From Desulfobacteraceae bacterium (GTDB lineage: Bacteria > Desulfobacterota > DSM-4660 > Desulfatiglandales > B25-G16), in the NCBI GenBank assembly GCA_030615105.1, contig JAUWZV010000001.1:1399-65398 (forward strand): a stretch of 64,000 nt of DNA. The letters are read 5' to 3'. Each line of letters opens with the position of its first letter. The stretch's first letter is position 1. Made by a program: the position numbers and the translations under genes. The notes under the pieces are model-generated. The model was given only the letters and a program-made list of their open reading frames with translations. It was not told the DNA's origin and searched no databases. Shown here one piece after another: positions 1-64,000 of the stretch.

Positions 1-135
1 TATGGGCTGGTTGCTTATGCCAGTTAGCAATCCTTGGGGCCTTTTTATTTATGGGGGGATAGCTCACCGGTAGCGAAAAGACAGTTCCCGGCTGCCCTTC
101 CCTTCAACTCTTACCGGACCACTGTGGGGGTGGGA

Positions 136-909
136 ATGAGTGATTTAAAAAAATTAAAGCAAATTGAGTTATTGGAAAACAAAAGATTTCATAAAGAAAT
201 CTCAAAGTTCCTTGCACTTCAGTTAAGCATTGAAGATTTAACACAACGTTTAAAAGGGGGAGGTTTAGAGGCTGAAAAAATATCTAAAGAGCTTAACGAA
301 AAAAAAGATTTCTTATCATTTATAAAAAAGCATATCTCGGATGCATATGATATTAGTTTGCTTACATTAGATGGTAAGACTTATCCTGTTCGTACATCAA
401 AACCTATATCTTGTTTTTCACCACCATATAACTATAATCTTAACGAGATTTATGCCTCTCATCTTAACGCTGAAAACTACCTCTATCACTTAATGGGTAA
501 TAAGATATTGAATGATAAAACCAAAGAGCGTTTTATCCAGGATAACAAATTTTTATTTTTAAAAATCGATTTAAGTTACGATAAGGAAGATATAAAATTC
601 GAGATAGATGATATAGTTCAAAAAGCCCAAAATTTAATTGGAAAAAAAAGACCAGCAAAAGGGATACTCAAACAGCAATTATTTGACCATGTCTTTTCAG
701 ATTATGCAGCCATATTTCCTGTAAGAAAAGCCTGTGAAAGAACCTCAGCTTATTTAGAAAATGTACACAAAATAACAATTGATGCTGATTCATTGTATAG
801 AAGATATTACCCTGAATGGAAAAGGGGAAATAGAATATCGAATATTAGAACTTGGAAAAAACAAAAAGCAAGTAGCTGGAGGGATAAAGTAGGACAAATA
901 AATAATTAG
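136..909 (+). CDS. hypothetical protein (island cargo, coiled-coil-like N-terminus)
   Basis: Track ORF 34..909. I prefer the ATG at 136 (MSDLKKLKQ...) because it is preceded by a purine-rich GGGGGTGGGA. No domain recognised. A hairpin terminator follows. Confidence 0.5.
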   Translation: MSDLKKLKQIELLENKRFHKEISKFLALQLSIEDLTQRLKGGGLEAEKISKELNEKKDFLSFIKKHISDAYDISLLTLDGKTYPVRTSKPISCFSPPYNYNLNEIYASHLNAENYLYHLMGNKILNDKTKERFIQDNKFLFLKIDLSYDKEDIKFEIDDIVQKAQNLIGKKRPAKGILKQQLFDHVFSDYAAIFPVRKACERTSAYLENVHKITIDADSLYRRYYPEWKRGNRISNIRTWKKQKASSWRDKVGQINN

Positions 910-946
910 ACGTCACTTTTAATAAAATATCACCCTGATTATATTT

Positions 947-978
947 AGGCCGTAAGGTTAAAACTTACGGCCTTTTTA
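947..978 (+). terminator. intrinsic terminator
   Basis: AGGCCGTAAG-gttaaaa-CTTACGGCCT stem-loop followed by a T-run. Confidence 0.6.
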
Positions 979-999
979 TTCAAAAGGGAGGATAGATTT

Positions 1000-1218
1000 A
1001 TGAATTCAGAATTAAAGATTGCAAGGATAAGAGCAGGATTTAGCCAACACAAATTAGCATTTAAGATCGGAATAAGCCAGACCATTATCAGTACTTTTGA
1101 GCAAGGATACAAAAAACCCAATCAAGAACAGGCTGAATTGATTGCAGAAGCATTGAACGTCAGTATCAAAAACATTTTTCCTGAAATCAAGGAACAACCT
1201 ATTTTGGTTAAGGGATAA
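1000..1218 (+). CDS. XRE-family helix-turn-helix transcriptional regulator
   Basis: IARIRAGFSQHKLAFKIGISQTIISTFEQGYKKPNQEQAELIAEAL is a Cro/C1-type HTH pattern. A GGGAGG RBS lies upstream. Confidence 0.8.
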   Translation: MNSELKIARIRAGFSQHKLAFKIGISQTIISTFEQGYKKPNQEQAELIAEALNVSIKNIFPEIKEQPILVKG

Positions 1219-1312
1219 TAAACTATGGCAATATTACTCTTTAGCTATCGCTCACTCTTTGCTTGCATTGTAAATCTAATATTCAAAATATTGAACCTTA
1301 AGAGTGCATAAC

Positions 1313-3103
1313 ATGAAAAAGGCAATACAAAGCCACTTTCAAGGCAACTATCGAACCTTTTATGAGAAATATCTACCAGACGTTAAGAAAATAGGCGGTG
1401 AAGAATATAAGGCAAGATGCCCTTTTCACGATGATACTGAACCTTCTTTCAATTTTGATAATCAGACAGGTCAATATTTCTGTCATGGATGCAACAAAAA
1501 GGGCGACGCTATCCACTTTTACGCAAAGATTAATAGTCTGGATACCAGGCGGGATTTTGGCAAGATTCTAAGGGGCATAGCCAATGATTTTAATATTCCC
1601 TGGGAAGAAAACAGGCCGAAACTTATCAAAACATATAATTACACCGATGCAGAGGGTTTATTACTTTATCAGGTATGTAGATATGAGCCTAAGAATTTCA
1701 AGCAAAGACAGCCTAACAATAATGGTAGATGGACTTGGAATTTAAAAGGGATTGAGCCTGTATTGTATCAACTACCAAAGGTATTGGCAGCCAAAGAGGT
1801 TTTGATTGTTGAAGGTGAAAAGGACGTTGATAACCTAATGGAATTAGGATTGACAGCCACTACCTGCCCTATGGGAGTTAAAAAGTGGAGGCCAGAATAT
1901 AATGAATCTCTTAAAGGTAAGGATATTGTCTTGATACCTGATAATGACCTTGAGGGCAAAGAACACATGGCACAGATAGCAATATCCCTTAATGGACAGA
2001 CTAAAAGCCTTAAACTGATAGAACTCCCGGGCTTACCAAGTAAAGGCGATGTTTCTGATTTCATTGCTAAGTTTGATGATAAGGCAGAGGCAACCGAAAA
2101 GCTATCCATTATGATTGAAGGCGCAGGCCCTTACGAACCACCGAAAAAGGTCACTATTGAAGATGTCATTTTACAGGCCAAAGATTTTACTGCCCTTGAG
2201 CTACCAGCCAAAAAAAAGCTACTCAATCCCTGGCTAACAGAGCAATCAATCACCCTTATTAGTGGTTGGCGTGGAACTGGTAAAACATGGCTGGCCCTAT
2301 CTATACTTGATTCAGTTAGTAAGGGGGTATCCTTTGGCCCCTGGAAGGCAGAGACATCTACACCCTGTTTATTTCTTGACGGTGAAATGCCTACCCAAGA
2401 CATTATTGAGCGTACAAAGGATTTAGGTATTGATTCAACATATATCTACAGCGATGCTTATGCCAACAATCTTGGATTGCCAAAGGCTAACCTATTAAGT
2501 GAGACGTGGCGATCCACTATGAAACGTATTTTGACCACTAGGGGCATTAAATTATGGGTAATTGATAACCTTGCCTCTTTAGCAGGGGGTATTGATGAGA
2601 ATATAAAAAAGGATTGGGACCCGATAAACAGCTGGCTACTTGACCTTAGATTTGCAGGTATAGCAACTATAATGCTTCACCATGAAGGTAAAGGAGGGGG
2701 CCAGCGTGGCACATCTGCGAGAGAGGATAACCTTGATAATTCTATCATACTCAAGCGACCCTTTGACTATATACCAGAGGACGGATGTAAATTCATTATG
2801 CACTTTGCAAAGGCCAGGGTAAGAACTCAAGACCTATCGTTAATTTCTGATACTCAATTTCATTTGACCCAGGATGAACAGGGCGAGCTTGTATGGACAC
2901 ATGGTAATATTAAGGCTGAAGCTAAAAAAGAGATTCTCAGGCTAACAGATGAAGGATTACCACAAACCGATATTTGTAACTCTACAGGTCTTAGTAAGGG
3001 TTATGTAAGTAAGGTTAAAACTAAGTTAATCCAGGAAAATTATCTTGGCAAAAATGGGAAAATTACCCCTACAGGGATGGATTATCTTTATGAGGAAAAA
3101 TAG
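1313..3103 (+). CDS. bifunctional DNA primase / replicative helicase-like protein (CHC2 zinc finger + Toprim + RepA/DnaB-like P-loop)
   Basis: CHC2 finger: CPFHDDTEPSFNF..CHGCNKKGD. Toprim: LIVEGEKDVDN and IPDNDLEGK. P-loop ATPase: SGWRGTGKTWLAL, WVIDNLASL, HHEGKGG. The track ORF starts at GTG 1304; ATG 1313 is equally possible. Confidence 0.85.
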   Translation: MKKAIQSHFQGNYRTFYEKYLPDVKKIGGEEYKARCPFHDDTEPSFNFDNQTGQYFCHGCNKKGDAIHFYAKINSLDTRRDFGKILRGIANDFNIPWEENRPKLIKTYNYTDAEGLLLYQVCRYEPKNFKQRQPNNNGRWTWNLKGIEPVLYQLPKVLAAKEVLIVEGEKDVDNLMELGLTATTCPMGVKKWRPEYNESLKGKDIVLIPDNDLEGKEHMAQIAISLNGQTKSLKLIELPGLPSKGDVSDFIAKFDDKAEATEKLSIMIEGAGPYEPPKKVTIEDVILQAKDFTALELPAKKKLLNPWLTEQSITLISGWRGTGKTWLALSILDSVSKGVSFGPWKAETSTPCLFLDGEMPTQDIIERTKDLGIDSTYIYSDAYANNLGLPKANLLSETWRSTMKRILTTRGIKLWVIDNLASLAGGIDENIKKDWDPINSWLLDLRFAGIATIMLHHEGKGGGQRGTSAREDNLDNSIILKRPFDYIPEDGCKFIMHFAKARVRTQDLSLISDTQFHLTQDEQGELVWTHGNIKAEAKKEILRLTDEGLPQTDICNSTGLSKGYVSKVKTKLIQENYLGKNGKITPTGMDYLYEEK

Positions 3104-3283
3104 GAAACTTTCGAGGAAACTTTAATGACGTTAGGAATAGGAAACTTTTTAGGAAACTTTAGGAAACTCGAAATGAGGAAAGCAAGGACTACACTGTATT
3201 TCCTCAAACAGAGGGTAGGAAACTTTTCTTATTAGACACAGTAGTTTCCTCCACCCCCCTATAGGGGGAGGAAACAGGAAACT
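3102..3283 (+). repeat. iteron array (putative element replication origin)
   Basis: Exact AGGAAACT at 3102, 3114, 3139, 3151, 3161, 3217 and 3276. An inverted copy lies at 3243-3250. Degenerate copies lie at 3133, 3176, 3198 (inverted) and 3269. A near-palindrome AGTTTCCTCCACCCCCCTATAGGGGGAGGAAAC spans 3243-3275. The array begins at the stop codon of the primase/helicase gene. Confidence 0.6.
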
Positions 3284-3457
3284 TTTTATTAAATGAGTAT
3301 CCTTAAAGAACTATAAAATGGATATGAAATATCAATCCTTGAAGGTGGTTTTGAAAACTGAGTTAATGGAAAAAATAGGTATTTTAGGTATCTTGCTTGC
3401 ACGCACAGCGTATAGGAAAAATTAAGCATTATGGTTAAAGGGGGTTAGATAAGATAA

Positions 3458-3961
3458 ATGGATAAGAAAAAAGACAAGACAAAGCTTTTTAAGACTAATC
3501 CTGCAAGAAAACAACGTGACGCAACTATAGCTGAAATGAGATTGAAAGGGAAAAGTATTAGAGAGATAGCAAAAGAGATCGGGCTGGATAAATCGCAGGT
3601 TTGTAGGGTGCTAAACGATAAAGAAATTAAGAAAATATTAGATGAGGTACACCGTTTTTATGGTGGTTTTGCCGAAGATGTGAGCAGAGAGTTTATGAAC
3701 TTGTGTTTATTAAGTAGTGATCCAGCAATAAGAGAAAAAGCTATCAAAGAATATCACAAAATCATGGGGATAGCCCCCACGATGACGCAATCAATTTATA
3801 TTCGAAACCTATATCAAGACAATAGACAACAGATTCTCAGTCCTGATGTTTTGAAGCTTTTAGGTAAACACCTTCAAGATGGCATTATTGATATAACACC
3901 CCTAGAGATAGAGAAGATGAGTCCAAAAGAAAATGACCCGGAAGATGAGGAAGATGGATAA
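3458..3961 (+). CDS. HTH-domain protein, small-terminase-like or regulatory
   Basis: N-terminal HTH (GKSIREIAKEIGLDKSQVCRVLN), then a helical region and an acidic tail. The architecture resembles phage TerS/regulatory HTH proteins; this is resemblance only. Confidence 0.45.
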   Translation: MDKKKDKTKLFKTNPARKQRDATIAEMRLKGKSIREIAKEIGLDKSQVCRVLNDKEIKKILDEVHRFYGGFAEDVSREFMNLCLLSSDPAIREKAIKEYHKIMGIAPTMTQSIYIRNLYQDNRQQILSPDVLKLLGKHLQDGIIDITPLEIEKMSPKENDPEDEEDG

Positions 3962-4145
3962 TCAAATAACAAAAAGATTGCTAAGTGTTGAAGAAGTGGC
4001 CCAATATCTGGGGCTTTCTCCAAGGACTATTTATAATCAAATAGCTCCTAAGTCAAAAAGACCGTTTCCAATAAAGGCGAAAAGAATCGGCAAGCTTGTT
4101 AAATTTGATGTCAGAGATTTAGATAATTACATCGACACACTCTAA
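3954..4145 (+). CDS. AlpA/excisionase-family DNA-binding protein
   Basis: LLSVEEVAQYLGLSPRTIYNQI...GKLVKFDVRDLDNYI. The track ORF starts at 3933; ATG 3954 overlaps the stop of the upstream gene. Confidence 0.7.
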   Translation: MDNQITKRLLSVEEVAQYLGLSPRTIYNQIAPKSKRPFPIKAKRIGKLVKFDVRDLDNYIDTL

Positions 4146-4258
4146 GCTTAAAAGATAGTGGGCTATTGATAACTAATTGATATTTCTAATATTTTTCATA
4201 CTTAGGTCAAGACAAGGTCAACAGATTGAAAGAGAGATAACAAGATAATCAGAGTAAT

Positions 4259-4717
4259 ATGAAAATCCTCATTGATACCAGAGAACAGCAACCTTATGAG
4301 TTTGAAAATCTCTCAGAAGTGGGAACCATTCCTATAGGTGATTATAGTATTGCAGGTTTAGAGAATCATATAGCCATTGAACGCAAGGAACTTAATGACC
4401 TTATCGGATGCCTTACTACAGACAGAGACAGATTTGAACGTGAGTTATTTAAGGGGCGATCCCTGGATTACTTTGGTTTAGTTCTTGAGTGTTCTTTATC
4501 AGACCTTGCTAATGGCCGGTATAGATCAGAGATGGATCCTAAATCAGCAATTCAATCCCTGGTAGCATTTAGTGTGAGATACCGGTTACCGGTGTGGTTC
4601 TGTGAATCAAGGGAGTATGCGCAGCGTGTGACTGAAAGCCTGCTTTGTAAGTATGTCAAGGAGATAGATAAGCTTGACCAGGCTATCAAGGGTAATAAGA
4701 AGGTTAAGGGTGAATAG
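4259..4717 (+). CDS. ERCC4 (XPF/Mus81-type) nuclease domain protein
   Basis: IGDYSI...IERKELNDL matches the ERCC4 signature GDXnERKX3D. The protein is a 152-aa stand-alone domain. Confidence 0.7.
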   Translation: MKILIDTREQQPYEFENLSEVGTIPIGDYSIAGLENHIAIERKELNDLIGCLTTDRDRFERELFKGRSLDYFGLVLECSLSDLANGRYRSEMDPKSAIQSLVAFSVRYRLPVWFCESREYAQRVTESLLCKYVKEIDKLDQAIKGNKKVKGE

Positions 4718-4861
4718 CAGACTTAGGCCTCTGGGAGATCGTTTAACCTGGGCGTGATATGGGCTTATATCTACACAAACAGAGGTGATACAGGGCTGAT
4801 ATAAGGGATAGGGGCCTGATTAGGTAAGGAGAAGGCTGAGATAGGCAGGGAGTAATAGACC

Positions 4862-5038
4862 ATGAACCCCATAGAAGCAAACGAAACAGCTAAAGATATG
4901 CAGGATATGGGACAGAGAAAGGAAGAGGGGGTGCGGGGTGCAGAATGGGTCCCATACGACATGCTTATACAGGAACCTGAGGGCTCGACGCACGGGAAAA
5001 ACTTAACAGGAGCAATTTTGAGGGTCGGGAGAATTTAA
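4862..5038 (+). CDS. possible small acidic protein (58 aa), unannotated by the track
   Basis: ATG preceded by GGGAG about 7 nt upstream. Product: MNPIEANETAKDMQDMGQRKEEGVRGAEWVPYDMLIQEPEGSTHGKNLTGAILRVGRI. No domain recognised. It lies in a purine-rich 330-bp spacer. Confidence 0.25.
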   Translation: MNPIEANETAKDMQDMGQRKEEGVRGAEWVPYDMLIQEPEGSTHGKNLTGAILRVGRI

Positions 5039-5051
5039 GACTCAATGATAT

Positions 5052-5441
5052 CTAATTGTCTGTTAATTCTTTCAATATTGCATTTAATGCGATCTTATTG
5101 AAATGAGTAGTAAATCCACAGAAACAACGAAAAGGAGAACCAAGTGCTTTAGCCGACATAGCTATTTTACATCTAGGACAATATACAGCTTCGTGATAGC
5201 CTCCCTCCGGTCTCCTTTTAAAAAGAGCTCCTTTGTATTCTTTAAAATCCTCGCACGTTTCCACAAGCTCCTTGTATTTTTCGGATACCTCTCTCAATTT
5301 TTTCGCACACTCGGCATTCTCTTTCTTAAGCTCGATATTTTCTTTAGAGATTCTATCTATCTCAGCGTCAAGTTTAAGAAGCCGCTCTCTGAGGATACCA
5401 CTTACAGAGAATTCTTTCAAAAATTCAGCAATAAACCCCAT
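5052..5441 (-). CDS. hypothetical coiled-coil protein with C-terminal zinc-ribbon-like motif
   Basis: Heptad-rich N-half, then CPRCKIAMS...FRCFCGF. No clear RBS. Confidence 0.4.
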   Translation of the reverse strand: MGFIAEFLKEFSVSGILRERLLKLDAEIDRISKENIELKKENAECAKKLREVSEKYKELVETCEDFKEYKGALFKRRPEGGYHEAVYCPRCKIAMSAKALGSPFRCFCGFTTHFNKIALNAILKELTDN

Positions 5442-5861
5442 GAGATTATTCGAATAAAAATTTTAGTTAGCGAGTCATTATTGGATAAAAATAACATAGG
5501 GATATAATAAATACAAAAAAAAGGCAGGGGAAAGCGAAATTAAGCCTTCTCAGGGTTTATTTTTTTATCTTTCGTTCTTTGAAAACTAAATTCAAGGTGG
5601 GTAACAGCCAGCCTGAAGTCGGTTGTAATTCACGGAAGACCTACGCCCCAGTTTTGGGTAATGCAACACCGTGTCGTGGGACACCCACGTAGCAAGCCTA
5701 AGCGAAAAATGGCAGTTTTAAGACTACTAAAAGTATTCTAACCTTACATTGACAGTTCTTATTTTCCTTGACTGTTTTACTTTGAGCCTTACGACATCTC
5801 CTGCTTTTTTCTTTTGTACGTATTGATAAAAGTGAATCCTATTTAAAATCTTAAATCGCCC

Positions 5862-7289
5862 TCAGTTTTGTGGATATAATTTTTTAAAAATCCTTACTGC
5901 CAATTCTTTACTTCCACGAATCTTTTTTAATTTTCCATAGGCTTTTAGGGCTTCGTCTCTTTTTTCTTGCTTTAAATAAAGATTACATGCTTTGTAAAGA
6001 TAATCTATGGCATTATATGGTTGTCCTTGTTTAAGATAGTGATCTGCAAGATATTCGTAGAACACAATCTCATCAGGGAGTTTCTTGATAGCTACTTTAA
6101 CATCATTAATATATTGTCTTAATATAAAATTCGACCAGTTAACTTCATACCATGATTCATAAAGACTGAATAGAGCTAAATAAGAAAGTTCATCTATAAC
6201 CCCTGTTTCTTCCATGATTTCTTTAATTGCAAAAACTCCCTTACCGAATTCTTTAGATTTTTCAAATAGATTCATAATAGACCAATAATAACCCCCTGCC
6301 ATCCCACAATCATCACATGATGCAATTGCTTTTTTATAATAATAAATTGCATCATCTATCTTTTCTTGCTTTGCATACATGTCGCCTATATCATGATATA
6401 TGAAATCTTCCCTTACTCCCATTTCCTTAAGGGTGTCTTTTATTGAATCGTTTTTATCAATTAATTTTAAGGCAATATCATAATAGTCTATTGCTTGTTT
6501 AAAGTTGTTCTTATAGGTATGAATCCTACCTAATCCACAGCAAGCACTAATTATTAAATGATTTCTTTTTGCTTTTTCAAAAATGAATTCATACAACCTT
6601 AATGCCTCATCATAAAGTTTCTTTTTAAAAAAATCATTACTTTCAGTCATTCCCTCAAATAAAATATTTCTGGCACAAACACTGTAATAATCAAGCACTG
6701 ACTCCCATTCGGCAGGAACTAACCGCCTATGAGGTTTTTCAATATATTTTTCAACAATCTTTATCATTTCCCAGGCATTTGGAATCCTGGCTTCGATCTT
6801 ACAGCATTTGGAACACTCATAAGGGGTAGGGAGAGTATAAATTGCATCGATAAAATTTATATAGGCTGAATCAAATTTACCTTCTACATAATCTTTCTTT
6901 CCTGCTTGCAGATATTTGTCGTATTTCACCTGCTCAGGCAATAAAGCCATAAGGTCAAAATGGACATGGAGGACACCATTTTTTGCCGAACTGCAAATGA
7001 TTTCTGAATCGTAATACCCGTCCTTTTTGACTTGATAACACCGAGGTTGCGTTTGCAGCCCAGAGATAGAAGTGGAATACGGAGTTTTAAATGAAGTCTC
7101 TACCGATTTATCTTGAGATATCCACTCATAGATATCTGCCCCTTGTGGATTGGAATTGACGACCACCTTGGTAGTACGCTTTTTAATAGCGCTTTCCTGA
7201 ATAGTACTTTCCTTAATAGCGCCTGTGCAACCTGAAATGAAAAGCATCATTAAGATAAACAGAAAAACGGTTTTTTTGTTATCATGCAA
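5862..7289 (-). CDS. PEGA-domain / TPR-repeat lipoprotein
   Basis: Track ORF 5862..7367. A TTG at 7289 preceded by GGAGG (7294-7298) gives MHDNKKTVFLFILMMLFISGC, a lipoprotein signal peptide with lipobox. There is a PEGA-like NSNPQGADIY motif and several TPR-like repeats. Confidence 0.7.
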   Translation of the reverse strand: MHDNKKTVFLFILMMLFISGCTGAIKESTIQESAIKKRTTKVVVNSNPQGADIYEWISQDKSVETSFKTPYSTSISGLQTQPRCYQVKKDGYYDSEIICSSAKNGVLHVHFDLMALLPEQVKYDKYLQAGKKDYVEGKFDSAYINFIDAIYTLPTPYECSKCCKIEARIPNAWEMIKIVEKYIEKPHRRLVPAEWESVLDYYSVCARNILFEGMTESNDFFKKKLYDEALRLYEFIFEKAKRNHLIISACCGLGRIHTYKNNFKQAIDYYDIALKLIDKNDSIKDTLKEMGVREDFIYHDIGDMYAKQEKIDDAIYYYKKAIASCDDCGMAGGYYWSIMNLFEKSKEFGKGVFAIKEIMEETGVIDELSYLALFSLYESWYEVNWSNFILRQYINDVKVAIKKLPDEIVFYEYLADHYLKQGQPYNAIDYLYKACNLYLKQEKRDEALKAYGKLKKIRGSKELAVRIFKKLYPQN

Positions 7290-7527
7290 GCTGCCTCCAT
7301 AAATAGAAAACCTCACCTCTTCAAGACAAGAGAAACTGGGTTCAAATATAATCCATATCACCCCCAATTAAGGGCTATCGAAGTAAAGCAAAGATCCACG
7401 TTAAGAATAGGTCTTTATACCTCAAATTTCAACGAAAAAGAAAAAGTGAATGGGTTATTCCATGGGTATCCGAAATATGCGATTGTGGGCGACATATGCC
7501 CTTTTAGCTAGGCAATGAAATGAGAAG

Positions 7528-7689
7528 CTACTTTGAAGATTTGGGTGGGTTCTTTCCGTACTTTTTGAGAAGTTCTTGCATAGCCTCTTCAAGTATAAAA
7601 TTTATAGGCTTTTCAAGATCGATAGCAAGCTTCTTAAATTTTTTCAAGAGATCATTATTTATGAGGGTTGAGAACATCTTCTTTTCCAT
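7528..7689 (-). CDS. ribbon-helix-helix (CopG/Arc-like) protein, 53 aa, missed by the ORF track
   Basis: MEKKMFSTLINNDLLKKFKKLAIDLEKPINFILEEAMQELLKKYGKNPPKSSK shows a strand-helix-helix pattern. It is transcribed divergently from the integrase gene. Confidence 0.6.
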   Translation of the reverse strand: MEKKMFSTLINNDLLKKFKKLAIDLEKPINFILEEAMQELLKKYGKNPPKSSK

Positions 7690-7736
7690 AAAATAAATAA
7701 TAATATCAAGAAATCAAAAAATCAATAAAAAATAAT

Positions 7737-7766
7737 TTGACAAACTTGAATCAATGATATATTGAT
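7737..7766. promoter_or_regulatory. candidate promoter/operator in the divergent RHH-int control region
   Basis: TTGACA (7737-7742) followed by the palindrome ATCAAT-N5-ATTGAT (7750-7766) in AT-rich DNA. The -10 element is weak. Confidence 0.3.
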
Positions 7767-7829
7767 ATATTTAGATCATTTATTCATAATCTCTAAACCA
7801 CAAGCGATGACATTTAAAACAAAAAATAG

Positions 7830-7907
7830 ACCGTTCAAGTTAGGCTATGTCGTGAGGTGTAGCCAGGGTGCTTGTGCCCTTGAGTACAACTTGAGCGGTT
7901 TTATTTG
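7830..7907 (+). promoter_or_regulatory. terminator-like long hairpin in the integrase leader (possible attenuator)
   Basis: ACCGTTCAAGTT (7830-7841) pairs with AACTTGAGCGGT (7888-7899). TTTTATTT follows, about 25 nt upstream of the int start. Confidence 0.4.
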
Positions 7908-7931
7908 GCCTAATGGCCAGGGAGGTTAATT

Positions 7932-9128
7932 ATGGCTATCTTAGCAGAATGTCCAAAATGCCACAGAAAGCAGACCACAAGGAATAAGCTTTGTGCTTGT
8001 GGTGCAGACTTGGACAAATTAAAGAGATCTAAAAAGGTCAGGTATTGGATTAACTATCGACTACCAGGTGGCAAACAGCGCAGGGAGCTTGTTACTATGC
8101 AAGGCAATCCAGATGCTTGCTGCTCCATTGAAATAGCCAGGGATGCAGACGGTAAAAGGAGAGTACAGAAAAGAGAGAACCGGATATTTGACATCAAACC
8201 GGAAACCAAAATGACCTTTAACGAGCTTACAGAGTGGTACCTGGGCCTTGAGAAAGTTAAATCTCTTGCATCTTATTCCATATTGCAAGGCTACCTTAAG
8301 AAATTCAATTCAGAATTTGGAAACAAGATTGTAGGTCAGATTAAACCCGCTGACTTAGAAAATCTTCAGGCGAAGCGTAAGAAGGAAGGTTGTGCCGATG
8401 CTACCGTTGATCAGGAAATAGGCAAGGTCAGGGCTATGATCTTTAAAGCGTTTGATAATGATATTGTGGGAGGTGATACTATCAAGGCATTCAAGAGAGT
8501 CAAAAAACTACTTAAAGGAAATGCAAACGCACGGGATAAGATACTTTCTAAAGATCAGTTTAATAAGCTTTTAGAGTCTTCTTCCAGGCACCTTAAAGGG
8601 ATTCTTGCTACTGGCTATTATACCGGCATGAGAAAAGGCGAAATTCTAAATCTTACCTGGAATAAGCTTGATCTAAAAAATCGGCTTATTCAACTTGAGG
8701 CAGAAGATACTAAGGATAAAGAGCCGAGAAATATCCCTATCTGTGATGATCTATATGAGATATTGAGCGCCATACCAAGGGCAATATATGACCCCCATGT
8801 GTTTCTCTATAATGGTAAACCCATTAGAGATATTAGAACTGCTTTGAGAAAGGCCTGTAAACAAGCAGGTATACTCTACAGTCGATTTGCTAAGGATGGT
8901 TTTATATTTCACGATCTTCGCCACTGTTTCAATACAAATATGAGAAAAGCAGGGATCCCTGAATCTGTGATTATGCAGGTTACTGGCCATTCAACCAGGG
9001 AGATGTTCGACCGATATAACACAATTGACCTTAAGGATACCCAGCAGGCTATTAATCAGTTACAAAATTTTTTGAATGTTGACCATTCTGTTGACCAAGC
9101 GGCCCAAAATGACAAAAATAAGGATTAG
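7932..9128 (+). CDS. tyrosine recombinase / phage-type integrase with N-terminal zinc ribbon
   Basis: CPKCHRK...CACG at the N-terminus. Catalytic pattern: TGMRKGEIL (R), HDLRHCF (HxxR), GHSTREMFDRYNT (H..Y). It ends 32 nt from the tRNA 3' end. Confidence 0.9.
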   Translation: MAILAECPKCHRKQTTRNKLCACGADLDKLKRSKKVRYWINYRLPGGKQRRELVTMQGNPDACCSIEIARDADGKRRVQKRENRIFDIKPETKMTFNELTEWYLGLEKVKSLASYSILQGYLKKFNSEFGNKIVGQIKPADLENLQAKRKKEGCADATVDQEIGKVRAMIFKAFDNDIVGGDTIKAFKRVKKLLKGNANARDKILSKDQFNKLLESSSRHLKGILATGYYTGMRKGEILNLTWNKLDLKNRLIQLEAEDTKDKEPRNIPICDDLYEILSAIPRAIYDPHVFLYNGKPIRDIRTALRKACKQAGILYSRFAKDGFIFHDLRHCFNTNMRKAGIPESVIMQVTGHSTREMFDRYNTIDLKDTQQAINQLQNFLNVDHSVDQAAQNDKNKD

Positions 9129-9159
9129 CAGAAAATCCGCTAACCCTTAAACAGTCTTA

Positions 9160-9246
9160 TGGTGCCGAAGGCGGGACTTGAACCCGCACGGGCATAACCC
9201 ACTACCCCCTCAAGATAGCGTGTCTACCAGATTCCACCACTTCGGC
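9160..9246 (-). tRNA. tRNA-Leu (anticodon GAG), CCA encoded
   Basis: The reverse complement GCCGAAGTGGTGGAATCTGGTAGACACGCTATCTTGAGGGGGTAGTGGGTTATGCCCGTGCGGGTTCAAGTCCCGCCTTCGGCACCA folds as a class II cloverleaf. Anticodon stem CTATC/GGTAG, loop TTGAGGG, long variable arm, T-loop GGTTCAAGTCC. Confidence 0.9.
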
Positions 9247-9309
9247 ATAAGAGCTTAGGGCTTCGCCCAATTGGCCTCCGGCCCGTATGGCCTACGCCCC
9301 GGAGGGAAT

Positions 9310-9422
9310 ATTGGAGTAATGGAGTACTGGAATAATGGGTTTAAAGGAAGAAGAACAATCGAAAATTATCTTTCCCATTTTTACTCATCCCAATGTTCCA
9401 CTATTCCATCATTCCATTTGGG
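9310..9422. repeat. inverted-repeat element (ATTGGAGTAATGGAGTACTGGAATAATGGG arms)
   Basis: The left arm (9310-9339) is roughly complementary to the right arm (9389-9422). A related element lies at 51952-52083. Confidence 0.55.
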
Positions 9423-9492
9423 TGCCACCAATTGACTACTCCTAAAAGATATCTTACTTGTTTTAATTAGCTGTAGAATTTCCGATACGTTA

Positions 9493-9846
9493 TTATCTTT
9501 CAGTTTTTGTATCAGAAGGGATATTAGTATTTATTGGTTTAGCCTTTTCTTGCTCACTTGCCTTTAAAGGCCTTTCCTGTTGAGTTTTGGCTTTCCCCTC
9601 CATAATAGAAGATTTTGGAGCCCTGGATGCTAAAAAGGCCAAGGTAAGGGAAGTTATCATAAAAGCAATAGCCACGCCTGCAGTTAATTTGTTGAGAAAA
9701 GGTGCAGCGCCAGCACTCCCAAATATTGTCTGGCTACTACCTCCAAATGCAGCTCCCAAGTCAGCTCCTTTACCAGCTTGGAGAAGTATACCTATTACCA
9801 ACCCGATACAAATAAATACGTGAATAATTATGAGCATTGTCGTCAT
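9493..9846 (-). CDS. secG: preprotein translocase subunit SecG
   Basis: IIHVFICIGLVIGILLQAGKGADLGAAFGGSSQTIFGSAGAAPFLNKLT is the typical SecG core. tRNA-Leu lies downstream, as in E. coli secG-leuU. Confidence 0.85.
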   Translation of the reverse strand: MTTMLIIIHVFICIGLVIGILLQAGKGADLGAAFGGSSQTIFGSAGAAPFLNKLTAGVAIAFMITSLTLAFLASRAPKSSIMEGKAKTQQERPLKASEQEKAKPINTNIPSDTKTER

Positions 9847-9954
9847 TTATTTACCTTATGTTTAAAAATATGATTACTTATATATCATATCTTCTAAATA
9901 TTTCAAATTTAATTTCATATCCTATTAAAAAAATCATGCAAATTATCACTATTT

Positions 9955-10217
9955 TATAATGAGACCTTTACATAATTCACATTTTCTTAACGAGGATGGG
10001 CTTTTCTTCAGTTCCGAGGCTCCCGGGCTGGTCTTTTCAGCAACTTATCTACGGGGGAGTTTTGCCCCCTCCGCATTGCCCCGACATGTCGGGGCCTGCG
10101 GTTTCCCCCACTGATAAGTCGCGAAAAGACAGCGCCCTACCGCCAGTTACTTCAGAAAAGCCCACCCTCTTTTTTAGGGTGACAAAAATTGTCAGATTTT
10201 GCAAAGGTCTCATAATA
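9955..10217 (+). repeat. diverged third copy (core only) of the 291-bp rod-hairpin element, nested in an outer inverted repeat
   Basis: 10001-10163 aligns by eye (about 85 percent) with the centre of 16504-16794. The outer inverted repeat is ATGAGACCTTT (9958-9968) / AAAGGTCTCAT (10203-10213). Confidence 0.6.
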
Positions 10218-10414
10218 TGATTCGTCAGTAATCCCCATTAGAAGATTTGAACGGGGCTTGAAACCACTCTCAAACTTATTGATACTTTCACTCCACTATA
10301 AATGATAAGGCTTTTTTTCTAACGGGGTAAATATTCAATTCTTGACATTTATATAAATTTGGTTAACTATGATTTTAAAAGATATATATTCTTTGTGGCC
10401 ATAAAAAGGATAGT

Positions 10415-10723
10415 TTGGGAATGGATAAGGAAGAATATACAAATAAGTATCGAAACTTAAGAATACTTAAGAGCATTCAGGAATATTTGAAGTCAGATGA
10501 TAATGACTATACTGGTGTATATCCTATCAGGGTACCTGATGAGTTGCTATACCAGACATTAAAATTAAAGGGAGCCAAAAGTGCCGATACCATAATACAT
10601 CACATATTCAAATTGGGTCTCAGCATGTGGAGTGAAAAGGTATATAATACAGTATTTGGCTCTCAGCAAGACCTTGAAGAATTTATAGAAATTGTCAAAA
10701 AGCAGAATAAGGAAAACAAATAG
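10415..10723 (+). CDS. hypothetical protein
   Basis: Track ORF. The ATG at 10421 is the more likely start. No domain recognised. Confidence 0.4.
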   Translation: MGMDKEEYTNKYRNLRILKSIQEYLKSDDNDYTGVYPIRVPDELLYQTLKLKGAKSADTIIHHIFKLGLSMWSEKVYNTVFGSQQDLEEFIEIVKKQNKENK

Positions 10724-10822
10724 ATTATCATTATATAATATTTAATATCTTATTAACTACTCCCTTTAACTTTAACTCTCCTGGTAACCCCTATCAGAAT
10801 TTTACGAAGAATAACCAGAATG

Positions 10823-10944
10823 CCCCGACTTTTAGTCGGGGATGAATGGTCAAAATAAGCAAGCAATGTCGAAGTCATTGCTAAGCAAGTTCGAGCGGCA
10901 TACTGCGAGAACTTGCGCCAAGAAGCCCCGACCTTTGGTCGGGG
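10823..10944. repeat. hairpin cluster (CCCCGAC-N5-GTCGGGG family)
   Basis: CCCCGACttttaGTCGGGG (10823-10841), AGCAATGtcgaagtCATTGCT, CAAGTTC...GAACTTG and CCCCGACctttgGTCGGGG (10926-10944). The same apical hairpin type occurs in the 291-bp element. Confidence 0.5.
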
Positions 10945-11075
10945 AGTTTCACTCTGGACTTTACACTCCGTTTAAAAAAGTCGAACAGCATTTTGGATAC
11001 CATACCCGTCTTTCAGCAGGGGCAATCTAACAGGGTAAAAATAAAATTCCTTTTAAAATAAGTACCTAAAGTGAG

Positions 11076-12475
11076 CTAAAGTTCAATTATTAAATTTCGA
11101 TATCTATTCAGATTTACCATGACTCTGGCTGCCCTTTCAGGTGTGGAGAAATTGACAAGAATTTTAGCCTCCTCAAACTGTTTTATCTGCTCATCCCATA
11201 TTTTAGGTGGGGCCGAAAGGCAGGTGATGATAGGTTTTTTCTGCTCCCTATAATTTAATAAGAACGACAGACTTTTAATAGAAACAACATTGGCAGAGGC
11301 AAACATCATAAATAGAAGTATACCTGCTACGTTTTCATCTCGCATAACTGCATGCAAAATGCCAACGAGTGCCTCTGAGTTATACCATGCTGGACCCATA
11401 TCCACCGGGTTTGTTCTTAAAGCCAGAGGGGGCAGAATCTCGTTTATCTTATTCTGGGTTTCACGTGTAAATGAAACTATGTTAAGACCAGCCATCTGAC
11501 AAATATCAGCGGCGGCTATACCCGGACCAGCTTGAGAGGAGAGTATAGCCACACCTGAACCATTTAGTACAGGTGATCCGGCTAATGCCTTGGCTGTATC
11601 TAATAGGTCCTCCATGCTATTCACTTCCATTATGCCTGCCTGGCTAAATGCCCCTGAATAAATCTCCCCTCTTCCAGCCATAGATCCTGTATGGGAATGG
11701 GATGCCTTATCCCCTATATCTCCGACACCTGTTTTGTAGGCAATAATTGGTTTTTTACCCTTATATGTCTTGGCCGTGTCTATTAGTCCCTTTGGATCAT
11801 CAATACCCTCTATATAAAGGGCTATTACATATGTATCTGGGTCATGCATTAAATAATCAACCATCTGCACAAAATCTACATTCAGCCGGTTTCCGATTCC
11901 TACTATCTTACTGAAGCCTATATTATCCCTCATGGCCATAAAAGAGAGCAGATGGCACATTCCCCCCCGCTCTGGCTGGCAAGCCCAATACTGCCCTTTC
12001 TTAACAAAGAAAACTCTGGCGTGAATGAGGCATTCAGGTTGGCGTGTAAATTTATCATACCAAAGGTATTGGGGCCGATTACTGGCACATTAGGCCTGTT
12101 TACAATTTTGGCAAGCTGGTCATGAAGATTTGAACCAATTGGATCATCAATCTCCTTAAATCCGGCTGTAATAAGGACTATACCCTTAACACCTTTAGCA
12201 AGGCATTCTTCAAAGATCGCAGGAACCATTTTTGCTGGTAGCACTACTATGGCCAAGTCAATATCATATGGAAGTTCCGTTATGGAGGGAAAAGTCTTCA
12301 GACCCATAATCTCTTTTGAACCAGGATTAATGGGTATAATCTTACCCGGGAAGTCCCCCTTAGTCAGACTCTTCATTACATGAAACCCAAGCTTAGCTTC
12401 CTTTTCCGATGCACCTATAACTGCTACTGACTTGGGGTTAAAGAGTATATTCATGTTGCCTATTTTCATATCCAT
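11076..12475 (-). pseudogene. ADP-forming acyl-CoA synthetase alpha / CoA-binding (succinyl-CoA-ligase-like) protein, split by a frameshift
   Basis: ORF 11930..12475 (NPKSVAVIGAS...LASQSGG) and ORF 11076..11960 (...IGFSKIVGIGN...HTGSMAG...) are consecutive halves of one roughly 465-aa protein. The frames switch at a C7 run (11962-11968; G7 on the coding strand). One extra G would restore SQSGGGMCHLLSF. Confidence 0.75.
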
Positions 12476-13315
12476 ATCTTATAATTCTTCCTCTGTCGAT
12501 TGAAAATAGTTATATAGACGCTGACACTAGCCAAGACCGTAGAGAAGATAAGACCTATCCTGTGCCCAGTTGGTAACTCAGCTGGTAATAGAAAAATACG
12601 GTTATATGGAAACATTAACCTTGAATTAAGACACAGGAAAGACTCTTACCATATTTTTATCTGGTCTTCAACGGATCTAGCAGGCATATACACGCTGATA
12701 TCGTCTTGGGTTTAATAGACAGGATGGGAGATATAATTTGGGGAAAGACAATTTTTCCTTATTACTATAATCATCGGAGCTTTTGTTTAAAAAAACGCTA
12801 TTCTCATGTATAATCCGGGCTGAACATAAAAATCACATTTCTCTTATTGTAGAGTCGAAGATGGGCGCGGTGGCTTTAGGAAGCCCGGAGTAGCTGTTGC
12901 CGGCGGTTTTCGACATATGCTGGTGCCTCACTCCATTCCATAGCTGCATTTTGGCTGCTTTGACCATTACCTAAATCTTTAACATTATCCAGGTCAGTTG
13001 TTTTTCGCAAAACCCATAAAGCTCCATGGGCTGCCTGATTTGAACCACCGATTCATCTAAACCAATGAAGCACTAGGATAAGGGATCAGTTTCAATATTG
13101 GCCAAGATACACCTGAAGAGGGAACCCGAACATTTCATTTGTTGACATTATAGACCTGAGGATGTTTTGTCCTGACACGAGGAGAATGAGCATTAGTCCA
13201 TTTTTGAAATCGAAACTCGAATTTTAAGTCGCCTTGGAACCCCTTTTTAAGATTGGCCCCGAAGGATGATCATGGTAGTAACCTGTTGTAATAACGGCTC
13301 CTTCCCATCAAAACC

Positions 13316-14119
13316 CTATCGCCCCTTCCACTGAGGTTTCCTCTTCTCAGCAAAGGCTTTGGGGCCCTCGACCCAGTCTTCAGATTCCATGGCCTGCTTA
13401 AAGAGGGAATATTCTGGTTTAATGGCTTCCTCGAGGGTCGGCTTTTCCATACCCTGGAGGGCGCACTGTTTGCTGGCTCTCACGGAAAGCGGGGCGCACT
13501 CAAGAATTTCGGCCGCCCACCTCTCAACTGTCTCCATGAGTACCTTCAATGGTACTACCTCATTGACTAGCCCATACTCTTTGGCCTGCTTGGCGGTAAT
13601 CAGTTTTGCCGTCAACATCATCCCCATAGCTAACTTCAAGGGGATCTGCCTGGGAAGGCGGTGAACACCACCTGCTCCTGCCACTAATCCTACCCTAGGC
13701 TCTCGAAGACCAAACTGAGCGTGTTCTGCAGCAATGATAATGTCGCAAGCAAGGACGATCTCAAAACCACCCCCAACAGCAACACCGTTGACCGCAGCAA
13801 TAATTGGTTTATAACAATCGAATCGTGTGGTGATCCCCCCGAAACCACCTCTAATCGCCTTTTCTGTCAATAACGATTCCTTTATGGCTTCAAAGCCTTC
13901 TTCTGCGGTGAACTTGAGGTCGTTTCCTGCGCAGAAGGCCTTCTCTCCTGCCCCCGTGTAGATGGCCACCCAGGCATCAGGATCCTCGCAGAAATCATCA
14001 AATGCCTTTGAAAGCTCCAAGTTTGCCGGTGGATGGAGGGCGTTCATGACTTCAGGGCGTTTGATGGTGATGTAGACCAGATGTCCCCTTTTCTCGCAAT
14101 TGATGAACTCGAATGCCAT
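13316..14119 (-). CDS. enoyl-CoA hydratase/isomerase (crotonase) family protein
   Basis: AFCAGNDLKF, AAVNGVAVGGGFE and a typical 267-aa crotonase fold pattern. An AAGGAGG RBS is present. Confidence 0.85.
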   Translation of the reverse strand: MAFEFINCEKRGHLVYITIKRPEVMNALHPPANLELSKAFDDFCEDPDAWVAIYTGAGEKAFCAGNDLKFTAEEGFEAIKESLLTEKAIRGGFGGITTRFDCYKPIIAAVNGVAVGGGFEIVLACDIIIAAEHAQFGLREPRVGLVAGAGGVHRLPRQIPLKLAMGMMLTAKLITAKQAKEYGLVNEVVPLKVLMETVERWAAEILECAPLSVRASKQCALQGMEKPTLEEAIKPEYSLFKQAMESEDWVEGPKAFAEKRKPQWKGR

Positions 14120-14149
14120 TTTTACCTCCTTATTTATAACAGTTCGCTA

Positions 14150-15138
14150 GCTCGTCTCGATCTGCTTTGCTATTGTTAGGATTGCTGGTGAGTCATTCAG
14201 CACCGAGTCCAATAATGCCTCGAAAAAGGCTACCATCGATTTACAAACAGGTCGAGCAAGTCCGTTGCCAATCAGGTTATGAAACTCAATGTTTTAAAAG
14301 GTATCGATGAGAAGTATTCATGACGACTAAAGAATTCAAATTTATTTTAACATTCTGAAAGATAGCCCATTATCAAACACCATTTGAAAATTGAACTTCG
14401 GCTGAAAAAATAATGAATCCTTCTGCAAATGTAAAGAGTTTTTTATAGGTCTTCCACTAATAATGAATGAAGGATAACCGTGCATTGATTAGATCTATGG
14501 AAAGACAGGGCGCAGTTGTCCACCATGGTAAAGATGGCCATTTCCACGGATCCTCATTTTTCCGAGATGGAACGTCGGGGGCTCACCCCAAGAGGCACCG
14601 TGCTTAGGCCCGGCACCGTATACCGCTTCCTTCGCCAATATGAGATTAAGGACACAGAAAATCCACCTCCCATGGATCGCGGGATTTTCGGAGCCGAACT
14701 GTCGAATGACATCTGGCAAAGTGTCGCTATGAACGGCCTTCTGGTCACCGTGGCGTTGAAAAAAGTGCAAAACCCATGCCGAGTTCCACTTGAGTAAAAG
14801 GCTTCGGCATGAACTCATCTGAATGATCCGGCCGGCGGTCAGGTAGGCATGGGCCGCAGATATGGTATAGGCACCTGTCATACCGCCTTGGTGACCCGGA
14901 TGCCGAACTTGTTTTGCATACCACAAAGTCCATGGATGGCATGCTCGGGAATGGAAGTCCTTTAAAAGATATCATTATAGATCCCATAAAAGGATGTTTT
15001 CACGTCTTGGATAGCGATCTGGGGGTCCTTCTCCACCTCTTGCGTGGCCATCTGAGCCAATTCAGACTAAGTCATTTCCCGCCACGTGCCCTTAGAAGGC
15101 GTCGTACCCGTACCAACAATATCAACTCGTTTTGACAT
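14150..15138 (-). pseudogene. degraded SCP-x/thiolase-like gene
   Basis: An intact GGAGGG RBS and ATG at 15138 give MSKRVDIVGTGTTPSKGTWREMT, then a stop. Compare MGKRVAIVDTVQTEHG of the intact paralog. Thiolase-like segments continue in shifting frames (e.g. ENPAIHGR, LIGNGLARP). The track ORFs at 14495-15135 are out-of-frame pieces. Confidence 0.55.
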
Positions 15139-15220
15139 AAACTTATCCCTCCTTTTTAATAAAAATCAGCAGAAAGTCTGTGGAACAAAAATTTCAGCTA
15201 ACTAAGGTGGCTAACAGAAG

Positions 15221-16024
15221 TCAATCTGCACTATTAATAAAAAACCCCTCTATAAAATTTTCTCGTGAAAACTGGCCTTCGGTAAATTCTTTGAGAGAGG
15301 TCTCTTCACCGAAGAGTTTAGAAGCGATTTCTTTCGAGCTCATGCCTGATTTTTTAAGGTTGTGAACCCGGTCTTTGATTTTCTCAAAATAGGCAATGGT
15401 TCGCCTTAACACATCCGAACCATCGCTGTATATCCTCCCAGAAGAGGTTATCAAAAACTCAGGTTGAAGAGTTAGCATCTTTTTCAAGGCCTTTACAACC
15501 AGTCTATTATCCTCATCCTTTCGCGCCGAATTGGGCTTTTCCATAAAGAATTCGTCCCCTGTAAATAACCATCCTCTCTCCCTCAAGAGAAAAACCACAT
15601 GATCCCCTGAGTGCCCGGAGGTGTTAACTATTTGAAGGGGGTAATGGGTGGTGTGGATTTTATCACCCAGGGGATTGACCAAGCAAAGCTCGGGACAGCC
15701 CCAAAGCTGCTCCTGATAAGAAAAAATATCCTGTTTACGAGCAATAATGGGTAGGGATTCTTGGGGTGCAAAAACAGGGATTTTCAGTCTTTCCATAATT
15801 ACTTTGTTGCCACCTATATGATCCACGTGATGATGGGTATTGACTGCCATGGAAATGTTTTGATTTGCCAAGTAATCAACCAGTTCCCTCCGGGTATTAT
15901 GGCATCCAGTATCTATCAGAAGTCCATCTATCAAATAGGCGGCCACGCTAAAGACAACCCGGCCATTTACCTCGGTGCCCATCATGATTCGAGTAATATC
16001 CTTATATCTTTTGACCTCAAACAT
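15221..16024 (-). CDS. MBL-fold metallo-hydrolase
   Basis: HHHVDHIGG (HxHxDH) zinc motif and downstream His/Asp ligands. Confidence 0.8.
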   Translation of the reverse strand: MFEVKRYKDITRIMMGTEVNGRVVFSVAAYLIDGLLIDTGCHNTRRELVDYLANQNISMAVNTHHHVDHIGGNKVIMERLKIPVFAPQESLPIIARKQDIFSYQEQLWGCPELCLVNPLGDKIHTTHYPLQIVNTSGHSGDHVVFLLRERGWLFTGDEFFMEKPNSARKDEDNRLVVKALKKMLTLQPEFLITSSGRIYSDGSDVLRRTIAYFEKIKDRVHNLKKSGMSSKEIASKLFGEETSLKEFTEGQFSRENFIEGFFINSAD

Positions 16025-16311
16025 ACTTTCTAGGATAACTGTCGGCTGTTTCTTGTATCTCTCTTCCTAAATCCTTTTAAAATAGGGCGCCTTACCGTAA
16101 AGCCTCTGGCTATAATCTGAACGCTATGAATCCCCTACACGATGCAGAAGGCTTTGCGTTTCTTAAATTCTCAAGTTTTGCACCTCTGAATAAAATTTAT
16201 AGAGATAAGAAATAATTATCTTACATGTTTTAAATAAATAAAAGAGACTCCTCTTTGTGATGTATTAACGTATTGATATAAGAAATAAACTATTAAAAGG
16301 AGTTCTCTAAA

Positions 16312-16503
16312 ATGCATACTACGAATCACAAAAAGTTAAAAGCAGAAATTGAAAATTATAGGATTAATGGAAAAAATATTTTCGAATCAAGGATGGATAA
16401 TGCATTTTCTATGCTCAAATTCAAAACACAGCTGAATCGAACCAAAACCAAGAAGAAAGATGGGGTATCATGCGGCGCATCTGCTGTTTATATTGATCTC
16501 TTG
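16312..16503 (+). pseudogene. possible N-terminal fragment of a DDE (IS4/IS1634-like) transposase
   Basis: FSMLKFKTQLNRTKTKKKDGVS resembles N-termini of IS4-type transposases, recalled from memory. It is cut off after about 64 codons by the 291-bp repeat. Confidence 0.3.
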
Positions 16504-16794
16504 CCTATCAACAATCGGCAGAGGACCCCGGGCGTAAGCCCGGGGGTGAATGCCTTAATGAGCACAACCTTGATGTCTTTTCTTACGTTCCAAGGCTCCC
16601 GGCCTGGTCTTTTCAACGACTTATCTGCAAGGGAGTTTTGCCCCCTCCGCATTCCCCCGACAAGTCGGGGGCTGCGGTTTCCCCCGCTGATAAGTCGTGA
16701 AAAGGACGGCGGCTTCTCACCAGTCACTCAGAAAAAACATCAAGGCCTGCCCTTGTCTCCAAGTGCCACGGGCGTAAGCCCGTGGGTATCTACT
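16504..16794 (+). repeat. 291-bp rod-hairpin repeat, copy 1
   Basis: Identical to 36748-37038 except for 7 substitutions and no indels (manual comparison). It contains two 8-bp hairpins with GTAA loops (16526-16545, 16766-16785) and a long central self-complementary region. Confidence 0.85.
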
Positions 16795-17088
16795 TTGAAG
16801 ATTAATAATATTCACAGTTTTTGCCTGAGACATTAGTATCATTAGTCTATCAGGCAAGAAATATGCCTTTTACAGGTTCAAACAGGGCGCATACCGATAG
16901 CATTCATTTATGAAAGCCTTTCATTTGTAATTAAAGAAAGATTATAAAAAAATAATAAAAAAAACTTGACAAGAAGGAAATAATAGGTGAATTTACAGTC
17001 TAAAATTAAACTGCTGGCCGGTAGATTAGTAATATTATACTGAAATGTCTACGGCATTCGAAAAAATTTTACGGCAGAAAGCTGCCAT

Positions 17089-17736
17089 ATGAAAATGGGA
17101 AAAAAATTAAACAGTCAGCCAGTTTATCATTCTCATAAAGTATCAAGTAAAAAGAACAGAAAAACTCAAATACTTGAAGCTGCCGCTTTGGTCTTCAAAA
17201 AAAAAGGTTATGATAGGGCCACTCTTCAAGACATTGTCAGCATTGTAGGCATAACCAAGGCGGCTCTCTATCATTACTTTCAAAACAAACATGAGCTGTT
17301 TTATACAATTATTCACACCATGATGATAAGGGGCATCGATGAGCTGACTAAAATTTTCGGAATGCCTATTTCGGCAGAAGAAAAGATCTGTCTTGCCTTC
17401 AAACAACACTTTTCCTCCTATGAATCTCATTTCCCTGAATTTTTGGTACTGCTTCATGAAAAGACCAATTTACTGCCTCCAAAAATGGAGAAACAAATCA
17501 AACAAGAATTTAAGCAGTATATGTCTTTTTGGGAGCAATTTATAAGGGAAGGAGTTGCAACAGGGCATTTTAGGCAAGATTTAGATCCAAAGATCATGAC
17601 TTGGTCGGCCATCGGGATGTGCAATTGGGTTTATAAATGGGCTTCCCCAAAAGGAAGGCTCAAATTCAATCAGATTGCTGAGATTTTTACCAGCATTTTT
17701 TTGGTAGGGATCCGGCATCGAGAAAAGGTCGGATAG
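17089..17736 (+). CDS. TetR/AcrR-family transcriptional regulator
   Basis: ILEAAALVFKKKGYDRATLQDIVSIVGITKAALYHYFQNKHELF is the TetR N-terminal HTH. Confidence 0.85.
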   Translation: MKMGKKLNSQPVYHSHKVSSKKNRKTQILEAAALVFKKKGYDRATLQDIVSIVGITKAALYHYFQNKHELFYTIIHTMMIRGIDELTKIFGMPISAEEKICLAFKQHFSSYESHFPEFLVLLHEKTNLLPPKMEKQIKQEFKQYMSFWEQFIREGVATGHFRQDLDPKIMTWSAIGMCNWVYKWASPKGRLKFNQIAEIFTSIFLVGIRHREKVG

Positions 17737-17961
17737 ATCGCCAATATTGGCTCGCATTGGAGGAACTCTTTTACATGCCACCACTTAAGCCAGCTGTTTA
17801 AAACGTTTTTAAAAGGAATAGCTACGGAAAAAAAGATAGTGAACTCACCGATTTCGGAATTCTTCAGCTTAAGGTATTCTGCAGCCAAGCAAATATTGTC
17901 TCCGCCGAAGCTCGGAAGGAAAGAAACTGTGATTTCACCTACTTAGAAGAAGGACGCCAAC

Positions 17962-19119
17962 ATGGATTTCTCATTAAGTGAAGAACAGGAGATCTTACGT
18001 AATTCAATAAGGAAATTCCTGGAAAAGGAATATCCTAAAGAATACATTAGGAGAATCGATAAAGAAGAAGAATATCCTTTGGAGATCGTTCAAAAGATGG
18101 CCGAGTTGGGATGGCTTGGTCTTTCAATTCCAGAGAAATATGGAGGGGTTGGGGGTGACATTCTTGATCAGACTCTGATGATTGAAGAACTGGCTCGGTG
18201 TTCATCATCCATCGCTATAGCTTACTTGCTCAATATTTGTTTTGGTGCCAAGACCATCATTTACATGGGTAGCGAGAAGCAGAAAAAAAAATATTTACCT
18301 AAAATAGCCTCCGGTGATCTGATATTTTGTCTGGGCCTGACAGAGCCCAGCGGCGGAACAGATGCCCTCTCCTTGTCCACTCGAGCTGTAAGAAATGGTG
18401 ACCATTATGTAATCAATGGACAGAAGGTATTTATCACTGGGGCTCACGTATCTCACTACATAATTCTTGTGGCTAGGACGGGTCCCAAAAAGAAAAAACT
18501 AACACGAAATATTGGCATTTTTTTAGTGGATAGCAAGTCAAAAGGGATCAATATCCGTCTGCTTGATAAGCTCGGAAATAAAGCAACTGGAACCTGTGAA
18601 ATATTTTTAGAGGATGTGGTCGTTCCAGCCGAAAACATACTAGGTGATGAACGAAATGGTTGGTATCAAATCGTTAACACTCTTAATAACGAGAGGATTT
18701 CAGTAGCCGCTATTTGCTTAGGAACGACCCAGGCAGTTATCGATGAATCTTTGAAATATGTCTTGGAGCGAAAGGCATTTGGCAAGCCCATAGGTCAGTT
18801 TCAATATATTCAGAAATATATTGTCGATATGGTGATGGATCTGGAGGCCTCCCGGTTACTTACTTACAAGGCCGCCTGGCTTGAATCTCAAGGCAAAAAT
18901 TGCAATATTGAAGCTGCCATAGCCAAATTGGTGGCATCAGAGGCCTGTTTTAAAGCAACCACGAACGGAATGCGCATTTTCGCCGGATATGGGTACATGA
19001 TGGAATATGACATGCAGAGACTGTGGCGTGATTCTGAACTTTGGATCTTTGCCCCCATATCAAATGAAATGTCACGCAACCTTTTAGCGCAAGAATTGGG
19101 ACTCCCCAGATCTTATTGA
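17962..19119 (+). CDS. acyl-CoA dehydrogenase
   Basis: 385 aa. GLTEPSGGTDA and a typical ACAD three-domain pattern, with a C-terminal helical domain containing the catalytic-region motif YGYMMEYDMQRLWRD. Confidence 0.9.
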   Translation: MDFSLSEEQEILRNSIRKFLEKEYPKEYIRRIDKEEEYPLEIVQKMAELGWLGLSIPEKYGGVGGDILDQTLMIEELARCSSSIAIAYLLNICFGAKTIIYMGSEKQKKKYLPKIASGDLIFCLGLTEPSGGTDALSLSTRAVRNGDHYVINGQKVFITGAHVSHYIILVARTGPKKKKLTRNIGIFLVDSKSKGINIRLLDKLGNKATGTCEIFLEDVVVPAENILGDERNGWYQIVNTLNNERISVAAICLGTTQAVIDESLKYVLERKAFGKPIGQFQYIQKYIVDMVMDLEASRLLTYKAAWLESQGKNCNIEAAIAKLVASEACFKATTNGMRIFAGYGYMMEYDMQRLWRDSELWIFAPISNEMSRNLLAQELGLPRSY

Positions 19120-19246
19120 TCAAGTAATGTGGTCTCATGGAGCAGGCTGGGGTATGTATAAATCAAACATCATACGGTTTTCTGGTGGCAGAAAACCGGG
19201 GAAAGGGTAGTTTTTAAAACATTAATCACCATTGTGGGTATAAAAT

Positions 19247-20386
19247 ATGGGCAAGAGAGTAGCGATTGTTGATACGGTTCAGACCGAACACGGAGACAAA
19301 CTTGAGGACAATATCCGGGAGATCATGTTTGGCGTTGTCAGACAGCTCCTGGATCGTGTGGGAATTGAGAAATCCGAAATCGGGACCATGGTTTCAGCCT
19401 CCTCTGATTATTGGGAGGGGATCAGTTGCTCCAACGCCTATTATTATGATGCTGCGGGTGCCAATCTGAAGAGCGGTTCCAACGCGGAAGAGGACTCGGG
19501 TCTCGCCTTTATCTATGGTTTTATGCGAATTCTCTCGGGGGACTATAAAACCGCGTTGGTCATCAGTATAACGAAATGTTCGGAGACCCCCTCAGCGGCC
19601 ACTCTAACACACATGAGTGCGGACCCTTTTTTTCACCGGCCGGTCGGGCTAAATGAAACGGTGGTTGCAGGTCTTCAGGCAAGGGAATATATGAACCGCT
19701 ATGGCATCACAGAAGAAGACCTGGCCATGGTGGTGGTAAAAAATCTCGGAAACGCCCAAAAAAATCCATATGCACATAGGGGTGGGCAACTGTCTGAGGA
19801 AGAGGTCTTGGCTTCATCCATGATGGTCTATCCCTTGCGAGAAATGGATATCCCCTCCACCTCTGATGGTGCCTGCGCAGTTTTATTGGCCGAGGAAAAG
19901 ATTGCCAGGGATCTGACCGATACACCGATATTTGTTGAGGGCGTGGGCTGGGGTACTGATCATTCCTTTTTGGGAGATCGAAATCTTTTAAATGGATCCT
20001 TGCCAAAAGCGGCTGAGAGGGCCTATCAGATGGCTGGGGTAAAAGATCCTTCCAACGAGATAGACATGGCCGAAATCTGCGATATAACCTCCTTTCATGA
20101 GATCTTATGGATGGAGCAATTGGGTTTTTGCCCCCCAGGAAAGGGAGCAGATCTTGTCAAAGACGGCGTAACAGCTATGCATGGCAAACTTCCGGTGAAC
20201 CCTTCCGGAGGTTTGTTTGGGGCCAATCCCTATGTTGCCCGCGGTCTGATCCGGATTGCTGAGGCCGCTATGCAGCTAAAGGGAGAGGCGGGAGATCGTC
20301 AGGTGCTGGACGTGAGCAGGGCGGTTGCCCAAAGCGTTCACGGGTTGGGCGGTCAATTACATTCTGTCATTATTCTTGGAACATAG
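19247..20386 (+). CDS. SCP-x-type thiolase-like protein lacking the nucleophilic Cys
   Basis: Thiolase-like throughout (VNPSGGL, HGLGG). Where the paralog has ATCGSTG, this protein reads NAEEDSGLAF. Confidence 0.8.
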   Translation: MGKRVAIVDTVQTEHGDKLEDNIREIMFGVVRQLLDRVGIEKSEIGTMVSASSDYWEGISCSNAYYYDAAGANLKSGSNAEEDSGLAFIYGFMRILSGDYKTALVISITKCSETPSAATLTHMSADPFFHRPVGLNETVVAGLQAREYMNRYGITEEDLAMVVVKNLGNAQKNPYAHRGGQLSEEEVLASSMMVYPLREMDIPSTSDGACAVLLAEEKIARDLTDTPIFVEGVGWGTDHSFLGDRNLLNGSLPKAAERAYQMAGVKDPSNEIDMAEICDITSFHEILWMEQLGFCPPGKGADLVKDGVTAMHGKLPVNPSGGLFGANPYVARGLIRIAEAAMQLKGEAGDRQVLDVSRAVAQSVHGLGGQLHSVIILGT

Positions 20387-20398
20387 GGAGAATTTGGT

Positions 20399-21565
20399 AT
20401 GGGTCACGCAGTAGCCATTATCGGTACGGGTCAGACTCACTGTGGAAAAAGAACGGATGTTTCCTATCCTGAATTGATTTATGAGGCAGTAAGTAGGGCC
20501 TTTGAGGATTCCGGGCTGAGTCCGGATGATATTGAGGCCGTTGTGTCAGGCTCGATGCCTCCTGCCATGGAAGGTGTCAATAACCCCCACCTTTATTGGG
20601 CCGATGCCATGGGTGCCGGAGGAAAACCTCTCATAAGGATTGCGACCTGTGGTTCTACCGGCATATCGCTGGCTCATGCCGGTTTTTATCATGTGTCCTC
20701 AGGGCTTTTCGATCTGGTCCTGGTGGTGGGGGCAGAAAAGATGTATGAGGGAAACCCACAGGGGGTCATGGCCACTGTGGCAGATCCATTCTTTCAGAGG
20801 CCATTTTTGGCCGGTGCACCTGGGATCTTTGCACTTCAATCCAACGAATGGGCTCACCGTTATGGCCTTGAAGAGAAACGGGTGCGAATGGCTGCTGCCG
20901 AGTTATCAGTGCGAAACCATACGGATGCCCTGGATAATCCCTATGCTCACATTAAGGTTAAGATTGCTGTCGAGGATGTTCTTAAATCCCGTGTCATTGC
21001 TTATCCAGTCAGGATTCTGGATGTGTGCCCGGCCTCAGATGGTGCCTGCGCGGTTATCATGGCCTCGGAAAGAATGGTCAGAAAAATGGGGGCGAAGCCA
21101 GCCTGGATTCGTGGGGTAGGTTACTGTGGCGAAGAGGCATTTTTTGGTGAGGGAGACAAAGTGGTCTGGCAGGCTGCCATCAATGCGGCCAAAACAGCTT
21201 ACAAGCAGGCAGGCATAACAGATCCACGGAAAGAAATAGATGTGGCTGAGGTGTATAACCCTTTCACATTTCAGGAAATGCTTTTTTATGAGTGCTTTGG
21301 TTTTTGTGATTTTGGCCAGGCCTGCGAGCTTGTGGAGAAAGGGGTTGTTATGAGAGGAGGTGATCTCCCTTGCGATCCTTCCGGAGGTGTGCTTTGCACC
21401 AATCCCATCGGTGCAACCGGTTTACAGAGGGCCGCTGAGATCGCACTTCAGGTAACCAACAAGGCGGGTGACCATCAGATTCCCGGAGCAAGTACGGGAC
21501 TGACACATGCCATGGGAGGCCTTGATCAATTTAATGGGATTATGATCATTTCAAATTCATTATAG
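20399..21565 (+). CDS. SCP-x-type thiolase-like protein (Cys present)
   Basis: IRIATCGSTGISLAHA...VVGAEKM and CDPSGGV. It has CTNPIGATG where thiolases usually have GHPxGA(T/S)G. Confidence 0.8.
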   Translation: MGHAVAIIGTGQTHCGKRTDVSYPELIYEAVSRAFEDSGLSPDDIEAVVSGSMPPAMEGVNNPHLYWADAMGAGGKPLIRIATCGSTGISLAHAGFYHVSSGLFDLVLVVGAEKMYEGNPQGVMATVADPFFQRPFLAGAPGIFALQSNEWAHRYGLEEKRVRMAAAELSVRNHTDALDNPYAHIKVKIAVEDVLKSRVIAYPVRILDVCPASDGACAVIMASERMVRKMGAKPAWIRGVGYCGEEAFFGEGDKVVWQAAINAAKTAYKQAGITDPRKEIDVAEVYNPFTFQEMLFYECFGFCDFGQACELVEKGVVMRGGDLPCDPSGGVLCTNPIGATGLQRAAEIALQVTNKAGDHQIPGASTGLTHAMGGLDQFNGIMIISNSL

Positions 21566-21580
21566 TCACAGGGGGCATTT

Positions 21581-22045
21581 ATGAGTGGAGAATCCAGAAT
21601 ATTAGAAGGCTACGTTAGTTTGCCCTATAAATGGGCAATGGGTGCTGCTACCACCCGTTTCTTTGAAGAATTAAAAAACAAGAAAATTATGGGAACAAAA
21701 TGTCCAAAATGTAATCGGGTTTTGATACCGGCTAGAAGCTTCTGTTCCCATTGCTTTGAGAAAATAGATGAGTGGAAGGAGGTTTCACAAGAAGGAACAC
21801 TTAGGACCTGGTGTACGGTAAATTTTTCTTATGAAGGGCAACCCAAGGAGCCTCCTTACATCCTCGGCATCATTGATCTGGATGGCGCGGATGTAGGACT
21901 TCCCCATTTTGTGGGAGGCGTGGATTTGGACGACTTTGAGGAAGCTGCCAAAAAGGTTCATATCGGAGGCAGGGTAAGGGCGGTCTGGAAAGAGAATAGA
22001 ACGGGGAATATCCTGGATATAGATTATTTCCAACCGGTTGAATAA
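21581..22045 (+). CDS. DUF35 zinc-ribbon / OB-fold protein (thiolase partner, BbsA-like)
   Basis: CPKCNRVLIPARSFCSHC rubredoxin-like ribbon followed by an OB-fold-like C-half. It lies immediately downstream of the thiolase pair. Confidence 0.8.
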   Translation: MSGESRILEGYVSLPYKWAMGAATTRFFEELKNKKIMGTKCPKCNRVLIPARSFCSHCFEKIDEWKEVSQEGTLRTWCTVNFSYEGQPKEPPYILGIIDLDGADVGLPHFVGGVDLDDFEEAAKKVHIGGRVRAVWKENRTGNILDIDYFQPVE

Positions 22046-22120
22046 TCTCTGAATTCTATCTTTGTGCTTTTGTGGGCAAGGAATTCGTTAGCTTATTAAA
22101 ATCTATTTTAAGAGGACGCC

Positions 22121-23746
22121 ATGGTTAAGAAAGAGAGCAGATCTACCATTTCTGGGATTTCTCAGAAAATTTTCTACCCACGGGCAGACATTGTCCACAC
22201 AATGACTGAAGGGAAAGAGGAGAAACCAGGGGAATTTCCTTTCACTCGAGGAATTTTCCCCCAGGGCTACCGTCAACAGCCATGGATGGAGAGTTTGGCG
22301 AGCGGCTATGGATTACCTGAAAAAACCAACGAGCGGGAGAAGTACTTGTCTAAGGTCGGACAGGCGGGATACGGTGGCCGAGCGTCTATCAACCTGGTCT
22401 TTGATAGGCCTACGTTCTGCGGCATGGACAGTGATCATCCCATGGCTCAGAACGAATTGGGCGAGGTTGGTGTGATCATTGATTCCCTGATGGACATGGA
22501 GCGACTTTTTAAGGGCTTCCCCTTGGACAGATTGAACGTAGGTTTTATTGCTGACCGCTCAGGCCCTATCATTATGGCCATGTATGTGGCCCTTGCTGAC
22601 AAGCTTGGTATCTCTAGGCATAAGTTGAGGGGGATTGTCTGCAACAATCCTTTGACAGACTTCTACTGCAGCAAGACCCCGATGTTTCCACTCCGAGAGT
22701 GCCTTCGTCTGATGGTGGATTGCATCAAGTTTTGTACTGAAGAGGTGCCCAATTTCAACATTGCTCGAATTGGAGGTTACAACACCAGGGAACTGGGCAG
22801 TACTGCGATTCAGGAGATCGGTTTTAACTTAGCCATTGCAAAAACCATTGTGGAGGCCTGTGTAGAGGAAGGACTGAGTGTTGACAAATTTGCGGGCAAC
22901 ATCAGCTTTCAGTTTTCCCAGGGGAGCTACTTTTTCGAGGAGATTGCCAAGATACGCGCGGCGCGAAGGATTTGGGCCAAATTGCTGAAAGAAGGATTTG
23001 GTGCAGAGAAAGACTCTATTTGTCGGATGAAGATCCACATGCAGACTGCTGGCTCCAGCCTCACAGCACAGGAGCCCCTTAACAACATTGCTCGCATTGC
23101 GCTTCAGGTTTTGTCTGCGAGCCTCTCCGGCTGCCAGAGTATGCATATTGCCTCCTTTGATGAAGCCCTTGGCATTCCTACCGAAGAAGCTGCTAGTGTG
23201 GCTATCAAAACCTCCAAGATCGTGATGCACGAGACAGGAATAACAGATGTAGCTGACCCATTAGGTGGTTCCTATTATATGGAGGCTCTGACAGAGGAAA
23301 TTGAGAAGAGGATTGTGAAACTTATGGAGCGTATCGACGAACTTGGAGGAGCGATTAAGGCAATTGAGGAGGGGGTTTTCGAACAAGAGATTGCCGATGC
23401 CAGTTACTTGCTTCAAAAAGAGATATCTGAGGGCAAACGAGTTATCGTGGGGATGAATCGTTTTCAGGAGAAAGACCAGAAGCTGGAGTATAAGGTCTTT
23501 AGGCCCGATCCGAAGGTATCCAGCATAGCTATAGATCGTGTGAGGAAACTGAGGGAAGAGAGGGATCAGGAGCGGGCGGAAAAATGTATTGAACAAATTA
23601 GAGAAGCAGCGCGAAGAAATGAGGCACTAATGCCCCTCTATATCGAAGCTGCTAAGTCCAATGTCACGCTTGGGGAGATGATTAGAGCCCTGGAAGAGGG
23701 ACTGGGTACATTCCAATATTCGCCGATTATCTCCAGGGTTGAATAA
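22121..23746 (+). CDS. B12-dependent acyl-CoA mutase large (substrate-binding) subunit, paralog 1
   Basis: FPFTRGIFP, FFEEIAKIRAARRIWAKL, HMQTAGSSLTAQEPLNNIARIALQ, DEALGIPTEEA and DPLGGSYYMEALT are methylmalonyl-CoA-mutase family blocks. Confidence 0.85.
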   Translation: MVKKESRSTISGISQKIFYPRADIVHTMTEGKEEKPGEFPFTRGIFPQGYRQQPWMESLASGYGLPEKTNEREKYLSKVGQAGYGGRASINLVFDRPTFCGMDSDHPMAQNELGEVGVIIDSLMDMERLFKGFPLDRLNVGFIADRSGPIIMAMYVALADKLGISRHKLRGIVCNNPLTDFYCSKTPMFPLRECLRLMVDCIKFCTEEVPNFNIARIGGYNTRELGSTAIQEIGFNLAIAKTIVEACVEEGLSVDKFAGNISFQFSQGSYFFEEIAKIRAARRIWAKLLKEGFGAEKDSICRMKIHMQTAGSSLTAQEPLNNIARIALQVLSASLSGCQSMHIASFDEALGIPTEEAASVAIKTSKIVMHETGITDVADPLGGSYYMEALTEEIEKRIVKLMERIDELGGAIKAIEEGVFEQEIADASYLLQKEISEGKRVIVGMNRFQEKDQKLEYKVFRPDPKVSSIAIDRVRKLREERDQERAEKCIEQIREAARRNEALMPLYIEAAKSNVTLGEMIRALEEGLGTFQYSPIISRVE

Positions 23747-23760
23747 AGGGGAGGAATGAC

Positions 23761-24171
23761 GTGGACAAACAGAGAAAAATACGTGTGCTACTTGCAAAGG
23801 CAGGGTTGGATACCCATGAGAGGGGGGTGAAGCTGATTGCCGCCTCTCTGCGGGACGCCGGTATGGAGGTGATTTATAGTGGTGTGTTCCAAACGAGCAT
23901 GAGCATTACCCGTACCGCCCTCCAAGAGGATGTGGATGTCATTGGCCTGAGTTATTTGTGTGGAGCGCATCAATCATTGACTCAGGAGATCTTGAAAGAG
24001 CTTCAAAAAAACGGGCTGGGAGATGTAGCGGTTATCTGCGGCGGTATTATTCCTGGTGAAGACATCGAGCAGATGAAGGCCATAGGCGTCAAAGAGATTT
24101 ACGGTCCTGGTACACCTATGGAGAGAATTATCAAAGGTATACATGAATTGGCTGAATCCAGGATTCATTAG
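23761..24171 (+). CDS. cobalamin-binding small subunit, paralog 1
   Basis: GTG start with a GGGGAGG RBS. RVLLAKAGLDTHERGVK carries the DxHxxG motif, followed by a Rossmann-like B12-binding domain. Confidence 0.85.
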   Translation: MDKQRKIRVLLAKAGLDTHERGVKLIAASLRDAGMEVIYSGVFQTSMSITRTALQEDVDVIGLSYLCGAHQSLTQEILKELQKNGLGDVAVICGGIIPGEDIEQMKAIGVKEIYGPGTPMERIIKGIHELAESRIH

Positions 24172-24413
24172 ATTGTTATTTGAAATGAGGTTGTTCGCAC
24201 TATGTATGCTATACCCGATCTCTGAAACGAAAGCTCTAAGATCTTAGGGCATCATTGGAAGATATCTCCGTTTTGCGTAGGGATGAATAGCATAGTTGTT
24301 GAGGGATATGGGGGAATGATTCTCTCGACACGCGAGATAGTCCCTTCTTTGATGCCCCGGCCTTTGGTTGGGGAGTGATAGTGGGAAGCGAGCTTAAGGG
24401 AGGAGGAAGTATC

Positions 24414-26114
24414 ATGTTTGAAAAGGGTTTTCTAACACAGGTTAAAAAGAGAAAGACAGATTGGTTAGAGAAAAAATACTCTCAAGCGGTGGAAAGGTTT
24501 ACAGAGAGGAAAAAACGCTTCGAGACCAATGCTGGGATAGAAATCGACCCCCTTTACACACCTGATAATCTGGAAAAAGAGAATTATTTTGAAAAGATAA
24601 GTTTTCCTGGAGAATTCCCCTACACCCGGGGATCTTACCCCATAGGGTATCGCTCAAGATACTGGCAGCCTCGAGGGTATTGTGGATTTGGGACATCTGA
24701 AGAAACCAACGAAAGGCTGAAATTTGCCCTGCAACAGGGGGAGCCGGGGTTGAATGTTATTGTAGATCTGCCCACCTCCTATCATGGGATTGACGCGGAT
24801 GATCCGAGGGCCGAAGGAGAGGTTGGAAAAACCGGTGTCAGCATCAATTCCATTGAAGACATGCGGGATCTCTTTGAAGGGATTCCGATTGATAGGATTT
24901 CTATAACCTTTAATACCACCGGGTTGGTTATTATGGCTATGTACTTTGCGATGGCTCGGGAAAGAGGGGTCCCCTTTAAAAATCTTTGGGGAACTGCCCT
25001 TAATAACCCTTTAGCTTCTTACGTTTCCTGCAACTCTGCCTGCTTGCCTATCCCGGAAGATGCCCTAAGAGAATTAACAGATATCGTAGAGTTTGCTGTT
25101 AGAAACCTGCCTAAATGGAATCCTATGAACATTGGGTCCTATGAATATCGTGAAAATGGTGCCAACGCAATTCAAGAATTGGCCTTCATGTTCGGCAACG
25201 CCATGGCCTATACGGATTCTTTTATCCATAGAGGGCTGGATTTTGATGAATTCGCACCAAAATACGTTTTCTATACATCCGTTCAGACTAACTTATTTGA
25301 GGAGATAGCCAAGTTCCGTGCAGCGAGAAGAATCTGGGCAATGATCGCCCGAGATCGTTACAAAGCCAAGAATCCTGCTTCCATGATTTTCAGGATTCAC
25401 GCGCAGACCTCAGGATTCAGCATGACGGCAGAGCAACCCTTGAACAATATAGTCCGTGAGACGATTCAGAGCCTGGCAGCGGCTTTAGGTGGCACCAATT
25501 CTCTTTATACTAACTCTTATGATGAAGCCCTTTGCCTTCCCACGGAGGAGGCCCTTCGAACGGCCATGCGGGTTCAGCAGATTATTATGGAAGAGAGCGG
25601 TGTAGCCGATACCATCGATCCTTTAGGCGGTTCCTACTATGTGGAAACCCTAACAAACAAGATGGAAGAGCGGGTTTGTAGACTTATAAAGGAGATAGAT
25701 GATAGGGGAGGTATGGTTAAGGCTATTGAAAGCGGTTGGGTGCAATCTGAGTGTGAGCGCTCGATCGCCACCTATATGGACAGGGTGGAAAAAGGAGAAA
25801 TAGTTGTTGTGGGCTACAATAAATACCAGATCGATGAACCAGTACAATATGGTGTTTTTAGCGTGGATCCCAAATACGAACTCAAACAGCGAAATCGGCT
25901 GAAGAAACTGAGGGCAGAAAGGAACAAGGAAGAGGTTTCAAAGGCCCTGGATATGCTTCGGGAAGCGGCGAAGGGAAACGAAAATATGATGATTCCATGC
26001 ATGGAGGCAGCCCGCGCAAGGGCCACCTTTGGTGAGATGACAGAGGCCATTTACGGGCAAATGAGATCATTTAGAAGTCAATTTAAGGACCTGAAGATGA
26101 AGATGTATGCATAA
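24414..26114 (+). CDS. B12-dependent acyl-CoA mutase large subunit, paralog 2
   Basis: Track ORF 24375. ATG 24414 follows a GGGAGGAGGA RBS. Family blocks: FPYTRGSYP, LFEEIAKFRAARRIWAM, HAQTSGFSMTAEQPLNNIVRETIQ, DPLGGSYYVETLT. Confidence 0.85.
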   Translation: MFEKGFLTQVKKRKTDWLEKKYSQAVERFTERKKRFETNAGIEIDPLYTPDNLEKENYFEKISFPGEFPYTRGSYPIGYRSRYWQPRGYCGFGTSEETNERLKFALQQGEPGLNVIVDLPTSYHGIDADDPRAEGEVGKTGVSINSIEDMRDLFEGIPIDRISITFNTTGLVIMAMYFAMARERGVPFKNLWGTALNNPLASYVSCNSACLPIPEDALRELTDIVEFAVRNLPKWNPMNIGSYEYRENGANAIQELAFMFGNAMAYTDSFIHRGLDFDEFAPKYVFYTSVQTNLFEEIAKFRAARRIWAMIARDRYKAKNPASMIFRIHAQTSGFSMTAEQPLNNIVRETIQSLAAALGGTNSLYTNSYDEALCLPTEEALRTAMRVQQIIMEESGVADTIDPLGGSYYVETLTNKMEERVCRLIKEIDDRGGMVKAIESGWVQSECERSIATYMDRVEKGEIVVVGYNKYQIDEPVQYGVFSVDPKYELKQRNRLKKLRAERNKEEVSKALDMLREAAKGNENMMIPCMEAARARATFGEMTEAIYGQMRSFRSQFKDLKMKMYA

Positions 26115-26244
26115 GGCAGATTGTAATTTGTTATGCGGTGAAGAATGGTTTTGGATAGAGTGTTCCAGAATTGTGGGATCTAAAGCCATTTTCTGAACAC
26201 AACCTGACCAGTTATACTCAATACCTGATTTACGGAGAGTAGCT

Positions 26245-26643
26245 ATGTCCAATGGAAGGAAATTAAGAGTGCTTTTAGCAAAGCCTGGCTTGGACGGACA
26301 CGACTTAGGTATCAAGTTGGTGGCAAGAGCCTTGAGGAATGCCGGGATGGAGGTTGTGTACACTGGGCTTAACATAACTCCGGAAGAGACGGTAACCGTA
26401 TCAATCCAGGAGTCAGTGGATGTGATAGGGGTTAGTTATCTATCTGGTTCACATCTTCTGCTAACTGAAAAGATAATGGGAATACTCAAGGAAAAAGATG
26501 CTGGCCATTTTAAATTGGTAGTAGGTGGAATTATTCCAGAAGAGGACATCCAGAAATTGAAGCAGATGGGTGTTGCGGAGGTCTTCCGACCTGGCACATC
26601 TGTTAAAGAAATTGCGGATTCCATAGGCCGGATGGTTTGTTAA
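26245..26643 (+). CDS. cobalamin-binding small subunit, paralog 2
   Basis: RVLLAKPGLDGHDLGIK carries the DxHxxG motif. Confidence 0.85.
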   Translation: MSNGRKLRVLLAKPGLDGHDLGIKLVARALRNAGMEVVYTGLNITPEETVTVSIQESVDVIGVSYLSGSHLLLTEKIMGILKEKDAGHFKLVVGGIIPEEDIQKLKQMGVAEVFRPGTSVKEIADSIGRMVC

Positions 26644-26906
26644 AACGGTTTAATTTAGAGACTCGGCCGGTGCTAATATCGTGATGTTTTGCCTCAAGAT
26701 TCTTAAAGGGGATTGAGGTTTATATTTGCTTGAGCTATCGGGGTTTGTGCCCTGCCATGGGGGTTCTGAATGTGGGAGAGATCCAAGAATGGGTTGTAAA
26801 AATATAAGTGCCTCTTTTGCACGCATTCGTGGAAATAGGTCCTTTCATGCTGAGAAAAGAATGAGAGGGGAATATTATCTCAATATGGTGAGTTAGGAGA
26901 TTTTTC

Positions 26907-28721
26907 ATGTCTGGTGATACACTGGTTAGTCTTTTTCACAAAATGGCCTTGAAGAAAAAAGAACAGACGGCCTTAAGAAAAAAAGACTTTGGCGTCTGGA
27001 ATCCCATCAGCTGGAACGAATACAATGAACACGTCAAATACTTCTGCCTGGGGATGAGATCATTGGGGCTTAAAGCCGAAGACAAGGTGGGCATACTTGG
27101 AGAGCCCCGCTCTGAATGGATTTACGCTGAATTATCCACCCAAACTGCCGGGGCCATTGTGGTGGGGCTCTATTCGACAAGCCCACCTCCCCAGATCCAT
27201 TATATTCTCCACCATAGCGAGGCCGTATTTGTTATAGCCGAGGATCAGGAACAGGTAGATAAAATTTTGGAAATTAAAGATGATCTCACGATGCTCAAGC
27301 AGATCATTTATATGGATCCAAAAGGTCTCAGACATTACGAAGAGCCCATGCTCATAAGTTTTTCAAAGGTAGAGGAGTTAGGCAGGGAAATTGATGGAAG
27401 AGAACCCCATTTGTATAATGAATTGGTTGCCCAGGTTAAAGAAGATGACATTGCAATGATCATCTATACGTCTGGGACAACGGGCAATCCGAAAGGCGCC
27501 ATGATTTCCCATCACAATATCAAGGCCATGATCGATGATATGACAAAGATAACAGGTATTTGTGAAAAAGACTCTGTAGTCAGTTACCTTCCTTTGTGTC
27601 ACATCGCTGAACAGATTTTTTCTGTTTTTATTCCTTTAAAAGTTGGGGCAGTTTGTAATTTTGCCGAAAGCATAGAAACGGTAAACGAAAATATTCGTGA
27701 GATTTCTCCAACAATATTTCTCGGAGTTCCGAGAATTTGGGAGAAAATGCATAGCGATATCTTGGTGAAAATTGAGCGATCAACCCCCCTAAAACGCCTC
27801 CTTTTCAAGTTGTTCATGATACCTGGAGAAAAGATGGCACAAAAGAAATTTTCCAAGAAGCGAATTGGTCTCATCTTGAGAATTTTAAACTTTATCGCTT
27901 ACTATGGATTGTACCGCGCGCTGCAGGACAAATTAGGCCTTCTGAGAGGGAAACTGATCATAAGTGGAGCGGCAGCTATAGGCCCCGATGTGATTCAATT
28001 TTTTCATGCAATAGGCCTTAATGTTCGTCAAGCCTACGGCATGACTGAGACAGCAGGATTGACCTTCATACATCAAGATAACCAGGTCAAATTAGATACG
28101 GTTGGTAATAGTATTCCCAGCCTTTCAGTTAAGCTTGCAGAGGATGGTGAGATATTGAAGAAGGGGGAGTCTGTCTTTGTTGGATACTTCAAAGACCCTG
28201 AAAGCACTGCCGCCGTAAAGAAAGACGGCTGGCTCCATACGGGGGATATTGGGGAGTTCGATGAAGATGGCCAACTGAAGATAGTAGATAGAAAAAAAGA
28301 CCTGATTGTCACACCGGGTGGTAAAAATATTGCTCCTCAATATATCGAAAACAAACTTAAATTCAGTCCTTATATCGGTGAGGTGATTGTAATCGGTGAG
28401 AACAAAAGATACATCGCGTCTCTCATTCAGCTTAATCTGGATATGGTAAGCGAATGGGCCATGGCCCAGAAAATCTACTTTACGACCTATACGGATCTCT
28501 CCAGGAAACCGGAGGTTTACGAATTGATTGCCGACGAGATTCGAAATGTAAACAAAACGTTATCGCGTGTAGAGTCAATCAAGAAATTTCTGATTCTTGA
28601 AAAGATGTTGGATCACGATGATGAAGAGCTAACCGCCACCATGAAAATCAGACGAAAAAAACTGATACAACTTTACGAAGAAAAGATCGAGGAACTGTAT
28701 ACTAGTGGTTATACCGTTTAG
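26907..28721 (+). CDS. AMP-forming acyl-CoA ligase (long-chain-fatty-acid--CoA ligase family)
   Basis: IYTSGTTGNPKGAM AMP-binding motif, GYGMTE-like YGMTETAG, HTGDIGEFDEDGQLKIVDRKKD. 604 aa. Confidence 0.85.
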   Translation: MSGDTLVSLFHKMALKKKEQTALRKKDFGVWNPISWNEYNEHVKYFCLGMRSLGLKAEDKVGILGEPRSEWIYAELSTQTAGAIVVGLYSTSPPPQIHYILHHSEAVFVIAEDQEQVDKILEIKDDLTMLKQIIYMDPKGLRHYEEPMLISFSKVEELGREIDGREPHLYNELVAQVKEDDIAMIIYTSGTTGNPKGAMISHHNIKAMIDDMTKITGICEKDSVVSYLPLCHIAEQIFSVFIPLKVGAVCNFAESIETVNENIREISPTIFLGVPRIWEKMHSDILVKIERSTPLKRLLFKLFMIPGEKMAQKKFSKKRIGLILRILNFIAYYGLYRALQDKLGLLRGKLIISGAAAIGPDVIQFFHAIGLNVRQAYGMTETAGLTFIHQDNQVKLDTVGNSIPSLSVKLAEDGEILKKGESVFVGYFKDPESTAAVKKDGWLHTGDIGEFDEDGQLKIVDRKKDLIVTPGGKNIAPQYIENKLKFSPYIGEVIVIGENKRYIASLIQLNLDMVSEWAMAQKIYFTTYTDLSRKPEVYELIADEIRNVNKTLSRVESIKKFLILEKMLDHDDEELTATMKIRRKKLIQLYEEKIEELYTSGYTV

Positions 28722-28744
28722 ATTAAATAAATAGGATCTAAAGA

Positions 28745-29644
28745 ATGGGCGAAGAATTGGAATATCTAATTCAAACGATCATGGGGGGGCTATCCACAGG
28801 GAGCGTGTATGCCTTAATTGCCCTTGGGTTTGTTCTGATCTATAAAGCTACAGACGTTTTAAATTTTGCTCAGGGTGAACTGATGATGATGGGGGCCTTT
28901 TTCTGTTTCACGGCCATCGTCTATTTCAAACTTAGTTTCATTCCCGCCTTTTTGCTATCCCTTGTCTTTTCTGCGGTCATAGGCTTTCTCATCAATGTGA
29001 TCGCTATTCGGCCCATGGTAGGCAAACCCGTATTTTCCATAGTGATGATCACTATCGGCTTGGCTACCATTTTTCGAAGTATAGTTGGCCTCATTTTTGG
29101 ACATATTGAGAAACCATTTCCTTCGCCTTTTCCCATTGAAAAAGCCATCAATATAGGAGGCTTATACATCTCCATGGTGCATATCTGGATGATCTCCATT
29201 AGCATCATCTTCGTGCTTTTATTTTACCTCTTTTTCAAGTTCTCAATCCTCGGTATCGCCATGAAGGCCGCCGCCAATGAGCAGATAGCCACCATGCTAC
29301 AGGGCATCAATATCAAAAAAATGTTTGCCCTGTCATGGGGCATTGCTGCAATTACTTCCACGGTTGCAGGCGTTTTTCTGGCCAGTGCGAGCTTCATCCA
29401 TTGTGATATGGGGTTCATTGGTCTCAGGGCATTTCCAGCAATCGTTCTCGGTGGCTTGGATAGTGTGGCGGGAGGGGTCATCGGCGGATTTACCATTGGT
29501 TTGATTGAGAACTTGGCTGGTGCTTATTTAGATAAGGCCCTTGGGGGTGGGGTTAAGGAGATCACATCCTATGTCATTGTGATCTTTATCATGATGATCA
29601 AACCATATGGCCTTTTTGGAAAGGAACATATCGAAAGGGTATAA
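28745..29644 (+). CDS. LIV-type ABC transporter permease (LivH-like)
   Basis: Multi-pass membrane protein. NFAQGELMMMGAF and the C-terminal IKPYGLFGK are typical of LivH. Confidence 0.85.
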   Translation: MGEELEYLIQTIMGGLSTGSVYALIALGFVLIYKATDVLNFAQGELMMMGAFFCFTAIVYFKLSFIPAFLLSLVFSAVIGFLINVIAIRPMVGKPVFSIVMITIGLATIFRSIVGLIFGHIEKPFPSPFPIEKAINIGGLYISMVHIWMISISIIFVLLFYLFFKFSILGIAMKAAANEQIATMLQGINIKKMFALSWGIAAITSTVAGVFLASASFIHCDMGFIGLRAFPAIVLGGLDSVAGGVIGGFTIGLIENLAGAYLDKALGGGVKEITSYVIVIFIMMIKPYGLFGKEHIERV

Positions 29645-29650
29645 GTATTA

Positions 29651-30694
29651 ATGACTAGTGGCAACTTTAAAGAGACCTATAGGGAAGATATAAAGGTTTT
29701 CCAGACCTTTTTCGTCAAATTCTGGTTAGTCCTTTTTATTTTGATCATGCTCTTTCTTCCTTTCATCGCGGACAGATACTTTATCTATCTGGCCAATTTA
29801 TCGGGGATAGCGATCATAGGGGCATTAGGGATAAATCTACTTACCGGATATACCGGCCAGGTCTCACTGGGGCATGCTGCCTTCTTGGCCATTGGCGCTT
29901 ACACCGCAGCTATTTTGTCGTCCAGGTTTGGAATTCCCTTCTGGATCCTTATTTTTGTTTCAGGCATATCCGCTTCCCTGTTTGGCCTGATTATCGGTAT
30001 CCCCTCTTTAAGGTTACGAGGGCTTTATCTCGTGATTACTACTATGGCCTTCCAATTTATTGTAGAACATGTGCTCTTCCGATGGGAGACCCTGACGCAT
30101 GGGGACGAAGGGATTGCACTGCCTGTTCCAAGTATCGCAGGTTTCAGCTTTGAAACGGACCAGAGATTCTACTATCTAATCTTTGTTGCGACCGCACTTG
30201 CCATAATAACCATGAAGAATGTCATCCGGACAAGGACGGGGAGAGCCTTACAGGCGCTCAGGGACAGGGATATCATAGCTGAGACCATGGGTATCAACTT
30301 GGCAAAGTATAAACTCCTGTCCTTTATTGGCAGTTCATTTTATGCCGGTGTGGCAGGAGCGCTCTATGCTTACTACTTGGCTTTTATCAGTCCGGATCAT
30401 TTTAGCCTGATGGTCTCTATTCAGTACATCGCCATGATTATCGTTGGGGGTATGGGGACTATACTTGGCTCCATCTTCGGGGCTGTCTTCATTATCTTGC
30501 TTCCAGAGATGCTTGGCTTTATGAGCAGGGGTATTGCAAGCCACTTCCCTCTTTTCGAAACCGGTTTTGGAGATGTGAAAAACCTTGTTTATGGGCTCAT
30601 CATCGTTGGCTTTCTGATCTACCAGCCCGACGGGCTTTATGGGTATTGGATCAGGATCAAGACCTATTTTAAGACTTACCCGTTCACCTTTTAG
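29651..30694 (+). CDS. LIV-type ABC transporter permease (LivM-like)
   Basis: LLTGYTGQVSLGHAAFLAIGAY and GINLAKYKLLSFIGSSFYAGVAGALY are typical of LivM. Confidence 0.85.
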   Translation: MTSGNFKETYREDIKVFQTFFVKFWLVLFILIMLFLPFIADRYFIYLANLSGIAIIGALGINLLTGYTGQVSLGHAAFLAIGAYTAAILSSRFGIPFWILIFVSGISASLFGLIIGIPSLRLRGLYLVITTMAFQFIVEHVLFRWETLTHGDEGIALPVPSIAGFSFETDQRFYYLIFVATALAIITMKNVIRTRTGRALQALRDRDIIAETMGINLAKYKLLSFIGSSFYAGVAGALYAYYLAFISPDHFSLMVSIQYIAMIIVGGMGTILGSIFGAVFIILLPEMLGFMSRGIASHFPLFETGFGDVKNLVYGLIIVGFLIYQPDGLYGYWIRIKTYFKTYPFTF

Positions 30695-30808
30695 ACCTAT
30701 GATCCTAACGTGGGCGGAAAAATATCTTTAGAGGAAGGGAGGTGACAAATGGTTTTTGTTAATTTTGGGAATGAAATATTAATGTTAAACAATGAGGAGG
30801 TATAAAAA

Positions 30809-32020
30809 ATGAAAAAGCTGATGTTAATCATGGTGTTTTTTGCCGCTATGCTATTTGCAACACTGCCAGTTATGGCTGGTGGTGTTCCAGGCGTGGATGA
30901 AAAGACTATAAAGATTGGAATGCTGACAGATTTTTCCGGCCCCGGGAGGCATCCGGGACACGAGTGTTATATGGGCGTTAAAATGTGGGTGGATCAAGTG
31001 AATATGAAAGGCGGTATCAATGGTCGGAAGATCAAGCTTTTTTATGGTGACCATGGTTGGGATCCAAGCCGGGGTATGGCTGAGGCCAGGCGCTTAGTCG
31101 CCCAACATGACATTTTTGGCCTCGTTGGCACCTGTGCTAGCTCTGTCAATAAGGTCCTCATGCCATTTTTAAAAAAGGAGAAATTACCTAACATCGGTCC
31201 CATGTCTGTTTCCAGATTCCTGTGGGATCCGCCCAAGAAATACACTTTTGCCATCCTCACGGACACGAATCGTGTTTTCCAGGTTTTGGTGGAGTATATC
31301 GTTCAAGACCTTAAAGTGAAAAATCCCGCGATCGGTATTATCTATCAGGATGATGCATGGGGGAAGGATGGCCTTCGGGGCCTGAAGACGGCTGCCAAGA
31401 GGCATGGGATTACACTTGTAGCCGAGGAATCTTACAAACGGGGTAGCGTGGACTTTGCCACACAGATGCTGAATTGCAAGAGGGCTGGGGCCAAGTATAT
31501 TTTCCATCCAGGCTTCTCAGCTGCTATGGCAGGCATTATGCAAGAGGCCGCCAAAATTAATTATTCTCCAAAATTTCTTGGTGAGACAGGCTGCATGACT
31601 TTTTCAATGCTGAAGGTCGCCGGAGCATTGGCTAAAGATCAGATTTTCGGGTACCCCTGCGCCGTGGATGGTGTGGAAGTTTCGGGAATAAAAAAGCTCA
31701 AACAGATAAGCAACAAATACAGGCCGAAACTTGATTCCAAATTTAAATCGGGTGACAAACTGGATCCCAACTATATTATAGGCTATGGTGCAGGCTTAGT
31801 CTTCGGGGAAGGTTTGAAGAGAGCTGGTCGCGATATAACACGAGAAAAATTTATAAAGGCGTTGGAAAGCCTAAAGGATTGGGAAATGGGCGGCATCTTC
31901 GGCCCTGTTACTTATGGTCCGGATGATCGCGATGGATCTGGCTGGACCATGGTATATAAGGCAGATCCAGAGAACATGCGTTTTGTCCCAGTGACCGGCT
32001 TCAGAAAGCCCGCACAATAG
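30809..32020 (+). CDS. ABC transporter periplasmic substrate-binding protein (LivK / Peripla_BP_6 type)
   Basis: Signal peptide MKKLMLIMVFFAAMLFATLPVMAGG. IKIGMLTDFSGPG start, typical of this binding-protein family. Confidence 0.85.
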   Translation: MKKLMLIMVFFAAMLFATLPVMAGGVPGVDEKTIKIGMLTDFSGPGRHPGHECYMGVKMWVDQVNMKGGINGRKIKLFYGDHGWDPSRGMAEARRLVAQHDIFGLVGTCASSVNKVLMPFLKKEKLPNIGPMSVSRFLWDPPKKYTFAILTDTNRVFQVLVEYIVQDLKVKNPAIGIIYQDDAWGKDGLRGLKTAAKRHGITLVAEESYKRGSVDFATQMLNCKRAGAKYIFHPGFSAAMAGIMQEAAKINYSPKFLGETGCMTFSMLKVAGALAKDQIFGYPCAVDGVEVSGIKKLKQISNKYRPKLDSKFKSGDKLDPNYIIGYGAGLVFGEGLKRAGRDITREKFIKALESLKDWEMGGIFGPVTYGPDDRDGSGWTMVYKADPENMRFVPVTGFRKPAQ

Positions 32021-32275
32021 CGAGGGAAAAGGTATCTATAAATAATCCAATCAACTTCCTGCCCACCCGGGACTTAAACCTCAACCGAGGGGTCCTGGGT
32101 AGATGCAGGGATATAGGTATAAAGATGGACCTCCTAACCGGCACTGTAATGCCAACCCCAAGGTGTTTACCACAGGTTGGCCCACAGGTTAAAATAACCG
32201 GACTTGCTGGTGGATTTAATGATTGTTCCACTATTAAGGGTTTCCATTATTATTACTATTAAGGAGGTTAATATA

Positions 32276-33964
32276 ATGTTTGATGCAGAAACCCTAAAGA
32301 AGGATTTGGAAGACCGGAAAGCCTGGGAACGGTCCTTTAAAAAGCGATACTTGAAAAGCTTTGAAAACAAAACACATTCAGGAATTCCAGTTAAATCGGT
32401 CTATTCACCTTCGGATATTCTGGATTTTGACTTAAAAAAATGTCCTTCCCCCGGGAACTATCCATACACACGGGGAATCTACCCGGCCCAATACCAGTTT
32501 CAGGCCTGGATGAACCAGCAGGTACACGGATATGGGCAGGCGGAGGATACCCGGGAGAGGATGGACATATTAGTGAAGGAGGGGATGGAAGGTTACTTTG
32601 GGAACCTGGTTTTTAATCTGGTCCTGGATCTGGTCTCACAGGCGGGATTAGACCCGGATGATCCTGAGGCACGGGGAAAGGTTGGCCAGGTGGGAGTCCA
32701 TATTAGCTGCCTGAAAGACTTGGAGATTCTTTTTGATGGTTTGCCCCTTAAAAAGGTTAATGCCAGTTTTATTGTGGGTGAACCCTCTATCTGTTTGCTG
32801 GCCATGTACATTCTATACGGAGAAGGTCGTGGTGTACCAAAGGAAAATTTAAGAGGCAACACCATGAACTACCTATTGCGGGGGTTTAATTGGGATGTGG
32901 CCATGTATCCCCCAAAGAATGCCCTCAAGATCTCGGTTGAACTGATTCGCTACTGCTCCCGTTTCATGCCCACCTGGAATACGACCAATTTAAGTGGTTA
33001 TATTATTCGGGAGGCAGGCGCCTCTGCTGTCCAGGAACTGGCATTTACCCTTGCCAAGGGAATGAATCTTATCGAGACCTGCATGGAAGCAGGCCTTAAA
33101 CCAGATGATTTTGTCCCTCGCTTTGGCTTTCAACTCGGCTTTCACAACGACTTTTTCGAAGATATTGCCAAGTACCGGGCCTTGCGCCGGATGTGGGCAA
33201 CCATTAATCACGATCGATACGGGTGCCGGAATCCTAAGTCCCTCCAGGCCAGAATTCATACCCACACCTGTGGAAGTTCACTGGTGGCCCAGCAACCCAT
33301 GAATAACATCATCCGAGCGACTCTACAGACATTTGGGGCAGTTCTTGCTGGAACCAATGCCTTGCAGACGAGCGCTTATGATGAAGCTCTTTCAATTCCA
33401 ACGGAGCAGGCAGCCACTCTTGCTCTCAGGACCCAGCAGATTATCCAGCATGAGAGTGGGGTCACAAAAGTATCCGATCCACTTGCCGGAAGCTATTATC
33501 TGGAAAGGCTGACCGACGAAATGGAAAAGAGTGCCTATAAAATTCTGGACACGATCGAAGGGATGGGAGGTTTTATCAAGGCGTACGAAACGGGCTGGCT
33601 TAGGGAGCAAATTGCCGAGGAAGCATTGAAATGGCGGCATCGATTGGATAGTGTGGAGGAGGTCATAGTAGGTTTGAATCGCTACCAGGAAGAGGGAGAA
33701 AAGGTTGAGGTGCCGCACTTTCATGTAGATGAGAAAATCGAGCAACGAGCCATTGAAAGGATCCAGGAATACCGTAAAAACAGGGATCAGGGCAAGTGCC
33801 AGGAAGCATTAAATCGCCTCCGGAAAGTGGCCGTGAAGGTGGAGCAAGGCAACCGGCATTACTTTTTAATGGAGGCTCTGATTGATGCTTACAGAGCCAA
33901 GGCTACCCTTGGTGAGACCATGTCAATCCTGAAGGAAATCTTAGGTTATGGTTATGCTTACTGA
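32276..33964 (+). CDS. B12-dependent acyl-CoA mutase large subunit, paralog 3
   Basis: Track ORF 32204. ATG 32276 follows an AAGGAGGT RBS. Family blocks: YPYTRGIYP, FFEDIAKYRALRRMWATI, HTHTCGSSLVAQQPMNNIIRATLQ, DPLAGSYYLERLT. Confidence 0.85.
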   Translation: MFDAETLKKDLEDRKAWERSFKKRYLKSFENKTHSGIPVKSVYSPSDILDFDLKKCPSPGNYPYTRGIYPAQYQFQAWMNQQVHGYGQAEDTRERMDILVKEGMEGYFGNLVFNLVLDLVSQAGLDPDDPEARGKVGQVGVHISCLKDLEILFDGLPLKKVNASFIVGEPSICLLAMYILYGEGRGVPKENLRGNTMNYLLRGFNWDVAMYPPKNALKISVELIRYCSRFMPTWNTTNLSGYIIREAGASAVQELAFTLAKGMNLIETCMEAGLKPDDFVPRFGFQLGFHNDFFEDIAKYRALRRMWATINHDRYGCRNPKSLQARIHTHTCGSSLVAQQPMNNIIRATLQTFGAVLAGTNALQTSAYDEALSIPTEQAATLALRTQQIIQHESGVTKVSDPLAGSYYLERLTDEMEKSAYKILDTIEGMGGFIKAYETGWLREQIAEEALKWRHRLDSVEEVIVGLNRYQEEGEKVEVPHFHVDEKIEQRAIERIQEYRKNRDQGKCQEALNRLRKVAVKVEQGNRHYFLMEALIDAYRAKATLGETMSILKEILGYGYAY

Positions 33965-34000
33965 TGGGGTGGATATAGCTTTATTTTTGGAGTTGAGAGA

Positions 34001-34432
34001 ATGGCAGAGGGTACAACTAATCAGGCTAAAGAGGAATATGGTCGTTCAGGGCAAGATAGAAAAATAAGGGTATTATTGACCAAATCCCGGATGGATGCAC
34101 ATGATCGCGGGATCAGAGATGTGGCAAAGGAACTGAGTAATGCCGGGATGGAGGTCGTTTTTACCCGGTATGCACTGCCGGAGGAGATTGTGAAGACCGC
34201 CATTCAGGAGGGTTCGGATGTAATCGGAGTGAGTTGCTCTACTGGAGGGCATCTCTACGTGACGGAAAGGATTCAAGACTGTTTGGAAAAAGAAGGGATA
34301 AAAGAGATCAAGGTGATTTTTGGCGGGATCATACCGGACGTGGATGTGCCCAAGATGAAAGAAAGAGGCGTGGTGGGCATATTCGGACCGGGTTCTTCTG
34401 TCCAGGAGATCATCCGGGCAATTACTGAATGA
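34001..34432 (+). CDS. cobalamin-binding small subunit, paralog 3
   Basis: RVLLTKSRMDAHDRGIR carries the DxHxxG motif. Confidence 0.85.
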   Translation: MAEGTTNQAKEEYGRSGQDRKIRVLLTKSRMDAHDRGIRDVAKELSNAGMEVVFTRYALPEEIVKTAIQEGSDVIGVSCSTGGHLYVTERIQDCLEKEGIKEIKVIFGGIIPDVDVPKMKERGVVGIFGPGSSVQEIIRAITE

Positions 34433-34478
34433 AAACAGCCCCTGGCTGGCAGCTAAATGAATTGGAAAAGAGACTTTT

Positions 34479-35273
34479 ATGCTGGGAATCAAAAATCTCG
34501 AAATTACCTATCATGACATTATTCTGGTTATAAAAGGCATATCTTTGACAGTCAAAGATGGTAGTATGGTCGCCCTTTTAGGTGCCAATGGAGCAGGCAA
34601 AAGCACTATTCTGAAGGCGGTATCAGGGGTTCTCGAGGTCGAAGATGGCGATATTGAGGATGGAACTATTGATTTTGATGGGATTCGTCTTAATAACAAA
34701 ACCCCCCATTTCATTGTCAAAAAGGGTCTCATTCAAGTTCCAGAAGGCCGCCGTATCTTTGATGAACTCACCGTGGAAGAAAATATCCGGATTGGCTCTT
34801 TTCTGCGGAAGGATTCAAAGAAGATAAAAGAAGACTACGAAAATGTTCTGGCTTATTTCCCTTCTTTAGTCCACCTAAAGAAGCGCCTTGCCGGTTATCT
34901 TAGCGGAGGAGAACAGCAGATGCTGGCCATTGGTAGAGCCATGATGGCAAAACCACGATTGCTTATGCTCGACGAGCCGTCTCTGGGGTTGGCCCCTATA
35001 CTAGCTCATCAGGTTTTTAATAGGGTTAAGGAGTTTAATAGCAGGGAAGGGGTTTCTGTTTTGCTGGTCGAGCAAAATGCCATTATGGCCTTAGATGTGG
35101 TGGAGTATGGCTACATTATGGAAAACGGCAAAATCGTCTTGGACGGCCCAAGCCATAAACTCGTTGAAAACCCTGATATTAAGGAATTTTATTTGGGACT
35201 TACGGATGTGGGTGGGAAGAAGAGCTATCGGGATATCAAACATTACAAAAGAAGGAAGCGATGGCTTTCTTGA
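34479..35273 (+). CDS. LIV-type ABC transporter ATP-binding protein (LivF-like)
   Basis: Walker A GANGAGKST, signature LSGGEQQMLAIGRA, Walker B LLMLDEPSLGLAP. Basic C-terminal tail KHYKRRKRWLS. Confidence 0.85.
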   Translation: MLGIKNLEITYHDIILVIKGISLTVKDGSMVALLGANGAGKSTILKAVSGVLEVEDGDIEDGTIDFDGIRLNNKTPHFIVKKGLIQVPEGRRIFDELTVEENIRIGSFLRKDSKKIKEDYENVLAYFPSLVHLKKRLAGYLSGGEQQMLAIGRAMMAKPRLLMLDEPSLGLAPILAHQVFNRVKEFNSREGVSVLLVEQNAIMALDVVEYGYIMENGKIVLDGPSHKLVENPDIKEFYLGLTDVGGKKSYRDIKHYKRRKRWLS

Positions 35274-35301
35274 CCTTTTTTACAAATCCTTGGAGGTAGG
35301 G

Positions 35302-36747
35302 ATGGTCGATAATAAAGAAATTGAAAGGTTAAAGAGGACGTATGAAGCCTGGAAAGAAGAGGATTTAGAAGGGCCTATCAGGAAATACGGTGAACGGGTT
35401 GAGAGATTTGAAACAAGGTCGGAGATACCCGTTAAGCCTTTATACACGCCATTGGATATTGAAGGATTTGATTATCTGGAAAAACTCAATTTCCCGGGCA
35501 GGTATCCATTTACGCGAGGCATCTATGCAGAGGGGTACCGTACGAGGACTTGGTTCGTCCGGGGCTTGTTTGGATACGGAACGGCGGAAGAGACGAATCA
35601 GAGAATGAAATTCCTTATTCATCAAGGAGCGACTGGGCTTAACATTGTTTTTGACGCCCCCACGGGTTGGGAAGGCATAGACGCGGATAACCCATTGGCT
35701 ATGGGTGAAGTGGGTAAAAACGGGGTTTCTGTGAATACACTGAAAGATATGGAGGATATGTTCAAGGGACTCCCTGTTGAGAAATTGAATGTAACGTGGG
35801 CCTCCTGTGTTGGGGCATCAAACATACCCCTGACGGCTATGTATATTGCCATGGCCCAAAAGAGAGGTTTAGATATTTCTAAATTAAATGGGGCGGCCAT
35901 AAATGATATCTTTGTGGGATATTCCCTTAACGTCTGTTCTCTGCCTTACACCCATCCCAAAGACGCCCTAAAGGATTGGTGTGATGCAGTGGAACATGCC
36001 ATTTTGCACATGCCGAATTGGTTTCCGTGCTCCATTGCTTCTTATGAGATGGGTGAATCAGGAGCGACGCCCGTTCAACAGATCGCATTTACTATTGCTG
36101 CGGCCATCTCCTATACCAGAGCGCTTATGGAGCGAGGCCTCAAGGCAGAGCAGATTTCTCCAAAATATGCGGTTTTTCTATCCTGTGGGAATATTTTTTT
36201 AGAAGAGGTGGCCAAGTACCGTGCTCTGAGAAGAATGTGGGCCAAGACCTTCAGAGAGAAATTTGGGGTTACGTTAAAGAGAGGGCTGCAGTGCAGGATC
36301 CATACCCAGACCTCAGGATTGACCCTGAGGGCCGAGCAACCCCTAAATAATATTGTCAGAACGACATGCCAGAGTTTAGCTTCCATTTTCGGTGGAACCA
36401 ATTCCTTATACACAGACCCTTATGACGAGGTAGTGGGTCTCCCTACCGAAGAATCTCATCGTCTTGCAATGAGGACTCAACAGATCATCATAGAAGAAAC
36501 AGGGGTTGCCGATACTATCGATCCACTTGCTGGGTCCTATTACATTGAATCTCTCACGGACAAGGTGGAGGAGGAGGCCTGGAAGATAGTGGATAGGGTT
36601 GAGGAGATGGGCGGAATGCTGGAGGCTATTGAAAGACGGTATTTCCGGTCCCTGATTGATGAGTCTTACCATAGATATCTCAAAGCTGTGGAAAACAATG
36701 AAAAGGTTATTGTTGGATATAACAAATACCACCACACAGAAGAACTA
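35302..36747 (+). pseudogene. B12-dependent acyl-CoA mutase large subunit, paralog 4, C-terminally truncated
   Basis: ATG 35302 follows a GGAGGT RBS. The track ORF 35095 is a spurious upstream extension overlapping livF. Family blocks are present up to VIVGYNKYHHTEE. The last ~90 residues seen in paralogs 1-3 are replaced by the 291-bp repeat. No small subunit follows. Confidence 0.7.
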
Positions 36748-37038
36748 CCTATCAACAATCGGCAGAGGACCCCGGGCGTAAGCCCGGGGGTGAATGCCTT
36801 AATGAGCACGACCTTGATGTCTTTTCTTACGTTCCAAGGCTCCCGGCCTGGTCTTTTCAACGACTTATCTGCAGGGGAGTTTTGCCCCCTCCGCATTCCC
36901 CCGACAAGTCGGGGGCTGCGGTTTCCCCCGCTGATAAGTCGTGAAAAGGACGGCGGCCTCTCACCAGTCACTCAGAAAAAACATCAAGGCCTGCCATTGT
37001 CTCTAAGTGCCACGGGCGTAAGCCCGTGTGCATCTACT
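36748..37038 (+). repeat. 291-bp rod-hairpin repeat, copy 2
   Basis: Same orientation as 16504-16794, with 7 substitutions. It begins inside the mutase-4 reading frame. Confidence 0.85.
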
Positions 37039-37066
37039 GTCAGCGGTAAATGGTCCGTTAAAAAAA

Positions 37067-37094
37067 CAAATGACAAATGACAAATGACAAATGA
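37067..37094 (+). repeat. heptanucleotide tandem repeat (CAAATGA)x4
   Basis: Four perfect units at 37067, 37074, 37081 and 37088. They overlap the stop of the upstream ORF and the ATG (37084) of the TonB-like gene. Confidence 0.85.
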
Positions 37095-37690
37095 CAATTT
37101 TCATATAAATAGCTATCACTCAGAGTTAAAGAGAAAGCAGATTATCCCTATCACATTTCTTTTATCAATTATAATCCATGTAAGTGTAATTATAGCCTTT
37201 CAGGGTGTCTTCCCCATAGCAGGGTTCAGGAGCAAGCTAAGGGCCTATAAGGTAGATTTAATACGCCTTCCAGTTAAGGAGATTATGAAGAGTAGTAAAG
37301 AGTAAAGAAGAAAAACCTCCTGCCATCAGCCAAATTCATAGAAAACCACCTGTGGAACCCAGAGAGGCAACAATCTCCTTGGATACCAGGGATTCCACCT
37401 ATCACCCATATACTAAAGTGCTAAAGGAAAGGATACTTAATCATTGGATTTATCCATTATCTGCCCGGCAGAACTATATTCAGGGCACTCTTATGATAGT
37501 CTTCAGGCTGGAAAGAGGTGGTAGACTTATTGATTGCAACATGGCCCGCTCCTCAGGGCACGAAATCCTCGATACGCACGCCCTTAAGGCTATAAGCTTG
37601 GCAAGCCCTTTTCCACCATTTCCTGAAAATATAACGGTTCAATTCCTAAATATAAATGCGTCCTTTGCCTACCGGTTAAAATTTGAATAA
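37084..37690 (+). pseudogene. TonB-family protein interrupted by a 7-bp tandem duplication
   Basis: ORF 37084..37305 encodes an N-terminal TM segment (IIPITFLLSIIIHVSVIIAF). ORF 37352..37690 encodes a TonB C-terminal domain. AGTAAAG is duplicated at 37294-37300 and 37301-37307. Removing one copy gives the in-frame ...IMKSSKEEKPPAISQIHRKPPVEPREATISLD. Confidence 0.65.
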
Positions 37691-37834
37691 CCTTGATGTA
37701 TGCTTCTCTATTCCACAAAACCAAAATCTTGAATTTCCTGTTTTTTTATACCTTGATTGTCTTATTACTCCTTGATCTCAGCGCAGAATGGTGATACAAG
37801 CCTATCAACTTAAGAGACCGGAGGAAAATATCTA

Positions 37835-38017
37835 ATGCCTATTTACGAATATCTGTGCAATCAATGTGGTGAGATATCGGAGATAATAGTGGCCACGTTT
37901 CTGGAACTACCTGTTGTGGAAGAGGAGAACGCTGCGATACACCTCCCTGTACAAATGGAGGAATCTGCAGAAAAGATCAATAAAGGAGGACGATCAAGAA
38001 ATGTCAGTCGATTTTGA
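37835..38017 (+). CDS. possible FmdB-type zinc-ribbon protein (N-terminal motif only)
   Basis: MPIYEYLCNQCGE is the FmdB-family start, but no second CxxC follows in this frame. A +1 frame gives a Cys/Gly-rich tail. The reading frame is uncertain. Confidence 0.3.
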   Translation: MPIYEYLCNQCGEISEIIVATFLELPVVEEENAAIHLPVQMEESAEKINKGGRSRNVSRF

Positions 38018-38462
38018 TAAGGAAATGGAAGAGTTGCAGGCATCTATTATAGCAGATGCCAGGAAGGTATATTCAGAAGAGATGATCGAAAGGTGGCTTA
38101 GCCCAAAATATATAGGAGAAATGGAAAAGCCTCAGGGATGCGGAAAGGTTAAAGGACCTTGTGGAGATACCGTGAAGATTTTTCTTGATATCCATAATGA
38201 CAAGATCATTGATGCCCGGTTTATTACTGATGGATGTGCAACTACTATTGCTGCAGGCAGCATGGCCTGTGAACTTGCCATAGGAAAAAACATTAAGGAT
38301 GCATTTAAAATCAGCAATGAGGTAATTTTAAAAAATTTAGGCGGTCTGCCAGAAGATAATGTCCACTGCGCACTCCTGGCATCTAATACCTTAAAAGAGG
38401 CATTAACTGATTACCTTACATCCAAGAAGGAGCCCTGGAGGAGCCTTTACAAAAAACAGTAA
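38001..38462 (+). CDS. NifU/IscU N-terminal-domain Fe-S cluster scaffold-like protein
   Basis: Track ORF 37914. ATG 38001 follows an AAAGGAGGA RBS. GPCGDTVKIFL...FITDGCATTIAAGS...NVHCALLASNTLKEAL shows the three conserved Cys. Confidence 0.75.
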   Translation: MSVDFDKEMEELQASIIADARKVYSEEMIERWLSPKYIGEMEKPQGCGKVKGPCGDTVKIFLDIHNDKIIDARFITDGCATTIAAGSMACELAIGKNIKDAFKISNEVILKNLGGLPEDNVHCALLASNTLKEALTDYLTSKKEPWRSLYKKQ

Positions 38463-38495
38463 GGGTATGGAAGGGTACAAGGTTTAGTATAAAAA

Positions 38496-39866
38496 TTAAG
38501 CCCCTATTGTTTTTCGATACCTTATGCAATTTTTATTATTGTTATTATAATCCAGCAAAGATAGATACCCAATGTTCCTATAGGCCTTTTCTTTAGCACC
38601 TTCCAGGGTTGAATCCCCTGCAATTATATGCAATACTCTTCCACCGTCTGTTATAAGGCCTTTTTCCGGGTCTTCTCTTACGCCTGAAAAGTAGGTGGCA
38701 ATTCCCCTCTCTATCTTATCTAATCCAGCTACCATATGGCCTTTTCCATAGCGTCCTGGGTATCCCTTGTTCCAGCCCTTGCTTGCCTTTGAACGACCTT
38801 CCATGGCCACTATATCCACATAATACTGTTTATTCCAGACAGGGTTGATTTGATCCAAATTCCCTTCCCATACTGCCATGCCAATCTCGAATAGGTCTGT
38901 GCTTAATTTCCGGCAAAGCACCTCCCACTCAGGATCGCCATGTCTTACATTAATTTCAAAGACCTCTAAATTGTTGTAAGGGTCAAGATTTAGACCAAAG
39001 TATAAGACACCTTTATAATTCCATCCCAGGCCTAAATCACCCCTGTTGTAAATTGCATTCACTGTTGGGTTTAAAATCTCTTTTATAATCCTATTTACAA
39101 GCCATGGGGTCACAATTTTATGGGGCACATAACATCCTGTTCCACCTGTATTAAGATTTCCACCAAAACCCCTGATTGATTCCTCATCATCCGGATCAAA
39201 GGCCCTTTTGTAATCCTGGACAAACATTTTTAAAGGCAGCGCATGTTCACCATCCAGATAGACGAAAAAAGATATCTCTGTGCCATATTTTCTTTCTTCG
39301 ATAACAACCTTATCACCTGATTTTCCGAATATTTTTTCTACCATGATTTGGTCAATTGCGCTCTCGGCTTGTGTAGCATCATCACATCCTATTGCACCCT
39401 TTCCTGCCGCAAGGCCATTTGCCTTTACAAAAACCTGATAACCAATATTCCGGACATATCTTTTTGCATCTTCTGGATTATCAAAAACCCAGTATTCTGG
39501 TTTGGGTACTCCTATTTCCATTAAGATATTATCCGTAAATGCTCTGTCATTCTCTAATCTGACATATTCTTTTTTTGGCCCAATTGTTCTTATTCCTTTT
39601 TCATTCAGTATATCTACCAGACCTTCTTCAAGGGGGTTTTCTGAGCCTATATCAACGAGATCAACCTTGTTTTCCAGGCAAAATTTTGCTACCTCGTTGA
39701 AATCTCTTATATCCATACATTCTATCAATTTTCTCTTCCCCTTTAATGTATAAGACACTCCAGCATTGCCAGGAACAAAATAGACCTTTTCAACATGCTG
39801 ACTGTCTCCGTATTTATCAGCAAGGGAGTGGTCTCTGCCTCCAGTACCATATACAAGGACTTTCAT
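38496..39866 (-). CDS. purD: phosphoribosylamine--glycine ligase (PurD), divergent and slightly long
   Basis: MKVLVYGTGGRDHSLA...VYFVPGNAGV, VKANGLAAGKG, FEINVRHGDPE, TDGGRVLHI. These align by eye with E. coli PurD blocks. Confidence 0.75.
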   Translation of the reverse strand: MKVLVYGTGGRDHSLADKYGDSQHVEKVYFVPGNAGVSYTLKGKRKLIECMDIRDFNEVAKFCLENKVDLVDIGSENPLEEGLVDILNEKGIRTIGPKKEYVRLENDRAFTDNILMEIGVPKPEYWVFDNPEDAKRYVRNIGYQVFVKANGLAAGKGAIGCDDATQAESAIDQIMVEKIFGKSGDKVVIEERKYGTEISFFVYLDGEHALPLKMFVQDYKRAFDPDDEESIRGFGGNLNTGGTGCYVPHKIVTPWLVNRIIKEILNPTVNAIYNRGDLGLGWNYKGVLYFGLNLDPYNNLEVFEINVRHGDPEWEVLCRKLSTDLFEIGMAVWEGNLDQINPVWNKQYYVDIVAMEGRSKASKGWNKGYPGRYGKGHMVAGLDKIERGIATYFSGVREDPEKGLITDGGRVLHIIAGDSTLEGAKEKAYRNIGYLSLLDYNNNNKNCIRYRKTIGA

Positions 39867-40115
39867 TTCTTCCTCCCTTGAAGGTTAATGTAAAGGTGCT
39901 GACTTATATGTGGATAGGGGGTGAGTGTTAAAATTTGATTGCGGGAGTATATTGGGATTGCCAGGGGATGTCAACATTAATTGCTTGAGTACGGAGCCTA
40001 TTTAAACTTGTCTTTTTTTATATTTTGTTATATTTTTTCAAATTTAATAGGCAAGTAAGAGCTTATAGAGCTTATTTCACTTCGCTTATCCCCGCGCTTG
40101 CATGGGGAGAGGAGT

Positions 40116-40249
40116 GGCCTGCCCTCCCCGTCCCGAGGCCGGTACGGGATCGGGAGGCGCGACTTGCACGGAATATGCTTCTGTAGCTGTAATATTTCAG
40201 GAGCTGAGTTCGTAAAAATCTGGCTTTACAAGTAAGGTCTGGGCCAGGG
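40116..40249 (+). repeat. GCCCTGG...CCAGGG module (family R2), copy with an internal hairpin insertion
   Basis: Starts GGCCTGCCCT and ends AGGTCTGGGCCAGGG. The interior shares CTGTAATATTTC with other copies. Confidence 0.55.
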
Positions 40250-40278
40250 AATGATGGGAAAAATTGTTATCCGTTAAC

Positions 40279-40697
40279 GGTTATTTGTTATTCGAGTAAC
40301 GAACATGCTCAATAAAGTGTGGAAAATGTAGGGTCGGCCTGCCCTGGCGCGAATTGCCTGAAACCTGCTGTCGTCACTGTAATATTTCGCAAACAGAAGT
40401 CGTAGAAATCAAACATTGTAAATCAGGTCTGGGCCAGGGGTTTTATACCCGACCTTAAAAAGGTGGCCCGCCACTGAACTTTGGCGGACCACCCTACATT
40501 TGTATGTTGGTTCAGTTTTTATAACAGACAATAAGTCCAAAGGATATCGAGCAGTTACCGAATAACTAATAGAAGGATTCCTAAATACGCTTGTAGTAGA
40601 AAAAGTCATTGCGATTCTCACGAATGCGGGACTCGCAATGACGGATAGAATAGAATATTATTTTGGAAGTGGACTACTAATAACGAATAACAAATAA
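40279..40697. repeat. nested inverted-repeat composite (contains an R2 module at 40336-40440 and a GTCATTGCGA...TCGCAATGAC hairpin)
   Basis: Outer inverted repeat GTTATTTGTTATTCG (40279-40294 / 40683-40697). The inner 40301-40565 is homologous to 57226-57536. AAATGTAGGGT pairs with ACCCTACATTT. Confidence 0.6.
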
Positions 40698-40720
40698 CAT
40701 AAATAGACTTTTCTATTAAA

Positions 40721-41197
40721 ATGAAGATTGGAGTTATTTCAGATACCCACCTAAAAAATGTGAATCCCCAGCTAATGGATATTTATCAGGATTATTTCTC
40801 TGATGTGGATATGATTATCCATGCGGGAGATCTTGTTTCCATAGAAATAGTTGATTTTTTAAGCCAGAAGCCCCTCCATGTAGTTCAGGGGAATATGGAC
40901 AGTTTGGATATAAAAGGGAGGTTTCCTAAAAAAAAGATAATAGAGGCAGGCGATTTCCGCTTGGGATTGATCCATGGATGGGGGTCCCCGTTTGGACTAG
41001 AAAGGAGGATAAGATCTGAGTTTAATGATGTCCATGTCATTATTTACGGCCATTCTCACAGGCCGGCTAATCACATTAATAAGGGAATTATTCTTTTTAA
41101 TCCAGGAAGTGCTACTGGTTTCAGTATCTCTGGATCCCATTCGATTGGGATCTTGGATATAAGGGACACAGTAAAGGGTAATATAATTACACTTTGA
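40721..41197 (+). CDS. YfcE/MJ0936-family metallophosphoesterase
   Basis: ISDTHL, HAGD, GNMD, IHGW and GHSH metal-ligand motifs in 158 aa. Confidence 0.8.
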   Translation: MKIGVISDTHLKNVNPQLMDIYQDYFSDVDMIIHAGDLVSIEIVDFLSQKPLHVVQGNMDSLDIKGRFPKKKIIEAGDFRLGLIHGWGSPFGLERRIRSEFNDVHVIIYGHSHRPANHINKGIILFNPGSATGFSISGSHSIGILDIRDTVKGNIITL

Positions 41198-41206
41198 GGT
41201 TAAATA

Positions 41207-41686
41207 ATGAAGGTTCTTTGGGCGCCATGGCGGATGGAATATGTAAGTTCTGATAATAACGAAGGGGAATGTATATTTTGTACAGGTGATGAAAGGAGTC
41301 AGGATGAAAGGAGGTTAATTTTATTTATTGGAAACCGTAGCATTGTTCTTATGAACAGGTTTCCTTATATAAATGGCCATCTTTTGATAGCCCCATTGCG
41401 ACATGTTTCCACTTTAAATGCCCTATCACCAGAGGAGAAACTCGACCTAATAACAATGGTTGAGAAATCCATTGGGGTTTTAAAGGAGGTTATGAATCCA
41501 GAGGGATTTAATGTAGGTTTAAACCTGGGAAAGATAGCAGGGGCCGGAGTTGAGGATCATATCCATTTCCATGTTGTTCCTCGGTGGAACGGGGATACTA
41601 ATTACATGACTGTATTTGGAGAAGTAAGGGTCATTCCGGAACATATTCAGGCGACTTATCGAAAATTGTTACCTTTTTTCAAATAA
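41207..41686 (+). CDS. HIT-family protein
   Basis: Histidine triad HIHFHVVPRW; C.FC motif near the N-terminus. Confidence 0.8.
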   Translation: MKVLWAPWRMEYVSSDNNEGECIFCTGDERSQDERRLILFIGNRSIVLMNRFPYINGHLLIAPLRHVSTLNALSPEEKLDLITMVEKSIGVLKEVMNPEGFNVGLNLGKIAGAGVEDHIHFHVVPRWNGDTNYMTVFGEVRVIPEHIQATYRKLLPFFK

Positions 41687-41730
41687 TTTTAGACACGATA
41701 AAGTGTTTTTAAAGAATTTAGGAGGATGTT

Positions 41731-42084
41731 ATGAAACATATAAAGGCTATTATAAGTATATTAGTGATGTTGCTGATCGTAATACTTATTGTTGAGAACC
41801 TTGGAGAGTTATCCAAGACATTGACCCTTAAAGTAGATTTACTTTTTTGGGACTGTAAAACCCCACCAATGCAATTCTATTTGGTTATTATAATAGTGTT
41901 TCTGCTTGGTATTCTTATAGCCGGTTTTTACGGTATAGTTGAACGCTTTAAATTAAAGAAGGAGATAAGGATAATTTCAAAGGCCAATAGGGAGAAAGAC
42001 AAGGAACTGAACTCTTTTAGAAACCTACCTATTGTTGAAAGTAAGATAGAGGATAAAGGGCCAGCAGGAGGAGATCAGGATTAG
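41731..42084 (+). CDS. LapA-like (DUF1049) inner-membrane protein
   Basis: Two TM segments plus a coiled C-tail, directly upstream of lapB. Confidence 0.55.
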   Translation: MKHIKAIISILVMLLIVILIVENLGELSKTLTLKVDLLFWDCKTPPMQFYLVIIIVFLLGILIAGFYGIVERFKLKKEIRIISKANREKDKELNSFRNLPIVESKIEDKGPAGGDQD

Positions 42085-42121
42085 GGTCTGATTGGCGGGA
42101 AGAGATTAGGTTACCTTCAGG

Positions 42122-43324
42122 ATGTGGGAAGAAATCAAATATTGGTTTTTTGATCTACAGGGTTTTGGGTTTGGCATCTGGTTGATTTTTGCCTTTGTAG
42201 CCGGTCTACTTGTAGATAGGTTTATTAGGTCCAGGGGTGCTAAAAAGCTTAGGAGAAAGCTGGATAAGGGAGATAAGGCCTTCTTTAAGGGTATTCAATA
42301 CATACTTTCCAATGAGCCAGATCAAGCAATTGAACAATTCACAAAGTCGGTTCAGATTAACTCAGATACAATTGAAACCTATGTTGCTTTGGGTAATCTT
42401 TATAGATCTAAGGGTGATATTGAGAGGGCTATAAGGATAAGACAGGGAATAATTTTAAGACCCAGTCTGGACAAAAAGATAAGGTTTAGGGCAATTTTTG
42501 ATCTCGGTTTAGATTACAGGAAGGGTGGTTTTTTAAATCGTGCTCTATCAGCCTTTCAGGAGGTTCTGGAAAGTGACCCGAACAATATTGAGGCCCTTGA
42601 GCAGATCGAGCGAATTTATGAAGATGTCTATGATTGGGAAAAGGCCTTTAAAACTCGGCAGGCTATCTCAAGGCTTGTAAAAGGGGATCACCGGCATATC
42701 CTGGCCCACCACCAAACAGAGCTTGGGAAGCAGCAAGAGAAGAATGGTGATATTTTAAGGGCTGAGAAATCTTACAAAAAGGCCATCTCTATCTTTGATA
42801 AATGCGTTGATGTCTATCTTCATTTAGGCGATCTTTATTTTAGTCAGAAAGAGCACAAAAAGGCTTTATCTACATGGAGGAGGGTAATTGATGTGGCACC
42901 TCAGTTTACTTTTCTTGCCTATCAAAGGCTGGAAACGGCTTACTCAAGGATGAAAAACCTTAAGCCTGTAGAAGATTTTTTACGAGAGTCTGTCAGAAAA
43001 AATTCTGATGGCTTTACCCATTTAGCCCTGGCCAGATTCCTCTTCAGCAAGGGAGAGATAGATTCTGCCCTGGATGAATTGAATCAGGCTATTAAATTAG
43101 ATCCCTCCTTTTTTGATGCCAGGAAATTTATGGGGGAGATACTTTTAGAAGAAGGCAGAAATGAAGATGCCTTAGAGGCCTATAAAGATCTTCTCTTATC
43201 CACCGTAGGTGAGCCTTATTTAAAATTTCAATGTAGCAATTGTGGATACAGACCAGACAAACTTGTCTGGAAGTGCCCACAGTGCCTGAAATGGGATTCA
43301 ATAAATACTATAGAGCCACCCTGA
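42122..43324 (+). CDS. lapB: lipopolysaccharide assembly protein LapB (YciM)
   Basis: N-terminal TM, TPR repeats, and a C-terminal rubredoxin-like CSNCGYRPDKLVWKCPQCLKWDS. Confidence 0.8.
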   Translation: MWEEIKYWFFDLQGFGFGIWLIFAFVAGLLVDRFIRSRGAKKLRRKLDKGDKAFFKGIQYILSNEPDQAIEQFTKSVQINSDTIETYVALGNLYRSKGDIERAIRIRQGIILRPSLDKKIRFRAIFDLGLDYRKGGFLNRALSAFQEVLESDPNNIEALEQIERIYEDVYDWEKAFKTRQAISRLVKGDHRHILAHHQTELGKQQEKNGDILRAEKSYKKAISIFDKCVDVYLHLGDLYFSQKEHKKALSTWRRVIDVAPQFTFLAYQRLETAYSRMKNLKPVEDFLRESVRKNSDGFTHLALARFLFSKGEIDSALDELNQAIKLDPSFFDARKFMGEILLEEGRNEDALEAYKDLLLSTVGEPYLKFQCSNCGYRPDKLVWKCPQCLKWDSINTIEPP

Positions 43325-43396
43325 TTTATCTAATGGTAATGTGCCTTCTTAAATCTCTGCATTTCCCTTCTTTTATTGTAATTACTCAGGTATCTT

Positions 43397-43739
43397 GCCA
43401 CAAAGGCACCAAGACCCGCCCGCCTCGCCTAAGGCGAAGCCGATGGCGGGCAGGCAACAAGATTATAGAATTATTCTTTATAATAGCCTTTTTAATGCGC
43501 CTCAGGCGCATTAATGCGTGGCACATTGAAATTAATGAGCCTAAGGCTCATTAATAAGAAAACTCCGTTATTCAATTTATATTCATCTTCCCCGCCTGCC
43601 GTCCGTCGGGCAGGTCTTTGGGTCCCTGGCCCAGACCTGGCTTGTAATGAATTTATATATAGAATTCATCTGATAAATAATGCAGCGCCCATATGATATT
43701 CAAGCACTTGCGCCAAGGCGGGCTTTGTGCCTTGGTGGC
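43397..43739. repeat. repeat nest between lapB and gap
   Basis: Flanked by GCCACAAAGGCACCAAG (43397-43413) and CTTTGTGCCTTGGTGGC (43723-43739). It contains the R1 palindrome 43415-43455, hairpins TAATGCGCCTCAGGCGCATTA and TTAATGAGCCTAAGGCTCATTAA, and the R2 module 43624-43723 (reverse). Confidence 0.55.
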
Positions 43740-43756
43740 TGAATAGTTACGTCCTG

Positions 43757-44764
43757 TTAATCTAAGCTTTTTGCAATGTATACAGCAAGATCTACAAGCC
43801 TGTTTGCATAGCCGAATTCATTATCATACCACCCAAGAACCTTTACCATATCATCCCCTATAGTCATTGTTGATAGGGCATCCACAACAGTGGAGGCAGT
43901 AATTCCATTGAAATCAATGGAAACAAGTGGCTCATCAGAATATTCAAGAATACCCTTCATGCTACCCTTAGAGGCCTCTTCAAAGGCCCTATTTACCTCT
44001 TGAGCAGTGGCAGGTCTACTTAGCTGGACAACAAGATCGGTTAAAGATACATTGGGTGTGGGAACCCTTAAGGCCATCCCATTCATCTTGCCAGCCAGTT
44101 CAGGAATAACCAGGGAAACTGCCTTTGCCGCTCCTGTAGTTGTAGGGATCATGGAAACAGATGCTGCTCTGGCCCTTCTGAGGTCCTTGTGGGGAAAATC
44201 GAGAAGCCTCTGATCTGTAGTATAAGAATGTATTGTTGTCATAAGGCCTTTTTCAATCCCAAAACTGTCTAACAAAACCTTACAGATCGGGGCCAGACTA
44301 TTTGTCGTACATGATGCATTTGAAATGATATCATGATTCTTTGGATCGTACTGTTTATGATTGACCCCGATTACCAGGGTTATATCAGGATCTGTGGCTG
44401 GAGCCGAAATGATAACCTTTTTAGCCCCAGCATCTAAATGCTTAGAGGCCTGGGACCTGTCTCTGAAAAGTCCTGTAGACTCGAGAACTATATCTACACC
44501 AAGATCCTTCCAGGGAAGCTTACCAGGGTCCTTTTCCGAGATAACTCTTATCCTCTTTCCATTAACTATAATATTATTCTCATCTACTTTAATTTCAGCC
44601 TTGAGTACTCCATGAACTGAATCATATTTAAGAAGATGGGCAAGGGTATTAGGATCTGTAAGGTCATTTAGGGCTAAGAATTCAATATCATCCCTTGTGT
44701 ATGCTGCACGGAGAACCATTCTGCCTATACGCCCAAAACCATTAATCCCTACCTTTACTGTCAT
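43757..44764 (-). CDS. gap: type I glyceraldehyde-3-phosphate dehydrogenase
   Basis: MTVKVGINGFGRIGR; SNASCTTNSLAP active site; WYDNEFGY. Confidence 0.95.
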   Translation of the reverse strand: MTVKVGINGFGRIGRMVLRAAYTRDDIEFLALNDLTDPNTLAHLLKYDSVHGVLKAEIKVDENNIIVNGKRIRVISEKDPGKLPWKDLGVDIVLESTGLFRDRSQASKHLDAGAKKVIISAPATDPDITLVIGVNHKQYDPKNHDIISNASCTTNSLAPICKVLLDSFGIEKGLMTTIHSYTTDQRLLDFPHKDLRRARAASVSMIPTTTGAAKAVSLVIPELAGKMNGMALRVPTPNVSLTDLVVQLSRPATAQEVNRAFEEASKGSMKGILEYSDEPLVSIDFNGITASTVVDALSTMTIGDDMVKVLGWYDNEFGYANRLVDLAVYIAKSLD

Positions 44765-44840
44765 GACTGCCTCCTCTTTATAGTATGCAGTAAAAAGTAA
44801 GCAGTATATAGTGCCTGCTCCTTACTGTATACTGCCTACT

Positions 44841-45251
44841 TTATTTCTCTTGTGTTGGTGTAAGTAGCTCGCTCGCCAGAGAAATGCTTCTTTTTCCTGC
44901 GGTCTTTGCCATATCTGCTATTTCTGCTAAGCTGTGTCCTTCCCTATGATGGGCAATGGCTATTACCATAGGTAAATTTATGCCTGTTACGATCTCAACT
45001 ATGTTTTTTTGAAGAAAAGACAGGGCCAGATTTGATGGTGTCCCTCCAAACATGTCTGTCATAACAAGAACACCTTGCCCTTGATTCAGAGAGTCTATTT
45101 TTTTCTCGATCATATCTCTTAATTTTTTGGAATCCTTCATGGCATCAATGGAAATGCACTCAACAGACTCCACAGCCCCCACAATAAATTCGGCTGCCTC
45201 GAGGAGTTCTTTTGCTAACTGCCCGTGAGTTATAATAAGCAAACCGATCAT
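44841..45251 (-). CDS. PTS EIIA component, mannose/fructose family
   Basis: MIGLLIITHGQLAKELLEAAEFIVG N-terminus with the phosphorylatable His. 136 aa. Confidence 0.75.
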   Translation of the reverse strand: MIGLLIITHGQLAKELLEAAEFIVGAVESVECISIDAMKDSKKLRDMIEKKIDSLNQGQGVLVMTDMFGGTPSNLALSFLQKNIVEIVTGINLPMVIAIAHHREGHSLAEIADMAKTAGKRSISLASELLTPTQEK

Positions 45252-45259
45252 TAAAAAAG

Positions 45260-45721
45260 TTAAAACTCCTCATTCTTATCTATTATAATCTCATAGATCT
45301 CTTCCCTGGATTTTGCGCTCATCAACCGCCACCTAAAATTACCATCTTTTAACATCCTTGATATCTTGGCCAGGGCCTTCAGGTGCATACCAGCTGAATT
45401 CTCAGGTGCAAGCAAAAGAAAGAGAAGATATGCAGGTTTTTCATCTATGGAATCAAAATTCAGGCCATCAGTGCTTCTGCCAAAAGAGATTAGGAGTTTA
45501 TTCAATCCCTTTAATTTTCCATGAGGCAGAGCAATCCCATCGCCTATGCCAGTGCTTCCCAGCCTCTCTCTCTCTAAAAGAACCTGAAGTAAAGACCCTT
45601 TATTTAAAGAAGTCTCCTGCTCGGTTATAATCTGTGTGAGCTCTTCCAAAACCCCTTTTTTATCATGAGCCCTCAGATCAGCGATAATAAACTGTGGTTT
45701 AAGTATTTCTGAAAGTTTCAT
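45260..45721 (-). CDS. ptsN: PTS IIA-like nitrogen regulatory protein PtsN
   Basis: GIGDGIALPHGK motif. Positioned downstream of rpoN-hpf. Confidence 0.8.
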   Translation of the reverse strand: MKLSEILKPQFIIADLRAHDKKGVLEELTQIITEQETSLNKGSLLQVLLERERLGSTGIGDGIALPHGKLKGLNKLLISFGRSTDGLNFDSIDEKPAYLLFLLLAPENSAGMHLKALAKISRMLKDGNFRWRLMSAKSREEIYEIIIDKNEEF

Positions 45722-45739
45722 TCCCTTACCCTTGATTAG

Positions 45740-46282
45740 CTATTTAGTAGAGGTTTCAATAAGACCTAAATTCCCATCTTTTCGTTTGTAGATAACGTTA
45801 ATATTTTTAGATTTAGAATTAGTAAACACAAGAAAATTTCCTTTTGATAACTCCATTTGCATTGCCGCCTCATTTACATCCATAGGTTTTACATCCACTC
45901 TTTCTGTCTTTATTATCTTAGGATCCGATTCATCTTGCCTTTCTTGGGTTTCTATCTCACCATTTAAGAAATCCCCACCTTTAATATCCTCCAATTTATA
46001 TTCCCTTTTTCGAGAGAGCATGCGCCTGAGCTGCACCTCTATCTTATCCATTACCTGATCAATAGACGAATACATATCACCACTCTCATCTACAGCCTTA
46101 ATCTTGTTTCCATCAATAGATAAAGCCACGTCAGCAATGTGCCTAAATTTTTCTACCTTAAGAACAATATGGGCCTCAACAGGAGAATCAAAGTACTTCT
46201 TTACCTTATAAACCTTTTCCTCTACATATGACTTTAATTCTTCTGATGGTTCCATATGCCTAAAAGTAAAAGATATCTCCAT
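45740..46282 (-). CDS. hpf: ribosome hibernation-promoting factor, long form
   Basis: MEISFTFRHMEPSEELKSYVEEK N-domain plus a C-terminal dimerisation domain (FLVFTN...INVIYKRKDGNLGLIE). Confidence 0.85.
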   Translation of the reverse strand: MEISFTFRHMEPSEELKSYVEEKVYKVKKYFDSPVEAHIVLKVEKFRHIADVALSIDGNKIKAVDESGDMYSSIDQVMDKIEVQLRRMLSRKREYKLEDIKGGDFLNGEIETQERQDESDPKIIKTERVDVKPMDVNEAAMQMELSKGNFLVFTNSKSKNINVIYKRKDGNLGLIETSTK

Positions 46283-46421
46283 TCTATCCTCCTTAAAAAA
46301 GATGAATTCTTAACAAAAAAAAATCTGAAAGTCAAACATCGATCCTGACTAGATGTCTTCGTAACCCAAGATCTTAACATTTGTGTCAAGTTTTGCAATT
46401 AAAGCAAGTGCTGATGACTTT

Positions 46422-46592
46422 AAATTCGAAATCCTAAGCACGAAATACGAAACAAATCCGAATTACCAAAATTCCAATGTTCTAAACCATGAGACTTTTC
46501 TTTGAGCAAATAACACTTTGTGATGTTTCGAATTTTGAACATTTGAAATTTAGATATTGTTTCGAGTTTCGATATTCGAATTTAGGATTTTC
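46422..46592. repeat. AT-rich MITE-like inverted repeat between rpoN and hpf
   Basis: Left arm 46422-46488 (AAATTCGAAATCCTAAGCACGAAATACGAAACAAATCC...) is roughly complementary to right arm 46526-46592 (...GTTTCGAGTTTCGATATTCGAATTTAGGATTTTC). Confidence 0.55.
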
Positions 46593-46662
46593 TTACGGCA
46601 TGCCTCGTCGGTTTGACCCCGAGTTTTGCTAACTAAAAAGCTAAAATAATAAATCAGCAAGC

Positions 46663-48111
46663 CTATCTATAAGTATTCTTTCTTTGATTCGATGGAAGGA
46701 TTCTAAGCATCTCCCTATACTTGGCCACGGTCCTGCGGGCTATATCTATATTTGATCGCTTTAAAATATTAACTATCTCCTGATCACTAAAGGGTTTGGA
46801 CTTGTCTTCAGCCCTGATTATCTCCTTAAGCCTCTCCTTAACGCTCAAAGAGGCCACTTTATCCACTCCATCAACTGATTGGATACCACTATTCAAAAAA
46901 TATTTTAACTCCAAAACACCAAAAGGGGTATACATATATTTGTTATTCATGACCCGGCTTATAGTTGATTCATGCATCTGAATATCTTCAGCTACATCTC
47001 TCAAAACCATTGGTTTCAAATGCGCTGCTCCAAACTCAAAAAAGTCTTTTTGTAACTTAACAATGCTCTCTGTGGCCTTATAGATTGTTTTCTGCCTTTG
47101 ATGAATGCTTTTGATAAGCCAGGAGGCGCTCTTTAGCTTATCCCTAATATATTCCCTCGTAGCCCTGGATAGATCATCTTTCTTAACGAGTGTCTCTTTA
47201 TAGAATGCACTGATTCTTAATTTGGGAAGGCCGTCATCATTTAAAACAATGCGGAACTCATCCCCCATTTTATAGACGTAAACATCAGGGGTTATATATA
47301 TAGTTTCCTCATCATTATAGAAACGACCTGGTTTAGGCTCCAAAGAGGCTATAACAGATACAGCATTTAAAACCTCCTCCAATGAAACTTCCAGATTTTT
47401 AGCAATCTGGTGGTATCTTTTTTTCTCCAATTGCTTCAGATGATCAGTCAAGATTTTTTCTACTGTACTCCCCATCAGATTCTGAAAACGTAGCTGAATC
47501 AAGAGACATTCCTTGGTATCTTTTGCCCCGACACCAACAGGATCAAGCTCGTGTATAATATCCAGTACCTTTAAGATCTCCTCTCTTGATCGATGGGTAG
47601 ATAGGATAATATTATCAATAGATGTCTTAAGATAGCCATCAGAGTCAATGTTGCCAATAATGTATCTCCCGATCTCCTTCTGCACTTCATCAAGATCGCT
47701 GAGTTGTAATTGCCACATAAGATGGGAGTAAAGATTTGTTTTAGGAGAAATTAAATTCTCAAAGGATTGTTGTCTGTCTTCTGCACCTTCATTGGGTGAG
47801 CTTGCCCATGCTGTATTATATTCTGAGATGTATGCCTCCCAATCGAAATCATCCCTTAGTGTCTCTTTAATTGTTACCTCTTTTAGGGGCTCTTCTTTGA
47901 TAGATTCTTCTTTCTTTTCCTCTTCTGGCAATCTTTCCTCTGTCTCATCACCTGGAACCTCCTCCAGTAATGGATTGATCTCCATCTCGTGATTCACTGT
48001 CTGACAGAGCTCCAGTCTGGAGAGTTGTAAAAATTTGATGGCCTGCTGCAGCTGGGGCGTCATTATTATCCGCTGGACCATCTTGAGTGATTGTCTAAGT
48101 TCAAGTGCCAT
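46663..48111 (-). CDS. rpoN: RNA polymerase sigma-54 factor
   Basis: MALELRQSLKM...TPQLQQAIKFLQLS N-terminus. C-terminal RpoN box ARRTVAKYRE. Confidence 0.95.
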   Translation of the reverse strand: MALELRQSLKMVQRIIMTPQLQQAIKFLQLSRLELCQTVNHEMEINPLLEEVPGDETEERLPEEEKKEESIKEEPLKEVTIKETLRDDFDWEAYISEYNTAWASSPNEGAEDRQQSFENLISPKTNLYSHLMWQLQLSDLDEVQKEIGRYIIGNIDSDGYLKTSIDNIILSTHRSREEILKVLDIIHELDPVGVGAKDTKECLLIQLRFQNLMGSTVEKILTDHLKQLEKKRYHQIAKNLEVSLEEVLNAVSVIASLEPKPGRFYNDEETIYITPDVYVYKMGDEFRIVLNDDGLPKLRISAFYKETLVKKDDLSRATREYIRDKLKSASWLIKSIHQRQKTIYKATESIVKLQKDFFEFGAAHLKPMVLRDVAEDIQMHESTISRVMNNKYMYTPFGVLELKYFLNSGIQSVDGVDKVASLSVKERLKEIIRAEDKSKPFSDQEIVNILKRSNIDIARRTVAKYREMLRILPSNQRKNTYR

Positions 48112-48131
48112 GGTATATATCTATATAAAAT

Positions 48132-48872
48132 CTATAAATAAAAACCTTCTCCTAAATAAACAGACCTAACTACCTCACTGGCTGCAATCTTTCCAGGTTC
48201 ACCGAACTCGATAATCTCACCCTCATTTATAATGTAAGCAAGATCACAGACATCCAATGTTTCCCTGACATTATGGTCTGATATCAATATCCCCAAATCC
48301 CTTTCCTTAAGCCCTTTAATTATTTGCTTGATATCATTAATAGCCATAGGATCAATGCCTGCAAATGGCTCATCAAGCAAAATAAATTTGGGATTAGTAA
48401 TCAGGGACCTTGTAATTTCCAGTCTTCTCCTCTCACCGCCAGAGAGAGAGTAGGCCTTTTGTTTGGCCAAATGGCCTATGTTCAGCTCAGATAAAAGGGA
48501 CTGAAGAAATTCATCTCTTTCCTGGACTGGTATATTTATAATCTCCATAATAGCTAAAAGGTTTTCCTCAACAGTAAGTTTTCTGAAAACCGATGGTTCC
48601 TGAGAGAGATAATTAATCCCCTGCCTGGCCCTTAAATACATCGGCTCGCGGGTAATATCTCGCCCATCCAAAAATATCTGACCTTCCTTAGTCCTAATCA
48701 AGCCAACTATCATATAGAAAGTAGTGGTTTTACCTGCCCCATTTGGTCCAAGGAGTCCAACAATCTGTCCCCTTTTAACCGATAAATTTACCCTATTTAC
48801 AACTGCCCTCTTCCCATAGAATTTAACAAGATCCTTTACATTTAAAGAACCTCTATTATTTTCCTCTCTCAT
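48132..48872 (-). CDS. lptB: LPS export ABC transporter ATP-binding protein LptB
   Basis: GPNGAGKTT, LSGGERRRLEI, ILLDEPFAGIDP. Positioned directly upstream of rpoN. Confidence 0.9.
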   Translation of the reverse strand: MREENNRGSLNVKDLVKFYGKRAVVNRVNLSVKRGQIVGLLGPNGAGKTTTFYMIVGLIRTKEGQIFLDGRDITREPMYLRARQGINYLSQEPSVFRKLTVEENLLAIMEIINIPVQERDEFLQSLLSELNIGHLAKQKAYSLSGGERRRLEITRSLITNPKFILLDEPFAGIDPMAINDIKQIIKGLKERDLGILISDHNVRETLDVCDLAYIINEGEIIEFGEPGKIAASEVVRSVYLGEGFYL

Positions 48873-48939
48873 CTAAAAATATTCGCCTGTTATTCTTTAG
48901 AGCTAGATTTTTTAATAACCATCTTTGAAAATTCTAAAT

Positions 48940-49043
48940 CCCTGACCCAGAACTGGTTTACAAGGTTTTAGTTATATTGCTTTCACTTCCGAAGTAATAC
49001 AACTACAAGATAATATTCCTGGCAATTCGCGCCAGGGCGGGCC
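48940..49043 (-). repeat. R2 module (reverse orientation)
   Basis: CCCTGACCCAGAACTGG ... GGCAATTCGCGCCAGGGCGGGCC. Confidence 0.5.
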
Positions 49044-49085
49044 TAAGCACCAAACCCTAAACAAACACTCATGCCCATTCTGGGC

Positions 49086-49301
49086 ACCACGAAGGATGAA
49101 AATTAATTCTATTTTCGGACCAAATTCAAAATTTAAATGTCCAAAATCCGAAACTCATTGAAAAAATTTTTACCGAGCCCCCACATCTAAACATGTTTTG
49201 GTCATTTGGATTTTGGTATTTGGTATTGTTTAGAATTTCGGATTTAGGGTTTAGTATTTGCATGTCGAATTTGGTTTAATATTTTCATCCTTCTTTGTGG
49301 C
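49086..49301. repeat. AT-rich MITE-like inverted repeat between lptA and lptB, flanked by CACCACGAAGGATGAAAA / TTTTCATCCTTCTTTGTGGC
   Basis: The arms contain CCAAAATCCGAAAC (49141-49154) and GAATTTCGGATTTAGGG (49233-49249). It is related in sequence style to 46422-46592. Confidence 0.5.
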
Positions 49302-49320
49302 ATGAAAGCACGAAAGGACT

Positions 49321-49956
49321 TCATTCTTTTCCTTTTTCCTCCTTAGGGAATAGAGTGGCCTTGACCCTTTTCGTTTCACCCCCCTCAATTATAATCCGAT
49401 TTTCATTTAAAAATATAATTATACGGTGCCCCTCTACAAAATCTGGACCTTGTTGGATAATAGGATTTTCTGTAAGCACAACCTTGTCCTCATTCTGATA
49501 AAAAACTGCCTTCCCTGCCCGGGCCACACCACCATCAGAGCGATTAATAATAACATCTCCTAAGGCAATAATCTTATCTATCCTGCTGGATTCTACACTG
49601 GATTCATTTTTAGCGGAGTTATCAAGATAGTATACAATCATCTTCTGGCAATTTACCACCATATCTTCTCTTCTGGCCCTGACCTTACCTTCAAATACAA
49701 TTAACCTTTTTTTCTGATCAACCTCAAGGCTATTTGAGTGGATAATAATAGGGCTCTTTGAGGAGATCTTTTTGGATGCCTGGCTTACCCTGTTAGAATA
49801 CCCCTTGTCTGGGGACGGGGCGGATTCACACAGGGTATAATGTCCCCTGTTAAATCTAACAGGGTTTGCTTTAGAAAAGGCGCTGATTTGAGGAGGTACC
49901 AGAAAAACAAAGAATATGATTACACTAAAAGAAAAAATAGAAAGTAAAATCCTCAT
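49321..49956 (-). CDS. lptA: LptA-like (OstA-domain) periplasmic LPS transport protein
   Basis: Signal peptide. A repetitive beta-jellyroll-like sequence (LVFEGKVRA...QKMIVYY...). Positioned between lptC and lptB. Confidence 0.7.
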   Translation of the reverse strand: MRILLSIFSFSVIIFFVFLVPPQISAFSKANPVRFNRGHYTLCESAPSPDKGYSNRVSQASKKISSKSPIIIHSNSLEVDQKKRLIVFEGKVRARREDMVVNCQKMIVYYLDNSAKNESSVESSRIDKIIALGDVIINRSDGGVARAGKAVFYQNEDKVVLTENPIIQQGPDFVEGHRIIIFLNENRIIIEGGETKRVKATLFPKEEKGKE

Positions 49957-50525
49957 CTATCAAAAACCCCACCCATAACGGTTGTACAAACATTTTTCTT
50001 TACTGTAAATTTCTCCCTTTTTAGGTCAATATAAAGACCATTTCCATTGACCTCAAAGAAAGGACCAATTATTTTTATAGATTTATCTGTTTCCACAGAT
50101 TCATCTTTCTGTCTATAGATTAAAAGGCTTGTTTCTATCTGGTAGCCGTTAGCAGACCTCCCAATCACATCCCCTTTTAAGATAATTTTCCCACTCTCCC
50201 TGAAATAATCACCTTCGTTTCCTTTTATGGTAAAAGAGTTCTTTTCAATAGAGTCTAATTTTAAAAAAACATCCTTTAAAGTCACAATCTGCCTTTTGTT
50301 AAAAAAATGGGCCTCTTTTGCCTTAAGCTCCCATTTTCCTTTGCCATTTTTATAATCCTGGCTATATTTGATATCGGAAATTTTAAGGGATTCTCTGGGT
50401 ATCAAATTGGATGTTGTTGAGGAAACCATAACTAAATAGGGTACCTTAAAGAGAAAAAAAGCGGTTATAATTAATAGTAAAAAAATACCTGCTACCGGCC
50501 AAATTATTATAGGAACTTTTTTCAT
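49953..50525 (-). CDS. lptC: LptC-like LPS export protein
   Basis: Single N-terminal TM segment, 190 aa. Its stop overlaps the lptA start by 4 bp (49953-49956). Downstream of kdsA. Confidence 0.6.
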   Translation of the reverse strand: MKKVPIIIWPVAGIFLLLIITAFFLFKVPYLVMVSSTTSNLIPRESLKISDIKYSQDYKNGKGKWELKAKEAHFFNKRQIVTLKDVFLKLDSIEKNSFTIKGNEGDYFRESGKIILKGDVIGRSANGYQIETSLLIYRQKDESVETDKSIKIIGPFFEVNGNGLYIDLKREKFTVKKNVCTTVMGGVFDR

Positions 50526-50682
50526 AAATTATACCAACTAAAATGCCTAATGCCTAAAGTTATAGGTGCCTAAAGTTTAAATAGAAAAAATGATTTGACT
50601 GCTCGAGTTAACATCATTATTTACTTTAAGATAATATTGTGTTTCTCCTCCATAACTTTAGCTCACTTTAGATCACTTTAAA

Positions 50683-50783
50683 CCCTGGCCCAGACCTGAT
50701 CTATAGGTTTAATAGTCTAATTCAAGCACATACTGGCATATAGACTTGATAGGCTGTTTATATCACATCGTACCAGGGCGGGC
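50683..50783 (-). repeat. R2 module (reverse) overlapping the 3' end of kdsA
   Basis: CCCTGGCCCAGACCTG ... CGTACCAGGGCGGGC. The last codons and stop of kdsA (KARPGTM*) are encoded inside the repeat terminus. Confidence 0.55.
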
Positions 50784-51641
50784 TTTAGTCACTTTCTCCC
50801 TAACTAACCGGTGTATTTTCTTAAGTGTATTAAGAAGGGGTTCAACTTGCTCAAATGGAAGAGAATTTGGACCGTCAGAGAGGGCTGAATCAGGATCTGG
50901 ATGGATCTCCAAAAAAACTCCGTCAGCACCAGCGGCTACAGCTGCCCTTGCAAGAGGAGCAACGAATTGTCTCTGCCCACCGGATGACTTACCCCGGCCT
51001 CCAGGTAATTGTACACCATGGGTGGCATCAAAGACAACCGGATATCCAAGATTCTTCATAACAGATAAAGATCTCATATCCACAATAAGGTTATTGTAAC
51101 CAAAGGATGTTCCTCTTTCTGTTAATAAAATGCTGCTATTGCCCCCTGATACAGCCTTTAAAACAACCTGCTCAATATCCCAGGGAGAGAGGAATTGCCC
51201 CTTTTTTATATTTATTGGTAAACGAGTTCTGGCTGCCTCTAATATTAAATCTGTCTGGCGGGATAGAAATGCAGGAATCTGAATAATATCCAAAATCTCT
51301 GCTGCTTTCCCGATCTCACTCACCTGATGTATATCTGATAGAATTGGCAAACCCATGGTATTCTTTACCTCTTTAAGAATCTCCAATCCTTCATTCAAAC
51401 CCGGACCCCTAAAGGACTCGATTGATGTGCGATTGGCCTTATCATAAGAACTCTTGAAGATTACTGGAATTTTCACCCTTTGTGCTAATCCCTTTAAAAA
51501 TCTCGCCACCTTAAGAGTTAGCTCTTTATTCTCTATCACACATGGACCGGAGATCAAAAATAGAGGGCCGTTCCCGCCAACTGTCAAGTCTCCTATCTTT
51601 ACCCGGCTGGATACCTTTATTTTTCCATTTTCAGCAACCAT
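50763..51641 (-). CDS. kdsA: 3-deoxy-8-phosphooctulonate synthase
   Basis: FLISGPCVIE, FKSSYDKANR, IIQIPAFLSRQTDL, FDATHGVQ. Confidence 0.9.
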   Translation of the reverse strand: MVAENGKIKVSSRVKIGDLTVGGNGPLFLISGPCVIENKELTLKVARFLKGLAQRVKIPVIFKSSYDKANRTSIESFRGPGLNEGLEILKEVKNTMGLPILSDIHQVSEIGKAAEILDIIQIPAFLSRQTDLILEAARTRLPINIKKGQFLSPWDIEQVVLKAVSGGNSSILLTERGTSFGYNNLIVDMRSLSVMKNLGYPVVFDATHGVQLPGGRGKSSGGQRQFVAPLARAAVAAGADGVFLEIHPDPDSALSDGPNSLPFEQVEPLLNTLKKIHRLVREKVTKARPGTM

Positions 51642-51742
51642 ACTATTTAGCTTTATAAATACAGTATCTCTGAATTTCTATATCTTATTGAAATCACAGT
51701 ATTTTTAGTAGTGCCTGATTTATGCCGACCACATGGAATGAT

Positions 51743-51846
51743 GGCCCGCCCTGGCGCTACTTGCCTGGAAAAAGCTATTACCGCTTTAACATCTTGTAAG
51801 CGAAGCCTGCAGAATTCCGGTCTTGCAAATCAGGTCTGGGCCAGGG
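51743..51846 (+). repeat. R2 module
   Basis: GGCCCGCCCTGGCGCTACTTGCCTGG ... AATCAGGTCTGGGCCAGGG. Confidence 0.55.
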
Positions 51847-51951
51847 AGTGCCTGCCCTGTTAAATAGGGTTTTATTGAAATATGCCATCATTATGCTCCT
51901 TAGATTGTCTTAAAATATGAGCGTTTAAAAGCTCATATTTAACGGGGTAAA

Positions 51952-52083
51952 AGTACTGGAATAGTGAATAATAAAAATTGAATATTGATAATTGTCAATT
52001 GAATATTAATGTTGGAAATTCACAATTGTCAATAGTCATTCGATTGAACCCATCACTCCAGTATTCCATTACTCCAATTGGGG
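51952..52083. repeat. inverted-repeat element related to 9310-9422
   Basis: CCAGTATTCCATTACTCCAATTGGGG (52058-52083) is the complement of the ATTGGAGTAATGGAGTACTGG motif at 9310. The interior has AATTGTCAAT repeats. Confidence 0.5.
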
Positions 52084-52249
52084 AGAAGCCCCTTAAATTT
52101 TATTTTATTGTTATCCAAAGAAATAATAAAGTCAAGAATCCCTTTTTTATTTTCACAGTTTTAATTTTTTAAAAAACTTTAGATAAACTTCTTCTTGTAA
52201 AGATAAAAGGATTTTCATATAGTGACCACAATTTTGTGAGATTTGTAAT

Positions 52250-53419
52250 ATGGCTAAGCATAAGGTGAAAAAGACAATCGATGAAATAAACAGGCGGATA
52301 AAAGAGGGTAAAGTAGTGGTGGTTACCGCCGAAGAGATGGTAGGCATAGTAAAGGAAAAGGGCCCTGAAAAAGCCGCAAAGGAGATTGATGTAGTTACAA
52401 CTGGAACCCTTTCCCCAATGTGCTCATCAGGAGCCTTTATTAACTTTGGACAGAGTAAACCACCTATCAAGGCATATCAGGTCACCCTAAACGGTGTTCC
52501 TGCCTATGCCGGACTTGCTGCTGTAGATATATATATTGGTGCCTCTGAACCGATCATGGATGATCCATTAAATAAGGTCCACCCAGGTCAGTTCAAATAT
52601 GGTGGCGGACACGTTATCGAAGATCTGGTGTCTGGTAAAAAGGTGGAATTAATAGCTAAGTCTTACACAACAGACTGCTATCCAAGTAAAGAAATAAAAA
52701 AGCAAATAAGACTATCAGATCTACCTTATGCAGTTTTACTCAATCCCAGAAATTCCTACCAGAACTACAATTGTGCTATAAACATGAAGGACGAAACGAT
52801 CTATACCTATATGGGCGTCTTGAGACCTAAGGCCGGTAATGTGAACTATGCAACAGCTGGTCAGCTAAGCCCACTCCTTAATGATCCTTACTGCCTGACT
52901 ATAGGTCTAGGGACCAGGATTTTCCTTGGAGGCACGCAGGGATACATAACATGGGCTGGCACCCAGCACAATCTGTCAGTTAAGAGAGGAAAAAATGGGG
53001 TCCCCTTAGAACCAGGTGCAACATTAATGGTGATGGGCAATTTAAAGGAGATGAATCCACGATGGTTAGTCGGGGTGAGTATTCTTGGGTATGGATGTTC
53101 CTTAGCTGTAGGTATGGGTTTACCGATTCCAATCCTCAATGAGGATATGGCAAGGTACACAGGTGTCTCTGATGAGGATATCTTCACCCAGATTATTGAT
53201 TATGGAAAAGACTATCCCCAGGGAAGGGCCAAAAGTCTCGGCGAGGTAAGCTATGCGGAATTGAAAAGCGGGACAATAACCCTGAATGGCCAGAGTATAC
53301 AAACCGCGCCAATGTCCTCTTATGTGAGGGCTAAAGAGATTGCGGAGATCCTTAAAGAATGGATTCAAACAGGTCATTTCTATCTTAGTCATCCTCAGCA
53401 CCTCCTCAAGAATATGTAA
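52250..53419 (+). CDS. DUF39 (COG1900) homocysteine-biosynthesis-type protein
   Basis: KTIDEINRRIKEGKVVVVTAEEM N-terminus and overall pattern typical of the methanogen-type DUF39 family, recalled from memory. No fused ferredoxin domain. Confidence 0.7.
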   Translation: MAKHKVKKTIDEINRRIKEGKVVVVTAEEMVGIVKEKGPEKAAKEIDVVTTGTLSPMCSSGAFINFGQSKPPIKAYQVTLNGVPAYAGLAAVDIYIGASEPIMDDPLNKVHPGQFKYGGGHVIEDLVSGKKVELIAKSYTTDCYPSKEIKKQIRLSDLPYAVLLNPRNSYQNYNCAINMKDETIYTYMGVLRPKAGNVNYATAGQLSPLLNDPYCLTIGLGTRIFLGGTQGYITWAGTQHNLSVKRGKNGVPLEPGATLMVMGNLKEMNPRWLVGVSILGYGCSLAVGMGLPIPILNEDMARYTGVSDEDIFTQIIDYGKDYPQGRAKSLGEVSYAELKSGTITLNGQSIQTAPMSSYVRAKEIAEILKEWIQTGHFYLSHPQHLLKNM

Positions 53420-53508
53420 ATAATTCCAATTAAGAATTCTTAAACAAAGGAGAACAAGGCTTCTCCACTCATGCCAAATATTTCCTGCCAGAAAAACAAG
53501 GATTTTAT

Positions 53509-54312
53509 ATGTCAGTGACTAAAAATAGGAAGCTGAAAAATATTTTAGATGCCATGGGATCTGTGCTTATCGCCTTTTCAGGCGGTGTTGATAGCACCCT
53601 CCTCCTTCATGTAGCCTCCGAAATACTGAAAGAAAAGGTAAAGGCAGCTACCTTCATCTCCCCAATCTTTCCAAAGAATGAAATTGTCAGGGCAGAAAAT
53701 TTTACCAGTAGATTAGGGATAAATCATATAAAGATCAAATTTGATATACTTTCCAATAAAGATTTTCTTAAGAATGATGGCATGAGGTGTCATTTCTGTA
53801 AACTAACAATGATTAAGGAGTTAAAAAAAGAGGCAAAAAAGTGCGGCCTTGAATATATAATCGATGGGAGCAATCTTGACGACATGAAAGATTACCGGCC
53901 TGGTCTGAAGGCAGCACACAAATCAGGCATAAGAAGTCCCTTGCTGGAGGCTGGCTTTACAAAAGAAGATATAAGAAAAGAGGCGAAAGAAAGGAAGATA
54001 GACCTCTGGAATACGCCATCTTCTGCGTGCCTGGCCTCAAGGATTGCCTTTGACACGTATATAAAGGGAAAAGACCTATGCATGATAGAGAGAGGGGAAG
54101 AATTTTTGCATCAGCTTGGTTTTAGAGAAGTAAGGGTACGCTATCATCCTCCTATTGCCAGGATCGAGGTCTCAAGGGAAGAGATTTTACGATTGGCAGA
54201 ATTACCTATCAGAGATAAAGTGGTTGAGAACCTTAAGGAACTCGGTTTTAAATATATCACCCTGGATCTTTCTGGCTACAGGACTGGAAGTATGAATGAT
54301 CTACTTTCTTAA
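53509..54312 (+). CDS. PP-loop ATP-utilising enzyme, LarE/TIGR00268-like sulfur transferase
   Basis: AFSGGVDSTLL PP-loop. C-terminal LGFREVRVRYHPPIARIEV is typical of this family. Confidence 0.75.
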   Translation: MSVTKNRKLKNILDAMGSVLIAFSGGVDSTLLLHVASEILKEKVKAATFISPIFPKNEIVRAENFTSRLGINHIKIKFDILSNKDFLKNDGMRCHFCKLTMIKELKKEAKKCGLEYIIDGSNLDDMKDYRPGLKAAHKSGIRSPLLEAGFTKEDIRKEAKERKIDLWNTPSSACLASRIAFDTYIKGKDLCMIERGEEFLHQLGFREVRVRYHPPIARIEVSREEILRLAELPIRDKVVENLKELGFKYITLDLSGYRTGSMNDLLS

Positions 54313-54608
54313 CCCTACCCGCCATAAGCGGATCATCCTTGCCCTATGAGGTCCATATTTCACCGGGGTTCAACTACTCTACCGTTGCGAGGATTAAAAT
54401 ATTTCATAGACTTAAATCACAATTACTTAATTTATGAATATTAGTTGACATTTGCTTGAATATTCAATAGTTATTTTTAGTGATCACAATTTAACCATCA
54501 AAATGGCTCTTGATTGGAAATTATAAAATATTAAAAAAAATGCCAGTGCGATATCTGCCTTATTATATCCTTACTTAGATATAAAGGATTAATTTAAGGA
54601 GAATAGAC

Positions 54609-55583
54609 ATGATAATTGAATGTGAGAGATGCCACACTAAATTTAACCTTGATGAAAATCTTCTGAAAGAAATCGGCTCAAAGGTTAGATGCTCCATCTG
54701 CAAACATGTATTTACTGCCTTTCCGCCCAAAGCAGAGCCTGAGATTGAGGAAGTCCCAATTAAGGAAACAGAAAAGACAATGATCTTAACCCCTGAAGAG
54801 ATTCAGGAAAAGCTTGGTCAGGAAGAGGAAGGGATAGAAGCAGTATCTTTTGAAGATTTAGCTGATTTAGAGGAAGGCCCTGTAGAGGTGGAGGGAGAGG
54901 AGAAGATAGATATCGATGAGGCAATAGATAGGGCAACAAAGCTTGAACAAGAAATTATAGCCCAAAAGGAATTGGAAAGCAAAGAAGAGATAGAAGAGGA
55001 AAAAGAGCCAGTTAAGCCCCGCCCGATTATTAAAAAAAGGCGAAGATCAAGATTATTGATCACAATTTTGATAATCATTCTTTTACTTGTTGGGGCTGTA
55101 GCTGCCTTGATTATGTTTAAACCAGATTTACTATCAGAATACATTCCTTTCCTTAAAAAACCCCTATCTAAAGAACAGGTCTTTGACATGGGAAACAAAA
55201 GACTATCCTTTAAAGATTTAAAGGGTTCTTTTGTTAATTCTGAAAAACTCGGCAAGCTCTTTGTGGTTACAGGTTTAGTAACAAATAATTACCCAGATAA
55301 AAGGAGTTTTATCAGGGTCAGATCCAATATCCTGGATCCCAAAGGTAAGGTAGTTAAAAGCAAAATTAACTATGCTGGAAACCCAATAATTGATAAGGAA
55401 CTGCAATCCCTGTCTATGGAAGAGATAAATAATCGGCTAATGAATAGATTCGGCAAAAATAAGATGAATACAAATATCCTTCCTAACTCTTCCATTCCTT
55501 TTATGATTATTTTTAGCGACTTACCTAAAGATATAAGCGAATTTACTGTAGAGGCGATAAGTTCTTCACCTGCTAAAAAGTAA
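54609..55583 (+). CDS. MJ0042-type zinc-ribbon protein with acidic linker, TM segment and DUF3426-like C-domain
   Basis: MIIECERCHTKFNLDENLL...VRCSICKHVF, then an E-rich region, then a TM segment (LLITILIIILLLVGAVAALIMF). Confidence 0.7.
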   Translation: MIIECERCHTKFNLDENLLKEIGSKVRCSICKHVFTAFPPKAEPEIEEVPIKETEKTMILTPEEIQEKLGQEEEGIEAVSFEDLADLEEGPVEVEGEEKIDIDEAIDRATKLEQEIIAQKELESKEEIEEEKEPVKPRPIIKKRRRSRLLITILIIILLLVGAVAALIMFKPDLLSEYIPFLKKPLSKEQVFDMGNKRLSFKDLKGSFVNSEKLGKLFVVTGLVTNNYPDKRSFIRVRSNILDPKGKVVKSKINYAGNPIIDKELQSLSMEEINNRLMNRFGKNKMNTNILPNSSIPFMIIFSDLPKDISEFTVEAISSSPAKK

Positions 55584-55713
55584 GCTGCCTAAAAAATCCT
55601 CATGTCTAAAATCGACAGATTTTTAGACACTCCAGTTCTCTTCCCCAGAGAGATTTATATTTTATTTAGAATCAAACAGAAAATATTATTAAGTAGATGA
55701 ATGTGCAAACAAG

Positions 55714-55923
55714 GTGATTTTACCCTATAGGATCGGCGGCCGAAGAATGGCCCAAGCGATTTTAAGACCAGCGGTTAGCGACTTTCTAGAGGCTGCCATC
55801 CATGACCACAGCTTTGAACTCAACATTGAGGAAATAATGGTCGGGAAGGACTCGCATCTCAATAACCTTACCTTGGTCGACTCTGGTATTAGGCAGGAAA
55901 AGGAGGCGGGATGCTTGATCTAA
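55714..55923 (+). pseudogene. possible RCK/TrkA-C domain gene fragment
   Basis: GGRRMAQAILRPAVSDFLE...[28 protein letters not shown] resembles the N/C-domain junction of TrkA-type proteins. It is only 69 codons long and overlaps the serS start. Confidence 0.35.
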
Positions 55924-57191
55924 AGTTTGTTCGGTCTAACCTTGATCTAATAAACGATATGCTCAAAGACAGGGGTTATGATCTTGATCTTTCCGGATTT
56001 CAGTCTCTGGATAAGAAGAGGCGATCTATCCTGACCAGTCTTGAAGAGCTCAGGTATAGGCGTAATAAAGTTTCTGACCAGATAGCGGTTATGAAAAAAA
56101 GTGGAGAAGATGTATCATCCCTTATCTCTGAGATGAAGGCTGTCTCCAAAGAGATAAAGGAGATTGAGGCTGAACTACCTGATATAATGGATCAGTTGAA
56201 TAGGCCTTTTATGCTTATCCCTAATATCCCACATGAATCAGTGGTTGTTGGTAAGGATGCCGATGATAATCCGGTTATTAGAAGGTGGGGAAAGATTAGG
56301 GACTTTGATTTTAACCCTCTTCCCCATTGGGAGATAGGAGAGAACCTCAATATCCTTGACTTTTCCCGGGCAGCCAAGATTGCAGGGAGTAGATTTTCTC
56401 TTCAGAGTGGTTTGGGTGCCAGATTAGAAAGGGTGCTGATCAATTTTATGCTCGACATTCATACCAATAATCATGGTTATACTGAAATCCTTCCCCCATT
56501 TCTTGTTAACTCCATTAGCATGACAGGAACAGGTCAATTACCAAAATTTAGAGAGGATCTGTTCAAGGTGGACGGTTGGGACCTTTTTCTCATTCCTACG
56601 GCAGAGGTACCGGTTACCAATATACACAGGGATGAAATCCTATCCTTTGATGAACTTCCCATCAAGTATGTCTCCTATACCCCATGTTTTAGGTCAGAGG
56701 CAGGCTCTTACGGTAAAGACACAAGAGGGCTTATCAGGCAACACCAATTTAATAAAGTGGAGCTGGTTAAATTCTGCTGCCCTGAAGATTCAGACCAGGA
56801 ATTGGAGTCCTTAACTACCGATGCGGAGGAGATTTTACAGCGTCTGGAGCTTCCCTACAGAGTAGTTTCACTATGTACAGGTGATCTTGGATTTTCTGCT
56901 GCTAAAACCTATGATATTGAGGTCTGGCTCCCGGGACAGCAACTATTTAGAGAGATATCCTCTTGCAGTAACTTTACAGACTTCCAGGCCAGAAGGGCAA
57001 ATATTCGCTTTAGAAGGAAAAAGGGGAGCGGTACAGAACTCGCCCACACCATTAACGGCTCAGGCCTGGCAGTTGGAAGAACTTTTGTGGCAATCTTGGA
57101 GAATTATCAGCAGCCTGATGGAACCGTGGTTATTCCAGAGGCACTAAGACCATACCTGAATGGGCTATCCGTTATTAAGAAGGAGGGTTGA
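55911..57191 (+). CDS. serS: serine--tRNA ligase
   Basis: [10 protein letters not shown] coiled-coil arm. Class II motifs [32 protein letters not shown]. Confidence 0.95.
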
Positions 57192-57225
57192 GGGGGAAAA
57201 ATTGAAACTGGATAAACGAAATAGG

Positions 57226-57536
57226 GAACATCCTCAATAAAGTGTGGAAAATGTAGGGTCGGCCCGCCCTGGCGCGACAATTCTGGGTATTTGATATCGG
57301 TATCATTATTTGTAGGGTATCAATACCAAATAACCAACTTTCAATAAGAGGTCTGGGCTAGGGGTTTTATACCCGCCCGCCTCGCCTGAGCGAGAGCGAT
57401 GGCGGGCAGGCCCGACCTTAAACAGGTAGCATATTAATAAGCCTAAGGCTTATAAAATGCCACCCTACATTTGTATGTTGGTTCAGGTTTTATAACATAC
57501 AATAAGTCCACAGGATATTGAGCAATTACGAAATAA
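57226..57536. repeat. composite repeat homologous to 40301-40565 (contains R2 module 57261-57364 and R1 palindrome 57372-57412)
   Basis: Shared scaffold: CTCAATAAAGTGTGGAAAATGTAGGGTCGGCC, GGGGTTTTATACCC, GACCTTAAA, CCACCCTACATTTGTATGTTGGTTCAG.TTTTATAACA.ACAATAAGTCCA. The interiors differ. Confidence 0.6.
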
Positions 57537-57590
57537 GCACAGCGAGCAAAAGGAAGTATACAGTATCAAGTTTCAAGAAGGGGACCGGCA

Positions 57591-58823
57591 ATGAGTGGAC
57601 TCGAAGAATTATACAGCAAAATTGAGAGCTACAGGTCTGAGATCATTGAGATGCAGAGAGAACTTACCTCACGGCCTGCCCTGAGTCCAGAAAATGGTGG
57701 AAGCGGAGAGCATGATAAGGCTGAATATATTAAAGAACAGCTTTTGCTCCTTAAACCGGATATTTTCCATGAAATTCATGCCCCGGATAAAAGGGCAGCC
57801 AATGGATACAGGCCCAATTTGGTGGCTACCTGGAAGGGAAGTAGGGAAGGAAGGGCTGTCTGGGTGCTCAGTCACCTGGATATAGTCCCTCCTGGTGATC
57901 TTTGTTTATGGAGCGGTGATCCATATAAGATGAGAGTGGAAGGGGATAAGATTATTGGCCGGGGTGTTGAGGATAACCAGCATGGCATAGTCAGTTCATA
58001 TCTTGCCGTGAAAGGAATTCTGGATTTAAAAAAGCCATTCTCCAGACAAGTTGGCCTTGTCTTAGTTGCTGATGAAGAGATAGGCAGTAAATATGGGCTG
58101 AAATACCTTTTAAAGAAAATGGGGGATCTCTTTAAAGAGGATGATCTGATTATTGTTCCTGACGGTGGAAACGAGGAAGGTACAATGATCGAGATCGCAG
58201 AAAAGTCAATGCTGTGGATAAAATTTACCATTATTGGCGCACAGTGTCATGCAAGTACACCAGAAAAAGGAAAGAATAGCCTCTTTGGTGTAGCTAAATT
58301 GATTTTGGAATTGGACAAATTAAAGGAGAGATTTGACTTCAAGAATCCTATCTTTAAACCACAGGAATCAACATTTGAGCCTACCAAGATAGAGGCAAAT
58401 GTCCCTAATGTAAACACCATTCCAGGGAGAGATATCTTTTATCTGGACTGCCGGATTTTACCAGATTATCAGGTAGATAAGATTATTGAAGAGATTACTG
58501 CCATAAGTAAAAGAATTGCCAGGGAACTCAATCTCAAGATAGATGTTGAGGTATTCCACAGGCAGGGTGAGGCACCCCCTACACCAACAGATTCCCCAGT
58601 GGTTGCTGCCCTTGCCAAGGCTATAAAGAAGGTAACCGGATTGACAGCTAAACCTATGGGTATTGGAGGTGGCACAGTTGCAGCATTTTTCAGGGAAGCA
58701 GGACTTCCGGCTGCAGTCTGGTGTACCACATCCCAAACAGCCCACCAGCCAGATGAATACTGCCTGATCAAAAACATCATCACCGATGCTAAAATCATGG
58801 CCACAGTCTTCCTATCTGAATGA
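57591..58823 (+). CDS. M20-family metallopeptidase (ArgE/DapE/ACY1 type)
   Basis: LSHLDIVPPGD, VADEEIGS and the dimerisation-domain pattern. 410 aa. Confidence 0.8.
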   Translation: MSGLEELYSKIESYRSEIIEMQRELTSRPALSPENGGSGEHDKAEYIKEQLLLLKPDIFHEIHAPDKRAANGYRPNLVATWKGSREGRAVWVLSHLDIVPPGDLCLWSGDPYKMRVEGDKIIGRGVEDNQHGIVSSYLAVKGILDLKKPFSRQVGLVLVADEEIGSKYGLKYLLKKMGDLFKEDDLIIVPDGGNEEGTMIEIAEKSMLWIKFTIIGAQCHASTPEKGKNSLFGVAKLILELDKLKERFDFKNPIFKPQESTFEPTKIEANVPNVNTIPGRDIFYLDCRILPDYQVDKIIEEITAISKRIARELNLKIDVEVFHRQGEAPPTPTDSPVVAALAKAIKKVTGLTAKPMGIGGGTVAAFFREAGLPAAVWCTTSQTAHQPDEYCLIKNIITDAKIMATVFLSE

Positions 58824-58840
58824 TTGTATTAATTCTGGCA

Positions 58841-58880
58841 AAAAAGCCCTGGAAACTTTTTGTAGTTCCAGGGCTTTTTA
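58841..58880. terminator. bidirectional intrinsic terminator between convergent genes
   Basis: AAAAAGCCCTGGAAAC-tttttgta-GTTCCAGGGCTTTTTA, with an A-run and a T-run flanking the stem. Confidence 0.65.
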
Positions 58881-58893
58881 TTGAATCACAAAA

Positions 58894-60288
58894 TTAGAGT
58901 ACTGGCAAAATCAAAAAGGCTATAGATGTAATTACAAAATAGACAACAAATACCAGTAGAAGCCAACCCATGATCTCCCTGAACTCAAGCTTGGCAACAG
59001 CAAGCATAGCAATCGCCCAGAAGGGTTGAATCATATCAGTCATCATATCTCCCCAGCCATAGGCTATAACTACCTTATTAGCAGCTACTCCTAACTCTTT
59101 GGCAGCCGGCAGCAGATAAGGGGCAGTGATCGCCCATTCTGAACCACCTGAAGGAATAAGGTAGTTTAAAAGACCGGCATACCAGTATACGACCAGCAAA
59201 AAGGTACTGCCACTACACACAGCTACAAAGGCACTGGTAAAAGCGGTTGCCAGGGCAGTATATTTAAACAGACCAAAGATGCCGGCGTAAAAAGGAAACT
59301 GGATTACAATCCCCCAGACTGCTCTCCCTGCCTCTTCAGTTGCCTTGAGAAAGCTCCAGGGTCTCCAGTGAAATATGACACAATGCATCAGAAAGAAGAG
59401 ATTGATATTATTCAAATTTATAGCTTTGGCAAATCCGATCTCGCCAATTGTTTTACCGAGCCACCAAAAACCGGCTATAGCCATAATGAAATTCCATCCC
59501 GGCCACCAGTTTAACCATGCTGATGGGCTGAGCTTGCCAGTCGGCCTCTCTGGAGACTCGTATATCTTTAATTGATTCATCAATTCAGGCTTGACCTTAT
59601 AGGTCTTTTCCTCTGAGGGATGCATCAGGGACATCAGGACGGTAACAACAACGATTATGATTATTAGCAAAATGATATTAAATGGGGTGAAGATAGTCTG
59701 AGATGTTGAAATAGTATCTGTCAGGTAGCCGCTCTTTATCAGAAAGTTTCCAGGTGTGTTTACCAGCAGGGGTGCTGATGCGGATAAACCAGCATGCCAG
59801 GTACAGCCAAGTCCAAGGTAGGCCCCTGCAACAAGCAGCCTGTAGTCTACCTTAGGATTATTTTTGACCATAAATAAGGCCAACATGGCACTTCCAATCA
59901 GGCTCAGGCCCCAGTTAAACCAGGCTATAATCATGGAAAATAGGGCCATAACCATAATGGCTTGCCATGGCTTTTCTGTGTTAGGGAGACTAGAGAGGCC
60001 ATTTAGCAGCCTTTTTAAAGGCGGTGAACAGGCTAAGATGTAGCCGGTCATCATAATCAGGCACATCTGCATGCCAAATTTGAGTAAGATCCAAAATCCC
60101 TTGCCCCAGGCGTGAACAGCCTTTACTGGCCCCACATCTCCCCATATAAATGCAAAGATAAAGGTTATAACTGTAAGGATCCACACAATAACTATGGCAT
60201 CGGGAATCCACTTTTCAGTCCAATTGGTTAACCCTCCGCCCCAGTCCTTTAAAAACTCAAGGCTTGATCTTTCGCTTTTTTCGGCCAT
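58894..60288 (-). CDS. short-chain fatty acid transporter (AtoE/TIGR00366-like)
   Basis: A 464-aa polytopic membrane protein. The N-terminal EKWIPDAIVIVWILTVITF pattern is typical of AtoE homologs, recalled from memory. Confidence 0.7.
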   Translation of the reverse strand: MAEKSERSSLEFLKDWGGGLTNWTEKWIPDAIVIVWILTVITFIFAFIWGDVGPVKAVHAWGKGFWILLKFGMQMCLIMMTGYILACSPPLKRLLNGLSSLPNTEKPWQAIMVMALFSMIIAWFNWGLSLIGSAMLALFMVKNNPKVDYRLLVAGAYLGLGCTWHAGLSASAPLLVNTPGNFLIKSGYLTDTISTSQTIFTPFNIILLIIIIVVVTVLMSLMHPSEEKTYKVKPELMNQLKIYESPERPTGKLSPSAWLNWWPGWNFIMAIAGFWWLGKTIGEIGFAKAINLNNINLFFLMHCVIFHWRPWSFLKATEEAGRAVWGIVIQFPFYAGIFGLFKYTALATAFTSAFVAVCSGSTFLLVVYWYAGLLNYLIPSGGSEWAITAPYLLPAAKELGVAANKVVIAYGWGDMMTDMIQPFWAIAMLAVAKLEFREIMGWLLLVFVVYFVITSIAFLILPVL

Positions 60289-60576
60289 GGTAATTACCCC
60301 CCTCTTTTATATTATTACCTGATTATGCCTATCCTTAAATTCCTATCAGTATTTTTTATCACCCCCTTTTCCAGAACTTTTGTTAGTATAGAATATTGAA
60401 AAGAAAAATCAAGCATATTTACTGCTCTTAAGTTTTTATCAAGGCCCAAAAGATAGTTAAAATTATTATATGAGTTATCATAACCTATCAATCTTAATAT
60501 CATGTTTCAATTTTCCTTTTGATTTCTTGACAGATAGAATATAAAAAAGAACATATTCTAAATCACAGAGGTTTTG

Positions 60577-61416
60577 ATGAACAATACTATAAAAATTGCC
60601 TTGGCCCAGATATCTCCTTCCTCTGGTGGAATTAGTCATAATTTAGACAAGGCCAAAGAGTTTATGAGGAAGGCATACATAGAGAGAGCCAATCTTATAA
60701 TCTTCCCTGAGATGTACCTATCAGGTTATACAGTGATAGGAAATTATAACAGTAAAGATTTTCAAAACATAGCTATAAATATTGATGATTCTCCAATAAT
60801 TGAATTGATTCAATTATGCTCAAAATTAGATGTACATTTGATTATTGGACTTCCCTTGAGGGATTCCGTGTCAAATAATGTAATTTATAATGCTGCTATA
60901 TTTTTGGGGCCTGATGGAGTGATAGGGATTCACAAAAAAATAACATTGCCCAATGGTAATTATCGGCGGGAGAGATTTTACGAGGGAGAATATTTTAAAC
61001 CTGGAGATCATCTCTCTGTATTTAAGACCTCCATGGGTATTTTCGGTATCTTTATCTGCTATGAACTTTTTATGCCGGAGATTCCGAGGCAACTGGCAGT
61101 TCAAGGGGCAGAATATCTTGTTTGTCTTGCTGCCGGGCCTGCATCACAAAAGAAGGGCTTTGATATGTTTCTTCCTGTCAGGGCAATAGAAAACAGTGCT
61201 TATCTAATCTTTTGTAACCTGCCACAAGAGGGAGAGAAGAGCTTTTTCGGTAGTTCAAGGATTATAATGCCAAATGGAAGGATACTTCATCAGGCAAAGA
61301 TGGGGGAAGAAGATTGGATAATAGGTGAACTGGATCAAAAGGAGGTAGAAAGAGCGAGATTATATTATCCAAATCTTAAAGACAGAAAAGCATTGGAAAT
61401 GGTTACATTTGAATGA
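60577..61416 (+). CDS. carbon-nitrogen hydrolase (nitrilase superfamily)
   Basis: IIFPEM (Glu), HKKITLP (Lys), IFICYELFMPE (Cys). The track start TTG 60574 is adjacent to ATG 60577. Confidence 0.8.
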   Translation: MNNTIKIALAQISPSSGGISHNLDKAKEFMRKAYIERANLIIFPEMYLSGYTVIGNYNSKDFQNIAINIDDSPIIELIQLCSKLDVHLIIGLPLRDSVSNNVIYNAAIFLGPDGVIGIHKKITLPNGNYRRERFYEGEYFKPGDHLSVFKTSMGIFGIFICYELFMPEIPRQLAVQGAEYLVCLAAGPASQKKGFDMFLPVRAIENSAYLIFCNLPQEGEKSFFGSSRIIMPNGRILHQAKMGEEDWIIGELDQKEVERARLYYPNLKDRKALEMVTFE

Positions 61417-61485
61417 TGATTAAAGATGGTAATGTTAATATTGGGTTCCTATAGTGAATGACTTAAATAATTTGACATTCAATAG

Positions 61486-61600
61486 CCTGCCCGCCATGCA
61501 AGCAAGGCGAGGCGGGCGGGCCTGTCATTGCGAGCGCAGCGAAGCAATCTCATGGGATTGCTTCGTCATCCCGAAAGCCTTCGGGATTCCTCACAATGAC
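61486..61600. repeat. R1 palindrome (reverse) followed by a three-hairpin GTCATTGCGAG...CTCACAATGAC element
   Basis: GCCTGCCCGCCATGCAAGCAAGGCGAGGCGGGCGGGCC, then GTCATTGCGAGCGCAGCGAAGCAATCtcatgGGATTGCTTCGTCATCCCGAAagccTTCGGGATTCCTCACAATGAC. Confidence 0.6.
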
Positions 61601-61646
61601 TACTTTCTTTTGTCATTCACTATAATCTAAGGTTTAGAGTTTAGCG

Positions 61647-62405
61647 ATGGTAGAGATAACGTGCCCGCAATGTAATTATACAAAAAGCGTTCCTCTTGAA
61701 AGGATACCTTCAGGGATAAGATGGGTAAGATGCCCAAGTTGCGGAAATAGGTTTGAATATCTGAAGAAGGAAGAAGATGTAAAAGCTGAGAAGAGACATG
61801 CCACACCATGGGAAAGACGTTTACAGCTCGGGCTGTGGAAAGGCATAAAGCAAACAATTAGATCTACAATCTTTTCACCCAAGAAAATATTTTCCTATAT
61901 GCCTGTCAGGGCTGGATTGAGAGAGCCTTTGGCATTCGGACTATTGATAGGCTCTATCAGCAGCATGTTTTCCTTTTTCTGGGAATTTATGATCGCTACC
62001 AGTGGATTTCTCAAACCTTTGGAGGGTATTTCTATATCATTTGGCTTACCTATTATATTCTTGTCCCTTATCTTCCTTTCACCCTTATTAGTAACAATTG
62101 ATATCTTTATCTCAAGCTTTATCATCCATCTTTTGCTCCTTCTGGTAAAAGGTGGGAAAAACAGATTTGAGGCTACCTTCAGGGTGGTGGCCTATTCTCA
62201 GGCTACCAGGATTTGGTCCATATTACCATTTATAGGCAGTCTAATAGGATGGGTCTGGAGAAGTATTATTCAGATTATCGGGCTTAAAGAGGCCCACGAG
62301 ACAACTTATTTAAAGATATTTGTTGCCTTCTCTATCCCAATAGGGTTGCTACTTCTTATTGCAGTTGGTGCGTTTTTCTTCATTATAAGGACTATAAGTC
62401 TCTGA
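61647..62405 (+). CDS. zinc-ribbon + Yip1-domain membrane protein
   Basis: MVEITCPQCNY...VRCPSCGNRF (MJ0042-type ribbon) followed by about 5 TM segments. Confidence 0.65.
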   Translation: MVEITCPQCNYTKSVPLERIPSGIRWVRCPSCGNRFEYLKKEEDVKAEKRHATPWERRLQLGLWKGIKQTIRSTIFSPKKIFSYMPVRAGLREPLAFGLLIGSISSMFSFFWEFMIATSGFLKPLEGISISFGLPIIFLSLIFLSPLLVTIDIFISSFIIHLLLLLVKGGKNRFEATFRVVAYSQATRIWSILPFIGSLIGWVWRSIIQIIGLKEAHETTYLKIFVAFSIPIGLLLLIAVGAFFFIIRTISL

Positions 62406-62474
62406 AACGGTGAATCTATACTTTTATCTTTATACTCTCATTCCCATTATAGCATGCAAGATTGCTGAACTTCC

Positions 62475-62868
62475 CTATCCTCCGACTGTGCCGATGTTAA
62501 GGGCGTACTGAAGGAATAGGTAAACCAGATAGACACCCAAGAGCCAAGCTCCTTGCCACCTCCTGAACCAGCCGTCCCTGTTGATGAAGATGAAGAACCG
62601 GAACGGGTAAAGGATGAGGCTCATGGCCGGGAAGTGGAAATTGTAAAAGTTAGGGGGAACCGCCAGAGGCTTGACAGCAGCAGCAGCGCCAATGACAAAA
62701 AGACAGTTCAGAACGTCCGCGCCCACAACATTGCCTACCATAATTTCTGGATGCTTTTTCCGGACAGCGGCAATAGCCGTCATGAGTTCGGGCAGAGAGA
62801 TACCAAAGGCAACGATAGTGGCGGCGATGCCAAGACGGCCAGACTGATTGTTGAAAATAAAACCTACC
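62475..62868 (-). pseudogene. N-terminally truncated CaCA (Na+/Ca2+ exchanger, YrbG-like) gene
   Basis: The alpha-2 repeat LGIAATIVAFGISLPELMTAIAAVRKKHPEIMVGNVVGADVLN extends upstream of the track ORF (62475..62783) to an in-frame TAG at 62869-62871. Only about 130 of the expected ~320 codons are present. Confidence 0.6.
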
Positions 62869-62984
62869 TAAGCCATTGGAATGGCGATCTTTTTACATAA
62901 ATGATCTTCCAATTTTGATGGACTTTTGCGAAGAGGTCCAGGAAGTCTCAATTCAGAATCACCCCGGGCCCAGACCCGGAATGT

Positions 62985-63296
62985 AAGTGGACAGAAGCAG
63001 CTCTGGCACAAAAATTAGGGGTAATACAGCAAACGCTCAATTCCTGGATCTCAGATATTAGAGAGCGCCAAAGGGCCAACCGAAACATTATTATTATCCG
63101 CTTAAGCCGCCTTGCCTGTCCGCCGTCTTTTTGGAGGGGCTGGACCCAGGAGCAGATCGCGGAAACAACCAGGGTAACACGAGGAAGAGTAGTGCGAATT
63201 GTTAATAATACCAATTTTGGTGAAATTAACACTTTGCTCTCCCAAGGCCGGGACATGGATTACATCGCCAGGCATTATCACATGGACCTTGTCGTG
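62985..63296 (+). pseudogene. start-less fragment of an HTH-repeat protein (ParB/DNA-methylase-associated type)
   Basis: KWTEAALAQKLGVIQQTLNSWISDIRERQ...GWTQEQIAETTRVTRGRVVRIVNNTNFGEINTLLSQGRDMDYIARHYHMDL. There is no start codon in frame. It is cut at 63297 by an R1 palindrome. Confidence 0.35.
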
Positions 63297-63339
63297 ACCC
63301 GCCCGCCTCGCCTGAGGCGATGCCGATGGCGGGCAGGCC
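63297..63339. repeat. R1 GC-rich palindrome
   Basis: ACCCGCCCGCCTCGCCTGAGGCGATGCCGATGGCGGGCAGGCC. Other copies lie at 43415-43455, 57372-57412 and 61486-61522. Confidence 0.7.
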
Positions 63340-63383
63340 TGGGCTTTAAGATTAGAAGGTAAAAGCGACCGGAAAAGTTTTAA

Positions 63384-63594
63384 ATGTTTGGGTTGGGGAT
63401 CACGGAATCGGAGCTGAGGTTGGCAGGCAGTAGCAAGAAGGTATCCAGGCCACGGAGGTTGTTCTGTCAACTGGCTGTGGGGGGAGATGGGGTATCCCGG
63501 AGCGAAAGTTGCACGTTTCCCTGGTGTGACTACTTCAGCTGTCAACCGTTCAGCGAATTCTGAGGAAATACCAAAACTTAACCGTTATCTATAA
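63384..63594 (+). pseudogene. frameshifted C-terminal fragment resembling the HTH tail of IS200/RayT-like (REP-associated) transposases
   Basis: MFGLGITESELRLAGSSKKVSRPRRLFCQLAV, then a G6 run (63479-63484), then in the +1 frame EMGYPGAKVARFPGVTTSAVNRSANSEEIPKLNRYL. The family assignment is from memory only. Confidence 0.3.
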
Positions 63595-63710
63595 GTTGTT
63601 TCAGAACCAACGTCCCCCTTTTTTTATCTACCTTTGTGAAATGCGGTTAATGACCGTAAGCTCGAAGCGTGCTAAAATAACGCACCACAGTGGTGCTACT
63701 CCATGCTACA

Positions 63711-64000
63711 CTACCCACCGCCTAGAAGACAGTATAAAAAGAAGACACCAGTGAGGAAAAGTCCGATTATGGCCAAGGCATCCCAATTAATGACGCGAAA
63801 GGTCTTTCGGCTTGAATTAGAAGTCAATCCCACTATAACCACACCGGTCATCATAATTGCGATTATGCCTGTCAAGATATGAGCCGGATTAACATCTGAA
63901 AGGAATGATCCCTTGAGATAAAAGACATCGTCAATGGCAATAATGAGGAGGTCGAACAAATTGCTTCCCAAAATATCGGCGATAGCCATGTCTTTGGCAC
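63711..64000 (-). CDS. CaCA (Na+/Ca2+ exchanger) family protein, C-terminal part (continues beyond the window)
   Basis: IADILGSNLFDLLIIAI alpha-repeat motif and terminal TM segments. The ORF is open to the window edge. Confidence 0.65.
   Translation of the reverse strand, partial: AKDMAIADILGSNLFDLLIIAIDDVFYLKGSFLSDVNPAHILTGIIAIMMTGVVIVGLTSNSSRKTFRVINWDALAIIGLFLTGVFFLYCLLGGG

Follow-up and report, generated by a model that had tools for sequence, protein, structure and literature searches.

A 145-nt MITE and its nested small repeats in a Desulfobacteraceae lineage

The window, that is, the whole stretch of 64,000 nucleotides of Desulfobacteraceae DNA analysed here, contains two stretches of about 300 bp that resemble each other at their ends and differ in between. 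The question raised by this locus is whether repeats have inserted into the loops of other repeats or whether a structured element exchanges its internal modules, both of which were considered in the earlier note. The two elements are indeed present, although their extents, previously given as 40301-40565 and 57226-57536, had to be refined to 40301-40558 and 57226-57529. As had been proposed, comparison of the two reveals a conserved frame with a differing interior. The left shared block (52 nt) is 96% identical between the copies and the right one (77 nt) 91% identical, and probes of 19-22 nt taken from the shared blocks match the window exactly twice each, versus 0.00-0.02 matches expected. 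Our preferred reading, to which we assign a probability of about 85%, is that a 145-nt MITE has been secondarily colonized by smaller repeat families that occupy fixed positions in its hairpins, the whole being most likely selfish DNA.

The scaffold is a genuine MITE. Its minimal, insert-free copy (L028/L035) is 145 nt long and in this basic form has the ends GAACATGCTCAATAAAGCGTGGA ... TCCACAGGATATTGAGCAATTAC and an interior made of three hairpins. The terminal inverted repeats are imperfect, matching at 16 of 23 positions (GAACATGCTCAATAAAGyGTGGA versus GTAATTGCTCAATATCCTGTGGA), and in the predicted fold they pair into two outer stems, of 9 and 5 bp. The pairing of the scaffold ends described previously, AAATGTAGGGT / ACCCTACATTT, is present, and the genuine terminal inverted repeats are located outside of it. 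Predicted folding energies are -34.5 kcal/mol for the DNA (z = -9.0 versus shuffled sequences) and -57.7 kcal/mol for the RNA (z = -7.9). An 8-bp target-site duplication with no more than one mismatch flanks the element at 15 of 18 distinct loci, in nine cases perfectly, against 0.09% of the offset control pairs; the three loci without it are L017, L018 and L023. Both states of one insertion site were recovered: the filled site in L002/L016 reads ...atcaGATAAGGT-MITE-GATAAGGTgacc..., and the empty one in L037 and L041-L043 reads ...atcaGATAAGGTgatc..., with a single GATAAGGT. For window copy 2, there are relatives without the element, with flanks too diverged for a clean empty site, and at the site of window copy 1 it is a larger block of ~330 nt, not the MITE alone, that L007 and L008 do not have. 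Full or partial scaffold copies number 31, all of them from the window, a single Desulfobacteraceae MAG or related metagenome contigs. Two copies lie dispersed in the 64-kb window and six in the MAG, and 20 metagenome contigs gave 21 matches. The genes beside them are unrelated from copy to copy. Copies range in length from 145 to 513 nt, with none larger among those recovered, and have no ORF of note; mean column identity of the frame across copies is 96%. Only two of about 21 full copies recovered are free of inserts. Neither an autonomous element with matching ends nor a transposase gene was found in the ~290 kb comprising the window and the loci.

Alignment to the minimal copy resolves the architecture of both window copies. 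Copy 1 (40301-40558, plus strand, 258 nt) consists of the 145-nt-type frame, a single 102-nt element of the F2 family and a variant hairpin 2. It is bordered by the target-site duplication CGAGTAAC (40293-40300, plus strand) and CGAATAAC (40559-40566, plus strand), matching at 7 of 8 positions, and L009 has the same CGAGTAAC/CGAATAAC pair on either side of its orthologous copy. The left arm (40301-40337, plus strand), with the left terminal inverted repeat and TGTAGGGTCGG, leads into F2a (40338-40439, plus strand, 102 nt), which is nested at GGGTCGG^GTTTTATA, the 5' stem/loop junction of hairpin 1. Hairpin 2 (40462-40493, plus strand) has the form GGTGG-CCCGCCACTGAACTTTGGCGGA-CCACC, in which a small CCCGCC...GGCGG palindrome takes the place of the usual CATATAAAATG loop, a replacement common to L009 and L010. 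The right arm (40494-40558, plus strand) includes hairpin 3 and the right terminal inverted repeat with its TTAC end. Copy 2 (57226-57529, plus strand, 304 nt) is flanked by GAAATAGG (57218-57225, plus strand) and GAAATAAG (57530-57537, plus strand), again with a 7/8 match. Of its 145 frame positions, 142 agree with the minimal copy, and three inserts interrupt the frame, one each at 35, 45 and 62-66. These are F2b (57263-57363, plus strand, 101 nt), of the same family and at the same site as F2a of copy 1; the extra R1 palindrome, correctly recognized before, which is a 39-nt GC-rich imperfect palindrome (57372-57410, plus strand) located at TTTATA^CCCGACC in the 3' stem of hairpin 1; and a 19-nt palindrome, TAATAAGCCTAAGGCTTAT, in the loop of hairpin 2 (57435-57453, plus strand). 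The sub-terminal hairpins differ between the two copies, as had been observed.

The insertion points are fixed. On the 145-nt reference, inserts are found at 35-37 in 20 copies, at 45 in 4 and at 62-66 in about 10, and the recurrent module order about which the earlier note had asked exists and reflects these points. The F2 family, with seven copies in the window, is 99-103 nt long and is defined by its conserved, imperfectly inverted ends, CCYGCCCTGGCGCGA and CAGGTCTGGGCCAGGG, which enclose a variable centre. The ~75-nt interiors of the GCCCTGG...CCAGGG module in the two window copies, described as completely different, are no more alike than shuffled sequence; nevertheless, by their ends both modules belong to this one family. 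Near-identical F2 copies occupy the F2a site in L001, L006, L024, L025 and L026, and a shortened form of F2b is found at the same site in L002, L003, L005, L016-18, L022, L030 and L032-33. F2a is missing at its exact insertion point from L009, which carries the same MITE in a 156-nt version. Including this pair, three orthologous pairs differ by the F2 occupant of site 35 only (window copy 1/L009, L001/L020 and L004/L034). R1, of which 15 copies were found, is built from a GC stem of 10 bp, interrupted by a single C.A mismatch, and a loop that varies. All R1 copies within scaffolds share one loop variant, and the R1 variant of copy 2 recurs at the same site in L023, L018/L031 and L005/L032. 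The 19-nt palindrome is polymorphic for presence and absence at the orthologous loci L005/L032 and L002/L016.

The inserts themselves are targets. P30, a 30-nt palindrome, is located at GCCCT^GGCGCGA in 13 out of 13 occurrences, and its hosts are three F2 lineages whose 3' flanks are identical over only 7-9 nt. In L004 and L027, one F2 lies within another, at a different site. Nesting reaches a depth of three to four levels, with P30 in F2, F2 in the MITE and the MITE in another inverted-repeat-flanked segment. The composite P30+F2a+F2c is the same at three loci, L004, L023 and L027, with the duplication intact at two of them and not at L023, suggesting that composites probably keep transposing as units. 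F2, R1 and P30 show no unambiguous target duplication, with 0-3 ambiguous bases at their borders.

F2, R1 and the family of the 19-nt palindrome are also found alone in unrelated intergenic DNA, and have therefore spread without scaffolds. Solo F2 copies in the window are located at 40118-40249 (plus strand; a 102-nt F2 carrying P30 at 40126-40155, inserted at GCCCT^GGCGCGA, in a segment missing from L009), 43624-43722 (minus strand, 99 nt), 48940-49041 (minus strand, 102 nt), 50683-50782 (minus strand, 100 nt), where the element overlaps the end of the DAHP-synthase ORF (its last six codons and the stop), and 51745-51846 (plus strand, 102 nt). Solo R1 palindromes are found at 43415-43454 and 63298-63337 (both plus strand), and a further R1 (61486-61520, minus strand) is nested in another, TA-flanked, MITE-like element. 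Insert-free frames, differences by a single insert (at the three pairs above and at L005/L032) and solo inserts all support the insertion of repeats into the loops of other repeats. The expression 'swapped cassettes' misleads in that the modules are additions at fixed sites, which the composite then passes on as it transposes.

The movement of the inner modules can be read in more than one way. They may no longer be independently mobile, in which case the mosaics and the 'cassette' differences would result from homologous recombination or gene conversion, together with palindrome slippage, among near-identical scaffolds, in a BIME-like manner. We consider this unlikely. The scaffold arms, with ~96% mean column identity, do offer ample homology, and recurrence at identical sites could stem from gene conversion or precise loss rather than independent insertion; yet P30 occupies the same nucleotide in three F2 lineages, and the 7-9 nt shared on the 3' side are too little for ordinary gene conversion. 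Several structures are clear recombination products, namely the loss of a duplicated GTCTGGGCCAGGG in L023, the two tandem inner units of L016, one of which L002 has lost, and the shortened F2b, joined at TGTAGGGT microhomology. At one locus, L004 has the 234-nt block P30+F2a+F2c and L034 lacks it, so that the whole block must have come or gone in one step. The single loop variant of the in-scaffold R1 copies also fits recombination. However, recombination among scaffolds does not account for the solo F2, R1 and 19-nt palindromes in unrelated intergenic DNA, nor for F2-in-F2 nesting at a different site in L004 and L027, and window copy 1 has kept lineage-specific markers (TTAAAAAGG and the variant hairpin 2) at most 20 nt from its F2 insert. 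A bolder proposal, which we regard as tentative and on the doubtful side, is that F2, the CCYGCC...GGCAGG palindromes including R1, P30 and the 19-nt TTAAT..GCCTNAGGC..ATTAA family constitute a hierarchy of duplication-free micro-elements, each homing to one hairpin position in another repeat by means of Desulfobacteraceae machinery that targets hairpins or single-stranded DNA or is guided. If this is the case, the inner elements are not passive recombination products and F2 carries passengers (P30 and F2c) when it moves.

Two further explanations were considered. The scaffold could encode a structured non-coding RNA or act as a cis-regulatory leader, its closing helices being conserved and its internal modules exchangeable, which would suit its very stable RNA fold and the fact that both window copies lie upstream of the next gene and in its orientation. 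The same arrangement is seen in 12 of 16 copies overall, a proportion (12 co-oriented, 4 opposed) that is not significant, though compatible with some selection. By contrast, the target-site duplications and the empty and filled site identify the scaffold as inserted DNA, and the neighbouring genes are unrelated among copies. There was no match in Rfam 15 at the gathering threshold, nor at E < 5, and neither a sigma-70-like promoter nor an intrinsic terminator was detected in the scaffold. Compensatory changes were seen in 0 of 45 scaffold pairs, where stem substitutions break pairs, and in no pair of F2, of which the terminal stem alone is kept. The duplications, the empty and filled site, the negative Rfam search and the lack of compensatory changes make a structured element with exchangeable modules very improbable. 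The remaining idea, that F2 serves as a recombinase site, of the integron attC type or another, and has captured its variable interior as a cassette, is scarcely credible. The imperfectly inverted conserved ends, the variable centre and the near-constant length of 99-103 nt would fit it, but no gene would fit into an interior of ~70 nt, and the copies are dispersed singly in intergenic regions or nested in MITE hairpins instead of forming integrase-adjacent arrays. Direct reading of the F2 ends shows no RYYYAAC / GTTRRRY core sites, on which ground an integron attC was rejected.

The preferred reading, a MITE with secondary inserts, places these elements among known systems. Bacterial MITEs include Nezha of Nostocaceae, Chunjie of Geobacter uraniireducens, Correia/NEMIS of Neisseria and RUP of pneumococcus (PMC3184786). 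Like these, the scaffold is small, non-coding and intergenic, has terminal inverted repeats, a fixed-length target-site duplication and a stable predicted fold, and is present in many dispersed copies with empty versus filled orthologous sites. Unlike them, most copies here carry nested elements, and no parent insertion sequence with matching ends was found in ~290 kb. The scaffold sequence has no match in a literature search, Rfam or PLSDB; scaffold and inserts together are a MITE / REP-BIME-like mosaic, of a known kind and with a new sequence. BIMEs are mosaics of GC-rich imperfect palindromes and other short motifs in recurrent order. The elements described here have the same composition and, as in REPs, the scaffold core reads as an inverted doublet, GTAG+hairpin ... 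hairpin+CTAC (TGTAG-GGTCGGG...CCCGACC ... GGTGGCAT...ATGCCACC-CTACA). The GC-rich imperfect palindrome R1 is a REP-type feature too, as are GTAG/CTAC in the core. To our knowledge, REPs, REPINs and BIMEs have neither terminal inverted repeats nor an 8-bp duplication, and the duplication rules out the scaffold as a REPIN. The inner elements F2, R1 and P30, which lack a clear duplication, are compatible with REP/REPIN. A tblastn search of ~290 kb for RAYT/Y1 found nothing below E = 2.6, a weak test made with an approximate IS608 TnpA query. BIMEs and REP/REPIN are found in enterobacteria and pseudomonads (PMC3116915), and REPs are known insertion targets for other mobile elements (PMC3184786). 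The BOX elements of Streptococcus pneumoniae are modular, boxA-boxB(n)-boxC (PMC3184786). They likewise combine conserved terminal modules with variable internal content, but vary in the copy number of one internal module, whereas the internal modules here are separate families that also occur solo. Small dispersed repeats (SDRs) nest in one another. Those of heterocystous cyanobacteria were reportedly described by Elhai et al. in 2008, in Genome Res 18:1484. As with SDRs, repeats of tens of nucleotides are apparently mobile and target specific short sequences or palindromes, also within other repeats; the differences are another phylum, unrelated sequences and a host that is a classical MITE with terminal inverted repeats and target-site duplications, nested to three or four levels. 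Among the findings of Elhai et al., as quoted in PMC5861425, is the possible insertion of SDR5 into the HIP1 palindrome. Because mosaic and nested small repeats are known from other bacteria, the organization is less unusual than initially claimed.

From these features, a possible course of events can be outlined. A DDE-type transposase supplied in trans would move the scaffold, cutting AT-rich intergenic targets with an 8-bp stagger. Secondary insertions bring F2 to GGGTCGG^GTTTTATA, R1 to TTTATA^CCCGACC and the 19-nt palindrome into the hairpin-2 loop, and F2 is in turn a target of P30 and of other F2 copies. The composites, probably mobile as units, would generate sub-families of like 'cassette' content. 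Since the inner elements have no clear duplication (0-3 bp), they may home into hairpins or single-stranded DNA via a REP/RAYT-like or other site-specific system or, alternatively, gene conversion may carry them from one scaffold copy to another. Most likely, the elements are selfish DNA that affects neighbouring genes only incidentally, and the two look-alike stretches are selfish repeats nested within repeats in an uncultured lineage of sulfate reducers.

The two composite elements of the window, copy 1 (40301-40558) and copy 2 (57226-57529), are copies of one scaffold, and the 'cassettes' that distinguish them are other repeat families nested in it at fixed sites. Alignment delimits a left block of 52 nt (40301-40352 and 57226-57277, 96% identical) and a right block of 77 nt (40489-40565 and 57460-57536, 91% identical); both copies also contain two short internal blocks, AGGTCTGGGCyAGGGGTTTTATACCC and GACCTTAAA. 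Probes for the left and right blocks have exactly two matches each in the window, versus 0.02 and 0.00 expected by chance. Direct reading, alignment and these probe counts all confirm the conserved blocks recognized in the earlier note, and the additional palindrome of copy 2, read directly in the sequence, and the differing sub-terminal hairpins are also as described there. The interiors of one shared module had been called completely different; they are indeed no closer than shuffled sequence, yet both modules belong to a single 102-nt repeat family, F2 (variant F2a in copy 1 and F2b in copy 2). A left-end scan of metagenomes yielded 20 further contigs with the scaffold, and left and right ends were paired over ~250 kb of the window and related loci (designated L001, L002 and so on). 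This gave 23 complete elements, or 18 distinct loci after merging the same locus across samples. Their size ranges from 145 to 513 nt, with none above 513 nt, and they carry the end motif GAACATGCTCAATA...GTGGA. The minimal form (L028/L035), GAACATGCTCAATAAAGCGTGGAAAATGTAGGGTCGGGTTTTATACCCGACCTTAAACAGGTGGCATATAAAATGCCACCCTACATTTGTATGTTGGTTCAGGTTTTATAACATACAATAAGTCCACAGGATATTGAGCAATTAC, is 145 nt long, lacks inserts and has imperfect terminal inverted repeats with 16/23 positions matching. Its single-stranded DNA has a predicted folding energy of -34.5 kcal/mol, compared to -12.4 +/- 2.5 for shuffled sequence (z = -9.0). In the predicted fold the inverted repeats make two outer stems, followed by three hairpins and an AATGTAG/CTACATT stem, a pairing already seen on first reading.

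The scaffold represents a new MITE family. Direct repeats of 8 bp surround it at 15 of the 18 loci, perfect at nine and with one mismatch at six, and both window copies fall in the one-mismatch group; in an offset control around the same elements, 0.09% of 8-mer pairs match equally well. Filled and empty versions of one site are available between genes for ferredoxin-like proteins of 316 and 345 aa. L002 and L016 read ...atcaGATAAGGT[element]GATAAGGTgaccaatg... at this position; relatives at 89% amino-acid identity (L037, L041, L042, L043) read ...atcaGATAAGGTgatcaatg..., with the two genes 8 nt apart. In L002/L016 the octamer that was duplicated spans the stop codon of the upstream gene together with most of the ribosome-binding site of the downstream one, and since the duplication restores both, insertion into the operon was tolerated. 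Relatives of the copy 2 locus at 91-92% amino-acid identity are without the element, and none of them provides a clean empty site because their intergenic DNA cannot be aligned. Among the bacterial MITE criteria summarised in PMC3184786, the scaffold shows every testable one except an identified parent IS. When scaffold ends with <=5 mismatches and <=4 kb apart were sought in the window and loci, only MITE copies were returned, and neither a transposase gene nor a longer element with scaffold ends was found there. The 145-nt element has no match among PLSDB plasmids, and a literature search by sequence strings returned only chance matches in unrelated papers, with the scaffold sequences and family absent.

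As a mosaic of GC-rich imperfect palindromes in recurrent order, the scaffold with its inserts resembles BIMEs and REP/REPIN elements (PMC3116915), and REPs are known targets for other mobile elements (PMC3184786). Moreover, the scaffold core reads as an inverted pair of GTAG+hairpin units. However, REP/REPIN elements are not known to make a target duplication, whereas the scaffold is flanked by one of 8 bp. For this reason, and since a tblastn search of the window and loci for a Y1 transposase/RAYT gave no match (a weak test), we do not assign the scaffold to REP/REPIN. In many copies (L016, L030, L025, L018, L032/L005, L027) an inner unit consisting of hairpin 1, linker, hairpin 2 and CTACATCTAGATGTTGAATTGG is tandemly duplicated. 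The usual right arm (CTACATTTGTATGTTGGTTCAGGTTTTATAAC) is similar to this unit, which suggests that the MITE core may derive from tandem duplication of a REP-like hairpin.

When all copies are aligned to the 145-nt form, 136-145 of its 145 positions are identical (129-130 in the copy 1 lineage), mean column identity of the frame is 96%, and extra DNA is limited to a few points. The most frequently occupied one, at positions 35-37 of the minimal form (GGGTCGG^GTTTTATA), lies at the junction of the 5' stem and loop of hairpin 1; it holds an insert in 20 copies, namely F2 (CCYGCCCTGGCGCGA ... CAGGTCTGGGCCAGGG) or an F2 derivative. Position 45, in the 3' stem of hairpin 1 (TTTATA^CCCGACC), receives R1, a 39-nt GC-rich imperfect palindrome, in copy 2, L023 and L018/L031, and in L005/L032 a 96-nt version of R1 enclosing two small CCTGCC...GGCAGG palindromes. 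The loop of hairpin 2 (GGTGGCATAT^AAAATGCCACC) contains a 19-nt palindrome, TAATAAGCCTAAGGCTTAT, in ~10 copies including copy 2; in copy 1 and its orthologue L009, hairpin 2 holds a different small CCCGCC...GGCGG palindrome. Inserts in the linker and hairpin 3 are rarer. No unambiguous target duplication accompanies the inner elements, the 0-3 candidate bases being ambiguous due to G or C runs. In cyanobacteria, SDR families comprise small repeats nested in other repeats. These families are the closest analogue of tiny site-specific repeats nested in other repeats. SDR5 is reported to use the HIP1 palindrome as a possible insertion site (quoted in PMC5861425).

The F2, R1 and 19-nt palindrome families also occur outside scaffolds. 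R1 is found there in three window copies and in a further eight from the loci. Sequences related to the 19-nt palindrome are at 43492-43514 and 43532-43554, where they form part of a BIME-like string of five small repeats in one intergenic region (43413-43722), together with R1 (43415-43454), a CCTGCCGTCCGTCGGGCAGG palindrome (43595-43614) and F2 (43624-43722). Between window 43325-43800 and L007, synteny ends after the TPR gene, and the R1 and F2 of this region are not datable by this comparison. Members of the 19-23-nt palindrome family (43492-43554, 57435-57453, L001, L027) have arms that vary in matched fashion (GCGCC/GGCGC, GAGCC/GGCTC, AAGCC/GGCTT), while the CCTNAGG centre and the TTAAT/ATTAA ends stay constant; one copy in L027 is flanked by duplicated (A)TTAA. 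Besides 43624-43722, solo F2 copies are located at 40118-40249, 48940-49041, 50683-50782 and 51745-51846, making five in the window, and further ones are present in the loci. F2 ends are 94% identical on average in pairwise comparison and length is kept at 99-103 nt; mean identity of the interiors is 50%. A target duplication or consensus was sought for solo F2, and no regularity emerged beyond RG at the end of the left flank (16/16 distinct sites) and a purine at the start of the right flank (15/16). Several F2 flanks 'echo' one another with an offset of 3-4 nt. In L013/L014/L015 and L003, the F2 5' end is preceded by an identical flank, TTGTCAGGTTCAAG, in different contexts, and in L013 and L015 the F2 with this flank spans 272 nt, with unrelated DNA inside. 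The DAHP-synthase ORF (50763-51641, minus strand) has its final six codons (ARPGTM) and its stop codon within the F2 5' end (50763-50782), so that insertion of F2 at 50683-50782 probably replaced the native C-terminus.

That repeats enter the loops of other repeats, one of two explanations offered in the earlier note, is supported by the insert-free 145-nt form, by the solo copies and by insert polymorphism at orthologous loci. The locus of copy 1 is represented on four contigs. L009 shares with copy 1 the position of the MITE, the octamers on either side and the lineage-specific markers, and has no F2: it reads GGGTCGGGTTTTATA, and the window copy reads GGGTCGG[102 nt]GTTTTATA. Likewise, F2 is present in L001 and absent from its orthologue L020, and L004 contains a 234-nt block, absent from its orthologue L034, in which an F2 bears the 30-nt palindrome P30 along with another F2, inserted at AATCAG^GTCTGGG. 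L005 and L002 have the 19-nt palindrome, and their counterparts L032 and L016 lack it; L002 and L016 differ additionally by one tandem inner unit. All 13 occurrences of P30 (CCCCGTCCCGAGrCCGGTACGGGATCGGGA) are at GCCCT^GGCGCGA in the F2 5' end, and they involve three F2 lineages, the solo copy at 40118-40249 included. These lineages have only 7-9 nt in common to the right of the insertion point. Since this is too short for ordinary gene conversion, and direct repeats, which could promote precise loss time and again, do not flank it, P30 was most likely placed by independent site-specific insertion. For F2 and R1 in scaffolds, gene conversion among very similar scaffold copies may also have operated, and recombination products are clear in L023, in L002 and in a shortened F2b joined at TGTAGGGT microhomology. 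One complex composite, P30+F2a+F2c (F2c being another F2 variant), recurs at three loci, with a one-mismatch duplication in L004, a perfect one in L027 and none in L023, and F2a-bearing scaffolds are found at six or more loci. This recurrence makes it most probable that composites go on transposing as units, although the insert block may instead have passed from one scaffold copy to another. Transposition of composites thus makes the sub-families that share a 'cassette' related by descent, not by swapping.

The other explanation in the earlier note, a structured element with exchangeable modules, is not supported, and an RNA gene was rejected on the same evidence. Rfam 15 gave no match in window 39800-64000, whether the gathering threshold or E < 5 was applied, and scans of both intergenic regions detected neither a sigma-70-like promoter inside either element nor an intrinsic terminator. 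Among 21 distinct scaffold frames, compensatory changes affect 0 of 45 predicted pairs, and most stem substitutions break pairs, with values indistinguishable from the shuffle control. Selection on the scaffold fold thus has no support from a test that is of little power because the family is young. When 12 F2 copies are folded jointly as RNA, nothing but the terminal CCCTGGC/GCCAGGG stem survives in the consensus, and covariation is absent; single-copy folds have z from +0.3 to -2.9 and are mostly unremarkable. Genes adjoining the scaffold are unrelated from copy to copy, and with respect to the gene beyond the right arm 12 copies are co-oriented and 4 opposed, which is not a significant bias. 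A Methanosarcina-type archaeal host, suggested at first by gene content and repeat style, and with it a candidate archaeal promoter in the right arm, were dropped, as every related locus comes from Desulfobacteraceae MAGs or metagenomes. An exact-match scan with CCACCCTACATTTGTATGTTGG, one genome per species, returned six loci, all on contigs (5-33 kb) of one species-representative MAG, 'Desulfobacteraceae bacterium CSMAG_2422'. Orthologues of window genes are present in this MAG, in a second one (GCA_030606925.1) and in metagenome assemblies. The genes of the window are ordinary housekeeping genes, namely, purD, Metallophos_2 phosphoesterase, HIT protein, GAPDH, DAHP synthase, seryl-tRNA synthetase and M20 peptidase.

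Several other repeats were encountered. A MITE-like element of ~170 nt at 61452-61622 has perfect 11-bp inverted ends (TAGTGAATGAC ... GTCATTCACTA) with TA on either side, and encloses R1 (61486-61520) as well as two further hairpins. The orthologous spacer of L014 lacks it (CCTA^ATCTAAGG), and a related copy is present in L011. The inverted repeat GTTATTTGTTATTCG / CGAATAACAAATAAC (40279-40293, 40684-40698) encloses a larger segment of which copy 1 is a part and which also has a GTCATTGCGA...TCGCAATGAC hairpin that recurs elsewhere. As L007 and L008, the closest relatives, lack this segment entirely (~330 nt in the L009 form), the MITE of copy 1 may itself be nested in yet another element. 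Nearby, 14 nt with the palindrome CCGTTAACGG (40264-40277) are present in the window and not in L009 (GTTAT[CCGTTAACGGTTAT]TTG). An insert of ~190 nt in the M20-peptidase/SCFA-transporter spacer of the MAG (L011, 5237-5430), absent from the window and L014, begins with GAACAT, has the core TGTAGGGGTTCGA...TCGAATCCC...CCCCTACA and carries CCYGCC...GGCAGG palindromes nested in a hairpin loop. Its architecture is that of the scaffold, and it may represent a second family of this type. A 291-nt segment occurs twice, 20 kb apart and 98% identical (16504-16794 and 36748-37038), and a 128-nt part of it at 10001-10128 (~90%), all within or beside ORFs (16312-16836, 35095-37080). This repeat has no relation to the MITEs and looks like the product of recent duplication or conversion of part of a gene.

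The odd 'modular' repeat is thus explained as ordinary mobile DNA, and annotation of the region as an RNA gene or regulatory element should therefore be avoided. What remains of interest is that elements of 19-102 nt are nested at several levels, at fixed sites and without duplication. For this uncultured Desulfobacteraceae lineage, a previously undescribed family of MITEs is defined, accompanied by four or more families of micro-repeats. The 64 kb contain seven F2, four R1 and two MITE copies, and such repeats probably add to the fragmentation of short-read MAGs. Their presence/absence polymorphisms at orthologous loci are useful strain markers, and the tiny palindromes, being so strict in their choice of site, lend themselves to studies of how sub-100-nt elements move. 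The intra-operon insertion in an 8-nt gap provides an example of how such elements are tolerated in tight gene arrays.
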